Shown here piece by piece: positions 1-35,385 of a stretch of 35,385 bases of DNA. The DNA is from a virus. Taxonomy: Duplodnaviria; Caudoviricetes. The position numbers were made by a program, and so were the translations under genes. The number at the start of each line of letters is the position of its first letter. Within the stretch, counting starts at the first letter, position 1. The stretch covers positions 1-35,385 of the IMG/VR virus record IMGVR_UViG_3300036797_000127; one strand, written 5' to 3'. Under the pieces are notes generated by a model. The model had not been told where the DNA came from. It saw only the letters and a list, made by a program, of their open reading frames with translations, and did no database searches.

Positions 1-867
1 ATGTTCCGCGAGCTCGCGGCCGCGGCGATGGACCACAAGAAACTTCGCCTGGCGGCCCGATCCTACGAAACCGACAAACAAAGATTGTCACGAATCTTGC
101 CACGCATCGGCGGCGTCCCTGCAGACGGCGTAACGAACGACCAGGTGGAAGACCTGCTCGCAGGCCTCCGCCATGAAGGGCTCTGCGGCTCCACGGCAAA
201 CCGTTACCGTTCGCTTCTCGGATCGATCTACAACTACGGCGTGCGCACCGGCCGCGTGCGTGCAAATCCCGTGCTACGCGTGAAACGGTTCAGGGAGAAC
301 GAGCATCGGGTGCGATGGCTCCGCGCCGAAGAAGAGAACGCGCTCCGTGAAGTGATCCGCGCGAATTGTCCGGATCACGAACCGGAGCTCGACCTCGCGC
401 TGTACACCGGCATGCGCCGAGGCGAACAATTCACATTGAAGTGGAAGGACGTCGATCTCGAGCGCGGGATCCTTACAGTGCACGGAAAAACCGGACGCAG
501 ATTTATAATTGCGAACTCTTCGGCGAAGTCTGCGATCGAGAAGCTTGCGCTAAAAAGAGAGACCGGCGAGAACTATGTCTGCAGGGATGCGACGGCGGAC
601 ACACAGAGGGATTGGCGGCGGTGGCTTGAGAACGCGGCGAAGAAGGCCGGCGTCGAGGACTTTCACTGGCACGATCTGCGTCACACATTCGCTTCGCGCC
701 TGGTCATGGCCGGCGTCGATCTGCGAACCGTCCAGGAGCTCCTCGGCCACAAGTCGATCCTGATGACTATGCGTTACGCGCACCTCTCGCCGGACCACCG
801 CCAGGCGGCGGCAGAGAAGATCGGAGGGATCAGTGGATCAACAACACACATGCTTAAAGAGGCGTGA
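1..867 (+). CDS. int: Tyrosine recombinase / phage integrase (may be 5'-truncated at the window edge)
   Basis: TGMRRGE (catalytic R), HDLRHTFASRL (HxxR) and LLGH...MTMRYAHL (H, Y) motifs. Confidence 0.95.
   Translation: MFRELAAAAMDHKKLRLAARSYETDKQRLSRILPRIGGVPADGVTNDQVEDLLAGLRHEGLCGSTANRYRSLLGSIYNYGVRTGRVRANPVLRVKRFRENEHRVRWLRAEEENALREVIRANCPDHEPELDLALYTGMRRGEQFTLKWKDVDLERGILTVHGKTGRRFIIANSSAKSAIEKLALKRETGENYVCRDATADTQRDWRRWLENAAKKAGVEDFHWHDLRHTFASRLVMAGVDLRTVQELLGHKSILMTMRYAHLSPDHRQAAAEKIGGISGSTTHMLKEA
802..829 (+). repeat. 28-bp direct repeat, copy 1 (integrase codons QAAAEKIG)
   Basis: caggcggcggcagagaagatcggaggga; 26/28 identical to 1133-1160. Confidence 0.9.
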
Positions 868-1177
868 CATCAGCGATCTTGAAGTTATGCGAGCCTACGT
901 TGAATCCAGACAAAAGCGCGGCGATGGAGAGGTGTACACGGCGATCGGAGCTTTTTTCGTTTCTCGAGAAGCCATCGTTTGGCCAGAAGATATTTTAGTT
1001 GAGCGCTTCCGATGTCCTGTAAAGGTCGCATATGCGGCCATGATGAGAGCGTGCGATAACGGCCTTATTGAATACGGAACCTCACTTCGCGGTGGCTGGC
1101 TAACTCCTTCCGGAATAGAGTTCCTTCGCGCTCAGGCGGCGGCCGAGAAGATCGGCGGGACGGAAGCTCGAATTTAG
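833..1177 (+). CDS. Hypothetical phage protein (possible winged helix) that ends in a copy of the integrase C-terminus
   Basis: GTG start just downstream of GGAGG; KVAYAAMMRACDNGLIEYGTSLRGGWLTPSG resembles small phage wHTH-like proteins; ends QAAAEKIGG. Confidence 0.75.
   Translation: MDQQHTCLKRRDISDLEVMRAYVESRQKRGDGEVYTAIGAFFVSREAIVWPEDILVERFRCPVKVAYAAMMRACDNGLIEYGTSLRGGWLTPSGIEFLRAQAAAEKIGGTEARI
1133..1160 (+). repeat. 28-bp direct repeat, copy 2
   Basis: caggcggcggccgagaagatcggcggga. Confidence 0.9.
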
Positions 1178-1193
1178 TTCGATCCCCGTAAGC

Positions 1194-1538
1194 TCATCGC
1201 TTGGCAATCGAAATCACGTTCGCAACATCGCCTGAGGGTTCGAACTCGCATATCACTCTGACTTTTGAGGACAGGGCTTCGCGGATCAAATCTGGAATTG
1301 CTTTCCGGATTTCAGGCGGGATGCTCCGATAGCCAACACAGTGGTAACTCTGTAAAAGCAAATACGCGGAATTGCGATGCTGCCAGTCGATTTCGAATAG
1401 CTTGGCGGCATCGCTTACAGGGCAAATATTAAACCAGTTGAACGGCCACTTCCACCACCGCGGCTTGGCCCTTTTAATCACACTTCGGATGAGGATTTCG
1501 CGGTGCTCTTGACTCAGTTCCAGCCCGGTCTTGGTCAT
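1194..1538 (-). CDS. Hypothetical phage protein (moron-like)
   Basis: 114-aa ORF with FNIC...AY..L..YHCVGY..IPPEIRKAIPDLIREAL pattern; candidate promoter TTTACA-16-TAGTAT on the minus strand near 1588-1615. Confidence 0.7.
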   Translation of the reverse strand: MTKTGLELSQEHREILIRSVIKRAKPRWWKWPFNWFNICPVSDAAKLFEIDWQHRNSAYLLLQSYHCVGYRSIPPEIRKAIPDLIREALSSKVRVICEFEPSGDVANVISIAKR

Positions 1539-1561
1539 CTCGAAATCGCGCGCCTTACACG

Positions 1562-1582
1562 CGCCGGACTCTCAGTCCGGCG
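1562..1582. other. Perfect 9-bp inverted repeat (hairpin)
   Basis: cgccggact-ctc-agtccggcg; followed by ttt on the plus strand (possible terminator) and lying at the predicted 5' end of the minus-strand transcript of 1194-1538. Confidence 0.6.
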
Positions 1583-1652
1583 TTTCTATACTACCTAGCC
1601 GCAATCCGTTGTAAACAGGCATCCTACGAGCGACGAAAACCGGAAGAAGGGG

Positions 1653-1679
1653 GCAGGTGCCACCCATAGTGCCACCTGC
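1653..1679. repeat. Tandem GTGCCACC repeats nested in an inverted repeat; candidate integrase arm-type site
   Basis: gtgccacc at 1657-1664 and 1669-1676; gcaggtg/cacctgc inverted; lies between the integrase and the lysis genes. Confidence 0.45.
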
Positions 1680-1789
1680 GAAGTCGGCGGAGGCGTCTCT
1701 GCGCCCTGGCGCCGACGCCCCCTAGCCTTGGTGAAGGTAGACTACCATACGCCGATTGTAGCAAAAAAGACACAGATTGGAATGGTAAA

Positions 1790-2203
1790 TCAGGCCGCCG
1801 GAATGCTCGGAACGACCGCGTCCATCTCTGCGGTGATGAGGGTCACGACGCTTGTGATTTGCCCGGCCTTTGCCGAGTTCTTGATTTCGGCCATGGCCAA
1901 AAGTCCGGCCAGGTTGTTCTTGATGCTGTCCATCGCCGTGCGAACTGTCATCGCCGCCGATGAACCGCTGGAGGTCGTGGCCGAGTGCGTCACCGCGGAG
2001 ATGGTCGCGAGATCACCTTGCACCATCTTCATCACGTTCCCGACTGCTGGAGCGGCCGCCGGGTCCGCGATGCCAACAATCGCCACCACAAACGGGCCAA
2101 CATAGGCCACCATGGATTGCGCTTTCTGCTCCCATGCCGGCGCCGCTTTGAACCACTTCACGAAGTCTTGTTCCATGCGTTCCACGAAAGTATTTACGCT
2201 CAT
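1790..2203 (-). CDS. Lysis-region hypothetical protein with a hydrophobic segment
   Basis: RBS AAGGAG; VAYVGPFVVAIVGIA; last gene of the late operon. Confidence 0.75.
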   Translation of the reverse strand: MSVNTFVERMEQDFVKWFKAAPAWEQKAQSMVAYVGPFVVAIVGIADPAAAPAVGNVMKMVQGDLATISAVTHSATTSSGSSAAMTVRTAMDSIKNNLAGLLAMAEIKNSAKAGQITSVVTLITAEMDAVVPSIPAA

Positions 2204-2225
2204 GCTGTTCTCCTTTTAGTGTTTA

Positions 2226-2858
2226 TCATAAAAATCCGTGCAAGAAATTTCCGAGGGCACTGGCTATCACCAGCACCGTCGTTTTGACCTTCGAACCGGG
2301 CTTCATGATCATCGCCACTTCGTAATCGACGCCTTCGTGAATCGACTTCATCGTGCCGGCCGCTTCGCTCGTAGCCGTAGCCGCGTTCTGTGCCGAAGTG
2401 TCGAGCTGGACAATCGCGTCCTTGAGCCCTGGATCCTTCAGATCAGCCGTGGCCGCATCCAGTGTCCCCGTTCCGGCTCCGAGGGTTATGTGCGCGTCCG
2501 CCGCAATTCCCCTGATGGCCTCATTCGTGACGGGCGCGACGGTCCCGAGCTCGACGGCAGACGCGTCCAGGTGCCTCACGGCGACATCCGCATCGTCCAG
2601 GAGCTTCGATCCCCGCGACGTGAGGCCTTGGGCTGCCGCGATCTGCGCATTCTCGCTTGCGCGTTCGTCCAGGGCGATATGGCGCACCGTATTGAGGACG
2701 CCGGACATTTCCGCCTCGGTGCGCGTCGTGTTCGTCTCGATCGCCTGGACGCCGGCGAGCGCCGCCTCCATGTGGGGCATGAATTGATGCAGGTCCATCG
2801 TGATGCGGATCGCGCAGACGGCCAGAACTAAATAAAACGCCGCACGCACGAAGTTCAT
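2226..2858 (-). CDS. Membrane-anchored coiled-coil protein (spanin-like by position)
   Basis: N-terminal TM (AAFYLVLAVCAI), Ala-rich helical body, hydrophobic C-terminus; ATGA overlap with the upstream gene. Confidence 0.7.
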   Translation of the reverse strand: MNFVRAAFYLVLAVCAIRITMDLHQFMPHMEAALAGVQAIETNTTRTEAEMSGVLNTVRHIALDERASENAQIAAAQGLTSRGSKLLDDADVAVRHLDASAVELGTVAPVTNEAIRGIAADAHITLGAGTGTLDAATADLKDPGLKDAIVQLDTSAQNAATATSEAAGTMKSIHEGVDYEVAMIMKPGSKVKTTVLVIASALGNFLHGFL

Positions 2859-3130
2859 TTTTTGTCCGCCGGCGCATCCATCGGCGGATTTGCGTTCAAC
2901 CCGTCCGGGTTGTGGATGGAAATGCTCCTAAAAGTAGTGCTGCGCATATTGACGGCAACGTACCCTACCACGTATACAAACAAGCGATAATATTTCTGGA
3001 AGCGTGGGAACTGGGCGATCTCCGGGGCGTCCCACGGCGGCAGTAAAAACGAGTGCGCCAAGGAAGCAGAAAATGAGGTCGCTAAAATCGGAAACAGAAC
3101 ATCCTTAATTGCCTGCCAAGAAGTGTGCAT
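2855..3130 (-). CDS. Putative holin-like small membrane protein
   Basis: 91 aa, two hydrophobic segments, directly downstream of the endolysin. Confidence 0.6.
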   Translation of the reverse strand: MHTSWQAIKDVLFPILATSFSASLAHSFLLPPWDAPEIAQFPRFQKYYRLFVYVVGYVAVNMRSTTFRSISIHNPDGLNANPPMDAPADKK

Positions 3131-3147
3131 TTTTATGTGCCTTTCGT

Positions 3148-3642
3148 TTAGCCGTCGACGTCGCGGCGCAGCCAGCCGAGCAGGTCATTCGCTTCTTTGG
3201 GATTGAGAAGGGAATCGTCGAAGTGCATTTTGCAGAGGCGCGCCTTGAATTCCTTGAGCAGCTTTTCGCTGTCCGCGGCATTCACGTGAGCCTCGGTCTG
3301 GCTGCCCCAGTTTCCGTCAGCCACGATCGGACCCGCCTGAATCGTTCCCAGGCTCATTTGCAAAATACGAATCGAGTGATGCTTGGAGTTGACGTACGCA
3401 TCCATGATCTTCGAGGCCAGGCGCTGATTCTCGACCTGATCGAAAAGCCAAAAATCGCGGCGATAAATCTCCTTCGCCCCTTCGCGCGTGAGGTTTTTTA
3501 TATCCACGTCCGGATAGGACCGCTTTGAAATTCCAAAATTCGTTTCGCCGCCCGGGTCGTTCGGGTCATTTGAATACCCCCCCTCATGCCCCAAGACAAA
3601 CTCCACCGCCTGGTCAAAGTCGCAGATTGGCCATTTCTCCAT
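3148..3642 (-). CDS. Endolysin, glycoside hydrolase family 108
   Basis: HEGGYSNDPNDPGGETNFGIS signature; C-terminal LLGWLRR (PG_binding_3-like). Confidence 0.92.
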   Translation of the reverse strand: MEKWPICDFDQAVEFVLGHEGGYSNDPNDPGGETNFGISKRSYPDVDIKNLTREGAKEIYRRDFWLFDQVENQRLASKIMDAYVNSKHHSIRILQMSLGTIQAGPIVADGNWGSQTEAHVNAADSEKLLKEFKARLCKMHFDDSLLNPKEANDLLGWLRRDVDG

Positions 3643-3710
3643 TCAGTGTTCAGTTCTGTACAGATTTAAAAGTATTGACGACCCAGGATGATGGGGTTTT
3701 ACTGAAAGGG

Positions 3711-3914
3711 ATGTGCCCCTTGTTTTGTCCAAAATGCCCGCACACCGAATCCGTGCATGACAAGAACGGATGCCTGATGAGTGGGTGCGCGTGCGATGAA
3801 ACGCCAGATTTAATCATGAAAGCCGTGTCGGCTAGTCGCGCCAGGCATCCTCACGCAAGCGTTTCGCGAGACGCGCAGATTTATCCGCTGGTTTCAGTTC
3901 CTCAATCTCGTTAG
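3711..3914 (+). CDS. Small Cys/His-rich antisense ORF (putative metal-binding moron)
   Basis: CPKCPHTESVHDKNGCLMSGCAC; TTGACG(3675)-17-TTTACT(3698) promoter-like sequence just upstream of ATG 3711. Confidence 0.5.
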   Translation: MCPLFCPKCPHTESVHDKNGCLMSGCACDETPDLIMKAVSASRARHPHASVSRDAQIYPLVSVPQSR

Positions 3915-4089
3915 CGAGTTCGTGCTTCCAGCGGCGTTCATTGCGGTCTTTTTCCTTGCGGGCGAATATCCCGATCCCGTTGATGTCCTTACGCATTACG
4001 TGAGAAAGGGCATATGTAAAACCGACCGCGATCCAGAACTTGCTATCGTCTGTGAGGATCATCGGGGTTGTCGCGCCTTGCATACTCAA
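3832..4089 (-). CDS. Small single-TM protein upstream of the endolysin (holin/antiholin-like position)
   Basis: FWIAVGFTYALSHV TM followed by a charged tail. Confidence 0.6.
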   Translation of the reverse strand: MSMQGATTPMILTDDSKFWIAVGFTYALSHVMRKDINGIGIFARKEKDRNERRWKHELANEIEELKPADKSARLAKRLREDAWRD

Positions 4090-4351
4090 AGCGCAGCTTG
4101 TTGATTTCTTCCTGCTTTTTTAGCGCGTCATGCCCCAAACTTGGAGGCTCTCGCCTGGCTAATTCCATGAGAAGTGCAAGTTCCGTTTCAGCCTTAAACA
4201 GCTTCACAGGAAGCTCTAATTCCTGCGCAAAATCCCAAGTCCCGGCGTGAATCATTCCTACTTCGCCACTGGGCTTCCAATGCGTAAACCCTTTCCGGCG
4301 AATGACACTTTCCATGATCTCCGCGAACCAGATCCACGGCGGTATCTTCAT
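4043..4351 (-). CDS. Hypothetical protein
   Basis: AGGAG upstream of ATG 4351 (the ORF is open to 4459). Confidence 0.55.
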   Translation of the reverse strand: MKIPPWIWFAEIMESVIRRKGFTHWKPSGEVGMIHAGTWDFAQELELPVKLFKAETELALLMELARREPPSLGHDALKKQEEINKLRFEYARRDNPDDPHRR

Positions 4352-4475
4352 TTCAGGATGTCTCCTGGTCCTATCGCGAAAGTAGCTTGTGCCGGCGCTG
4401 ACGCTCGGCACAGTCCCAATTCGCCGAACAACTGCCTGGACCGTTGCACTCGTCCACATCTACTAAAGGGAAGCT

Positions 4476-5216
4476 TTAATTGTTTATCAGCCGATGCCTT
4501 GATGCAGCAGCAGCGCCGCCTAATTTGAAAGCTGCGACTACCATATATGTGGAAGAGGAGGCACTTCCCGTGGTGTTCATGCTTGGCGTGCCAGAACTGA
4601 CTACCGCATTGTTATAGGCCGATTGTGAAGTAAGTCCAAAACTTCCGTTGACGAATTCAATCCCAGTCTCTCCTGAAGGAACAGTGTAAGTAGTTGCTCC
4701 ACCAGTAACTCCCGCACCATATATCAGCACGTCGGTAGTCGTCAGTGAGCCACTCGAAATTGCCACACTGAAATTAGTTGTGGTGGTATTTAAGGCAAAG
4801 CCAGTCTGATCTAAGCAACCAGAAGTTTTGTTTCCGCTAAACTCCATAATGTGAATGGCGTACCAATTACCGCCCCCACCTGACACAGAAACCGTGGGAG
4901 CCACACCGCCAACAGCGCTGCAAACGTAGAATATTCCTGGAGGATAGGCACCTGGAGTCACAGCATGTGACCACGTTCCATTACTTGGATCACTGACGGT
5001 GGCAGTTGATGAAGACCCCGTGTTAACCCACACTAAAGCAACCAGTAGATTGCCCGCTGTATTATTTGACGAATAAGCCTTGGACGTACTCGTAGAGAAC
5101 GTAAAGCCGGAGGTATGTTGTACAAGCGCGAAAGTTTGCGACTCCGCCTTCTGCGGAATCAGCAACCCAAGGCAACACAGAAGAGAAGCAATCAGAAATC
5201 GTTTTATTGGTTGCAT
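4476..5216 (-). CDS. Signal-peptide-bearing beta-rich protein (tail-fibre/receptor-binding position)
   Basis: MQPIKRFLIASLLCCLGLLIPQKAES|Q; ALVQ...SNNTAGNLLVALV...TVSD beta-sandwich pattern; visibly more AT-rich than its neighbours. Confidence 0.8.
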   Translation of the reverse strand: MQPIKRFLIASLLCCLGLLIPQKAESQTFALVQHTSGFTFSTSTSKAYSSNNTAGNLLVALVWVNTGSSSTATVSDPSNGTWSHAVTPGAYPPGIFYVCSAVGGVAPTVSVSGGGGNWYAIHIMEFSGNKTSGCLDQTGFALNTTTTNFSVAISSGSLTTTDVLIYGAGVTGGATTYTVPSGETGIEFVNGSFGLTSQSAYNNAVVSSGTPSMNTTGSASSSTYMVVAAFKLGGAAAASRHRLINN

Positions 5217-6196
5217 GTGATGTCGATCTCCGCGTATTTTGCCGTCGCCACGGTTTTGAGTTGAATGCCGAAAATATCGTTGGCCGTGACCGAGGTCGTC
5301 CAGCCGGACAGCGTTGTGCTGTGAATTGAAGTTCCGGTCGAAATGGCCGGAAGGGCCGAGGCCGTGATCGTGTTCGTCACCGTGGGAATGGCCGTACCAG
5401 TTGCGATCTTCCAAATGTCGAAAGTCACGGTTCCGGCGTCGACTGACGCATTCCATGCGGTGATGGTGCATGCATAAGGAACGGTGAAGTAAACGACCGA
5501 GCCTGACGTCAGCGCCGATCCTCCTGTGTCGCCGAAGGTTGTGCCGAAATCGCGCACGTTGATCCCGGTCGCGAGGCGCGCGGTCGCGAGCGTGCCGCTA
5601 GAAATATTCGAGGCGTTTGTTGTGTCGGTTGTGGCGGAGGTAGCGAACGACACGCCGCCCGTTTTGCTGGTTGTGGTCGCGCAGCTTCCCGCGCTCGATG
5701 TCGTGTCGCCCGTGAGCGCCGGCATGTTTGCGCAAGTAACTGATCCGACGCTGCCAGCCGTGGCGCTGATCTCGGCCGGGAAAAGCTGCATCGTGTATGT
5801 TCCGCCGGAGCCGTTCGTGGAGAGCACGCGGCCGATTACCTGGCCGCTCGAAGGATAAGACGAAGCTGTATCGTGGCAGTCGCCAGCCGTCGAGGAACTG
5901 ATCTGCACGTAATCCCCCGCCGTGGTCGCCCCATCGAAGACGCAGGGAACGCTGCCGGAAAGTTGAACCGTAGCGTTTCCCGTCGTTCCGGCGCCGCCTA
6001 CCGTGACCCCGATGACTCCGCTTGTGTCGGTAGTCGCTGCGCGGACTGCAGTCGACGGCGCGCCTGTCAGCTTTGTAAGTTTATTGAGCACGGTTCCGGT
6101 CGTCCCAGCGTTGGCGAAGACGAGACGATTAGATTGCGCAGCAAGCGGAGACGAAACCACCGCCAGAAGCGCAAGTGCTGCGAATACTTTCTTCAT
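5204..6196 (-). CDS. Signal-peptide-bearing virion-type protein (DUF2190/cement-like N-domain, fibre-like linker, beta-sandwich C-domain)
   Basis: RBS GAGG; MKKVFAALALLAVVSSPLAA|Q; GVIGV...G.ATVQLSG...GDYV...VIGRVL; C-terminal VPYACTITAW...DIWK...LSGWTTSV. Confidence 0.8.
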   Translation of the reverse strand: MKKVFAALALLAVVSSPLAAQSNRLVFANAGTTGTVLNKLTKLTGAPSTAVRAATTDTSGVIGVTVGGAGTTGNATVQLSGSVPCVFDGATTAGDYVQISSSTAGDCHDTASSYPSSGQVIGRVLSTNGSGGTYTMQLFPAEISATAGSVGSVTCANMPALTGDTTSSAGSCATTTSKTGGVSFATSATTDTTNASNISSGTLATARLATGINVRDFGTTFGDTGGSALTSGSVVYFTVPYACTITAWNASVDAGTVTFDIWKIATGTAIPTVTNTITASALPAISTGTSIHSTTLSGWTTSVTANDIFGIQLKTVATAKYAEIDITCNQ

Positions 6197-6210
6197 TCTG
6201 TTCCTCTTTC

Positions 6211-7017
6211 CTAATAGCGATACCAAGCGAGAAAACTGTCCCCGGTCGCTGGCGCATTCACCATCGTGATGTTTAGTCCTGAGAGCGTGAAGTCGACACC
6301 GCCAGGAAAAAGCACAGCTGCTCCCCCGCTCGCGAATCGCTGCACGAGAATCAGAGAACCCGCCGGGCTCGGCGAATGGGCCAGAGTGAACGCCGCGTTC
6401 GATCCATTAATCGAGCCGCCGGGAGTTTCCGAATCCGCGAAGTTCAGGCCGGCGCCGGTCGGGATTGCCTTGGCCTTATATTTTCCTGAAGCGTTGTCAT
6501 AAGTGATGACCCATCCATCCGTCGGAGTCCCGACCGTGGTTGCATCGAGAGGTTTTCCTTCCAGTCCGACCACGGTTTGAGATGAGCTTGACCCGCTCAG
6601 GTCTCCGCCAGCTGCGAAAATTCCGCCGCTGCCGCCGGTGAGCTGCACGACGTTCGTCCCGTCGCTGTACACCTGCACGAATCCAGCTGCCGCGGCGATC
6701 GTGATGGTCGACCCAGGCGCGCCGGTCACCTGCACGACGAGGCTGTGGCCGCCGGTGGTGGCGTTTTCAAAAATAAAGGAGCGTTCCACGGAGGCGGGAA
6801 GATTGACGTGCCGGTCCGCCGTCAGCGCGCCGGTGATCTTGATCGCGCCGCCCGAAGCGAGTTGCACCTGCGTCAACGTCATGTCCGCATCCGAATTGGC
6901 GAACGAGACGAGTGCGTTCTCCGCGTTGTCCAGCGCATCAAATGCGCCGTTCGCCGTGACCTCCGGCTGATTCTGCGCCGCGGCGATGTGCGTAATTGCT
7001 AAGTTCGGTGAAGCCAT
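6211..7017 (-). CDS. Tail fibre adaptor-like protein (DUF2793-like N-terminus)
   Basis: MASPNLAITHIAAAQNQPEVTANGAFDALD; directly follows the megatron-like gene. Confidence 0.75.
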   Translation of the reverse strand: MASPNLAITHIAAAQNQPEVTANGAFDALDNAENALVSFANSDADMTLTQVQLASGGAIKITGALTADRHVNLPASVERSFIFENATTGGHSLVVQVTGAPGSTITIAAAAGFVQVYSDGTNVVQLTGGSGGIFAAGGDLSGSSSSQTVVGLEGKPLDATTVGTPTDGWVITYDNASGKYKAKAIPTGAGLNFADSETPGGSINGSNAAFTLAHSPSPAGSLILVQRFASGGAAVLFPGGVDFTLSGLNITMVNAPATGDSFLAWYRY

Positions 7018-7026
7018 ATTCTCCCC

Positions 7027-10000
7027 TTAAACTGCGGCAGCTCCGGCGAATCCTCGGCCTACTTGCGCCGATAGCTGATAAACCTTGATCGAGACGGAGG
7101 CCTGCGGTGATCCGAAATCGGTTGTCTGGTCCGCGGCGCTGTAGCTCGCCGTCGGCGAGCTCGCGGCGATCGTGCGCACCACGGTCGAGCCGTTCAGAAT
7201 GTCGACGCTGTAGGCTTCGCTCGATTCACTCAGCGGAACGGGATCCTGCGAAAGATTCATCCAGCCGACGCGCGTGCGGCGAACCCACGCGATCGTCAGG
7301 TTGTGGCTTCCATCGCGAGTTCCGGCCATGTGCACTGGCGCGTACGGTTTCAGATCATTTCCCGCGATCGTGAAATTCTGCGGCGAGACGAGCGTTGGAT
7401 CCGCTCCGGCCGTAACGCCTTTTTTGTAGTGAAGCTGCCCGACGATCGAGAGCGGGTCCTGAATTCTCTGCACGCCTGTACCTGGCACGGTCGCCTGCTC
7501 GCCTACTGCATGCGTGCCGCAGGCCCATTCCGTTCCGCGTCTCCCGCGCAGAAGCCCGGAAAGCGTCCACGACCCGTCTGCGTTGTGCACGGCCGTCGTG
7601 AATTGGATGAGCTCACTTCCAATGATTACCGCGTTCGATCCGTTTAGGACATTGGCCGGCGTGTCGCCCGCGAAGGTGCCGCGAATAAGTTGGATTGTGA
7701 CAGTGTTGACGTTGTCCCAGATCCAGGGAGATCGCGCCGGCGGACCGAGCACGGTGGTCGCATAACCGAACGTCACTGGCCGACTTGAGGTCGATTCCTG
7801 CAGGAAGTTCACGTCGTCCGTCGAATCCAAGAGCGCGCCGCCGTTCCAGGTGGGCGAGGGAGAGCTAAGAGCATAATAAAATCCCGTGTTCTGCGGGTTG
7901 CTGTCCACGTCGCGCAGAAGCGGAATATCGAAAAGGAAAAGTAACGTGGGCGCGAGGGTTTGTACGGCATTGTTGGGAAGCCCAAGACCTGCGCCGCCGG
8001 TGGCAGCGGAATTGAAGACCTCGGAGAATTCGCTTACTCCCTGCAGGGCAACGGCGCGGCCCTGGCCGATGGAGTTTTCCGCGACGCGCATCTGAAAGGC
8101 CAGCGTTTCATAGTCGAAGCCGATCACGTCGGTGGGATCGAGAAGCAGATAACTCGCGCGCCAGAGATTCGTTTTATAAGAACTGCGCTCAAGCCAGGAC
8201 AAATACAGCGCCTTAACCGCCACTTGCCGCGCCCAGTCCGAGGTCATCGTCATGGGAATTTCGAGAATTGTCTGCTGCTTCGTTTTTACGATGCGGACGT
8301 TGCGGCCCTTGAGCTGTTTATTCTGTTGGAAGTCCAGCGTGGGATCGTTGTGCGTCACCGTGAATTGCTTCGGCAGGTCCTGCTCCTGTGCGATCTGCTC
8401 CTCGAGCTTGGCCATGTCGGAGAGAAGTCCAAGGTCGGCCTCCGGAATTGTGAGAGCTGCAGGCAATCCGCGCGGAACGAATTTCATGGTGCCGTTTGTT
8501 TCGCAGGCGTCGAAGAAATACGCGTGCATCAGCACTTCCAGAATCTTCGCGGCCGGCGTCGGATGGTCGATGAGATAACCGGGCACGAGATTCGTCGGCG
8601 TGAGCGGAGTCTGGATATTCACCGGAGCGCAGAGCGTATTGTCAATTTGCGGATCGGTGAGCCCAGCGCGCTCGCAAATGTCGTGCAGCACGTCAGGCTT
8701 CGGCGTGACAGCCGTTGGGGGAAGCGTCGCCGGTGGTTTGAATGTCGCCCAGCACCCCGCGCCACCGTCCCCGAAATTGTCGAAATAGAACGACCAACTG
8801 TCGCTCACGTTAAATCCGCCACCGCCCACCGGATAGGCGCCAGGGAGAGCTCCAAAAGCGGATACGAAAATGCGCGTTCCTGCTCCCGTGGAGGCGCCGA
8901 CCGGCGTATTCAGTGTGATTTGCACGGCGGGCGGCTCCGTTAGCGGGTTATCTCCAATGATTGCGTTCGGCTGTGAATATGCGGCCGCGAAACATGCCGC
9001 CAGAAAATCTCCTGGCTGGCTAGAATGGCCAGAGGTGGAACTCCCAGTCGAACCCTCCAGATCGTCCGTCCATGCGCCGCCGTAGTCGGGAACCCACGTT
9101 CCAGGAAGAACGTAAATTTCGTAGCTGACGCTGGCGCCGGCCGCCACAGTGATCGTGTTGGCGCCAGCCGAAGCGTGGGCATACAGGATCTGAACCGAAG
9201 AATTTTCACGGCCCAGCGGTCCGCTGGATACGACACTGTTGTAAACATTTCCCTGACTGTCCGAGACGGAGATCGCTCCGCCTCCGCCGGCATAGCCCGC
9301 GGGAACTCCCACCGTGATGACAATCGTGTCTCCGGAGTTCAGCGGCGCGAGTGGAATGGTCGCGGGCGACGTGCTGGCCGCCGCGAGCACCTGCGTCGGC
9401 ACGCCATAGTTCGAGAGAAGATTTGTGGTCCGGGTATAGGTAATCTCGGCGCGGAAGCTGGGAATGCGATCGGCGAAATTGCCAAGCCACAAGTTATCCC
9501 AGACGCAGTAGTTCAATCCGCGAAATGCAGGCGTGAGCGCCTCAGTTTCCGACGCCTGAATCAGCGAATCTGGAAGCTGCGCCTCGTCTCCTGGATAAAA
9601 TGTCGGCGGGGGATAAAGTTGTTGAAGCGGAATCCAATATAGCGCCGTATAGCTGCCATTCGGACCATTCACCGTAAAAGTTTGATTGGAAGCCGGATTA
9701 ATCGCCCCTACGGTCCCATTGTTCGTCGCGTTTTGCGCAATGTACAGGACCCCGTTGAAGCTCACAATATCCCCTGAAAGATATTCCGTGTTAACGTCCC
9801 AGGGCGGATAGATGCTGATGATCTCCCAATTCCTGTTGGACTGGCTGGGAGCAGAGTTTGTATTCGTGGCGATGCACTGCCACACCTGCCCAGCGAAGTT
9901 TACTTGGTTCCCCGGATTGTAAAGCTCCGTCGAACTCCATGCGGGCCAGTCGCTGACGGGCGAGGTGTTCGTGCCACCGGGATTCGCATCGTAAATCAGC

Positions 10001-10350
10001 TTGGAATCCGCCCATATGCGAGTGATGACACCTGGACCCTCGCCGAACGAAACGGCCAAGCTCGCGGTAAATACGTAAGACCCTTTTGGCCCATAATCGA
10101 CGCCGCTAAATAATCTGCTGAGGGCCTGCTTCTTACCTCCGGCGCTATAAGTAATTCCAGTAGTCCAGATCACGTTCCCGGCCACGCGGCAGGTTCCGTA
10201 CCCGAATGGAATCGGCGCGCCGTTCGTGCCCGTCATCACCTGCAGATCACGCAGCGGAGGCAGCGGCGTCTTCGGACGGTTCAGTAGCCGATAGATCATC
10301 AGGCCGACGTCGAAGGCGGCCTGCACGGCAACGATTGCGATCAGCGCCAT
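7027..10350 (-). CDS. Central tail-tip / host-specificity protein (RcGTA g15 megatron-like, Phage-tail_3)
   Basis: GAPIPFGYGTCRVAGNVIW, PAFRGLNYCVW...FADRIPSFRAEI, LSGLLRGRRGTE, WVRRTR; internal CBM5/12-like repeats. Confidence 0.88.
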   Translation of the reverse strand: MALIAIVAVQAAFDVGLMIYRLLNRPKTPLPPLRDLQVMTGTNGAPIPFGYGTCRVAGNVIWTTGITYSAGGKKQALSRLFSGVDYGPKGSYVFTASLAVSFGEGPGVITRIWADSKLIYDANPGGTNTSPVSDWPAWSSTELYNPGNQVNFAGQVWQCIATNTNSAPSQSNRNWEIISIYPPWDVNTEYLSGDIVSFNGVLYIAQNATNNGTVGAINPASNQTFTVNGPNGSYTALYWIPLQQLYPPPTFYPGDEAQLPDSLIQASETEALTPAFRGLNYCVWDNLWLGNFADRIPSFRAEITYTRTTNLLSNYGVPTQVLAAASTSPATIPLAPLNSGDTIVITVGVPAGYAGGGGAISVSDSQGNVYNSVVSSGPLGRENSSVQILYAHASAGANTITVAAGASVSYEIYVLPGTWVPDYGGAWTDDLEGSTGSSTSGHSSQPGDFLAACFAAAYSQPNAIIGDNPLTEPPAVQITLNTPVGASTGAGTRIFVSAFGALPGAYPVGGGGFNVSDSWSFYFDNFGDGGAGCWATFKPPATLPPTAVTPKPDVLHDICERAGLTDPQIDNTLCAPVNIQTPLTPTNLVPGYLIDHPTPAAKILEVLMHAYFFDACETNGTMKFVPRGLPAALTIPEADLGLLSDMAKLEEQIAQEQDLPKQFTVTHNDPTLDFQQNKQLKGRNVRIVKTKQQTILEIPMTMTSDWARQVAVKALYLSWLERSSYKTNLWRASYLLLDPTDVIGFDYETLAFQMRVAENSIGQGRAVALQGVSEFSEVFNSAATGGAGLGLPNNAVQTLAPTLLFLFDIPLLRDVDSNPQNTGFYYALSSPSPTWNGGALLDSTDDVNFLQESTSSRPVTFGYATTVLGPPARSPWIWDNVNTVTIQLIRGTFAGDTPANVLNGSNAVIIGSELIQFTTAVHNADGSWTLSGLLRGRRGTEWACGTHAVGEQATVPGTGVQRIQDPLSIVGQLHYKKGVTAGADPTLVSPQNFTIAGNDLKPYAPVHMAGTRDGSHNLTIAWVRRTRVGWMNLSQDPVPLSESSEAYSVDILNGSTVVRTIAASSPTASYSAADQTTDFGSPQASVSIKVYQLSAQVGRGFAGAAAV

Positions 10351-10842
10351 TTAGGAATCGACTCCCGGGTAAATGAACACGCCGGCGATCCGCGATCGCC
10401 AGCGCTCGTCGAGACGAACTTCCACAATCCTCCCTTGAATGGAACTTCTGAGGCGCACGGGATACGGGAAAATCAGGCCGAGGCCGTCTCCCTGCGGAAA
10501 ATCGCTGACGATCCCGCAATGAGAAATCGAGTTCGGCGCGCGCAGCCCGAGAACATCGCCGGGCTTTGGCGCTTCGCCCTCGGCCCGCTGAAGGAGACGC
10601 GCGCGGCAGCCCTCGTGAATCAATTCCTGATGCGGCTGCGGGCCTATGTCCATGTAATCGGTCCTCAGAATGGGGATCCCGAACATGTCCACAAGCCCGA
10701 GATCCTCGCCGACGCACACGAGGAGCCCCGCGCAGTCGATCTCCGCGCTGCGGCCGCCGCCAGGGCGTCCGCGCCCCTGGTGGCGAAAGGCCATGCCCAC
10801 GTACTCGCGCGCCTTCGCTACAATTTGATTTCTAGCCGGCAT
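10351..10842 (-). CDS. NlpC/P60 tail-tip peptidase
   Basis: AREYVGMAFRHQGR...IDCAGLL...PGDVL...HCGI; position between hub and megatron. Confidence 0.9.
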   Translation of the reverse strand: MPARNQIVAKAREYVGMAFRHQGRGRPGGGRSAEIDCAGLLVCVGEDLGLVDMFGIPILRTDYMDIGPQPHQELIHEGCRARLLQRAEGEAPKPGDVLGLRAPNSISHCGIVSDFPQGDGLGLIFPYPVRLRSSIQGRIVEVRLDERWRSRIAGVFIYPGVDS

Positions 10843-11761
10843 TGGGATAGTTGAGAATTGCGTCCATTCCAGGGATGAACGGTTCACCGCGAAAATTCAC
10901 AGTGTTGTTGTACTTCTGATGGCAGTCATAGATGGTGTGATTGCAGCCCGGCTCAATCGTGAACGTGTCGCTCGCCGCCGGCAGCACCTGCCCGAGCGGA
11001 AGGAAGAGAACAAGCGTCGTGCCGTCCCAGCTTTTGATTTCCACACTCACTCCATTCAACGCGCCGCTCGTGAACGTGAGAATGCCGTCGTCGAACCATC
11101 CGACGGGCGCCGGCGCGGTCGGGGTTGCGGATCCGACTTGCAGAAGTCCAGAGGCCGGCACAATCGTGAATTGGTTCGTCACACTCGACATGGATCCCGA
11201 CTGGCGATATGTGGTCACATCAATCTTGCAGAGCCAGGTGGAAAGCATGTCGATGCCGTTGAGGCCCGAGCCGAACTGCGCCCGACAAATCGGCCCGTAG
11301 CTGTCGCCGAGGACCGTTCCAAAACGATAGGCAAGCCCGCGATGTTCCGCCGTCCACATTCCGTTTTTCAGCTTGACGACGCCGAGCGTGCCCGTGCGGA
11401 TGAGCACATGGCCCATGGTGAGATCGTTCCAGTTGACGACCATTAGCGAAACGAGCGCGTCATCATATTTGTTTTCGCGCAGGTCCTGCTCAGTGATGGC
11501 AGAGGAATCGATGAAGCCCTTCACTTCCGTGTTGTCGACGCTCACATCGCTTTTTCCTGCGATTGCCGAGGTGCTGTAGCCGGTTTTGGAGAGGTAAGTG
11601 ATGGAGCCGTCGCCAGAGCTGTCGTCGTAGGCGATGTCCACGTCGTGCGAGCTAAATCCCAGGAGCGTCCCGTCGGCTCGCTTTACTTTCCAAATCCAGG
11701 CGAGCGTGGTGGGATTGGCCGTAGCGAGGTGGGCCTGCATTGCGGTCGAAGCGATTTTCAT
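10832..11761 (-). CDS. Baseplate hub, DUF2163 / Phage_BR0599 (GTA g13-like)
   Basis: W.VKRADG..LGFSSHD; CRAQFG...C; GCNHTIYDCHQKYNNTVNFRGEPFIPG; ATGA overlap at 11758-11761. Confidence 0.92.
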   Translation of the reverse strand: MKIASTAMQAHLATANPTTLAWIWKVKRADGTLLGFSSHDVDIAYDDSSGDGSITYLSKTGYSTSAIAGKSDVSVDNTEVKGFIDSSAITEQDLRENKYDDALVSLMVVNWNDLTMGHVLIRTGTLGVVKLKNGMWTAEHRGLAYRFGTVLGDSYGPICRAQFGSGLNGIDMLSTWLCKIDVTTYRQSGSMSSVTNQFTIVPASGLLQVGSATPTAPAPVGWFDDGILTFTSGALNGVSVEIKSWDGTTLVLFLPLGQVLPAASDTFTIEPGCNHTIYDCHQKYNNTVNFRGEPFIPGMDAILNYPNAG

Positions 11762-12276
11762 TGTTGGACGTAGGACATTGAATAATTCTGCACTGGAGAG
11801 GTCCCGCCATCTTTGTAGCAAATGGCGTTTGCAGAAGGGACAACGAACTGCGGACTGGTGAATGGATAAACAGCGCTTGCTGAAGTGGTCCAAGCGCCTA
11901 GGAATGCCGTTTGTCCGGAAGCGCAGTTCGTGCCGGTTCCATAAACCAGCGAGAAGGTCGGCGAAGTTCCACTGACGCCATCGATGTTAACCGAGCAAAC
12001 GAAAATACTCTTGCCGCTCACAAGGCCCACAATTTGCACTGCCGAGGTTCCCGAGGTTACCCCGGCGACGGAAGCAAGCGTTGCTGCGGGATTTGTGCAT
12101 GGATTTCCGCCAGATGCTTGCGTGACACGCTGCGTTCCGCCGTCAACCGCTCCCGCATTCATCGAAACAGCGGTTCCTCCAAACTGAGACACGTTGACGG
12201 AGGACGGCTGAGATACATTCAATTGCGGCAGCGCAGCGAACAGTGCAATTGCCGCGAAGGATAGAAATGCTCGCAT
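11758..12276 (-). CDS. Signal-peptide-bearing beta-rich protein
   Basis: MRAFLSFAAIALFAALPQ; beta-sandwich-like body with four Cys; translationally coupled on both sides. Confidence 0.8.
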   Translation of the reverse strand: MRAFLSFAAIALFAALPQLNVSQPSSVNVSQFGGTAVSMNAGAVDGGTQRVTQASGGNPCTNPAATLASVAGVTSGTSAVQIVGLVSGKSIFVCSVNIDGVSGTSPTFSLVYGTGTNCASGQTAFLGAWTTSASAVYPFTSPQFVVPSANAICYKDGGTSPVQNYSMSYVQQ

Positions 12277-12942
12277 CTATTGCAGTCCGTTAATTTCGAG
12301 ATTGATGGCGCTTGCCGTGCCCGCAATCGCCGTAATTCCCGACGTGAATGTCACTCCGTCGATCGGTATACGGACGTTTGAATTTGCCGGAATGGAGAAA
12401 TCTGCATTGCCGCCCAGCCAGATGACGGGTGTTCCAGCCTTATCCGCCAGCCGAAGGGTAACGGCAGAATTAGTAATATTGTTCGCATAGGCGAACGTAA
12501 CGCATGTCGTAGTGCTGGTGACAGTGGTACCAGTGGTGGTTGCAACTTGAGAAGTTGCGCTGGAGAAGTTGGTTGATTGCGTGCAGGAAGATGGAACAGC
12601 GCGCACGATTCCGATATTTGCCGTTCCGCCAACAATACCTTCGGTCCAAGTCCCGCTTTCGGTCACCGGAAGCGAAGCATTGTCCGCGGTGACGTGGATC
12701 GTGCGGGCGGAAGTATCGCCGGTCGGCATAGAATGTCCCGAGCCGTCATTTGGAGTAACGAGCCAAGGGGTTGTGTTCGGCGTGTTCCCAGGCTGAACGG
12801 TCCATGCGCCGCTTTGGGTTACCGCCCCTCCGCCAGCGCCATTGGATTGTTGCATCTGAGCGAGTGGTGGACGAGCAAAGATCATTCCCAGTGTCACGAG
12901 GGCCAAGAAAGCCAAACCGATTCGAAGTGTGTTCTTTTTCAC
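12277..12942 (-). CDS. Signal-peptide-bearing fibre/spike-like protein
   Basis: GTG with AAGGAG; MKKNTLRIGLAFLALVTLGMIFARPPLA|Q; VTQSGAWTV / VTESGTWT repeats; C-terminal GVTFTSGIT. Confidence 0.8.
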   Translation of the reverse strand: MKKNTLRIGLAFLALVTLGMIFARPPLAQMQQSNGAGGGAVTQSGAWTVQPGNTPNTTPWLVTPNDGSGHSMPTGDTSARTIHVTADNASLPVTESGTWTEGIVGGTANIGIVRAVPSSCTQSTNFSSATSQVATTTGTTVTSTTTCVTFAYANNITNSAVTLRLADKAGTPVIWLGGNADFSIPANSNVRIPIDGVTFTSGITAIAGTASAINLEINGLQ

Positions 12943-12953
12943 AAATCTCCTTT

Positions 12954-13250
12954 TTACAGAATGAATTCAACAATCGCCGTCGCGGTGGCTGAAACCGACT
13001 TGAGATAGGTCACCGCGTCGCCTTCTTCGTATCGCGGGGACGATCTTCCGTGCGGGACCGCAATTAGAGCGTATGGACCATTCATCTGGTAGCAGGTCTG
13101 ATCATTTTCCATGTCGGAACAGCGAAGCATCGGACTGCCATCAATGGTGCCGATGATTCCAAAATAACTGCACGATGCCGGCGCTTCGATCGGAGTCCAA
13201 TTGGCTGAAGTCAGGGCGAATGTACGAATATATGGGTGACATTCAGACAT
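12954..13250 (-). CDS. Hypothetical small virion-region protein
   Basis: 98-aa beta-rich ORF directly after Dit. Confidence 0.7.
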   Translation of the reverse strand: MSECHPYIRTFALTSANWTPIEAPASCSYFGIIGTIDGSPMLRCSDMENDQTCYQMNGPYALIAVPHGRSSPRYEEGDAVTYLKSVSATATAIVEFIL

Positions 13251-13258
13251 TTTTGCCC

Positions 13259-13912
13259 TCAGTAATTCGGCGGACGCGTTTCCATTAGAACGACGCCGTG
13301 GATCCCCACGACTGGCTGCCCCGAACCTACGGCCGATTCCATGACTTCGATCGGTAGTTCGTCCGTGTCAAAGCGCACCGGATAGTGAAATTGGAAATCG
13401 ACAGCCGTTCCGGCGCTTTGTCCCGTCACGATTCCGGTCGTGTAATCCACCGTGACCGGCGTTGTCGTGCCATGCAGAAAAACTGTGTTCGCGAGGGCGT
13501 TGCCCTGGTAGTCGAGTACGGAGGAAGTGATCGGCTTTGTGATCACGCGCTGATACGTGCGGCCGCCAATCACATAATTTTTCACGAGCTGGACGTTCCC
13601 GTTCACCGTGGCCAGAGCTTGGTTTATGCCCTTGTAATCCAGATGATCCTTCAGACGGAACGAATCGGCCTTGCCGCCGACCACGAGATGGAAGGAGTGC
13701 AGAATATCGACCCATGATTGTCGCGTGCCGGAAAATTGCGCCACGGAAGGAGTTTCGAGGGATACGGTCCACTTGCCGCGCGAGTTCGACCAGTTGCGGT
13801 TGCGCTGCTCCTGGCCGGAGAGGCCTTCGTTCACCTGCGTCGAAAATCCGGAAGGACTGCCGAGCCGGTGATAACCGATGCCGCGCGGAAACTCGACTTC
13901 AAAGAAGGACAT
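13259..13912 (-). CDS. Distal tail protein, DUF2460 (GTA g12-like)
   Basis: MSFFEVEFP...SGQEQRNRNWS...FRLKDHLDY...FHYPVRFDTD. Confidence 0.92.
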   Translation of the reverse strand: MSFFEVEFPRGIGYHRLGSPSGFSTQVNEGLSGQEQRNRNWSNSRGKWTVSLETPSVAQFSGTRQSWVDILHSFHLVVGGKADSFRLKDHLDYKGINQALATVNGNVQLVKNYVIGGRTYQRVITKPITSSVLDYQGNALANTVFLHGTTTPVTVDYTTGIVTGQSAGTAVDFQFHYPVRFDTDELPIEVMESAVGSGQPVVGIHGVVLMETRPPNY

Positions 13913-13922
13913 AGGCTAAAAT
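13893..13922 (+). promoter_or_regulatory. Candidate sigma70-type promoter for a leaderless antisense gene
   Basis: TCGACT(13893)-18-TAAAAT(13917); ATG 13929 lies 6 nt after the -10 box. Confidence 0.5.
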
Positions 13923-13928
13923 AACTCC

Positions 13929-14153
13929 ATGCTGCGACGTCACTTTATTAAGTTGCTCCCTTTTCTTCCGATGGTCGGATCTAAGCTGAGCAACACAGTT
14001 GATCCGCGACGCGTTGACGAGAACTTGAATTTTCATGGTGAGCCGTTCATTCCTCTTATGGATGCGGTCATGGATTACCCAACTCGCTATAAAATTGGTG
14101 ACGAAGTGAGTGGTCTTGACGGGCAAATTCGAAAAGTTATCGAAACTAATTAG
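13929..14153 (+). CDS. Antisense 74-aa moron containing a baseplate-hub C-terminal mimic
   Basis: Fills the TMP-Dit gap on the opposite strand; NFHGEPFIPLMDAVMDYP versus hub NFRGEPFIPGMDAILNYP. Confidence 0.75.
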   Translation: MLRRHFIKLLPFLPMVGSKLSNTVDPRRVDENLNFHGEPFIPLMDAVMDYPTRYKIGDEVSGLDGQIRKVIETN

Positions 14154-17100
14154 CCTCTCGCCCTGGCAAGTTCCATTTGCGCATGCAGCCCCGCATAGAT
14201 TTGGCTCTGCGAGCGCCGGAAGCTGTCGTGATCCGAAACGCCGTGCACATGGAAGTTGACCGTCGTTTCCCTCGCGCCACCGCCGCCAGGCGATGAGGAC
14301 GACGGTGAAGCGGAACGCGCTGCGCGGCCGATAAAGACCTCTGGATGGTTCTCGCCAACGACGTAGGAATGGCCGGGGGTTACGTCGCCGCCCGCGGCGC
14401 GGAATCCGTCAAAGGCCTGTCCGACGCCCGCCAGTGGATTATTTTCCTGCGAGGATTTCATCAATGAAAATGAGGGAATGATCGTTCCTGAACTTTTTGG
14501 CACGAACAGTTCCGGGCCTTTTTCACCAACGATGTATGCGCTGCCGTGATCCGCAGGTCCGCCCGAAGCGCGGAATCCGGCGAATATATTGAAAATATCG
14601 GAAAACAATCCTCCACCAGACCCAGGGTCGCTTGAATCTCCTCCGCCTCCCCCTCCGCCAAACAAACCGCCCAGCATGGAAAGTAGTCCGCCGCCTGATG
14701 TCGATCCGCTCGAATCTCCTCGACTGGAATCGCTAGACGTTCCTCCGAACAGGCCGTCTAACGTCGAAAGAAGGCCGCTCCCACCGCTCGAATCCGACTC
14801 TGGACTGAGTAGGGACATAAGTCCGGTCGAAGATTTCCCCGAACCGAAACCAGGACCGAGAGGAAGATTCCCGGTGAGATCGCCGAGAATGCCACCGCCG
14901 CTGTTATCGGTGGCCGCGCCGAAAACAGAAGATCCAGCCGTCGCCGTCAGAACATATATGGGATCGTTTGATGATCCGGTCGGAGCCGACCCGCCTCCGC
15001 CTGTTTTTATGCCGAATACTTTGGCAATCGAACCGATGATTCCGCCGGGGCCAGAGCTTGTCGTGTTACCAGGGGAAAGGAAGGGCGGAGTCGTCGCTGT
15101 TCCGGGAGCACCCAGTATCGAACCGTACGAACGGCCGCTACCGAATCCCGGACCGAGCGGAAGTTTTCCAGCTCCCACTTCCTGCACGAAGAGCGGGTTG
15201 CCGGACGATTCACCGCGCTTTCCTTCAAGGCCAGGAATCTTGATGCCGATGGCTTTCTCAAGCGAGCCGGCTGCCGATTGAAGTTGAATCTTGATCATCG
15301 ACTCCGCGAAGCCCTCGAACATCTGCTTGAAGTTCGATTTCCCGGTGACGATCAGCTTCGCGATATTGTCTTCGACTCCGCCAATCGCTTTGTTCATGGC
15401 GTCGGCGATTTTTCCGCCAACATCCTCCGCATCGAGCGCGACCTGGTTGAGAACCGCGTGCATCTGTTCGCCGAACGAGCCGACCTTGATAGCCGCCTGG
15501 TCCCATTGCTCGATTTGCTGGCGCTGCGCGTCGTAAATCGCTGCGTCGATGAGAAGCGTCGAGGCTCCCTCCGACTGGATCAGCTCGCGGACCTGTTCAA
15601 GTTTCTGAATCCGATTGTTGTATGCAGCGGCGATGTCGTATTGCGCGGCTTCTTGAGCGATGGCGGTTGCGTACGCTTGATTGCTTTGCGTGCGGAGCGC
15701 TTCATTCTCCGCGTTAATTTGTTCCACGGATGCGCCCGGGTGCGCCTGTGTCCAGCGGTAAAGTTCCAGCGCGACCTGCGCGGCACGCACGGCCTGCTCA
15801 TTTTCGAGATAGGCGTGATTCAGGGCTTCGACGAGCGGAGTCGCACCTTGTAATTCTGCGGCCTGTTTGTTGAGTTCGGCGTCGATTCCCAAATCGCGAA
15901 GCGTGGCCGCCTGCGTTTTCAGAGCGCTGAATTTCTCCGTCGCCGCATCAATCGCTGCGGAGAGTTGCGAGAGGGCTGGAGACGGTCCCTGTCCTTGCTC
16001 CTTGCCGACAATGCCGATTCCAGGAATCGCCTGAAGCCGCGCGTATTCATCGCGCAGGTCGTCGATCTTGTCTTTTTCGGCTGCGAGTTGCTTGTCGATT
16101 TCGGCGGAGGCGACGGCCGCGGGACCTTTGCCGTACGAGGCCGAAACTTCAGTCAGGGAAGCGATTTGCTTGTCGAAGTCGTCGGATTTCTTCTGAAGCT
16201 CATCGCTCGTCGAGCTGCTGGCCTTCGCAGCGGCAATTTGCGCATAGAGTTTTGTGAACTGCGGAGCGGCAGCATCGAGCGCCGCCAGTTCCTTGCGGAC
16301 ACCAGCGATGCGCGCAGAGATCCTTGCAGATTCTTCGCCCGTCGAGGTCGAAAGCTGCTCCTGTAGCGATTTCTGCTCCGTGAGCAGCCCGTTGCGAACG
16401 TCCTGAACTTTCTGCGCAGCTTCGGCGGCCGCCTTCTGGAACATCATGGCCGCCGTGGTGCGGTCCATCGCTCCGGCGAGCGAAAGCTCTGCGGTCGCTT
16501 GGGCCTGCAACTTCGCAAGGTCTTCGCCAACTACGTCCTTGGTCGATACACCCAGCCCTTTGCTTTTTGTGGCCGTGTCAATATTAGCAGAGCCCTGCCT
16601 GTGGACTGGAACCATCCATCCAGTTCGATCGCCAGGGCTTGTATTTTTTACAAACGCGGCAAAGTCTGACCATATTCCCTTAGAGCTCTGAACGTCATCC
16701 TTGAGGCTGGAGGTCCATTTCGAGGAATAAGTTTTTAGTCCTTCGGCGAATCCTTTAAAGTTTACAGTTAGCAACGCACGGGATAGATCATTCGCCAATT
16801 CGACGATGTATTCCAGTTGGGCGCCAAATCCAACAAGCGCGATCGCCGCTTGGTTTACGGCCGTCCAGATTGCGTCCAGCGGAACGGCGATCATTCTCGT
16901 CAGTTCAGCAATAGCGTGCGCCCATTTGTTTGCTCCTTCCGCGCTGGATTCAAAAGAACTGGTTATGGCGCTCAGAAGCGGGAGTAAGTCGCGCGCGAGC
17001 GTCAGTGCAAATCCGTTGGCGATAGCATCGAGCTCCCCGAGTTTTAGAGAGAACTGATGGGCAGCTTGCGCCGTTTCTCCGTTTACGACTATTCCGAATC

Positions 17101-17857
17101 GCGCAGCCGACGCCATCATTCCGTCAATTCCGGCTTTTCCAAGATTCAAGGCCGGAAGCAGCGCCGCGCCGTTGCGTCCAAACAGCTCAATCGCCAAGGC
17201 TGTCTTCGCTACTCCATCCGGCATAGATGCGAACTTGCCAGCGATGTCTGCAAAGATTGCTTCGGTTGATCGAATCTGTCCGCTTGAATCCCTTACCGCA
17301 ATTCCGAGGCGCGTGTAAGCGTTGATGGCTCCAGCCGGAGCCGTCGCCGCCGCGAACGCGCTTTTGCTCATTTTTTCCAAGCCGCGAGCCATTGTCTCTT
17401 GATCGACGCCGACTTGCCTTGCCGCAAATCCAAGGCCGCTAAGAGCTTCGGTACTGACGCCAGTGCTCTGCGCCAGTTCGTAGAGCTTCTCTGCCGACTG
17501 GGCCGCATGAACAGCAACTCCAATGGTTGCGACTTCTATCGACGCGATGGCAGCGGTAGCTCCAGCCCCAAGCGACGCGATTGCCCCGAGAGCCGATTTG
17601 GTCGATCCGAATTCCTTCATCGCGGACGACGCAGCTCGCCCCATTGTGGAAAGAGCAAAACTCAACTGGCTAATGGCTGGATTGAAAGAACCGAATGCCC
17701 CGAAGGTTTGCGAGGCTATGCGTTGGAGAGAGGAAAATTCCTTGGAGATATTTTTTGCGGATTGCTGTGCGGTATACGCAGCTTTGGAAAGAGCGTCGAC
17801 GAACTTCGCTGTGTTGGCGTTCAGTTCGACGTAAATGCTGCCGAGGGACTGAGGCAT
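14150..17857 (-). CDS. Tape measure protein
   Basis: 1235 aa, Ala-rich helical; LGSIYVELNANTAKF N-terminus; C-terminal GFRASGG...YIVGEKGPELFVP motif. Confidence 0.93.
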   Translation of the reverse strand: MPQSLGSIYVELNANTAKFVDALSKAAYTAQQSAKNISKEFSSLQRIASQTFGAFGSFNPAISQLSFALSTMGRAASSAMKEFGSTKSALGAIASLGAGATAAIASIEVATIGVAVHAAQSAEKLYELAQSTGVSTEALSGLGFAARQVGVDQETMARGLEKMSKSAFAAATAPAGAINAYTRLGIAVRDSSGQIRSTEAIFADIAGKFASMPDGVAKTALAIELFGRNGAALLPALNLGKAGIDGMMASAARFGIVVNGETAQAAHQFSLKLGELDAIANGFALTLARDLLPLLSAITSSFESSAEGANKWAHAIAELTRMIAVPLDAIWTAVNQAAIALVGFGAQLEYIVELANDLSRALLTVNFKGFAEGLKTYSSKWTSSLKDDVQSSKGIWSDFAAFVKNTSPGDRTGWMVPVHRQGSANIDTATKSKGLGVSTKDVVGEDLAKLQAQATAELSLAGAMDRTTAAMMFQKAAAEAAQKVQDVRNGLLTEQKSLQEQLSTSTGEESARISARIAGVRKELAALDAAAPQFTKLYAQIAAAKASSSTSDELQKKSDDFDKQIASLTEVSASYGKGPAAVASAEIDKQLAAEKDKIDDLRDEYARLQAIPGIGIVGKEQGQGPSPALSQLSAAIDAATEKFSALKTQAATLRDLGIDAELNKQAAELQGATPLVEALNHAYLENEQAVRAAQVALELYRWTQAHPGASVEQINAENEALRTQSNQAYATAIAQEAAQYDIAAAYNNRIQKLEQVRELIQSEGASTLLIDAAIYDAQRQQIEQWDQAAIKVGSFGEQMHAVLNQVALDAEDVGGKIADAMNKAIGGVEDNIAKLIVTGKSNFKQMFEGFAESMIKIQLQSAAGSLEKAIGIKIPGLEGKRGESSGNPLFVQEVGAGKLPLGPGFGSGRSYGSILGAPGTATTPPFLSPGNTTSSGPGGIIGSIAKVFGIKTGGGGSAPTGSSNDPIYVLTATAGSSVFGAATDNSGGGILGDLTGNLPLGPGFGSGKSSTGLMSLLSPESDSSGGSGLLSTLDGLFGGTSSDSSRGDSSGSTSGGGLLSMLGGLFGGGGGGGDSSDPGSGGGLFSDIFNIFAGFRASGGPADHGSAYIVGEKGPELFVPKSSGTIIPSFSLMKSSQENNPLAGVGQAFDGFRAAGGDVTPGHSYVVGENHPEVFIGRAARSASPSSSSPGGGGARETTVNFHVHGVSDHDSFRRSQSQIYAGLHAQMELARARG

Positions 17858-18235
17858 TTAGCTGGCCTGTGCCTTGTTTTGCGGGAAGGAACTAAAAAAC
17901 TTTTTAAACGATTCTGCGCGCTGCTCTTCGGACTCCTCTTCCAGCGCCTCGAAATTAAACACCAGGCTTGCAACGTCGGCTGCAGGAAACGCCGCGAAAC
18001 CGTCCAGTTGCACCGGGCCAAAACTATATTCCTTTATTCCATTCGGAAGTACGATCTTCATCGAAACCAATGCTTCGGAGCGTATTGCGCGCATTACCTC
18101 CATTTGACCGGGGTCATCTGGGATATGGTTGGCTTCAATTTCCACGCGCTTGCCGATCTTCAGCGACCTTACTTCTCCTATGTTTTTGCCATTGATCGTG
18201 AATACGCTGCCGGAGGAGCAAAATGCTTTTGACAT
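17858..18235 (-). CDS. Degenerate tail-tube paralogue with a gpGT-like C-terminus
   Basis: MSKAF/IGEV/NHIPDDPGQ/KIVLP match the tail tube MSQAF/VAEV/NFIPGNATQ/KITLP; TAAATG coupling on both sides. Confidence 0.7.
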   Translation of the reverse strand: MSKAFCSSGSVFTINGKNIGEVRSLKIGKRVEIEANHIPDDPGQMEVMRAIRSEALVSMKIVLPNGIKEYSFGPVQLDGFAAFPAADVASLVFNFEALEEESEEQRAESFKKFFSSFPQNKAQAS

Positions 18236-18628
18236 TTAACTTGCCCTCGCTTTCTCTTCCATTTCTATTTTTTTATCTTGCAGAACTTTCATGGAACTAA
18301 ACCAGCCCTTGAACTGCTCTAACTTCTCTTCTTCTGTCGGTTCGCGGTCTCGCTCCGGATCGGCAATGAAATCATCCGGCGAAACAACCGGCGCGTTCCG
18401 ATCTCGAAACGGATTCCCATTGAACACCGCAGCAGCCACGACGCCGGCACACAGGAGCGCGTGACGTTGTTCACGACTGCGGCGCGTGAGCAGCGCGTCA
18501 ATCTGCGCCGAGGTTAACTCGCCGATTTCGCTTTCGGAGACTCGGCAGTCGTAACGAGCGATGGCCCAGAGCTCGAGCCATCCGATGGCGACGGGTTCGG
18601 CTCTTCCGTCGCCTCGCTGGCCAAAGGG
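18236..18628 (-). CDS. Tail assembly chaperone gpT segment (reached by -1 frameshift)
   Basis: The -1 frame reads WLELWAIARYDCRVSESEIGELTSAQIDALL...GVVAAAVFN...SPDDF, a typical gpT pattern. Confidence 0.85.
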   Translation of the reverse strand, partial: PFGQRGDGRAEPVAIGWLELWAIARYDCRVSESEIGELTSAQIDALLTRRSREQRHALLCAGVVAAAVFNGNPFRDRNAPVVSPDDFIADPERDREPTEEEKLEQFKGWFSSMKVLQDKKIEMEEKARAS

Positions 18629-19044
18629 TCCGCGTCACCGCCCTCCGCCGCGGCTTTTTCAGCCCGTTCACGTTCACGGCGCAATGCATCGGCCTGATCT
18701 TTTGGCAGATAGAGCAGATAGGCGTCCCATAGCGCACGGACGGCTTTCTCTTGATTCGTTCCGTCAAGCATGGAGCCGACCGCTTCGATCCCATCCTCGG
18801 CAGCGAATTTCGGCTGATGCGGCAAGAGCGCGGCCCACAGCATCACGCGCAATACGCGCGCGGATAGCTTGATCCAAATGTCGAAGCTAAGAGCCGTCAG
18901 GCCCGTTTTTTCGCTGATTTCGGCGAGGACGTTCAGATTGAAGGAGACGCGGTAGGCTTCGCTGAAGGAACCCCTTTCATCAGTGTATTCGATGATCAGG
19001 GGAACGGACGGCGCGATGCGCCGCCGCAGAGCGGAATCCGACAT
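18514..19044 (-). CDS. Tail assembly chaperone gpG
   Basis: Position between tail tube and TMP; contains the slippery site in DPL codons. Confidence 0.85.
   Translation of the reverse strand: MSDSALRRRIAPSVPLIIEYTDERGSFSEAYRVSFNLNVLAEISEKTGLTALSFDIWIKLSARVLRVMLWAALLPHQPKFAAEDGIEAVGSMLDGTNQEKAVRALWDAYLLYLPKDQADALRRERERAEKAAAEGGDADPLASEATEEPNPSPSDGSSSGPSLVTTAESPKAKSAS
18622..18628 (-). promoter_or_regulatory. -1 programmed ribosomal frameshift heptamer C CCT TTG
   Basis: X XXY YYZ in the correct phase (GAC CCT TTG); the -1 frame is open to 18236. Confidence 0.85.
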
Positions 19045-19085
19045 ATTTCACCTCGTAAAAAATTGGAATTATATAATTGGCTCGG

Positions 19086-19328
19086 TTACTTTCCCTTGGG
19101 CCGCTCGCCAAGGCCTTTTTCCACAAGTATTTCTGCCACATCCTCGACATGAAGGCAGTCCACCATGCAGGCAAAGTCGTTGGCGGGCTGAATCGTTGCG
19201 ATGGAGCCGTTGCAATAGTCATTGCCTGGAGTAGCGCTGTGTAACACGCCGAAGGAAACGACCTTTCCGCCATCCAGCTTGACGATTTTGTCACCGTTCT
19301 TTGCCTCTCGTCCGTTTCTGTAATGCAT
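19086..19328 (-). CDS. Small hypothetical protein inserted in the tail operon
   Basis: Strong RBS AAGGAGG; MHYRNGREAKNGDKIV...YCNG...CMVDCLH. Confidence 0.8.
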   Translation of the reverse strand: MHYRNGREAKNGDKIVKLDGGKVVSFGVLHSATPGNDYCNGSIATIQPANDFACMVDCLHVEDVAEILVEKGLGERPKGK

Positions 19329-19453
19329 TGTTCCTCCTTCGCTTCCTCGTGGGAGTTAACTGTGTAATTCCCGAAAAAATCTAAGCAGACTTCCCGGAAC
19401 ACGCCGGAGGTGATCGGTGGTTCCGCCGCGGTCTGCCAGCGCGGAGTTCTTTG

Positions 19454-19870
19454 TTACCAGGTAACGGTCATCGGCCCGGTGACTTTCAGCTTCACCGAGC
19501 GCGTGGCCTGTTTCTCGACCGGCAGATCGAAATCCTTGGACGAGACGTAGGCGCGGAATGTGGCGTTCCCGAGCGTGCTGGGCAGCGTGATCTTGTAGTA
19601 GCCGAGCGTCTGATTGTTGAAGTCGGTCTCCAAGATTTGCTGCGTGGCGTTGCCGGGAATGAAGTTGCAATCCACGGCGATGTCGCCCGAATCCACGAGC
19701 GTTGCGAGGAACTCGCGGAAGCTGGACGGACTGTCAAAATTCGTGACATCTGCCAAATCCGCCTTGGAGCCGGTATTTTGGACCTTCGTCACTTCGGCGA
19801 CGGTCGTATAGGTCACGCCGTCGGGCGAGTGCTGAAACAGTGTTGCGCGGGGTGCGAATGCTTGGCTCAT
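19454..19870 (-). CDS. Major tail tube protein
   Basis: VAEV...DVTNFDSPSSFREFLATLVDSG...NFIP...ATFRAYV...LKVTG. Confidence 0.9.
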   Translation of the reverse strand: MSQAFAPRATLFQHSPDGVTYTTVAEVTKVQNTGSKADLADVTNFDSPSSFREFLATLVDSGDIAVDCNFIPGNATQQILETDFNNQTLGYYKITLPSTLGNATFRAYVSSKDFDLPVEKQATRSVKLKVTGPMTVTW

Positions 19871-19896
19871 CTAAAAATTCTCCTTTGTTTTTGTTT

Positions 19897-20328
19897 TCAA
19901 GTCCCCAGATCCCGAAAGGCGATCTTCATATCCACCGAAGCGTTGAAAATGAACGGCGCATCCTCGAACGTTTCCATTTCGAGAACGCATTCCATGTCAT
20001 CGACCTGAGAACCGTCAACCATCGTCCCGGTGAAATTTTCAAGCGTTCGACGCACGGCGCGCTGCAATTTGGCGGCGTCCCCCGGCGTCGAGCCATAGCA
20101 ATTAAACTGGTAGCGCACAAAGCGCAGCGCGTCCGGACCATCCATCGTCATCAGTGACTCGCCGGCAATCTGCGAGAACACAACCGCAGGCATGGCCGCC
20201 GCCTCGGGCATCTGCACCTTGAAAATCCCGGTCGTTTTCATCGTTTCGGTGCGGGTCGCGGGCGTTCCGACAATGGCCGTGACGGCGCTTGCATTCGCGA
20301 GAACCGCATAGAGTCCGTCGGCGATCAC
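19897..20328 (-). CDS. Tail terminator (DUF3168-like)
   Basis: GLYAVLAN...PAVVFSQI...RYQFNCY; position before the tail tube. Confidence 0.8.
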   Translation of the reverse strand: MIADGLYAVLANASAVTAIVGTPATRTETMKTTGIFKVQMPEAAAMPAVVFSQIAGESLMTMDGPDALRFVRYQFNCYGSTPGDAAKLQRAVRRTLENFTGTMVDGSQVDDMECVLEMETFEDAPFIFNASVDMKIAFRDLGT

Positions 20329-20801
20329 GATGTACGCAGTCCCGAATCGTTCAGAGCTTCGCGAATTCCAGTGGTGAATCGGTCCAGCACTTCCTGTTTG
20401 CGGGCCTCGAATGCTGGACGCACGAATGGATAGGCGGGCATCGCAGGGTAATGGCGTCCGCGCGAAGATACGCCGCCCTTGCGCCCGAATTCCAGAATCA
20501 CAGCCCAGAAGAGATTGTAGTTTCCAGCCTTCGCCGCCGGGCCCGCCTCGGCGGAGCCGGACAGGTCGCTCTTGACTCTCGTGCGGACGGCAATATTCGC
20601 GGCCAGAAGTCCGAAATCATGATCTCCCTTGCCCTTGTGATGGGGGCCGCGACGAACCCTGCCGCGCATATCTTCGGCCCAAGGTTCGACCGCGGCGACC
20701 ATTTCCCGCCGAATAATTCTCTTCGCCGCGCGCGGAGGAAGTTCGCGCAGTGCGCGATCCAGTTCGGCAAGCCCGCTAATCTTGAATTCGATTTCAGCCA
20801 T
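20325..20801 (-). CDS. HK97 gp10-family tail completion protein
   Basis: ISGLAELDRALREL...LEFG...MPAYPFVRPAFE. Confidence 0.88.
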   Translation of the reverse strand: MAEIEFKISGLAELDRALRELPPRAAKRIIRREMVAAVEPWAEDMRGRVRRGPHHKGKGDHDFGLLAANIAVRTRVKSDLSGSAEAGPAAKAGNYNLFWAVILEFGRKGGVSSRGRHYPAMPAYPFVRPAFEARKQEVLDRFTTGIREALNDSGLRTS

Positions 20802-21129
20802 GCTCAGGAGCCCACACAATTCCTTGCGCGTTGCACGTCCGGCAGGGATCGAATACGACGGCCCCTTCGGAAATCGCGGGCGCCGTCATCGAATAAAATC
20901 CAGAAATCACTTTTGTCACGCCCTTACACACGGGACAAAGGAACGGACCTCCGCCCGAGTGCGCTGCCTCGTCGTAGAACCGCTGTGGCGCCTCCGCAGC
21001 GGAAGCGGCCCGCGAAACGATGTGCTCTGTAACACGTTCCGCCACAACCCTGCTCGCAACCTCCGGCAACATCGCCTCCGTGTGAAGGATGTTGGCGATT
21101 TCAGCGACGAATTTTGGATCAGTCTCCAT
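20794..21129 (-). CDS. Inserted zinc-finger protein
   Basis: CPVCKG...CRTCNAQGIVW; TGATG overlap with the head-closure gene. Confidence 0.7.
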   Translation of the reverse strand: METDPKFVAEIANILHTEAMLPEVASRVVAERVTEHIVSRAASAAEAPQRFYDEAAHSGGGPFLCPVCKGVTKVISGFYSMTAPAISEGAVVFDPCRTCNAQGIVWAPEHG

Positions 21130-21500
21130 CAAGGCTCGCGGCTCGAATTGTCACGCTCGATGCACAAGAGGTAGAGCACGTGACGTTGTTCGTTGGGATT
21201 CTCGACGGATTGAATCTGAAACTGCCGCGGCATTCCGGTTCCGGGATCGTTAAACCACGCGTTTTGCTGCGCCTTGATTCCCGCCTGGTAGCGCATGGTG
21301 ATTTTATGCGTGACCTCGCTAACCTTCTGCTGCGCCGAATACAGTTCTCGACCGGTTAGCGATTCAACCGCAGCCCGCACGGTTGCGACTGGAGTTTCTT
21401 CGCCGGGCTTGATGTTTCCCGAGGCGTCCTGCGCCAGCGTCGGTTGCATGATCTGCACGACGTGGCGCAGTTGGCCCGCCCGAATGCGCGCGCGCGGCAT
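21129..21500 (-). CDS. Head closure (stopper) protein
   Basis: RAGQLRHVVQI...GRELYSAQQ...THKITMRY. Confidence 0.9.
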   Translation of the reverse strand: MPRARIRAGQLRHVVQIMQPTLAQDASGNIKPGEETPVATVRAAVESLTGRELYSAQQKVSEVTHKITMRYQAGIKAQQNAWFNDPGTGMPRQFQIQSVENPNEQRHVLYLLCIERDNSSREP

Positions 21501-21940
21501 TAGTTTGGCGTCGTAATCACCGCGAACATGATCGCGGCGTTGCTACAGGCCAGATGGACTGTGCCGTCCGTTTGCCGGAAGCCAATGGTGCCGTTGCGGA
21601 AATTAAACGCGGAGAAATTGCCAGCCGCCACGGAATAGGTTGTGATGTCCTGCGTGCGGCCGTATTGGTCGGCAACCGAGGAAATCGTGATCGTATACGG
21701 TGACATGCCGCTGTTCTGGACGAGCAGAATATCCCGCCCCGTTATGGCGAACTTATTTCCGTTGGACACGTCGCAGGCGGTGAAAGCGAAGTCGAGGGTT
21801 CCTGAGCCCGGGGCGCCCACAAGATAGGGGCCGAGCGGCGTGATCGGCGTCAGTGAAGTTTGCACGGCAAATGCCGCCACGGCGCACAAAAGGAACATGC
21901 AACAAAGTGCTACGACTTTTTTTGCTGCTGGGTATTTCAT
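21500..21940 (-). CDS. Signal-peptide-bearing virion decoration-type protein
   Basis: RBS AAGGAG; MKYPAAKKVVALCCMFLLCAVAAFA|VQ; DVSNGNKF..TGRDILLVQNS...ITISSVAD.YGR. Confidence 0.8.
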   Translation of the reverse strand: MKYPAAKKVVALCCMFLLCAVAAFAVQTSLTPITPLGPYLVGAPGSGTLDFAFTACDVSNGNKFAITGRDILLVQNSGMSPYTITISSVADQYGRTQDITTYSVAAGNFSAFNFRNGTIGFRQTDGTVHLACSNAAIMFAVITTPN

Positions 21941-22137
21941 ATCGTTAGATTCTCCTTTTCAATTTGACTTCGGAAATGGCGAGAGGCCTCCGGCTGATCC
22001 TGACTGCGAATCGCCGCCGAGGCCTCCATTTGGGAAACTTTTTTCATTCGAGAAGGAGCAGCGCCAGCGCTTCCCCGCGCCTTTTCCGCCCCTTCTCGTC
22101 CGCGAGGTGCCGGTCCGCCGCGGATATTTATGCAGCG

Positions 22138-23016
22138 CTATTTCGTCGGAGCGAAATCCAAAACGCGTTCGCTCCAGATGAGCCGCTCGTACCAATCCAG
22201 ATCATGGAGCTGGTCCAGTGTGACGGCTTCTCTGTTCTCGTAGGACACGCCAGTGGCCAGCATCACAGCGACCTTTAGGTTCGCCGGCGCTGCCGCACCA
22301 TCATTCCCGTAACCAGCCGTGAAAAAAATCTGTACCGCATTCGGAACGCGCAATGTTTCTGGCCAGAATGTGCCGTAGGCGGGGTAGAGACGCGGAGGCT
22401 CCGAATCATTGTCCTCGAGGAAATCTCCCGCCGGCGCGACGCCCATGTTCGTCCAGGTCAAATCCCCGTCCGCCGTGGTGCCTGCGGGCGTGGCGTTCCA
22501 AGAGGGAACCGTCGCTCCTGATTCAGACTCATTTCCCGTTTCCGTTTCCGTGACGGCCGAGACCTGCTGGAGGTTCCCGTTCGGGTCCACGATCTGGTTG
22601 CCGATGTCGTATTCATTTTTAGCGAGCCACGCCGCCGGTGCCGGAAGTAACGTATGAGATTGCTGATCCGTCCCCACGTACACGATCTTCTGCACGTTAA
22701 CGAGGGGGCAGCGCAGCAGTTTGATCTGTTGGCGCTCATCATAGTGATGGCCGCGGGCATAACGTGGCGCCTGGTAGAAATATCCCGTGCCGAAATCGCC
22801 AAAATCATGCAGTCGAGGAAAATGATCGTGGGATTGCCGGTAGAGCTTGTTCACCAGGCTGCGCCCCGAGTCGCTCTCCACTGTCTCTCGCGCGCTCTGA
22901 AGGTACAGTTTAATTAGTTCGTCATCTTCACTTATTGTGACGCGCAAATGGTTCTTGAGCGTGGGGAGCGAGACCGGTTCGGCGGCCGGCGGAGTTTGTA
23001 TCTGGATCGCGCTCAT
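22138..23016 (-). CDS. Head-tail adaptor (HK97 gp6-like) with an inserted domain
   Basis: PAAEPVSLPTLKNHLRV...VQIFFTAGYG...YENRE. Confidence 0.9.
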   Translation of the reverse strand: MSAIQIQTPPAAEPVSLPTLKNHLRVTISEDDELIKLYLQSARETVESDSGRSLVNKLYRQSHDHFPRLHDFGDFGTGYFYQAPRYARGHHYDERQQIKLLRCPLVNVQKIVYVGTDQQSHTLLPAPAAWLAKNEYDIGNQIVDPNGNLQQVSAVTETETGNESESGATVPSWNATPAGTTADGDLTWTNMGVAPAGDFLEDNDSEPPRLYPAYGTFWPETLRVPNAVQIFFTAGYGNDGAAAPANLKVAVMLATGVSYENREAVTLDQLHDLDWYERLIWSERVLDFAPTK

Positions 23017-23192
23017 TTCTTTTTATTCTTCCGCGATTTTGAATCGACGACAGCAGGGACGGGCGCTGCCAAAGGAGCATCCGGCGGAAAGGCGTGAACC
23101 GCGCGCCCATCGTCGAGCAACGGTTTTGCGTCCGCATACTTCATTTCCACGGACTGGCCCGCATTGCGGCCGCTGAGAAGTTTTACGAACAT
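23013..23192 (-). CDS. Small post-capsid protein (59 aa, not in the ORF track)
   Basis: MFVKLLSGRNAGQSVEMKYADAKPLLDDGRAVHAFPP...SRKNKKK; ATGA overlap with the adaptor gene. Confidence 0.75.
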   Translation of the reverse strand: MFVKLLSGRNAGQSVEMKYADAKPLLDDGRAVHAFPPDAPLAAPVPAVVDSKSRKNKKK

Positions 23193-23215
23193 TCGTCACC
23201 CACTCTTGAAAATGA

Positions 23216-23244
23216 GAAGGGCCGAAGGCATGCTCCGGCCCTTC
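23216..23244 (-). terminator. Intrinsic terminator-like hairpin after the head decoration gene
   Basis: gaagggccg...cggcccttc stem followed by TCATTTT on the minus strand. Confidence 0.6.
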
Positions 23245-23257
23245 GTTTGATTTGAGA

Positions 23258-23734
23258 CTAGGCGGTTTCGGTCGGGCTCTGCGTCTCGGAGTAGCGCGCG
23301 CCGCTCAATACCGCGGCAATCGCGGCGATGACGGAGTTTGAGCCGTTTGTGAGCTGCACCTGGACGTAAGGCGACCCGTCGGCGAGCTCGTTGGCATCCA
23401 GCTCGATGACGTAGAAGATCCCGTCATTGGCCGAAGGCGTATAGCCGGCCGCGGCAACCGCGGTGCGTGCGCCGAGGACGTCGTGTGATGCGCCGGCGGT
23501 TTCCTGCTTATAGATGCTGAACGGGATCGCGACCGGATTGGAGCCGCTCCCGTCAGTGCACTGATTCACGATGATCTTTGTGAATGCAGCGGCGGAGACT
23601 CCGATCAGCACGAGAATACTCGCGTGCTGATACTTCTTCATCGAGAACGCCTGCCCTGTCACGCCGCCGGTAACATCCACCGGAGCGGCGACCTGGACGA
23701 CGTGTCCCTCTTCTGCGATTACAAAACCTTTCAT
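23258..23734 (-). CDS. Putative head decoration / accessory protein
   Basis: Directly after the capsid gene; strong RBS; beta-rich, ends VLSGARY. Confidence 0.75.
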   Translation of the reverse strand: MKGFVIAEEGHVVQVAAPVDVTGGVTGQAFSMKKYQHASILVLIGVSAAAFTKIIVNQCTDGSGSNPVAIPFSIYKQETAGASHDVLGARTAVAAAGYTPSANDGIFYVIELDANELADGSPYVQVQLTNGSNSVIAAIAAVLSGARYSETQSPTETA

Positions 23735-23817
23735 GTCGATCTCCTTCGGGCCCAGCTAAGGGGCCGTAAATTTTAGCGGGGCGCGGACGGAATCCGGCGC
23801 CCCGGCTGAATTGCGGT

Positions 23818-25119
23818 TTAGGAGCGGGTCGCGAGCGAGATGAAGGGCGAAAGAGTCGAGCCCCCGGACTTCGGAGTCAGGGGTTTCTTCCACCATGGTT
23901 CTCCGTCCACGCGGTAGACGAAGCGGAACACACCCTCATCCGTGAGGAAGTTGACGTGGATCGAATAGTCCTGGCGGACGCCGGCCTTGTCGATCATCGT
24001 GTACTGATCGAGATCGGCAAGGATGATGTCTCCGGGGGTGCCGAGGACTGCGCCATGCTCGTGGAAAATTACTGGCTTGCCCAAGAGCATGCCGTTTCCA
24101 TCGCCGTCCTTTGCGGGCGGGGTATAGAGCAGCACTTGACCCAGGGATGGAGATCCCAGGACCAGCTTGTAGAGCTGAGGCTTGACGCTGACGTCGCAGA
24201 GCCACGCAGCGGTTTTCATGCTCGGAACCCAAAGCCGGCTGTCCATGTTCAACACGTCGTTCGTGGTGAGCACGGCTCCTGAATCGGCGGAGTCCTTGGC
24301 CTGTGTGATCAATGCGCCGCTGTTCAGGATGCCCAGGGGCTGTCCTGCGCCGGTGCCATTGATGATGGCGTCCTCGACCTTGAAGGTCATTTCTTCCGCG
24401 AAGCCGCGCTGGATGACGGACTCGAGGGCAGCCGCGTCTTCGAGGAGTTCGTCGGTCGCATAGCACAACGCGAGTAACTTCTCGAGCTGGAGTTCGATCC
24501 GGCGGAATTTCGGCTTACTGGCCGTGGCGGTGGCCGCCTCGTTGATCCAGTAGGCGAGAATTCCTCCCCACCGTGAACCATCGGCTCGGCTGTCTTCGTC
24601 TATGGCATTGATCTTCAGGCCGTTGGCGTTCCCGGAAATCGGGATCTTTCGGCAGCGGCTGACGATCTGGCCCGTTGAATAGGTGCGCATCAGCAACTCG
24701 GCCGAGAAATCCTTCTGCACGAGGAACCCGCCATCGGAGGGAACCGCTTCGCTTCCGCCCGCCGGTCCGGCGAGTAGCCGCGGATCGGTTTGGCGACCAC
24801 CGCTGCGAGCGGACTTGATCACGGCCTGCAACTGCTCGCCGAATGTCGCAAAGCCCTTGCCTTGTCCGGGGGTGCCGGCGCGGCTGGCAGCCAATTCGTT
24901 CGGATCGTCGATCGCAGTAGTGTGTCGCTCGCGTTCGAGCAACGCTTCCTCACGTTCGATGGATTTTTCCGCCGAGACGAGCGCCTTTAGTTCCTCTTCA
25001 TAGGCTGCGCCTTCGGCTTCGTTCAGGTCGCGGCTTTCCGCCGCGGCTTTGTCCAGCATGGCGCGGAGCTTTTTCTTGCTCTCCGTCGCGCGCTGGCGAT
25101 ATAGCTTGATGTTCGACAT
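23818..25119 (-). CDS. Major capsid protein, HK97 fold with N-terminal coiled-coil delta domain
   Basis: SDGGFLVQKDF, AIINGTGAGQPLGILNS, LLGKPV, GDIILADL, FRFVYRVDG. Confidence 0.95.
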   Translation of the reverse strand: MSNIKLYRQRATESKKKLRAMLDKAAAESRDLNEAEGAAYEEELKALVSAEKSIEREEALLERERHTTAIDDPNELAASRAGTPGQGKGFATFGEQLQAVIKSARSGGRQTDPRLLAGPAGGSEAVPSDGGFLVQKDFSAELLMRTYSTGQIVSRCRKIPISGNANGLKINAIDEDSRADGSRWGGILAYWINEAATATASKPKFRRIELQLEKLLALCYATDELLEDAAALESVIQRGFAEEMTFKVEDAIINGTGAGQPLGILNSGALITQAKDSADSGAVLTTNDVLNMDSRLWVPSMKTAAWLCDVSVKPQLYKLVLGSPSLGQVLLYTPPAKDGDGNGMLLGKPVIFHEHGAVLGTPGDIILADLDQYTMIDKAGVRQDYSIHVNFLTDEGVFRFVYRVDGEPWWKKPLTPKSGGSTLSPFISLATRS

Positions 25120-25234
25120 CGCGTTTCTCCTCAGTCAGATTTGCGCAGGCTTTCGCATTCTCGGCGTCGTCGGACGCTTACGATGCAAACCTTCGCTTTG
25201 GGTGAAGCGGCCGCGACGGCGGCCCAAAAATCGT

Positions 25235-26347
25235 TTACCTCAAATCCAATTCGCGGCGGCGCTTATTAAGCGCGACGAGCGGATCCGGCTGCTTCGCGGC
25301 CTTGGCGCGCGGCTCATGCCCGCAGTTCGGGTCCGAGCATTCCGGATTGGAGCAATTCATGTGATCATCCGCGCGGCATGCGTCGCAAACGCAGATGCAA
25401 TCTTTTTCTTCGAGCGGATCTTCGCCATCGCCGTCCTCAGGATCGGCCCTGAAAGTCACGGGACTCGGAGTCGCGGCTCCGATCGTTTTTGGAGGATTTG
25501 CACCATTCGCTCCGAGTTGCGCCAGTACATCGTCCATCGTGGCCACGCGATCGGCCATGCCTTCCTTTACGGCTTGCGCAGCCAGCACCATTCGCCCCTG
25601 GCCGAATCCTCCGCGCACGTCGTCCTGCGAAGCGTGACGGCCGCGCGATACGTTCTTCACGAACATCGAATAATAAGCATCCACTTTCGATTGCAGGTCC
25701 GCGCGTGCGGTATCCGAAAGCGGCTCATACGGGCTGCCATCGGTTTTGAACTTCCCGGCGCTGATCAGGGAAACTTTAACGCCCTCGGCTTCAAGAGCCT
25801 TGGAATAATCTTCGTGCGCCGCGAACACTCCGACCGAGCCCACCTGGCCACTCGGAATCACCACGAGCTCGCCGGCTGAAGCCGCGAGCCAATATGCGGC
25901 GCTTCCCGCCATGCTATTGGCGACGGCGATGCTCTTTTTCTGCCCGCGCGATTTGTAAATTTCCTCGGCCAGTTCGGGTATGCCGTCGACGCCGCCGCCT
26001 GGGCTATCCACATCAAACACGATCGCCTTGATGCTCGAATCGGCAAGCGCCTGGCGAAATTGTGCTGTAAGCTTTTCGACGGATGTACCGCCGGAGAACT
26101 GACTCATCAGGTTCGCGCGGTGCGAGATCACTCCGCGAATCGGAATCACGGCGACGGCGCCGAAACTTTGCTGCGACCTGGGACCGGCGCTGATTGCTGC
26201 CTCGTTCAGGCGAGCGCGTATCTCTTCCTCGCTCAATCTGGAGCCAGCGGCGCGCAGGCTGACGAGCTCCGCGATAACTTTAAATTTTTCCGGAAGAATC
26301 GCCCATGGCTTATGGAAGACCTCGAACATGATCCGTTCGTATTTCAT
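25235..26347 (-). CDS. Prohead protease, S49 (SppA-like)
   Basis: DVDSPGG, AGSAAYWLA, VGSVGV, ISAGKFK, GMADRVAT. Confidence 0.92.
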   Translation of the reverse strand: MKYERIMFEVFHKPWAILPEKFKVIAELVSLRAAGSRLSEEEIRARLNEAAISAGPRSQQSFGAVAVIPIRGVISHRANLMSQFSGGTSVEKLTAQFRQALADSSIKAIVFDVDSPGGGVDGIPELAEEIYKSRGQKKSIAVANSMAGSAAYWLAASAGELVVIPSGQVGSVGVFAAHEDYSKALEAEGVKVSLISAGKFKTDGSPYEPLSDTARADLQSKVDAYYSMFVKNVSRGRHASQDDVRGGFGQGRMVLAAQAVKEGMADRVATMDDVLAQLGANGANPPKTIGAATPSPVTFRADPEDGDGEDPLEEKDCICVCDACRADDHMNCSNPECSDPNCGHEPRAKAAKQPDPLVALNKRRRELDLR

Positions 26348-26349
26348 CG

Positions 26350-28098
26350 TTAGCTCCTCAGCTCTGCCGTCTCGGACCTTTTCGTTCCTAGCGCCAAGGC
26401 GGCGAGAGCGTCCGGCGCGGTGTCCTCGATCCAGTCGAGGGCGCAGCTTTTTTCTTCCGGCTCATCGACCGCGACGAGCAACTTCAGATTGCTTTCCGCG
26501 TAGCGCTTAGCAGCCGCGGGCGAAATGCACATTGTTTGAGCCACGAGCGCCACATGCGCGGCATAAAAGGACTGCGCCTCGGTTGCGAATGTCGTCGCAT
26601 CGAATTGCTTTGCCGAGCGTCCCAGCGTCTTACGCAGAGCCGTCACTTCTTTTCTCACCACGCGGCGCGCCGCTTCCGTGGCAAATGCGCGAAGGAGCTT
26701 GCGGCTGGGCTGCCGCGCATCTTGGCCCTCATCGTCGGGCGTTTCGGGAGGCGCGGGCTGCTGATCCTCGTCGTTCTTGGGAGGAGGAGCATCGCTCGGA
26801 TCGGGCTCATCGGTGGCCATGGCTGGCAGAAACACGGTTCCCGCGGGGACCATGTTTAACGGCCTCAAATATTCCTGTCCGCCTTTGCCGTCGGGGAGAG
26901 GATTCATTCCTTCAAACTCGCAAATCGTATCGGGGCACAGCCAGCCCCAATTCCGGCCGATGGCATAGGCGTCATAGCGGCTCTTCATATCGCCGCGCAG
27001 AAGGCCTCCGACAATGAATTCAGCAAAATATTCCGCGCCGTCGTCGATCGCGGCGCTGATCGGATCGATCAGATCGACGTTGATGCGGCGTTCCCATCGC
27101 GTCGCCGCCGGCTGGATTGCGTCCGTGACGAATTCGATTCCTTGGTGTTCGATGTTGTTGTTTGTGGCGCGTGCGAGGATGCCGATCTTGTGCGGCGGCG
27201 TCCGGTAGATTCCGCAGATCTGCTCCGCGTTAGCCTGCGTGGCCTCGAGAAATTGCGAATCTTTATTCGAGAGCCCCACTTGGTGCAGCTTGAGACCTTC
27301 CTCGAGGACTTTAGTTTTGTGACGGTTTTCGCCAGTGTTTGCCTTCTGCCAGTTCTTAAGGAATTCCTGGCGCGCGGCGCCGTCCTTGAACTTTCCGGGA
27401 TGTTCGAGCCAAGTGGCCGATGTCGCATCGTTCAGGAAAAAACGTCCGGCATAGTCCTGCATGCCGAGCCCCGTGCCCATCGTTTCGCGCTGGATAGCGA
27501 TCGGACTGAGGCCGACCAGTCCGTCGGACGAAAGGCCGCGCAGGTGGAAAATTTCCTCCTGCATATACCAATCGACTTCTCCCTCGAAGCGCGAGCGCAC
27601 CTGATATTTCAATTTCCCGTTTGGAAGCCGGTAAACCTGGACGAGATCCGGATGTAATGGGATGAGCTGATCTATCGCACCGCGTGGGCCAGGAACGATC
27701 CGAGAGAAGGCATTTCCGCGCAGGTCGAGGTGCGCCTGCATCATTTCGATCCATTCAACGCTGGTTTGCCATTGGTTAGGCGAATTATGCAGGACCGGAT
27801 AGAGGGGGTGTTCCGTCGCGCGGATTTTTCCGCCATTGGGCAATCGTTTATAAAGTACAAGAGGGCATGACGCCAGCGATTCCGAACGGACGCGGATACA
27901 AGAAAACACTGCCGCGAGCCGCATCGCGGTCTCGGGCGTTACGGTCATGCCCGCGGCTGAGTCCCATCCCGGGCGCGAATACCAATAGTCGTCCCATGGC
28001 GGAAGTGCGGACCCTCCTCCGGTTGCCGCAGAAAACGCCGCGCGCAGATGCCAGCCGATCTTTCCGAGAACGCCAGGCGCTTCGCGGCGATTTCTCAT
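26350..28098 (-). CDS. Portal protein, HK97 family, with C-terminal extension
   Basis: LRGNAF, IFHLRGLSSDGLVGLSPI, LEEGLK, NNIEHQGIEF, LLRGDMKSRY. Confidence 0.95.
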   Translation of the reverse strand: MRNRREAPGVLGKIGWHLRAAFSAATGGGSALPPWDDYWYSRPGWDSAAGMTVTPETAMRLAAVFSCIRVRSESLASCPLVLYKRLPNGGKIRATEHPLYPVLHNSPNQWQTSVEWIEMMQAHLDLRGNAFSRIVPGPRGAIDQLIPLHPDLVQVYRLPNGKLKYQVRSRFEGEVDWYMQEEIFHLRGLSSDGLVGLSPIAIQRETMGTGLGMQDYAGRFFLNDATSATWLEHPGKFKDGAARQEFLKNWQKANTGENRHKTKVLEEGLKLHQVGLSNKDSQFLEATQANAEQICGIYRTPPHKIGILARATNNNIEHQGIEFVTDAIQPAATRWERRINVDLIDPISAAIDDGAEYFAEFIVGGLLRGDMKSRYDAYAIGRNWGWLCPDTICEFEGMNPLPDGKGGQEYLRPLNMVPAGTVFLPAMATDEPDPSDAPPPKNDEDQQPAPPETPDDEGQDARQPSRKLLRAFATEAARRVVRKEVTALRKTLGRSAKQFDATTFATEAQSFYAAHVALVAQTMCISPAAAKRYAESNLKLLVAVDEPEEKSCALDWIEDTAPDALAALALGTKRSETAELRS

Positions 28099-29834
28099 AC
28101 GACCAGAATCTCCCGCCCGTCGGCATAGGCTGATGCGCCATCGTTGGGAGACGCTATCGAGCGGCCGAGGGCCATGATCAGCGCGACGATGCCGTCAATC
28201 TTCCCGCGCGCGGATTTCTTTGTGGGGCGCTTATTTCCGTTGCCGTCTTCCCACACGACTAGATTCGAGGCCATCCAGCGCATCACGGGATTGCCGAGGT
28301 GCGCGAGCCGCCGGCCGAGGACGAGCTCCTCGATCAGCCGTTTCGTAGGCTCGGCAAACATAGCGATGGTCTGATTGAATTTGACCAGGCGTTCTACGTT
28401 GATTCCTGCTTTTTGCAGGTCGTTCGCGAATTGCGTGGCGTTCCACGGATCGAAGGCAAGTTCGCGGACATCGTACTTCTCAAAGTCGGCAAGCACTTTC
28501 GCGCGAACGATGTCGTAATCGACGATATTTCCGGGCGTGCCGTGAATAAAGTCCTCGCGCACCCAGACGTCATAGGGTGCGCGGAATTCTTTTATTTTTC
28601 GTTCGATGTTGTCTTCGGGCAACCAGAAGTCGGCGATGACCACATATTTTTCTCCGGCTGTTTGCGGGGGGAACAGTTTCACCTCGGCCGTGATGTCCTC
28701 CGTCGAGGAAAGGTCCACGGCGATAAAGCAGGGCTGCCCAGAGAATTTCTCTTCGATGTCCCGCTGCAGCGCTCGTGAATCCGTGTTCTGCAGGCTGAAG
28801 CCCACGCAGGAGTTCCAATCGTCCATTTTGATGGCCGCGGTTTCCTGATTCGTCCAGATGTTCAAATGGAGGCGGAGGAAGGAATTCAGCGAGGAAGGAT
28901 CCTGTTTCGCTTTGTTGGCCTTGCGGCGCAGGTCATCGAGCTTGACGGAAATATTCAGGCCAGGATTCGCTTTCGGCCAGTTCTTCTCGTCTTCCCAGTT
29001 GTCGCCCTCATCGAGCGCGGCGATGAAAATAAAAAGCGTGTCGTCCTGATTGATTCCCTCGAGCACCTTCGTCGCATACTCGTGGTCCGTGAAACAAACC
29101 GACTCGCGATCGTAGCCGGCTGTCGTGATCTTAAACGTAAGGGGTTGCTGGCGCGCGGCGGTCGCCGTCTCGATGACGTCAATCAGAAGGCGATTTTTGT
29201 GGGCGTGATATTCATCAACGATCGCGCCGCTTATATTTAATCCGTCGAGCGTGTCTTCGTCGGAGCTGAGCGGCTCAAACTTGGAATTTGTCGCGGGGAC
29301 GTTCATGTTATTGCGGAAGCTAACGATCCGCGAACGGAGCGCCGGCGAAGCCTTGCGCATGCGCTCTGCCTCGCTGAACACAATCTTCGCCTGGTCTTTC
29401 TTCGTGGCTACGCAAAACACTTCCGCGCCCTGCTCGCCATCTGCAAAAAACAAATACAGTCCGATGCCGGCGGCGAGCGTCGATTTTCCGTTCTTACGGG
29501 CAATCTCCGCATACGCTGTGCGGAATCGGCGAGCGCCGTCAACGGTGCGCTTCCATCCGAATAGAACCCAAACGATAAATTGCTGCCACGGCTCAAGAAT
29601 AAATTCCTGGCCGGCCCACTCTCCCTTGCTGTGGCGGAGGAAACTGAAAAAGTCTAGGGCATGCTGGCCTGCGGCGGGATCGAATCGGAGTCCACGCTTC
29701 GCGCCTTCGCGCAGATCGTCCAGGTGACGCTTCGCGGCGAGCTTCACCCAGCGCGAGCAGACAATGCGGCCCGCAGCCGCGTCACGCGCATATTGCTCGG
29801 CAGGATGAATTTTAGTTTGTGTACTTGCTTTCAT
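28095..29834 (-). CDS. terL: Terminase large subunit
   Basis: LEPWQ, ARKNGKST (Walker A), IVDEYH (Walker B), VDLS, FDPWNA, KIDGIVA. Confidence 0.96.
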   Translation of the reverse strand: MKASTQTKIHPAEQYARDAAAGRIVCSRWVKLAAKRHLDDLREGAKRGLRFDPAAGQHALDFFSFLRHSKGEWAGQEFILEPWQQFIVWVLFGWKRTVDGARRFRTAYAEIARKNGKSTLAAGIGLYLFFADGEQGAEVFCVATKKDQAKIVFSEAERMRKASPALRSRIVSFRNNMNVPATNSKFEPLSSDEDTLDGLNISGAIVDEYHAHKNRLLIDVIETATAARQQPLTFKITTAGYDRESVCFTDHEYATKVLEGINQDDTLFIFIAALDEGDNWEDEKNWPKANPGLNISVKLDDLRRKANKAKQDPSSLNSFLRLHLNIWTNQETAAIKMDDWNSCVGFSLQNTDSRALQRDIEEKFSGQPCFIAVDLSSTEDITAEVKLFPPQTAGEKYVVIADFWLPEDNIERKIKEFRAPYDVWVREDFIHGTPGNIVDYDIVRAKVLADFEKYDVRELAFDPWNATQFANDLQKAGINVERLVKFNQTIAMFAEPTKRLIEELVLGRRLAHLGNPVMRWMASNLVVWEDGNGNKRPTKKSARGKIDGIVALIMALGRSIASPNDGASAYADGREILVV

Positions 29835-30342
29835 TCTGTTTTCCGCCGCGGTTGAGGAATTTCTCGAATGGATCCTTTCCCTCATCCGCTGGCTTCTCGA
29901 CGCGCAGGCGCGATCGTGCCGCTGGCGTCATTCCAAATTCAATCAGGAAGGATTTCATCATCTTGAGTGCATCGTTCGAGATCGTGACGGCAGGATTGCG
30001 TTTATATTTTGTGCCGAGCTCGTTTCCTTCTTTGTCGTAGATTCCTTCGCTGATAATTAATCCAAGTCGATCGACTTCTTCTTCAGCCTGAGACCAGCGA
30101 GCATAAGCGTGGCAATAGGCTGCGAGCGCTTTACCGTCAATTAAAGAAAGCATGCCGAGCTTCTCAAGTTGGGGAACGATTGATTTCCATTCTTCTTGTG
30201 CGAGCGCCGAAAGCCCGGGTGGCATTTCCGGTGGCAAGGCAGGAGGCACTGGCTCTTTTTCATTTAGCTCGCGCTTTCCTGCGTTGCCACCGAGTTTTTT
30301 CAGCTTCGTTGGCTTCGGTCTGCGTCCGGATCCTCTTGCCAT
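29812..30342 (-). CDS. terS: Terminase small subunit, P27 family
   Basis: GRRPKPTKLK..GNAGKR...NPAV...EFGMTPAARSR. Confidence 0.93.
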   Translation of the reverse strand: MARGSGRRPKPTKLKKLGGNAGKRELNEKEPVPPALPPEMPPGLSALAQEEWKSIVPQLEKLGMLSLIDGKALAAYCHAYARWSQAEEEVDRLGLIISEGIYDKEGNELGTKYKRNPAVTISNDALKMMKSFLIEFGMTPAARSRLRVEKPADEGKDPFEKFLNRGGKQNESKYTN

Positions 30343-30359
30343 TTTATTTTTGGGTCCCA

Positions 30360-30445
30360 AAACGCGAATTTTTATTTCGCGGGAGTGTGCGTGTGTTCAC
30401 CGGGCGGTCCGCAGCGGACCAATTTTCAGAGAATTTGCCCCCCTA
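30360..30445. other. Putative cos (packaging) region
   Basis: Non-coding gap between HNH and terS, the usual cos location in HK97-like phages; contains the ggtccgc/gcggacc inverted repeat. Confidence 0.5.
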
Positions 30446-30844
30446 CCCATTAGCAGGGTAACTCCTGCGTTTGCCACGCCTTGCAAAGGCTGAATCCTCG
30501 GTCGCCGTCTTGTAGGAGTGGCAGGCGTGGCATGCGCCCTGCAAGTTCTCCATCGTATCTTCTCCTCCTGCATTGCGAGCGACGATATGGTCTGCATCAG
30601 TGCTTGGCGCTGTTCCGTTGCAGAGAATCACGATTTTGCACAAGGGATCGCGCGCCAGGACCATTGCGCGCAGCCGTTCCCAGCGTCGTCCGTATCCTCG
30701 TTTCGCCGCCGATCCTCGCTTGCGATCGTGATCTCGCCGGTACTGCTTCTCTCCATTTGCGCGCAGGTGCGCATCGCAGTAGCGGCCAGAGCATAGGCGC
30801 TTACAGCCCGCCTCACGACAAACGTTGCTCACTGAGACTGGCAT
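30443..30844 (-). CDS. HNH endonuclease (HK97 gp74-like terminase cofactor)
   Basis: RGYGRRWERLR..VLARDPLC...DHIV...NLQGACHACHSYKT. Confidence 0.92.
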   Translation of the reverse strand: MPVSVSNVCREAGCKRLCSGRYCDAHLRANGEKQYRRDHDRKRGSAAKRGYGRRWERLRAMVLARDPLCKIVILCNGTAPSTDADHIVARNAGGEDTMENLQGACHACHSYKTATEDSAFARRGKRRSYPANG

Positions 30845-31086
30845 TAAGCGAACTCTGGCCTTAACGGGGGATCGAGCTGCAGGACCATCGGGCCGAACCT
30901 GCCGCTGCGCGTTGGTATCCATTCGCCGCCATCTCCGCGAATCTTGTACTCGCCATATTTTTCGCGGGCAGTACGTTCGCCTGTGAATACGATCTTTCCT
31001 GCGGCGAGCTTTTTTTCAGCGATGGATTTCGTTACGTGGTAGGAAGAACCGTTCGGTGTATCGATGCGAACGCGGGATTCAGCCAA
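30844..31086 (-). CDS. Hypothetical protein, probable first late gene (start uncertain)
   Basis: TAATG overlap with HNH; TTG at 31086 lies downstream of the candidate late promoter. Confidence 0.55.
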   Translation of the reverse strand: MAESRVRIDTPNGSSYHVTKSIAEKKLAAGKIVFTGERTAREKYGEYKIRGDGGEWIPTRSGRFGPMVLQLDPPLRPEFA

Positions 31087-31177
31087 AGACTTTGGAAATG
31101 CGGAAACGTTTCGGTCTGAACAGCACCTGGCGGGATGATCATCCCTCCCGCGGTGGGCTATTTGACGATGCGAACAC

Positions 31178-31205
31178 ATGATAAGGGTAATCCTGTATTT
31201 TGCAA
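31178..31205 (-). promoter_or_regulatory. Candidate late promoter
   Basis: TTGCAA-16-TATCAT on the minus strand upstream of the packaging operon. Confidence 0.5.
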
Positions 31206-31255
31206 AAGAGAATGTTTGCAGTCGGTGACGCAACGGCCATTGTGATTCACCACAC

Positions 31256-31582
31256 CTACGTCGGGGAGTCGAGCAACAGGGCGCGGATTGCATCGGTAGC
31301 TTCGACAATCGCATCGTAAATTTCTGTGGTAAGAAATCCAACCCTTCGGCCACTTGATTTATAGTTATGCTCCCTATCCTTATCTGAAAATAAACGCAAG
31401 GCTTCGAGAGGAATTGCAGATTTAATCAATGCTTTCCGCATCATGCTCCGGAGTTGTTCGTCACGGGCGGTGAGGAGTTGCACGAATCGGCGTAACTCTG
31501 ATGGTTCAACGCCCCATGAACCTGCGAATTGTTCCGCAAACTCTTCCGGCGTCAGCACCTTCGTTTCGGGATTACTTGGCAT
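31256..31582 (-). CDS. Hypothetical protein
   Basis: GAGG RBS; 108-aa helical ORF. Confidence 0.7.
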   Translation of the reverse strand: MPSNPETKVLTPEEFAEQFAGSWGVEPSELRRFVQLLTARDEQLRSMMRKALIKSAIPLEALRLFSDKDREHNYKSSGRRVGFLTTEIYDAIVEATDAIRALLLDSPT

Positions 31583-31772
31583 TGGATTTCCTCTGAGTAG
31601 CGTGGTATCTATTCCACACTTCTAAATCTTCCGGTGTAGCCGCGTGACTGAATCGAAACTCGGTGCAGCCACACCCGCCGATCTTACAAAATGGCTCATG
31701 CTGTGAGCGAAAATCTCCGCAATAACAGGCATCAGAACCATGCTCCGATTCCTTCGCTCGCTTACTTGGCAT
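31572..31772 (-). CDS. Small Cys/His-rich protein
   Basis: CYCGDFRSQHEPFCKIGGCGCTEF; GGAG RBS. Confidence 0.7.
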   Translation of the reverse strand: MPSKRAKESEHGSDACYCGDFRSQHEPFCKIGGCGCTEFRFSHAATPEDLEVWNRYHATQRKSNAK

Positions 31773-31789
31773 TGGGCTCCCCTGCTAGG

Positions 31790-31821
31790 AAAAGGCGCAT
31801 AGCTTGAATCGGCCATGCGCC
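31790..31821 (-). terminator. Intrinsic terminator
   Basis: ggcgcatggc-8nt-gctatgcgcc stem followed by TTTT on the minus strand. Confidence 0.7.
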
Positions 31822-31826
31822 AAGTT

Positions 31827-31949
31827 TCACGATTTCTTCAATACTTCACGAATCTCTCCACATTTCGTGCAAAAAATCTTCACTTCCGTTTCGTTTCCAA
31901 TCGGATTGAAATTGTGATGTGTGTCCTTGCACTTAGACTGCTTTTTCAT
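31827..31949 (-). CDS. 40-aa zinc-ribbon microprotein (not in the ORF track)
   Basis: AAGGAGGTGA RBS; MKKQSKCKDTHHNFNPIGNETEVKIFCTKCGEIREVLKKS. Confidence 0.75.
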   Translation of the reverse strand: MKKQSKCKDTHHNFNPIGNETEVKIFCTKCGEIREVLKKS

Positions 31950-31980
31950 GGGATATTCACCTCCTTTCGCATGGTTTCCT

Positions 31981-33768
31981 CTACCCTAAAAAGAGCCAGT
32001 CGCTCGCTTTCGCGATTCCAGGCTTTGGATATTCCACAAACCCAGCCGTGCGCAGCGCGCCCAAAGGATTTGAAAATGCGCCGCCGCGCTCTGAGTAACC
32101 AGCGCGATCGGCGAGCTCCAGCTTTGACAGTTCGCATCCAGCTTCCAGCAAAACAGAAAGAATCTTCCGTTCCGGACCGCGCAGAATCGCCAGAATGCGC
32201 CGGTGAATCTCTTCCTGATCCGGCGCAGGCTCAACTCCTGCCGTTGTGGTCCCTTCCTCTGTGAGTTTCACTCGGCCGCCGCCGGGATATTCAATCAATC
32301 CCATGCTCCGCAACGCGCCAAGAGGATTGCTAAACGCGCCGCCGTTCGGCGAATATCCGGCCCACGCAGCAACCATCTCGCGCGGCGGTTCGTGTTTGTC
32401 GATCGACGCGAGCTCGGCCAGCGCTTTCAGAATTTTCTTGTGCGGGCCGCCCAGATCGCCATTCATTTCGGCGTCGCCAGGTTGTTTTGATAGCATCGGA
32501 CGTGGATGTTGGGGTTGTGGTGAAAACGCCGTACCCCGCTCAGGGCTTCGTCGATCACCTAACGTTTGAAGGCTTTCTCCTTTTTGGATTTCCACGCCCG
32601 AAACTTTTGCGTTCAATATTTTCAAAGCCGCGCGAACGCCGCGTTCCCGATCGAGAGCGAGAAAGCCGGAACCAGAGTTGACGGCCTCATGAACGATCCC
32701 GCGCCACTTATCGCCGCGTTGTGCAACCATTTCCATGAAGGGTTGCAACGCTGCATTTAACTCTCTAATTCCAATCTCGCGTTTGACGGATTTTGCATTC
32801 GTTGGCTGCACTTTCTGCACCGGAGCGCTGCGCAATTGCGCCTTAAGAGATCGAATCTCTGTGCGCAGCTCCGTTTCCGTCTTGGCCTTTTCCTCCGCAG
32901 CTTTGGGCAAATCGGCCAGCTTGGGCAGGAGCTTCGCGATCTCTTCCGGCGCCGGCGGCGGCTCGGACGCATGCTTCGAACTCCCCGCTTCCGGATGCGA
33001 CGTCTCGACCGCGCCAACTTTAAGCAGAATTCGCTCGTCCGCGATCGCAGGTCCCAGCGCATAAAAGCTGCCGCGCTCGAGGAGTTTAATTTCATCGAAA
33101 AACTTATGCTGCTCCGTGCCGTAAACTCCAAGGGCGTCCGCAGCGCGCTTTCGATCGATGTCAATGAACGTGCCGCCAATCATCACATTCAGCATTTCCG
33201 CCGCGGCATCCTTGCGAAACTTTCCAAGCCGCTGAGTCGCTGCTACCAGGCAGAATCCTCGCTTGCGGCCGCGTGTCGCCATGCCGATGACAGATTCCGA
33301 GGCGAGCGATTCGCCGGCGCCCTTTTCCGGGCAAAATACGTGGGCCTCGTCGAGCATAATGATGCAGGGATGCCAGAGGTTTTTCGGGGCGTCGATCATG
33401 GCCTCGAAAAACTTCTGCACCCATTCATGCCGTGACGACGGCTTCATTTCGTACAAATCGCACACGGCCGGCGCGCGCAGCTCCAGTAGCTTATGCGCTA
33501 CAAGAGCAGCCGAGCGAGGATCGGCAGGAGTCTCGCCGCCTTTACCCACGAGCACATAGCCAAATTTCTCGCGTAGACTCGCAAATTCGCCTTCCGGATC
33601 GAGAATGATCACCTGGACTTTGCCGAAGAGCTGCTCCGCCAGTCGGCGCAAGAGCCACGATTTTCCCTTTCCGCTATTCGCCTGGATCAGCAAACGCGTG
33701 CGCAGCAAGACATCAAGGTCGAGCGAGATTTTTTTGCCGTCAGATTCGCCGATCAGTATTTTGCTCAT
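31981..33768 (-). CDS. HerA/FtsK-superfamily ATPase (DUF87-like) with two C-terminal winged-helix repeats
   Basis: QANSGKGKS (Walker A), ILDPEGEF, IMLDEAH (Walker B), RGRKRG, ATQR; duplicated AGYS..GGAFSNPLGALR..G..EYP. Confidence 0.88.
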   Translation of the reverse strand: MSKILIGESDGKKISLDLDVLLRTRLLIQANSGKGKSWLLRRLAEQLFGKVQVIILDPEGEFASLREKFGYVLVGKGGETPADPRSAALVAHKLLELRAPAVCDLYEMKPSSRHEWVQKFFEAMIDAPKNLWHPCIIMLDEAHVFCPEKGAGESLASESVIGMATRGRKRGFCLVAATQRLGKFRKDAAAEMLNVMIGGTFIDIDRKRAADALGVYGTEQHKFFDEIKLLERGSFYALGPAIADERILLKVGAVETSHPEAGSSKHASEPPPAPEEIAKLLPKLADLPKAAEEKAKTETELRTEIRSLKAQLRSAPVQKVQPTNAKSVKREIGIRELNAALQPFMEMVAQRGDKWRGIVHEAVNSGSGFLALDRERGVRAALKILNAKVSGVEIQKGESLQTLGDRRSPERGTAFSPQPQHPRPMLSKQPGDAEMNGDLGGPHKKILKALAELASIDKHEPPREMVAAWAGYSPNGGAFSNPLGALRSMGLIEYPGGGRVKLTEEGTTTAGVEPAPDQEEIHRRILAILRGPERKILSVLLEAGCELSKLELADRAGYSERGGAFSNPLGALRTAGFVEYPKPGIAKASDWLFLG

Positions 33769-34233
33769 TTAGAAAAGCTTCCCTTGTTTTTCCTCTTGCC
33801 TGAAATCTTTCGCAAATGGGCACGTCACAAAATGAGATATTCGCCGGCGCTGCGGATCGTCCTTCATCGGCTCGAGCGGAGCCTATTTCTTTGACGGCGT
33901 TTGCCAGAACTCCAGGGAAGCGTCGCATCGCTTGCATCGCCGCGTATAAACGAAACGGTATCCGGCGGCCTGCAGCTGCTTCGATGTCGCCGGAAATTTA
34001 AACTCTGACACGGTTTTCTTTTCCCCATGTTTGGGACAATGATCCAAGTCGGGCCCAGCGCTGACTGCGCACGCATCGCACATTTTCGCGTCGCACGTTT
34101 TCCCGTTTCCTGCGGGATAATCGCAAAGCTTCGTGTGCGGCCGCGCCTTGCAAAATTGGCACTTGGCAGGCTTTCGATGACCTCCGCAGAATATGGCGAA
34201 TGTGCCATCTCCAAGATCGACGCGCTCGCACAT
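33769..34233 (-). pseudogene. Two-domain Cys-rich protein interrupted by an in-frame TAG at 33883-33885
   Basis: CKRCDASLEFWQTPSKK*APLEP...ISHFVTCPFAKDFR continues in frame to TAA abutting the ATPase ATG. Confidence 0.7.
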
Positions 34234-34237
34234 TTAT

Positions 34238-34339
34238 TCACTTCCGCCAGTGAATAATCTGGCCCTCAAATGGAAGCTTTCCGTCCCAAAATTTGATCAT
34301 GTCGGCAAAGAACCGCTTCTGGAAATTGTAGAGACCCAT
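34238..34339 (-). CDS. 33-aa minigene, apparently an internally deleted ASCH-like gene
   Basis: GAGGAG RBS; MGLYNFQKRF+FADMIKFWDGKLPFEGQIIHWRK. Confidence 0.55.
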   Translation of the reverse strand: MGLYNFQKRFFADMIKFWDGKLPFEGQIIHWRK

Positions 34340-34349
34340 CTCCGCCTCC

Positions 34350-34580
34350 TCAGTGCCTAGCCTTGCGCTCGGCAATTTGTCTTAAGGCAGCTGGCTGGCA
34401 CTCAACGATGCGACCGCCTGGATAAATTTTGTACGCGGAACCCGACGAACGCGTCGCGGCCCAGATGAGCCGGCCAGTAATCCGCGAGAAGTTCAACGCA
34501 TCGTCCAGCGATTCGAAGATTACGGGATCCTCTCGCGTTCCAGTCGGGTAGATCGTCACTGTCGTGATGTGACTCGTCAT
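34350..34580 (-). CDS. Hypothetical protein
   Basis: ATGA overlap with the upstream gene. Confidence 0.65.
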   Translation of the reverse strand: MTSHITTVTIYPTGTREDPVIFESLDDALNFSRITGRLIWAATRSSGSAYKIYPGGRIVECQPAALRQIAERKARH

Positions 34581-34900
34581 GCCGACGCCTTCCATACAAT
34601 CGACGCGCGTCCTGAATCACCGCGGCGACGCTCGCCGGAGTCCCGTACCAGGCCCTTTTCAGTGAGCGGTCTCATGCGCGGCGAGACCGATACCAGGTCG
34701 ACCTTCAGCAGCCAGGCAAGTTCGTGGGTAGTCATGCCAGCCTTGGATAGCTGAAGCGCACGTAGCACGCGCTGCTCGAGATCGGCGACGGGGACCCGAG
34801 CCGCTGCTTTCTTCGACGTGTCCGGATCCTGCCGGCGAGCGCGGCCTGATTCCTGCGGAAGCGGATTGTCGAATAGCCCTGGTTGTGATGCGTTGATCAT
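34577..34900 (-). CDS. Winged-helix DNA-binding protein
   Basis: ARRQDPDTS..AA...GMTTHELA...VSPRMRPL..KGLV.DSGERR...SGR...VW. Confidence 0.8.
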   Translation of the reverse strand: MINASQPGLFDNPLPQESGRARRQDPDTSKKAAARVPVADLEQRVLRALQLSKAGMTTHELAWLLKVDLVSVSPRMRPLTEKGLVRDSGERRRGDSGRASIVWKASA

Positions 34901-35385
34901 TTGGAAATCAACTCCCCAATTATTTCGCGACGCAACGCGCCGAACTTATTGTCAGCGGATTGATATTCTCCATAAAGAGCGACAACCCAAATCCTTTCTC
35001 CTTTCCATTTTTCCGGATTCATGGTGGCGTGGAGCGTGCCTGGTTCGCACAATCGAAGCGGACCTTTGCTCTCGTGAATTACGCCAGGCGCCGCCGCAGC
35101 GAGACGTAATCCTCCATTTGCCGGATGTCCTTCGGAATCGGATCTCCAAAACGCAAGGACTGAGCACTCGAGTTCAGCGCGATCAAGGTGGTCTTTTTGT
35201 TTTCTATCCCATGACGCAACTGAGGATTTGAATATAGCCATCCAATAAGCTGCGGAGCCGGAGCCGGAGCCGTAGCCGGAGCCGTCGCCGTAGCCGTAGC
35301 CGGAGCCGTCGCCGTAGCCGTAGCCGGAGCCGTCGCCGTAGCCGTAGCCGTAGCCGGAGCCGTCGCCGTCGCCGTAGCCGTAGCC
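34897..35385 (-). CDS. Gly-X repeat protein, 5'-truncated by the window edge
   Basis: The frame is open from the window end: (G-Y/D/S)x22-AAYW-MAIFKSS... Confidence 0.75.
   Translation of the reverse strand, partial: GYGYGDGDGSGYGYGYGDGSGYGYGDGSGYGYGDGSGYGSGSGSAAYWMAIFKSSVASWDRKQKDHLDRAELECSVLAFWRSDSEGHPANGGLRLAAAAPGVIHESKGPLRLCEPGTLHATMNPEKWKGERIWVVALYGEYQSADNKFGALRREIIGELISK
35254..35385 (-). repeat. Hexamer tandem repeat GGC-(TAC/GAC/TCC)
   Basis: 22 consecutive gcc-containing hexamers running to the window end. Confidence 0.95.

What the first reader, a model, noticed from the sequence alone, without database searches (positions are those of the whole stretch)
4476..21940. Five virion-type genes in the late operon carry Sec-like signal peptides
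Seen: ORFs 21500-21940 (MKYPAAKKVVALCCMFLLCAVAAFA|VQ), 12277-12942 (MKKNTLRIGLAFLALVTLGMIFARPPLA|Q), 11758-12276 (MRAFLSFAAIALFAALPQ), 5204-6196 (MKKVFAALALLAVVSSPLAA|Q) and 4476-5216 (MQPIKRFLIASLLCCLGLLIPQKAES|Q) have a basic n-region and hydrophobic h-region, most with a plausible cleavage site. All are tightly packed or translationally coupled among head and tail genes. Their mature parts look like decoration, fibre or cement domains, several with paired Cys. Known: tailed virions assemble in the cytoplasm and their structural proteins normally lack export signals. Inference: an undescribed route in which accessory fibres are exported, fold (perhaps with disulfides) in the periplasm and join the virion at lysis; alternatively they are secreted receptor decoys.
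Basis: partly seen in the sequence, partly recalled or inferred. Interest (0 to 1): 0.85.

Follow-up and report, generated by a model that had tools for sequence, protein, structure and literature searches.

The report
Phage decoration proteins with export signals
A soil phage, likely of Acidobacteria, starts five accessory genes of its particle-building operon with predicted bacterial secretion signals that many relatives of the same genes lack, so these outer decoration and fibre parts are likely folded outside the cytoplasm and would clip onto the finished virus only when the cell bursts, a route not described for tailed phages in the papers I searched.

Summary
Confirmed, with limits. The window is an HK97-type temperate siphophage. 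All five ORFs begin with basic-then-hydrophobic leaders at starts supported by ribosome-binding sites or coupling. The core head, neck and tail genes have none. SignalP was not available; my own rule passed four of the five.

Best evidence: 21500-21940 has 54 non-redundant relatives, 34 with a leader and 20 without. The leaderless forms start where the leader is predicted to be cut. The leader changes state about five times on the tree, and a cysteine pair occurs in 29 of 34 versus 0 of 20. Behind its leader, 5204-6196 has a predicted capsid-cement fold (TM 0.80). 12277-12942 and 11758-12276 sit in a mobile cassette behind a leaderless jelly-roll gene. Cultured Cellulophaga phages carry unrelated leader-bearing proteins annotated as structural from mass spectrometry.

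Best reading (0.6): Sec export, periplasmic folding, docking on the particle at lysis. Export, cleavage and virion binding are all inferred. The main rival is free secreted decoys or adhesins (0.2). Two stated cleavage sites are non-canonical. This scan noted the same theme on other DNA (52 earlier findings).

The parts
21500..21940 (-). 146-aa protein: 25-aa leader (AFA|VQ) plus a 121-aa small beta-sandwich with Cys56/Cys132; lies between head-tail adaptor and head-closure genes; likely neck or tail-tube decoration
   Evidence: (phrog_16194 tail protein, E 1e-5)
12954..13250 (-). 98-aa leaderless predicted jelly-roll protein; first gene of the mobile cassette; candidate cytoplasm-made docking base
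12277..12942 (-). 221-aa protein (GTG start): leader, conserved mature N-terminal QxQQSxG motif, variable Thr/Ser/Gly stalk, conserved C-terminal domain with two Cys; candidate head or whisker fibre
11758..12276 (-). 172-aa protein with the weakest leader; its C-terminal domain (4 Cys in the mature part) also ends a 723-aa leader-bearing protein in L116
5204..6196 (-). 330-aa protein: leader (LAA|Q), predicted Phage_cement_2-fold domain (21-140), fibre-type repeat (161-212), C-terminal domain; 6 Cys; candidate capsid-bound fibre
4476..5216 (-). 246-aa protein: leader (AES|Q) plus a beta-rich domain with 2 Cys that also occurs leaderless and inside a tail-tip protein
6211..7017 (-). leaderless tail fibre directly after the central tail protein (internal control)
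7027..13912 (-). leaderless RcGTA/phiJL001-type tail tip interrupted by the cassette: DUF2460 (13259-13912), BR0599 hub (10832-11761), minor tail protein, Rcc01698-like central protein (7027-10350)
14150..30342 (-). leaderless core morphogenesis genes: terminase, portal, S49 protease, major capsid, adaptor, head closure, tail completion, tail tube, tape measure
1790..3642 (-). lysis region: GH108 endolysin (3148-3642) and three unassigned genes, two with hydrophobic segments

Best explanation
The five genes encode likely outer accessory virion proteins (decoration and fibres) whose predicted Sec signal peptides would send them to the periplasm, where they would be cleaved and folded, and from where they would dock on the cytoplasm-built particle only at lysis. 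Shown: the leaders, their absence from the core genes, leader and leaderless forms of the same families in the same gene slots, and even cysteine counts. Predicted: the cement fold of 5204-6196 and the jelly-roll folds of 21500-21940 and 12954-13250. Inferred, in order: (1) late co-expression; (2) Sec export and signal-peptidase cleavage, which restores the N-terminus that leaderless relatives are made with; (3) oxidative folding; (4) binding to outer sites of finished particles once the inner membrane fails. The cement domain would bind the capsid, the 146-aa protein the neck or tail tube, and the 221-aa fibre would bind through its freed QxQQSxG end, possibly to the leaderless 98-aa protein.
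For: 21500 family: 34 of 54 non-redundant relatives have a 20-37-aa leader (Ala at -1 in 33 of 34) and 20 of 54 start M-x-Q/T-T at the predicted +1 position. Leaders diverge while the mature part is conserved: 11 of 25 versus 114 of 121 identical residues with L001. The tree of mature parts needs 5 changes of leader state (4-6 in bootstraps, at least 2 forced by starred branches). Both forms sit beside adaptor or tail-tube genes (neighbours read by likeness and order). The family matches phrog_16194 'tail protein', 9 BFVD phage models of 112-124 aa and mostly viral Atlas clusters. 5204 residues 21-140 match Phage_cement_2 models at TM 0.80 over 109 residues. Of 66 non-redundant proteins that share sequence with 5204, mostly its repeat, 22 have leaders and 44 do not. 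The 4476 domain occurs leaderless (L012, L109) and inside a 1309-aa tail protein. Even cysteine counts: 89 of 105 leader-bearing versus 312 of 804 other proteins with cysteines. Other leader-bearing genes lie nearby in 15 of 19 leader-type versus 1 of 17 leaderless-type loci. The 21500 and 12277 families were found in only 1 and 3 of 401 genomes of the likely host class, so they are not common host secreted proteins. Precedent: phi10:1 gp091-094 and phi18:3 gp085-087 are annotated 'structural protein' from MS/MS and all 7 have leaders, while the core structural proteins tested have none.
Against: No homologue of 21500, of its leaderless relative L011 or of 5204 was found in 50,697 annotated phage records, so no proteomics bears on these families directly. 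Leaders were judged by my own rule, which also fired on 6 of 97 leaderless members. Two cleavage sites are non-canonical. The associations with cysteine pairs and with other leader genes are not phylogenetically independent: only 2 independent pairs on starred branches, not significant. The cysteine pair is limited to 6 of 28 leader-bearing members of the wider family. The cement-like domain lies internally in other fibres (L014, L017), so it may be a trimerisation knob and not a capsid anchor, and the Pfam profile did not hit it. Leaderless virion proteins also form disulfides (PMC13576161, passages), so export is not required for them. MS/MS of phage preparations can include co-purifying secreted proteins. 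One leaderless-type contig (G008) has a leader-bearing 169-aa gene upstream of its packaging genes.
Confidence: 0.6

Rival explanations
1. The proteins are exported but never join the virion. They are former virion parts reused as free decoys, adhesins or periplasmic receptor blockers that are released at lysis or act in the infected cell.
For: The leaders are as expected for any secreted protein. The cassette moves between unrelated phage types and positions. 4476-5216 and the cassette have lower GC3 (0.43-0.56) than core genes (0.60-0.79), as morons often do. The phage keeps a leaderless tail fibre (6211-7017), so it may not need the five.
Against: The leader form of 21500 occupies the same slot as the leaderless form and keeps the same mature N-terminus. 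5204 keeps a cement-type domain at its mature N-terminus. The genes are co-oriented and tightly packed in the late operon, with no promoter-like site on their strand upstream of any of them (sigma-70 scan only). Unrelated leader-bearing proteins are annotated as virion-detected in two cultured phages.
Confidence: 0.2
2. The hydrophobic segments are uncleaved anchors, or signal-arrest-release segments. They hold the proteins in the inner membrane, where particles are tethered or pick them up as the membrane collapses, or they display the fibres on the cell surface.
For: Non-canonical cleavage sites in 12277 and 11758; long n-regions in some 12277 relatives; a 19-residue hydrophobicity peak of 2.0-2.6 in 12277 and 21500.
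Against: Ala at -1 in 33 of 34 leaders of the 21500 family, matching the leaderless N-terminus. A small residue (A, G, S) precedes the conserved Gln in 93 of 96 relatives of 12277 that carry the motif. Mature domains are predicted on the periplasmic side, away from cytoplasmic particles.
Confidence: 0.12
3. The leaders act in the cytoplasm: they are pro-peptides removed by the phage S49-family head protease, or they are chance hydrophobic extensions, and assembly is conventional.
For: The phage encodes an S49 protease, the family that includes the signal-peptide peptidase SppA (recalled).
Against: A closely similar protease N-terminus occurs in leaderless-type phages (L009, G009; read by likeness). 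The tripartite pattern is kept under strong sequence divergence. The even-cysteine bias points to an oxidising compartment. The background rate of the pattern in the window is at most 1 in 393.
Confidence: 0.08

Closest known systems
Capsid cement and decoration proteins: Phage_cement_2 (PF09956) and Phage_cement (PF22758; E217 gp24, Pam3 gp6 as named); lambda gpD and T4 Soc/Hoc (recalled)
   Same: Predicted fold of 5204-6196 residues 21-140 (TM 0.80). Decoration proteins bind the outside of matured capsids and can be added late, also in vitro (recalled).
   Different: Known members are cytoplasmic and leaderless (recalled). Here a signal peptide precedes the domain, a cysteine pair is added, and a fibre repeat and a C-terminal domain follow.
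RcGTA head spike: base Rcc01079 plus head fibre Rcc01080 (PMC7296036; passages seen)
   Same: A small jelly-roll protein encoded next to a fibre whose extreme N-terminal residues dock on it. The cassette has a leaderless jelly-roll gene followed by a protein with a conserved motif right after the leader.
   Different: The RcGTA fibre docks by residues 2-10 (Ile/Leu-Gly repeat), so it has no cleaved leader; the motif here is QxQQSxG. Structural kinship with Rcc01079 is inconclusive and docking is untested.
Cellulophaga phage phi10:1 gp091-094 (KC821618) and phi18:3 gp085-087 (KC821620)
   Same: Tailed phages with consecutive leader-bearing late genes annotated as structural from MS/MS, beside leaderless core genes. 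phi10:1 has a similar head-neck-tail gene set.
   Different: No sequence relation to the five proteins; Bacteroidota host; few cysteines. The record rows shown do not remark on the leaders.
phrog_16194 'tail protein' and small uncharacterised 112-124-aa phage proteins in BFVD
   Same: Mature part of 21500-21940 (E 1e-5 over residues 58-143; Foldseek E 3e-6 to 3e-4).
   Different: Those entries have the length of the leaderless form; their place on the virion is not given by these tools.
Filamentous phage coat proteins, and signal-peptide or SAR endolysins and lipoprotein morons of tailed phages (recalled)
   Same: Phage proteins routed through the host export machinery.
   Different: Filamentous phages assemble at the membrane without lysis; exported endolysins and morons are not virion parts. 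This phage has an HK97 head, a tail and its own endolysin.

Membership tests
Sec/SPI signal peptide | basic n-region followed by an uncharged hydrophobic h-region at the true N-terminus | tested here: met
   5 of 5; h score 2.55-3.13, stronger than any segment beyond residue 35; starts supported
Sec/SPI signal peptide | small residues at -3 and -1 of the cut | tested here: inconclusive
   canonical or acceptable in 21500, 4476, 5204; Pro at -3 (12277) and Pro at -1 (11758) at the stated sites, with alternatives nearby; relatives mostly have small residues there
Sec/SPI signal peptide | not a lipoprotein or Tat signal | tested here: met
   no lipobox, no twin-arginine motif
Sec/SPI signal peptide | Sec-dependent export and cleavage in vivo | not testable with these tools
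   needs reporter fusion and N-terminal MS
Phage_cement_2 (PF09956) for 5204-6196 | cement fold | tested here: met
   predicted model against predicted models, TM 0.80 over 109 residues; whole-protein pTM only 0.42
Phage_cement_2 (PF09956) for 5204-6196 | sequence match to the Pfam profile | tested here: not met
   no hit up to E 10 for residues 21-139; so 'cement-like', not a member
Phage_cement_2 (PF09956) for 5204-6196 | trimer bound to the capsid surface | not testable with these tools
   no virion data
RcGTA-type head spike for the 12954/12277 cassette | small jelly-roll base protein related to Rcc01079 | tested here: inconclusive
   jelly-roll model, pLDDT 86; best Z 7.3, rmsd 3.4, 87 aligned, to a chain of virus SH1
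RcGTA-type head spike for the 12954/12277 cassette | fibre N-terminus with Ile/Leu-Gly repeat | tested here: not met
   mature N-terminus is QxQQSxG in 96 of 119 relatives
RcGTA-type head spike for the 12954/12277 cassette | fibre N-terminus binds a base pentamer | not tested
   no complex prediction was obtained
phrog_16194 tail protein for 21500-21940 | profile match over most of the family model | tested here: met
   E 1.1e-5, profile positions 22-106 of 109; weak score

The most novel reading that the evidence does not exclude
A widespread group of tailed phages splits virion building between two compartments. The core particle is made in the cytoplasm. Decoration proteins and fibres are gated through Sec, matured in the periplasm and snapped on during lysis. 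Gaining or losing a signal peptide switches a given part between the two routes, and leaderless docking bases on the particle capture the exported fibres by their freshly cleaved N-termini.
Probability: 0.45. Interest if true: 0.92.

Novelty: categorically new. Interest (0 to 1): 0.8.

Why it matters
Tailed phages are taken to finish assembly in the cytoplasm before lysis. If outer parts are exported and attached at lysis, virions gain access to periplasmic disulfide formation and possibly glycosylation, and host range could depend on the envelope machinery of the last host. Co-infecting phages could also swap fibres after release, and signal-peptide genes now dismissed as morons would need re-annotation as virion genes. 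This locus is a clean test case, because one small family exists with and without the leader in the same gene slot.

Tried and rejected
Pfam, NCBIfam and PDB sequence searches gave nothing useful for the five proteins or the 98-aa protein; the hits are designed repeat proteins and the MshA hit (E 0.016) was set aside as weak. PDB fold searches for the 21500 and 98-aa models gave no clear match (best Z 7.0 and 7.3); the RcGTA base was not among the 50 rows shown, which does not exclude kinship. Profile-profile comparisons found no relation between the 21500, 12954, 12277 and 11758 families. tblastn in annotated phages: no match for 21500, L011 or 5204, and one weak partial match for the L013 fibre to a 'putative tail fiber protein'. 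No relative of 4476 in metagenome contigs; a first phmmer iteration found none locally. My idea that the 4476 domain is inserted in the window's own central tail protein was not supported at the threshold used. No RNA holder listed. No complex prediction: the queue was full. The sigma-70 promoter and terminator scan gave fewer sites than shuffles. The independent-pairs test had too few pairs. The hydrophobic N-terminus of the central tail protein 7027-10350 was not counted as a signal peptide (no basic n-region; RcGTA megatron N-termini probably insert in the target outer membrane, PMC7296036 passage). Literature: ten searches, judged from listings and abstract starts, showed no paper on Sec export of tailed-phage virion parts; one search returned only off-topic papers. 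The library lacks most subscription journals, I did not read the paper behind the Cellulophaga proteomics, and I opened no supplements, where signal-peptide columns might exist.
Full report
Setting. The window is a whole 35,385-base virus record; the one sequencing run that holds nearly all of 4400-13300 is a soil metagenome and may be its source. Profile searches show a temperate siphophage: integrase, terminases, portal, S49 protease, HK97-type capsid, adaptor, head closure, tail tube, tape measure, an RcGTA/phiJL001-type tail tip and a GH108 endolysin. Relatives with a similar gene order lie in three Acidobacteriota metagenome-assembled genomes (L007-L009). A leader-bearing relative of 12277-12942 lies in a genome of the class of one of them (L180). 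The host is therefore likely an acidobacterium; this is inferred.

The observation. The five ORFs and N-termini are as stated. SignalP was not available, so I used a simple tripartite rule. It flagged 4 of 37 called minus-strand genes, all among the five; 11758-12276 failed only at the cleavage step. The strict rule fired for 4 of 396 ATG-started peptides in the window, three of them these genes, and for no internal segment of them. Starts are supported by ribosome-binding sites or direct coupling, and no start just behind an h-region has such a site. The stated cuts of 12277 and 11758 contain Pro at -3 and -1, so their exact sites are uncertain. The L098 relative of 11758 (60% identical over 124 residues) has a clean LQA|Q leader.

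21500-21940 as a natural experiment. Searches gave 19 proteins, 5 and 43 viral loci, 6 genome loci and 1,509 clusters at 50% identity. I took 66 full-length rows; three partial loci and L113, L124 and L125 were left out. These reduce to 54 at under 90% identity. The length before the predicted +1 is bimodal: 1-2 residues in 20 rows and 20-37 in 34, with Ala at -1 in 33 of 34 and Ala or Val at -3 in 32 of 34. In the loci shown, leader forms mostly have a strong ribosome-binding site before the leader and none behind it (the middle of that output was cut). Against L001 the leader is 11 of 25 identical and the mature part 114 of 121. With the cysteine columns masked, the tree needs five changes of leader state (4-6 in bootstraps, at least two forced); it cannot tell gain from loss. 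Cys56 and Cys132 occur together in 29 of 34 leader forms and 0 of 20 leaderless forms. Among 130 of the 150 best distant representatives (those of 105-165 aa), 28 have a leader by my rule and only 6 of them have the pair, against 0 of 102 others; the rule misfired on 6 of 97 short forms. So the pair needs a leader but a leader does not need the pair. The model (pLDDT 81) is a small beta-sandwich with no clear PDB match. It has 9 BFVD matches to 112-124-aa phage proteins, and its Atlas neighbours are 65-83% viral. In the loci the gene lies after the adaptor or beside the tail-tube gene (neighbours judged by likeness and order), which suggests neck or tube decoration.

5204-6196 and 4476-5216. 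Residues 21-140 of 5204 match Phage_cement_2 models at TM 0.80, though not the Pfam profile. Short stretches of it, mostly the repeat at 161-212, gave 537 confirmed matches in a truncated scan of viral contigs. Among 66 non-redundant proteins from the loci held, 22 have leaders (20 with even cysteine counts) and 44 do not. In L013 a leader-bearing fibre with an 82%-identical C-terminal part sits in the same place, behind the central tail protein and a leaderless fibre. The cement-like domain is internal in L014 and L017, so it may also serve as a trimerisation knob. The 4476 domain begins without a leader in L012 (MAITFVQ against mature QTFALVQ; the contig ends in the gene) and L109. It was also found inside a 1309-aa tail protein (iE 2e-6 in the third round, no decoy hits).

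The cassette. 12954-13250, 12277-12942 and 11758-12276 interrupt the tail-tip genes here. In L093-L099 the first two genes, usually with one or more further leader genes, lie before the small terminase, between portal and head genes, or in other phage types. The 98-aa gene is leaderless. In all 12 profile hits among the loci held (several are copies of one contig) it is followed directly by a gene with a leader; 11 passed my rule and L097 has a long n-region. Of 119 relatives of 12277 (the best 120 of 437, minus its own record), 111 have a leader and the other 8 look like mis-called starts. 96 carry QxxQ[ST]..G right after the leader and 115 have exactly two cysteines. The 98-aa model is a jelly roll (pLDDT 86). 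The layout recalls the RcGTA head spike, where a jelly-roll pentamer binds residues 2-10 of the head fibre (PMC7296036, passages), but the motif differs and kinship and binding are untested.

A phage-level trait. Within up to 10 kb, 15 of 19 loci with the leader form carry other leader-bearing genes, against 1 of 17 with the leaderless form (29 of 234 versus 1 of 213 genes; L107 dropped because no genes were called). In six leaderless-type contigs (55-100% complete, two fetched only in part) I saw no leader-bearing fibre in the tail region; G008 has one leader gene upstream of its packaging genes. All five leader-type contigs have at least one more leader gene in the morphogenesis region. Across loci L001-L148, 89 of 105 leader-bearing proteins with cysteines have an even number, against 312 of 804 others. 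These counts are not independent of ancestry: only two independent pairs were available and the sign test is not significant. The 21500 and 12277 families were found in 1 and 3 of 401 genomes of the likely host class.

Precedent. Following a lead from earlier notes of this scan, I checked two cultured phages. phi18:3 gp085-087 and phi10:1 gp091-094 are annotated 'structural protein' from MS/MS and all seven pass my leader rule. The other structural proteins tested (eight in phi18:3; in phi10:1 capsid, adaptor, tail and gp083, 087, 088, 090) do not. They are unrelated in sequence to the five. This makes virion association of exported proteins plausible but does not prove it, since preparations can carry secreted proteins.

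Mechanism. Most likely (0.6) the core is built in the cytoplasm, the five accessory proteins cross the inner membrane by Sec, lose their leaders and fold with disulfides where present. They then bind outer sites of the particle when the membrane fails at lysis. Late addition is plausible because decoration proteins and fibres are known to bind finished particles (recalled). The gain may be oxidative folding, glycosylation of these Ser/Thr/Gly/Ala-rich chains (39-55% of residues), or keeping sticky adhesins away from assembly; I cannot choose among these. Leaderless virion proteins can also form disulfides (PMC13576161, passages; PMC10491603, listing only; PMC13419713, only a short text held with none of my terms). 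Rivals are free decoys or adhesins (0.2), uncleaved anchors (0.12) and cytoplasmic pro-peptides or chance (0.08).

Novelty. Ten literature searches showed no description of Sec-exported virion parts in tailed phages; subscription papers and supplements were not seen. The parts resemble known folds, but the route would be new. The scan's notes hold 52 findings on this theme in other genomes, none with a look-alike of this sequence; they are unchecked and not counted as support. Interest 0.8: the leaders and their family-level switching are solid, the virion step is untested but can be tested directly on cultured Cellulophaga phages.

Noticed in passing
G010 (L172, minus strand, about 6950-11060): Five genes of 225-350 aa that look like glycosyltransferases and a sugar epimerase (by eye, recalled motifs) sit between major capsid and adaptor genes in a leader-type phage; possible virion glycosylation.
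   Followed up: no
window 23258-23734: Leaderless 158-aa gene after the major capsid gene, with 9 matches in related loci (46-91% identity) and no family; candidate cytoplasmic capsid decoration.
   Followed up: partly
window 1790-3130: Three unassigned genes after the endolysin. 2226-2858 has an N-terminal hydrophobic anchor without a cleavage site and may be a spanin-like protein; no lipoprotein partner was recognised.
   Followed up: no
window 7027-10350: The central tail protein carries two CBM_5_12 carbohydrate-binding repeats and a long insert before the Phage-tail_3 domain; it is a single ORF here but the matching region is called as two or three ORFs in leaderless relatives such as G004, G009 and G011.
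   Followed up: no
P0021, P0023, P0069, P0132 versus P0022, P0034: Tandem-duplicated forms of the 21500 domain also exist with and without leaders, and the domain is fused to larger proteins in P0044, P0117, P0136 and P0164.
   Followed up: partly
G007 (L167, minus strand, 19328 and 18153): Leader-bearing genes on both sides of the prohead-protease-like gene, directly before the major capsid gene.
   Followed up: no
window 19086-19328 and 20794-21129: Small unassigned genes inserted in the neck-tail operon; 20794-21129 has CxxC pairs.
   Followed up: no
window 31981-33768: HerA/DUF87-type ATPase upstream of the packaging genes; a similar N-terminus occurs in G014.
   Followed up: no

Follow-up and report, generated by a model that had tools for sequence, protein, structure and literature searches.

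Introduction

Does a small reading frame that runs against the late operon of a phage, and that resembles the C-terminus of this phage's own baseplate hub, encode an inhibitor of tail assembly, or is it a captured scrap of a structural gene? The question is raised by the viral record IMGVR_UViG_3300036797_000127, of which the window, i.e., the whole stretch of DNA analyzed here, comprises 35,385 nt. In an initial annotation made from the DNA alone, the frame, located between the genes of the tape measure and of the distal tail protein (Dit), was proposed to encode a microprotein that a lysogen would use as a decoy against the tail assembly of related phages. The sequence features described there were reproduced without exception. 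What emerges from the present analysis is a statistically solid oddity, namely a singleton for which a decoy role is plausible but unproven.

The phage and its tail genes

The 35-kb viral contig belongs to a siphophage with a GTA-type tail tip, whose gene set, including an NlpC/P60 gene besides those of the tape measure, Dit, hub and megatron, lies entirely on the minus strand (Table 1). The presence of a tyrosine integrase suggests that the phage is temperate. Five sequence runs are tied to the record, all of them soil metagenomes. Regarding the host, the best match of the hub in a named genome is found in an Acidobacteriota MAG (44% identity), while an Acidobacteriaceae MAG and many Alphaproteobacteria share 36–40% identity with it, and we tentatively consider the host to be acidobacterial.

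Between Dit and the hub, three minus-strand genes (172, 221 and 98 aa; window 11758-13250) were found, two of them with signal-peptide-like N-termini. A comparison with 410 loci gave no relative for any of the three, and family searches gave no convincing match; the 98-aa gene is an antidote candidate by position only, and nothing ties it to the antisense frame. Elsewhere in the contig, a 28-nt direct repeat (93% identical; 802-829 and 1133-1160) is present at the integrase end and close to the end of an ORF of 114 aa (833-1177) with a weak AbiEii match (E 0.0014). Upstream of the terminase region, a minus-strand gene (31981-33768) encodes a 595-aa HerA/DUF87-like ATPase and contains an internal 61-nt repeat (32027-32086 and 32285-32344). 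Finally, the right end of the contig (35266-35372), detected through its matches to 17333-17353, carries short repeats with a spacing of ~24 nt, which are possibly origin iterons or a coding repeat.

Table 1. Position and basis of the features of the window considered in this study.
Feature	Position	Strand	Basis or remark
Tyrosine integrase, cut by window edge	1..867	+	Family hits
Megatron-like protein	7027..10350	-	N-terminal domain, about residues 1-310
Baseplate hub (TIGR02218)	10832..11761	-	PF09931, PF09356 and TIGR02218 above cut-off; clip at 10844-10897
Distal tail protein Dit (DUF2460)	13259..13912	-	Family hits
Sigma70-like promoter match TCGACT-18-TAAAAT	13893..13922	+	Consensus match only; -35 inside Dit coding start
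Dit ribosome-binding region, GGAG and T-rich spacer	13913..13928	-	Same bases, on the other strand, are the -10 box and start of the antisense ORF
Insert, 237 nt, 45% GC vs about 57% around	13913..14149		Gap comparison with relatives
Antisense ORF, 74 aa, ATG start	13929..14153	+	Antisense to late operon; fills tape-measure/Dit insert
ORF N-terminus with twin-arginine-like RRHFIK	13929..13982	+	LPFLPMVG may resemble hub segment upstream of Cys pair
18-codon copy of hub clip domain	14028..14081	+	Equivalent to RcGTA hub 266-283
Tape measure protein	14150..17857	-	Annotation and family hits

An insert in the late operon

Among the 23 loci with a Dit identity of at least 50%, the gap between tape measure and Dit is of 4 nt or less in 20, the other three having gaps of 67, 108 and 331 nt. 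Across 135 distinct loci, defined by a Dit start and a long upstream ORF and including the window, the gap does not exceed 30 nt in 95, ranges from 31 to 100 nt in 18 and is longer than 100 nt in 22. The starts of the ORF and of Dit are 16 nt apart, and the stop of the ORF shares 2 nt with that of the tape measure; the ORF fills the gap against the late operon, as had been described. It is a phage moron in the sense of an extra gene missing at the same site in relatives. As for the composition and signals of morons, its GC content is 45% and a promoter-like site is present by consensus match; no terminator-like site was found for it.

The ORF is present in contigs of three runs from three studies (X1, X2 and X3). 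Since one contig of X1, which may be the source of the record, spans the ORF, while X3 contains an identical piece (13933-14233) and X2 a piece with one change (13943-14110), the insert is not an assembly artefact. The sole variant, C>T at 13986 (depth 2.2), changes no residue on either strand and is uninformative. At the insert, neither a target-site repeat nor a terminal inverted repeat was found, nor any sign of a structured RNA (z -0.13; no Rfam match). On the minus strand, a 75-codon shadow frame with a TTG start (13899-14126) is placed in exact antiparallel register to the ORF and shows no recognizable ribosome-binding site.

A copy of the hub clip domain

The codons of the ORF at 14028-14081 read NFHGEPFIPLMDAVMDYP, versus NFRGEPFIPGMDAILNYP at the hub C-terminus (10844-10897, minus strand). 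As noted in the initial annotation, 13 of the 18 residues are identical, six of them with different codons; at the DNA level 37 of the 54 nt agree, the mismatches being distributed 4/2/11 over the three codon positions. In a tblastn search within the window, the match has an E value of 6e-7 (next match 0.18), and, with all window proteins searched against the window, this match is the only off-diagonal one. An HMM of 184 hub tails recovers the ORF clip with 32.2 bits and an E value of 2.5e-7 (5.77 M six-frame residues searched). By these sequence statistics, the match is not a chance event.

The peptide follows the hub C-terminal clip motif NFxGEPxxPGxD....YP except that Leu replaces the Gly. 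In an unbiased scan, a Gly follows EPFxP in 118 of 120 motif matches (120 of about 440 stretches), and Leu occupies this site in two of 166 hub tails; the Gly to Leu exchange needs at least two base changes. All the other most conserved positions of the hub tail are kept, and the His at position 3 and the Asp before YP are both found in real hubs of the same clade. The Leu may weaken clip binding, which counts against a decoy.

When the window hub is aligned to RcGTA gp13, the NFRG...YP stretch corresponds to residues 266-283. In the RcGTA hub, two ion-binding segments (143-167 and 250-263) precede a clip domain formed by residues 264-296 (PMC7296036). The copy begins at residue 265-266 of the RcGTA hub, i.e., at the edge of the clip, and does not include the Fe-S cysteines of the ion-binding segment. 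The copied stretch, described at the outset as the hub C-terminus, can hence be named more precisely as the clip domain.

Two loci carry hubs (L147:3501-3528 and L171:2492-2519) that have lost one or both C-terminal cysteines and kept the NFRGEP clip, which suggests that the clip works without the Fe-S cluster. In another hub (L128:3501, on the same contig as L020), the frame runs 216 residues past the start of the clip motif instead of ending ~20 later.

Probable partner of the clip

Several structures bear on what the clip touches. The metal-binding upper baseplate protein of phage JBD30, whose equivalence to this hub type is taken from the same report, has its C-terminus buried, enclosed by two domains I of the large hub protein (PMC11445458). 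In both lambda and RcGTA, the hub's C-terminal part and the N-terminal part of gpJ or megatron together form the HDII-insertion domain (PMC10721106). Based on these contacts, the likely partner of the clip is the megatron N-terminal domain (about residues 1-310), which in many relatives is a separate gene of about 300 aa. By contrast, Dit, which the initial annotation had also considered as partner, is unlikely in this role as RcGTA Dit binds the hub attachment domain (PMC7296036). In the R4C hub the clip is not resolved (PMC10276861), and an AlphaFold model of the hub is uninformative, the clip region having a pLDDT below 50.

Of note, the split of the megatron, with its 300 or so N-terminal residues in an ORF of their own, is found among others in L189, L257, L254 and L179; in the window, this part is fused and the megatron contains a unique insert of about 240 aa.

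Origin of the copy and codon pattern

From the six synonymous codons it had been argued that the copy does not stem from a recent duplication and that selection acts on the peptide. The first part stands. In simulations of neutral drift of a copy of the own-hub clip, at least 13 residues were kept after 17 random changes in 0.04% of the trials, and in at most 0.04% under a two-lineage model; neutral decay from the phage's own hub is thereby rejected as the origin of the copy (P about 4e-4). The second part does not follow. The synonymous difference between the ORF clip and the own hub (6 of 12 codons) compares with a mean of 0.56 when the own hub is set against 45 other hubs. A fragment of a foreign hub, P0003, is closer to the ORF clip (14/18 residues) than the own hub. 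Among 242 hub tails the best donor shares at most 38 of 54 nt, the ORF clip being about equally distant from all hubs of the clade. As far as these distances indicate, the clip was captured within this phage group, from a hub gene that probably belonged to another phage; such a capture would explain the codon pattern, and selection on the peptide is not needed.

These observations lead to a different view of the locus, in which the ORF is a young ORFan, expressed and derived in part from a fragment captured from a foreign hub gene, the clip being a passenger and the product having little or unrelated function. The near-equal distance to the clade hubs, the closer match to P0003 and the loss of the conserved Gly all agree with it. 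However, the copy begins where a structural domain begins and, apart from this Gly, retains all the most conserved positions, and its GC3 (0.44) matches that of the rest of the ORF (0.45) and not that of the hub gene (0.73; 0.50 for the own hub tail). On balance we consider this explanation somewhat unlikely, although the frame, the promoter-like site and the singleton status described below are in its favor.

Another possibility is that the locus is a non-functional relic, namely an inverted scrap of the 3' end of another phage's hub, in which the open frame and the -10 box would be coincidental or by-products of the Dit ribosome-binding site. The extent of the hub likeness is then of particular interest. 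Upstream of the clip (residues 10-33), block tests corrected for searching gave p values of 0.0005-0.06 and an anchored profile alignment gave 0.005-0.02 with lenient gaps, a separate comparison having used hand-picked motifs; this weak and test-dependent likeness hints at a longer, decayed fragment. Against this, the likeness is gone with ordinary gap costs (p 0.2-1.0) and in a BLOSUM test (p 0.23-0.34), and the DNA flanking the ORF shows no significant likeness to the junction of the own hub and NlpC genes (p 0.49 and 0.16). An origin of the ORF C-terminus from the NlpC N-terminus was likewise not supported (p 0.41-0.49).

Evidence for a gene

With the flanks shuffled, a gap-filling frame, defined by an ATG at least 30 codons upstream of the clip and at least 22 open codons downstream, arose in 108 of 20,000 trials with ATG and in 323 of 20,000 with any start (0.5-1.6%). 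A TAAAAT box lies at 13917-13922, 6 nt before the ATG as first reported, its first T being 12 nt before the start, i.e., at the leaderless position. Within the window, a -10-like hexamer stands 5-7 nt before two of 949 ATGs, one of them that of the ORF (local null 0.012). Together with the -35-like TCGACT, the box matches the consensus at 9 of 12 positions, for which regional shuffles give 0.5 such sites. Frame and promoter tests are both post hoc, having been chosen once the sequence was known.

As the frame spans the gap and its -10 box stands at the leaderless distance, we regard the ORF as probably a real gene on sequence grounds, and its appearance is that of a genuine antisense moron. 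It is to be noted that leaderless genes represent on average 13% in three genomes of Acidobacteria (PMC3160421). The relic explanation, against which the rarity of both the frame and the box speaks, is accordingly unlikely in our opinion, even if it draws some support from the codon adaptation index of the ORF (0.62), which equals that of the antisense shadow frame, most structural genes being at about 0.7-0.8, and from the lack of homologues. The -10 box doubles as the T-rich spacer of Dit, and the major tail gene has a comparable spacer in front of it.

Searches for homologues and stand-alone clips

No homologue of the ORF was found at any scale. Among 5.8 billion proteins, a search at near length retrieved only the ORF itself and none of 23 candidates among longer proteins was a homologue; among 1.84 billion representatives it again matched itself only, and there was no homologue in 50,697 phage records (best E 3) or in the PDB. 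Comparison with Atlas features gave nothing at 0.9 or above, and PADLOC, NCBIfam and PHROG families gave no match, a Pfam match to DUF6812 being sub-cut-off only. One match among the viral loci (L001) proved to be a chance match in an unrelated 280-aa protein.

Stand-alone clips were equally absent. An HMM scan of loci L001-L401, which include 135 distinct hub tails with at least 3 kb of upstream DNA, revealed no second full clip, and no gap locus has a clip copy. Among the 18 candidates retrieved with a clip-only profile from proteins of up to 130 aa, only the ORF itself and four hub fragments with cysteines carried it. The general motif pattern, in the 120 of about 440 stretches of viral contigs considered, retrieved 119 hubs and one large unrelated protein. 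A pattern without the Gly matched 21 viral and 29 metagenome loci, of which five short non-hub matches were discarded, as they stop after 9-12 motif residues and have no adjacent hub, Dit or megatron. A His-variant pattern matched seven loci (four hubs and three chance matches). For the likely host phylum and class, two overlapping samples of 401 genomes yielded no stand-alone clip, the one clip match being the end of a 403-aa hub-like frame. Exact motif patterns of this type miss diverged copies.

The ORF is a singleton, with no homologue and no stand-alone clip in any search. The lack of small frames keeping the NF.GEP motif, designated beforehand as an argument against the decoy proposal, was indeed observed, in a lineage that is thinly sampled, as the Dit or hub identity to the nearest phages is no more than 66-67%.

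Possible roles of the encoded peptide

We tentatively propose that the ORF could be a leaderless moron of the Tab and Tai type, blocking the tail-tip assembly of rivals through clip mimicry. In its complete form, the proposal is that a temperate phage has excised the clip domain from a baseplate-hub gene and produces it unattached, as an antisense microprotein acting as dominant-negative decoy, which would plug the megatron and poison the tail-tip assembly of relatives; this is possible and somewhat more doubtful. The ORF would be transcribed from the prophage, in the lysogen, as a leaderless gene, and its product would occupy the clip site on the megatron N-terminal domain of related incoming phages, whose tail-tip assembly would then stall. 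In the phage's own lytic cycle, convergent late transcription would damp the ORF, as reported for TaiEcA.

The decoy reading is favored by the start of the copy at the clip-domain boundary and the omission of the Cys segment, by the buried JBD30 C-terminus and the domain shared by hub and megatron in lambda and RcGTA, by the low probability of neutral own-hub decay (P <=0.0004), and by the gap-filling frame, the -10-like box and the integrase. The layout of Tab and TaiEcA and the occurrence of leaderless genes in Acidobacteria, the tentative host group, point in the same direction. It is weakened by the singleton status, by a synonymous divergence equal to that between hubs, by the -10 box doubling as Dit spacer, by the poor codon usage and by the post hoc nature of the tests. 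Moreover, a free peptide must outcompete a tethered clip and would also hit the phage's own tail.

Instead, the peptide could be a decoy for counter-defence, expressed from the sigma70-like promoter early after infection, the free clip titrating a factor of the host or of a prophage by which the hub would be sensed or blocked, ahead of synthesis of the real hub. No self-silencing would be needed, and the own tail would be spared by a clip that the Gly to Leu exchange makes imperfect. In addition, Tab and Tai have phage antidotes, and there is a functional precedent in DSAD1, which competes with a tail tube protein for DSR2 (PMC11263360). Nevertheless, we judge this role quite unlikely: the literature consulted names no defence system targeting the hub clip, the clip is buried in the virion (PMC11445458), and the antisense-moron layout is that of Tab and Tai themselves and not that of their antidotes.

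A last scenario starts from the N-terminal RRHFIK of the ORF, which we take to be close to the twin-arginine consensus. A peptide exported by the Tat pathway could meet the opened tail tip in the periplasm and block DNA entry, resulting in superinfection exclusion. Several weak Atlas feature matches are Tat-signal proteins (scores 0.76-0.81), but these scores are within the range reached by shuffled proteins. Besides, there was no NCBIfam match at E up to 5 and no Tat-signal Pfam match at E up to 0.05, and the hydrophobic stretch is short and contains two prolines, so that we hold Tat export to be highly improbable.

Whatever its role, the case points to a genome-wide screen for small antisense ORFs whose products match the ends of structural proteins from the same phage. 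Were it functionless, the locus would still clearly illustrate how a new phage ORF takes shape around a captured domain.

Comparison with known systems

By membership tests on sequence, the ORF is not a Tab, Tai or hub family member. The likeness to prophage tail-assembly blockers, on which the decoy proposal had drawn, nonetheless holds for the layout. Tab, the product of gene 31 of Pseudomonas phage JBD26 (83 aa), is encoded on the minus strand with its own promoter inside the late operon (PMC10884400). Like the ORF, it is a small opposite-strand moron of the late operon, and it blocks the tail assembly of related phages; the orientation is thus the same, the promoter of the ORF being a consensus match only. 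Unlike the ORF, which copies a structural domain, Tab bears no resemblance to any known protein. Its target is the tape measure protein, its gene is placed between terminase genes, and it has homologues and an adjacent anti-Tab (PMC10884400). For the ORF, neither homologue nor antidote was identified. The ORF has no homology to Tab and is located between tape measure and Dit, not between the genes for small and large terminase.

TaiEcA of phi80 is likewise antisense and interrupts the late operon, a non-contiguous layout that the ORF fits, and it falls when Q is expressed (PMC11364771). Its target is in the tail tip, namely protein J, the megatron counterpart. It differs from the ORF by its size (26 kDa), its Ati antidote, its wide distribution and escape mutations in the C-terminal region of J, and the parts of this report consulted describe no mimicry of a tail protein (PMC11364771). 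The ORF is set apart from Tai by family and database searches, not by pairwise alignment with Tai sequences.

Regarding the hub itself, with RcGTA gp13 and the R4C hub as closest known systems (PMC7296036; PMC10276861), the 18 residues align inside the RcGTA clip. In contrast to the RcGTA hub, the ORF would provide a stand-alone clip without attachment, Fe-S and OB domains, with unrelated flanks and with His for Arg and Leu for Gly. Its assignment to the baseplate hub family (TIGR02218 or PF09931 and PF09356) was rejected, as it has no Cys and no family match.

Mimicry as such has precedents. P-FimU is a prophage defence using a look-alike of a structural component, but it copies a host pilus protein and blocks adsorption (PMC12952977). 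DSAD1 is a phage protein competing with a tail protein for a binding site; it differs in being a counter-defence acting on DSR2 and a folded protein, apparently not a peptide copy of the phage's own gene (PMC11263360). Decoy immunity is also known in restriction systems (bioRxiv 2023.04.06.535777). In the mostly open-access literature consulted, we saw no account of a phage that expresses part of its own tail protein anew to serve as an inhibitor.

In the accounts of Tab and Tai consulted, neither resembles a structural protein and direct target binding is not demonstrated. A clip decoy would, by comparison, give a mechanism readable from the sequence and a probe of the clip as a separable assembly module of GTA- and lambda-type tail tips. 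If true, it would represent a defence by mimicry of a conserved virion interface, hardly escapable by mutation of the target.

Follow-up and report, generated by a model that had tools for sequence, protein, structure and literature searches.

Tail tube proteins are essential building blocks of phages and also triggers of bacterial immunity. The loop between strands beta2 and beta3 of siphophage tube proteins is reported to mediate the stacking of rings, and its removal stops tube formation in T5 and SPP1 and leaves single rings in YSD1 (PMC8718954). [quoted passage not shown] Some Avs sensors are reported to recognize tube proteins by their fold (PMC13728456). DSR2 is inhibited by the phage protein DSAD1, which is described as having no fold in common with known structures and as acting allosterically (PMC10981675). 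Counter-defence genes are reported to be placed among late genes (PMC10884400; PMC11364771); anti-Tab, which sits in a late operon, is one such gene (PMC10884400). The lambda-like siphophage tubes (PF16461, Phage_TTP_12) include gpV (7T2E/8K36), YDC107 (9MFE), monocin MttP (8QHS) and RcGTA (6TBA).

The DNA analysed here (35,385 nucleotides, hereafter the window) comes from a provirus record. The phage is a lambda-like siphophage whose complete set of head and tail genes is encoded on the minus strand. Its tail genes run in the order terminator, tube, an 80-residue open reading frame (ORF), gpG, the gpT frame, a 125-residue ORF and the tape measure gene (Table 1). The original prediction, made from the sequence only, had taken the 125-residue ORF for a tube paralogue that lacks the polymerization loop and is fused to a copy of the gpGT C terminus.

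Table 1. Features of the window that bear on the 125-residue ORF.
Feature	Position	Strand	Basis
125-residue ORF	17858-18235	(-)	Open frame between gpT frame and tape measure gene
Loop-less tail tube core (ORF residues 1-98)	17942..18235	(-)	hhalign, AlphaFold2, fold matches to solved tubes, family alignment
gpT-like C-terminal tail (ORF residues 96-125) and stop	17858..17950	(-)	Best match among 703 window pieces
TAAATG, gpT-frame stop abutting ORF start	18233..18238	(-)	Sequence
TAAATG, ORF stop abutting tape measure start	17855..17860	(-)	Sequence
T frame of tail chaperone gpGT, open -1 frame	18236..18634	(-)	PF06223, E 1.5e-4 (under cut-off); phrog_337, E 0.0016
Candidate -1 slippery site CCCTTTG in gpG	18622..18628	(-)	Putative frameshift
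Tail chaperone gpG	18514..19044	(-)	phrog_2115, E 2.9e-6; position
True lambda-like tail tube protein	19454..19870	(-)	PF16461, E 1.7e-14 (over cut-off)
Tube residues 33-60, absent from the ORF family	19691..19774	(-)	Profile alignment, tube model, family spans
Tape measure protein	14150..17857	(-)	PF09718, E 3.5e-12; PHROG tape measure families
Portal/protease junction, empty in the window, occupied by a family member in relative L181	26345..26352	(-)	

The host is probably an acidobacterium (Acidobacteriota), since close relatives of the tube protein of the window come from Candidatus Acidiferrales records. A public contig is identical to the window over positions 16800-20091, and the window may itself derive from the run of that contig; the joined form without the 125-residue ORF was not found in the two runs searched. 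The GC3 of the ORF is 0.56 versus 0.79 for the tube gene, which is a weak sign because the tape measure gene is also low (0.60).

Several other genes of the window were also noted. The 80-residue ORF between tube and gpG (19086-19328, minus strand) is a second optional gene of the same module; it is missing in the two closest tube relatives (L002 and L003), belongs to a cluster of 3 sequences and has no match in PHROG, Pfam or PADLOC. Between the head-closure and neck genes lies a 112-residue ORF (20794-21132, minus strand) with two CxxC pairs, for which only weak zinc-finger-like matches were obtained (PF23733, E 1.2e-4, under cut-off). The head-tail adaptor (22138-23016, minus strand) is long, with 292 residues that match PHROG in separate pieces, and contains an extra tryptophan-rich middle stretch, which we take, as a guess, to be a carbohydrate-binding-like insert. 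Structural-looking genes flank it on either side (21500-21940 and 23258-23734, minus strand), one matching phrog_16194 "tail protein" (E 1.1e-5) and the other without a clear family. A 595-residue HerA/DUF87 ATPase (31981-33768, minus strand) is encoded upstream of the packaging genes.

Kinship with tail tube proteins

Compared as a pair, the 125-residue ORF and the tube protein of the same phage give a BLASTP E value of 8.8 at 19% identity, and there is no likeness between them at the DNA level. The four colinear motif pairs that had first suggested the relationship are all present in the sequence. Against shuffled controls, the pair is weak: the local alignment score is matched by 30 of 5,000 shuffles and the global score by 250 to 1,698 of 5,000.

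The kinship is established at the level of the family. A 14-row profile, made of the ORF and 13 homologues, was compared with 23 tube proteins using hhalign, which gave a probability of 97.0 and an E value of 1.2e-10; the alignment spans 92 columns and is interrupted by one gap of 28 columns. The AlphaFold2 model of the ORF (pLDDT 86.5) displays a core of a beta-sandwich and one helix, where strands 22-27 and 30-36 are joined by a short turn that replaces the beta2-beta3 loop. The best structural matches of this model are solved tubes, led by monocin MttP (Z 11.6, rmsd 4.3, 96 residues aligned), with the R4C tube (Z 10.9) and RcGTA (Z 10.7) among the further matches. Lambda-like tubes also head the Foldseek list (E 3.4e-4), and ESM Atlas models concur, with TM scores of 0.78 to 0.84 to predicted tube models over residues 5-98. 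The missing stretch corresponds to 28 residues of the tube (33-60) that lie between its predicted strands 22-33 and 63-70; the model of the tube itself makes a low-confidence excursion between the strands that match the pair of the ORF. The proposal of a tube mimic that lacks about 30 residues, the polymerization loop included, is thus borne out by profile, fold and a 16-member family, and the absent part is exactly the 28-residue beta2-beta3 loop. No Pfam family was found for the ORF at E<=1, phrog_41 was matched only at E 0.08, and there was no match in PADLOC or among PDB sequences.

A search of 1.84 billion representatives returned 17 matches at E<=0.001, comprising the ORF itself, 14 plausible homologues and two long proteins, P0030 (2187 residues, internal repeats) and P0041 (1084 residues, 8 stretches), which were dropped. 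With one further protein from a virus record, the loop-less family counts 16 members; P0039 was omitted from the first family alignment and included in the comparison of spans and in the tree. Between a conserved Glu and a conserved Asn, 16 of 16 members have a span of 16 to 17 residues, and 36 of 36 tubes one of 43 to 44. In a tree without an outgroup, the members group in a single clade, apart from the sampled tubes, with a bootstrap of 100; they had been picked by likeness to the query, which favors such a clade. On average, members are 31% identical to each other and 21% identical to the tubes, compared with 45% for the sampled tubes among themselves. The family has near-invariant residues of its own (Gly79), and its N- and C-terminal fusions vary. 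Two fused members were noted, one with approximately 190 extra N-terminal residues (L037, at G001:C1:1307-2203) and P0039 with 83 N-terminal and approximately 95 C-terminal residues; these stretches gave no Pfam or PADLOC match where they were scanned.

These data show that the ORF is real and tube-derived. Since at least 16 divergent proteins share the same deletion, it is not a recent broken copy, and a pseudogene or a chance ORF is ruled out by the 16 open members and the confident model. The word "paralogue" does not hold in the sense of a recent copy of the phage's own tube: such a duplication is ruled out by the 19% identity between the two proteins and the lack of DNA likeness, and by the 38 to 43% identity that the ORF shares with the two other members of known context.

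The family is rare. A word-index search returned the ORF alone, to which the profile added 4 others, and scans of loci that used a single protein as query found nothing. Of the loci picked out by a family motif, 1 of 3 from viruses held a true member and none of 119 from metagenomes did (35 of 64 parts covered). In a scan of the probable host order, run with no positive control, 0 of 401 genomes carried a member, and no match was found in 50,697 records of named phages.

Genomic positions and the gpT-like end

Gene context was available for 3 of the 16 members, and the three occupy different positions. In the window, the gene sits at the gpT/tape measure junction, with the predicted TAAATG coupling to gpGT and the tape measure gene present at both ends. 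In the relative L181, whose capsid, protease and portal are 76, 69 and 66% identical to those of the window, the member lies between portal and protease and overlaps both; it has no gpT-like tail, and the gene that follows probably has its ribosome-binding site within the last bases of the member. In G001, a 93-kb record, the domain comes after the approximately 190 residues mentioned above, to which it is fused. Approximately 71 kb separate it from a full tube of the same family, and it has ASCH, SLOG, NADAR, NUDIX-MazG and 7-deazaguanine-pathway genes as neighbors. No partner antidote gene common to the three contexts was found. Three positions in three contexts indicate the behavior of an accessory gene and not that of a tail part.

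A survey of the genes between gpGT and the tape measure gene in relatives found the ORF in 0 of 26 junctions, as read from ORF lists. The 33 related-tube loci contained no family member, the profile matching only tubes, in two pieces, and 32 of 32 related virus records were likewise without one, only 2 of the 32 being at least 90% complete. Other inserts are present at 7 of the 26 junctions. The near-identical L013 (6250-6522) and L015 (5947-5951) differ at this junction by an extra, unrelated 90-residue gene in the former, with TAAATG on both sides. Together, these inserts mark the gpT/tape measure junction as an insertion hotspot and, given that an unrelated insert has the same coupling, the TAAATG coupling of the ORF says nothing specific.

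Other arrangements were observed among the relatives. L022, L023 and L026 carry, 1.5 to 2.6 kb past the tube, a gene of 166 to 170 residues between gpT and the tape measure gene, which by its motifs may be a neck gene. A putative nuclease-like ORF follows the tube directly in L022 and L026. A related gene of 137 to 143 residues lies directly behind the tube in L005, L006, L007 and L034, and in L005 and L034 the chaperone genes are not within 3 kb after the tube.

The fixed place of the tube gene, between the terminator and the chaperone genes, is taken in the window by the true tube gene and not by the loop-less family. The ORF is probably an optional gene that is not part of the tail. In the titles and abstract openings that were searched, no description of natural loop-less tube paralogues was found; the family of mobile loop-less tube mimics is real and, apparently, undescribed.

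When the last 30 residues of the ORF were scored against 703 pieces of the six-frame translation of the window, the gpT frame came first (47, the next being 36). On a profile of the gpT ends of 19 relatives they reach 14.2 bits, a value attained by 0 of 1,994 scored shuffles, and at the DNA level the likeness is marginal (91 of 3,000 shuffles). The closest gpT ends are those of L003 (62), L010 (49) and the phage itself (47). The supposed fusion to a copy of the gpGT C terminus thus holds as a likeness beyond chance, but the echo is limited to approximately 30 of the approximately 130 T-frame residues, with the true G/T pair upstream, and the idea of a working gpT-domain fusion is weakened. A gpT-like end was found in none of the 14 other members (8 at 1.1 bits or less, 6 without a score). 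A conserved, functional gpT fusion as a family trait is ruled out, none of the 14 exceeding 1.1 bits. Because it was found in no other family member, the gpT-like tail is probably a junction relic, that is, a gpT 3' end captured in this phage lineage. A helix is predicted at residues 103-115, within this tail, and may have a binding role by analogy with the lambda T domain, which is reported to bind tube protein (PMC5009743).

Possible roles of the loop-less protein

Our tentative first choice is that the loop-less protein acts as a decoy of tube monomers, binding an immune sensor by which the host recognizes tube proteins but leaving that sensor inactive. It is suggested by the loop-deleted tube reported to bind DSR2 and not to activate it (PMC10981675), and it agrees with gene position and literature no less well than a poison does. 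The gene would move between gene junctions by recombination, and in this phage it would have entered near the gpT stop, with the gpT 3' end captured and the tape measure start kept coupled. Expression of the ORF would coincide with that of the late genes and roughly with that of the real tube. The product would be unable to stack into a tube and would bind a DSR2-like or an Avs-like sensor. This role is ranked above that of a poison because a phage with a poison among its late genes would put the assembly of its own tail at risk, while counter-defence genes fit there.

Several points argue against a decoy. In Acidobacteriota, the probable hosts, no tube sensor is known; a search for SIR2_2 in one genome of this group came back blank, which is uninformative. 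Coupling to the stop of the frameshifted gpGT would suggest a low output, and a position downstream of the tube gene would be poor for out-competing an abundant trigger. A decoy of this kind has no direct precedent, DSAD1 being reported as unlike any known fold (PMC10981675). Moreover, the contexts stem from just 3 of 16 members, and the single clade is favored by the choice of members from the query.

Also possible, and placed second, is that the tube fold was re-used for another accessory job, such as binding a host protein or blocking tails in the manner of Tab, or that the gene is a near-neutral passenger at permissive junctions. The family-specific residues and varied fusions would fit another job, and the acceptance of unrelated small genes by the same junction and the rarity of the family in host-order genomes and named phages also speak for this group of explanations. 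The passenger variant is opposed by the open frame, common core and same deletion kept in 16 of 16 members at approximately 31% mean identity which, together with the confident model, argue for selection on a tube-like surface.

The remaining explanations involve contact with tube rings, which was explored by structure prediction. A predicted complex of 4 copies of the phage's own tube and 2 copies of the ORF scored 0.37 versus 0.07 for the best control, with at least 94% contact agreement between runs and partner pLDDT of at least 78. Of 157 solved pairs, 116 passed the mark used, as did 2 of 215 mismatched ones; both of these mismatches, but only 18 of the 157 solved pairs, passed with scores of 0.60 or under. 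A pass can also arise because a complex is like solved tube rings. The prediction lends weak support to a mixed ring of the ORF with its own tube. This score, if real, favors ring binding over a decoy.

One such explanation is a tail poison against competitors, in which the protein would join the tube rings of another phage and stop their stacking, interfering as Tab or Tai do. Tube loop mutants of lambda and SPP1 are reported to be dominant negative (PMC9022992), the mixed-ring prediction would agree, and 19% identity to the phage's own tube would permit non-self specificity. However, the predicted partner is that own tube and not a rival's, and in 2 of the 3 contexts the gene is coupled inside a late operon, so that the protein would be made while the phage builds its own tail. 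Tab, in contrast, is described as made constitutively from the prophage and as needing an antidote (PMC10884400), and no antidote gene is common to the three contexts. A poison is therefore considered unlikely.

Least probable is an optional aid to assembly of the phage's own tail, nearest to the capper or initiator of the original prediction, in which loop-less subunits would form or seed single rings (as seed, cap or monomer sink) and the gpT-like tail would recruit tube protein. The hexameric rings reported for the YSD1 loop deletion (PMC8718954), the binding of tube protein by the lambda T domain (PMC5009743), the weakly supported mixed ring and the presence among the fold matches of short, heterohexamer-forming Hcp paralogues (9vnd, Z 9.9) would be consistent with it, but the absence of the ORF at 26 of 26 related junctions, the 2 of 3 contexts outside the tail module (portal/protease in L181, approximately 71 kb away in G001), the lack of a detectable gpT-like tail in all 14 other members and the terminator gene already present in the window (PF11367) weaken it.

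If the loop-less protein is a decoy, a wider idea follows, which we regard as possible but doubtful: phages would turn an immune trigger into an antidote by deleting the loop that both stacks rings and fires the sensor, making a mobile decoy gene. The present family would illustrate this in nature, and in this phage the chaperone end that was captured might serve as an additional bait. Two questions become testable with one small protein, namely whether trigger-derived decoys let phages evade sensors of structural proteins and whether phages use their own subunits to sabotage the tails of rivals. For annotation, the case is a warning that a tail operon may contain, besides the tube gene, another gene of that fold that is not structural.

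Comparison with known systems

The ORF resembles the PF16461 tubes in its beta-sandwich core with one helix, its colinear motifs and its Z scores of 10.7 to 11.6 to solved tubes. It differs from them in lacking the 28-residue beta2-beta3 loop and the C-terminal strand and in having a shorter first loop, and also in that it has no Pfam match, is optional and has no fixed position. While gpGT joins its G domain to a whole T domain by frameshift, the ORF has only approximately 30 terminal gpT-like residues. The minor Hcp paralogues of type VI secretion, described as forming heterohexamers (9VND/9VNE, 9QPE), share with it a short tube fold (Z 8.1 to 9.9). They join mixed rings, which for the ORF are weakly supported by the prediction above, and they are described as sitting in secretion loci and loading effectors; the window has no such locus.

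Tab/anti-Tab and Tai/Ati are also small prophage genes acting on tail assembly, with antidotes reported to be expressed with late genes (PMC10884400; PMC11364771). In these accounts, however, the blockers act on the tape measure protein and on the central fibre, are not described as tube homologues and are made in the lysogen, whereas the ORF is coupled within a late operon. A sigma-70-like site was absent from 17500-20000, as may happen with 1.1 +/- 1.0 such sites expected by chance. With DSAD1, the anti-DSR2 protein of SPbeta phages, the likeness is that of a small accessory beta protein of a phage that blocks a tube-sensing immune protein, a role that the ORF would have by analogy. No entry titled DSR2 or DSAD1 was among the fold matches listed for the ORF, unlisted families remaining possible. 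Unlike DSAD1, the ORF protein derives from the trigger itself.

A further parallel is with engineered loop-deleted tubes (SPR delta-Loop1; the YSD1, SPP1 and T5 deletions; the lambda loop mutants), from which the same loop was removed. The removal is reported to halt tube growth, to leave single rings in some cases and, for SPR, to preserve DSR2 binding while abolishing its activation. Those are laboratory constructs of a phage's own tube, whereas the ORF family is natural, diverged and separately encoded. A natural, mobile family has the very change by which laboratory mutants block the growth of tubes and silence DSR2.
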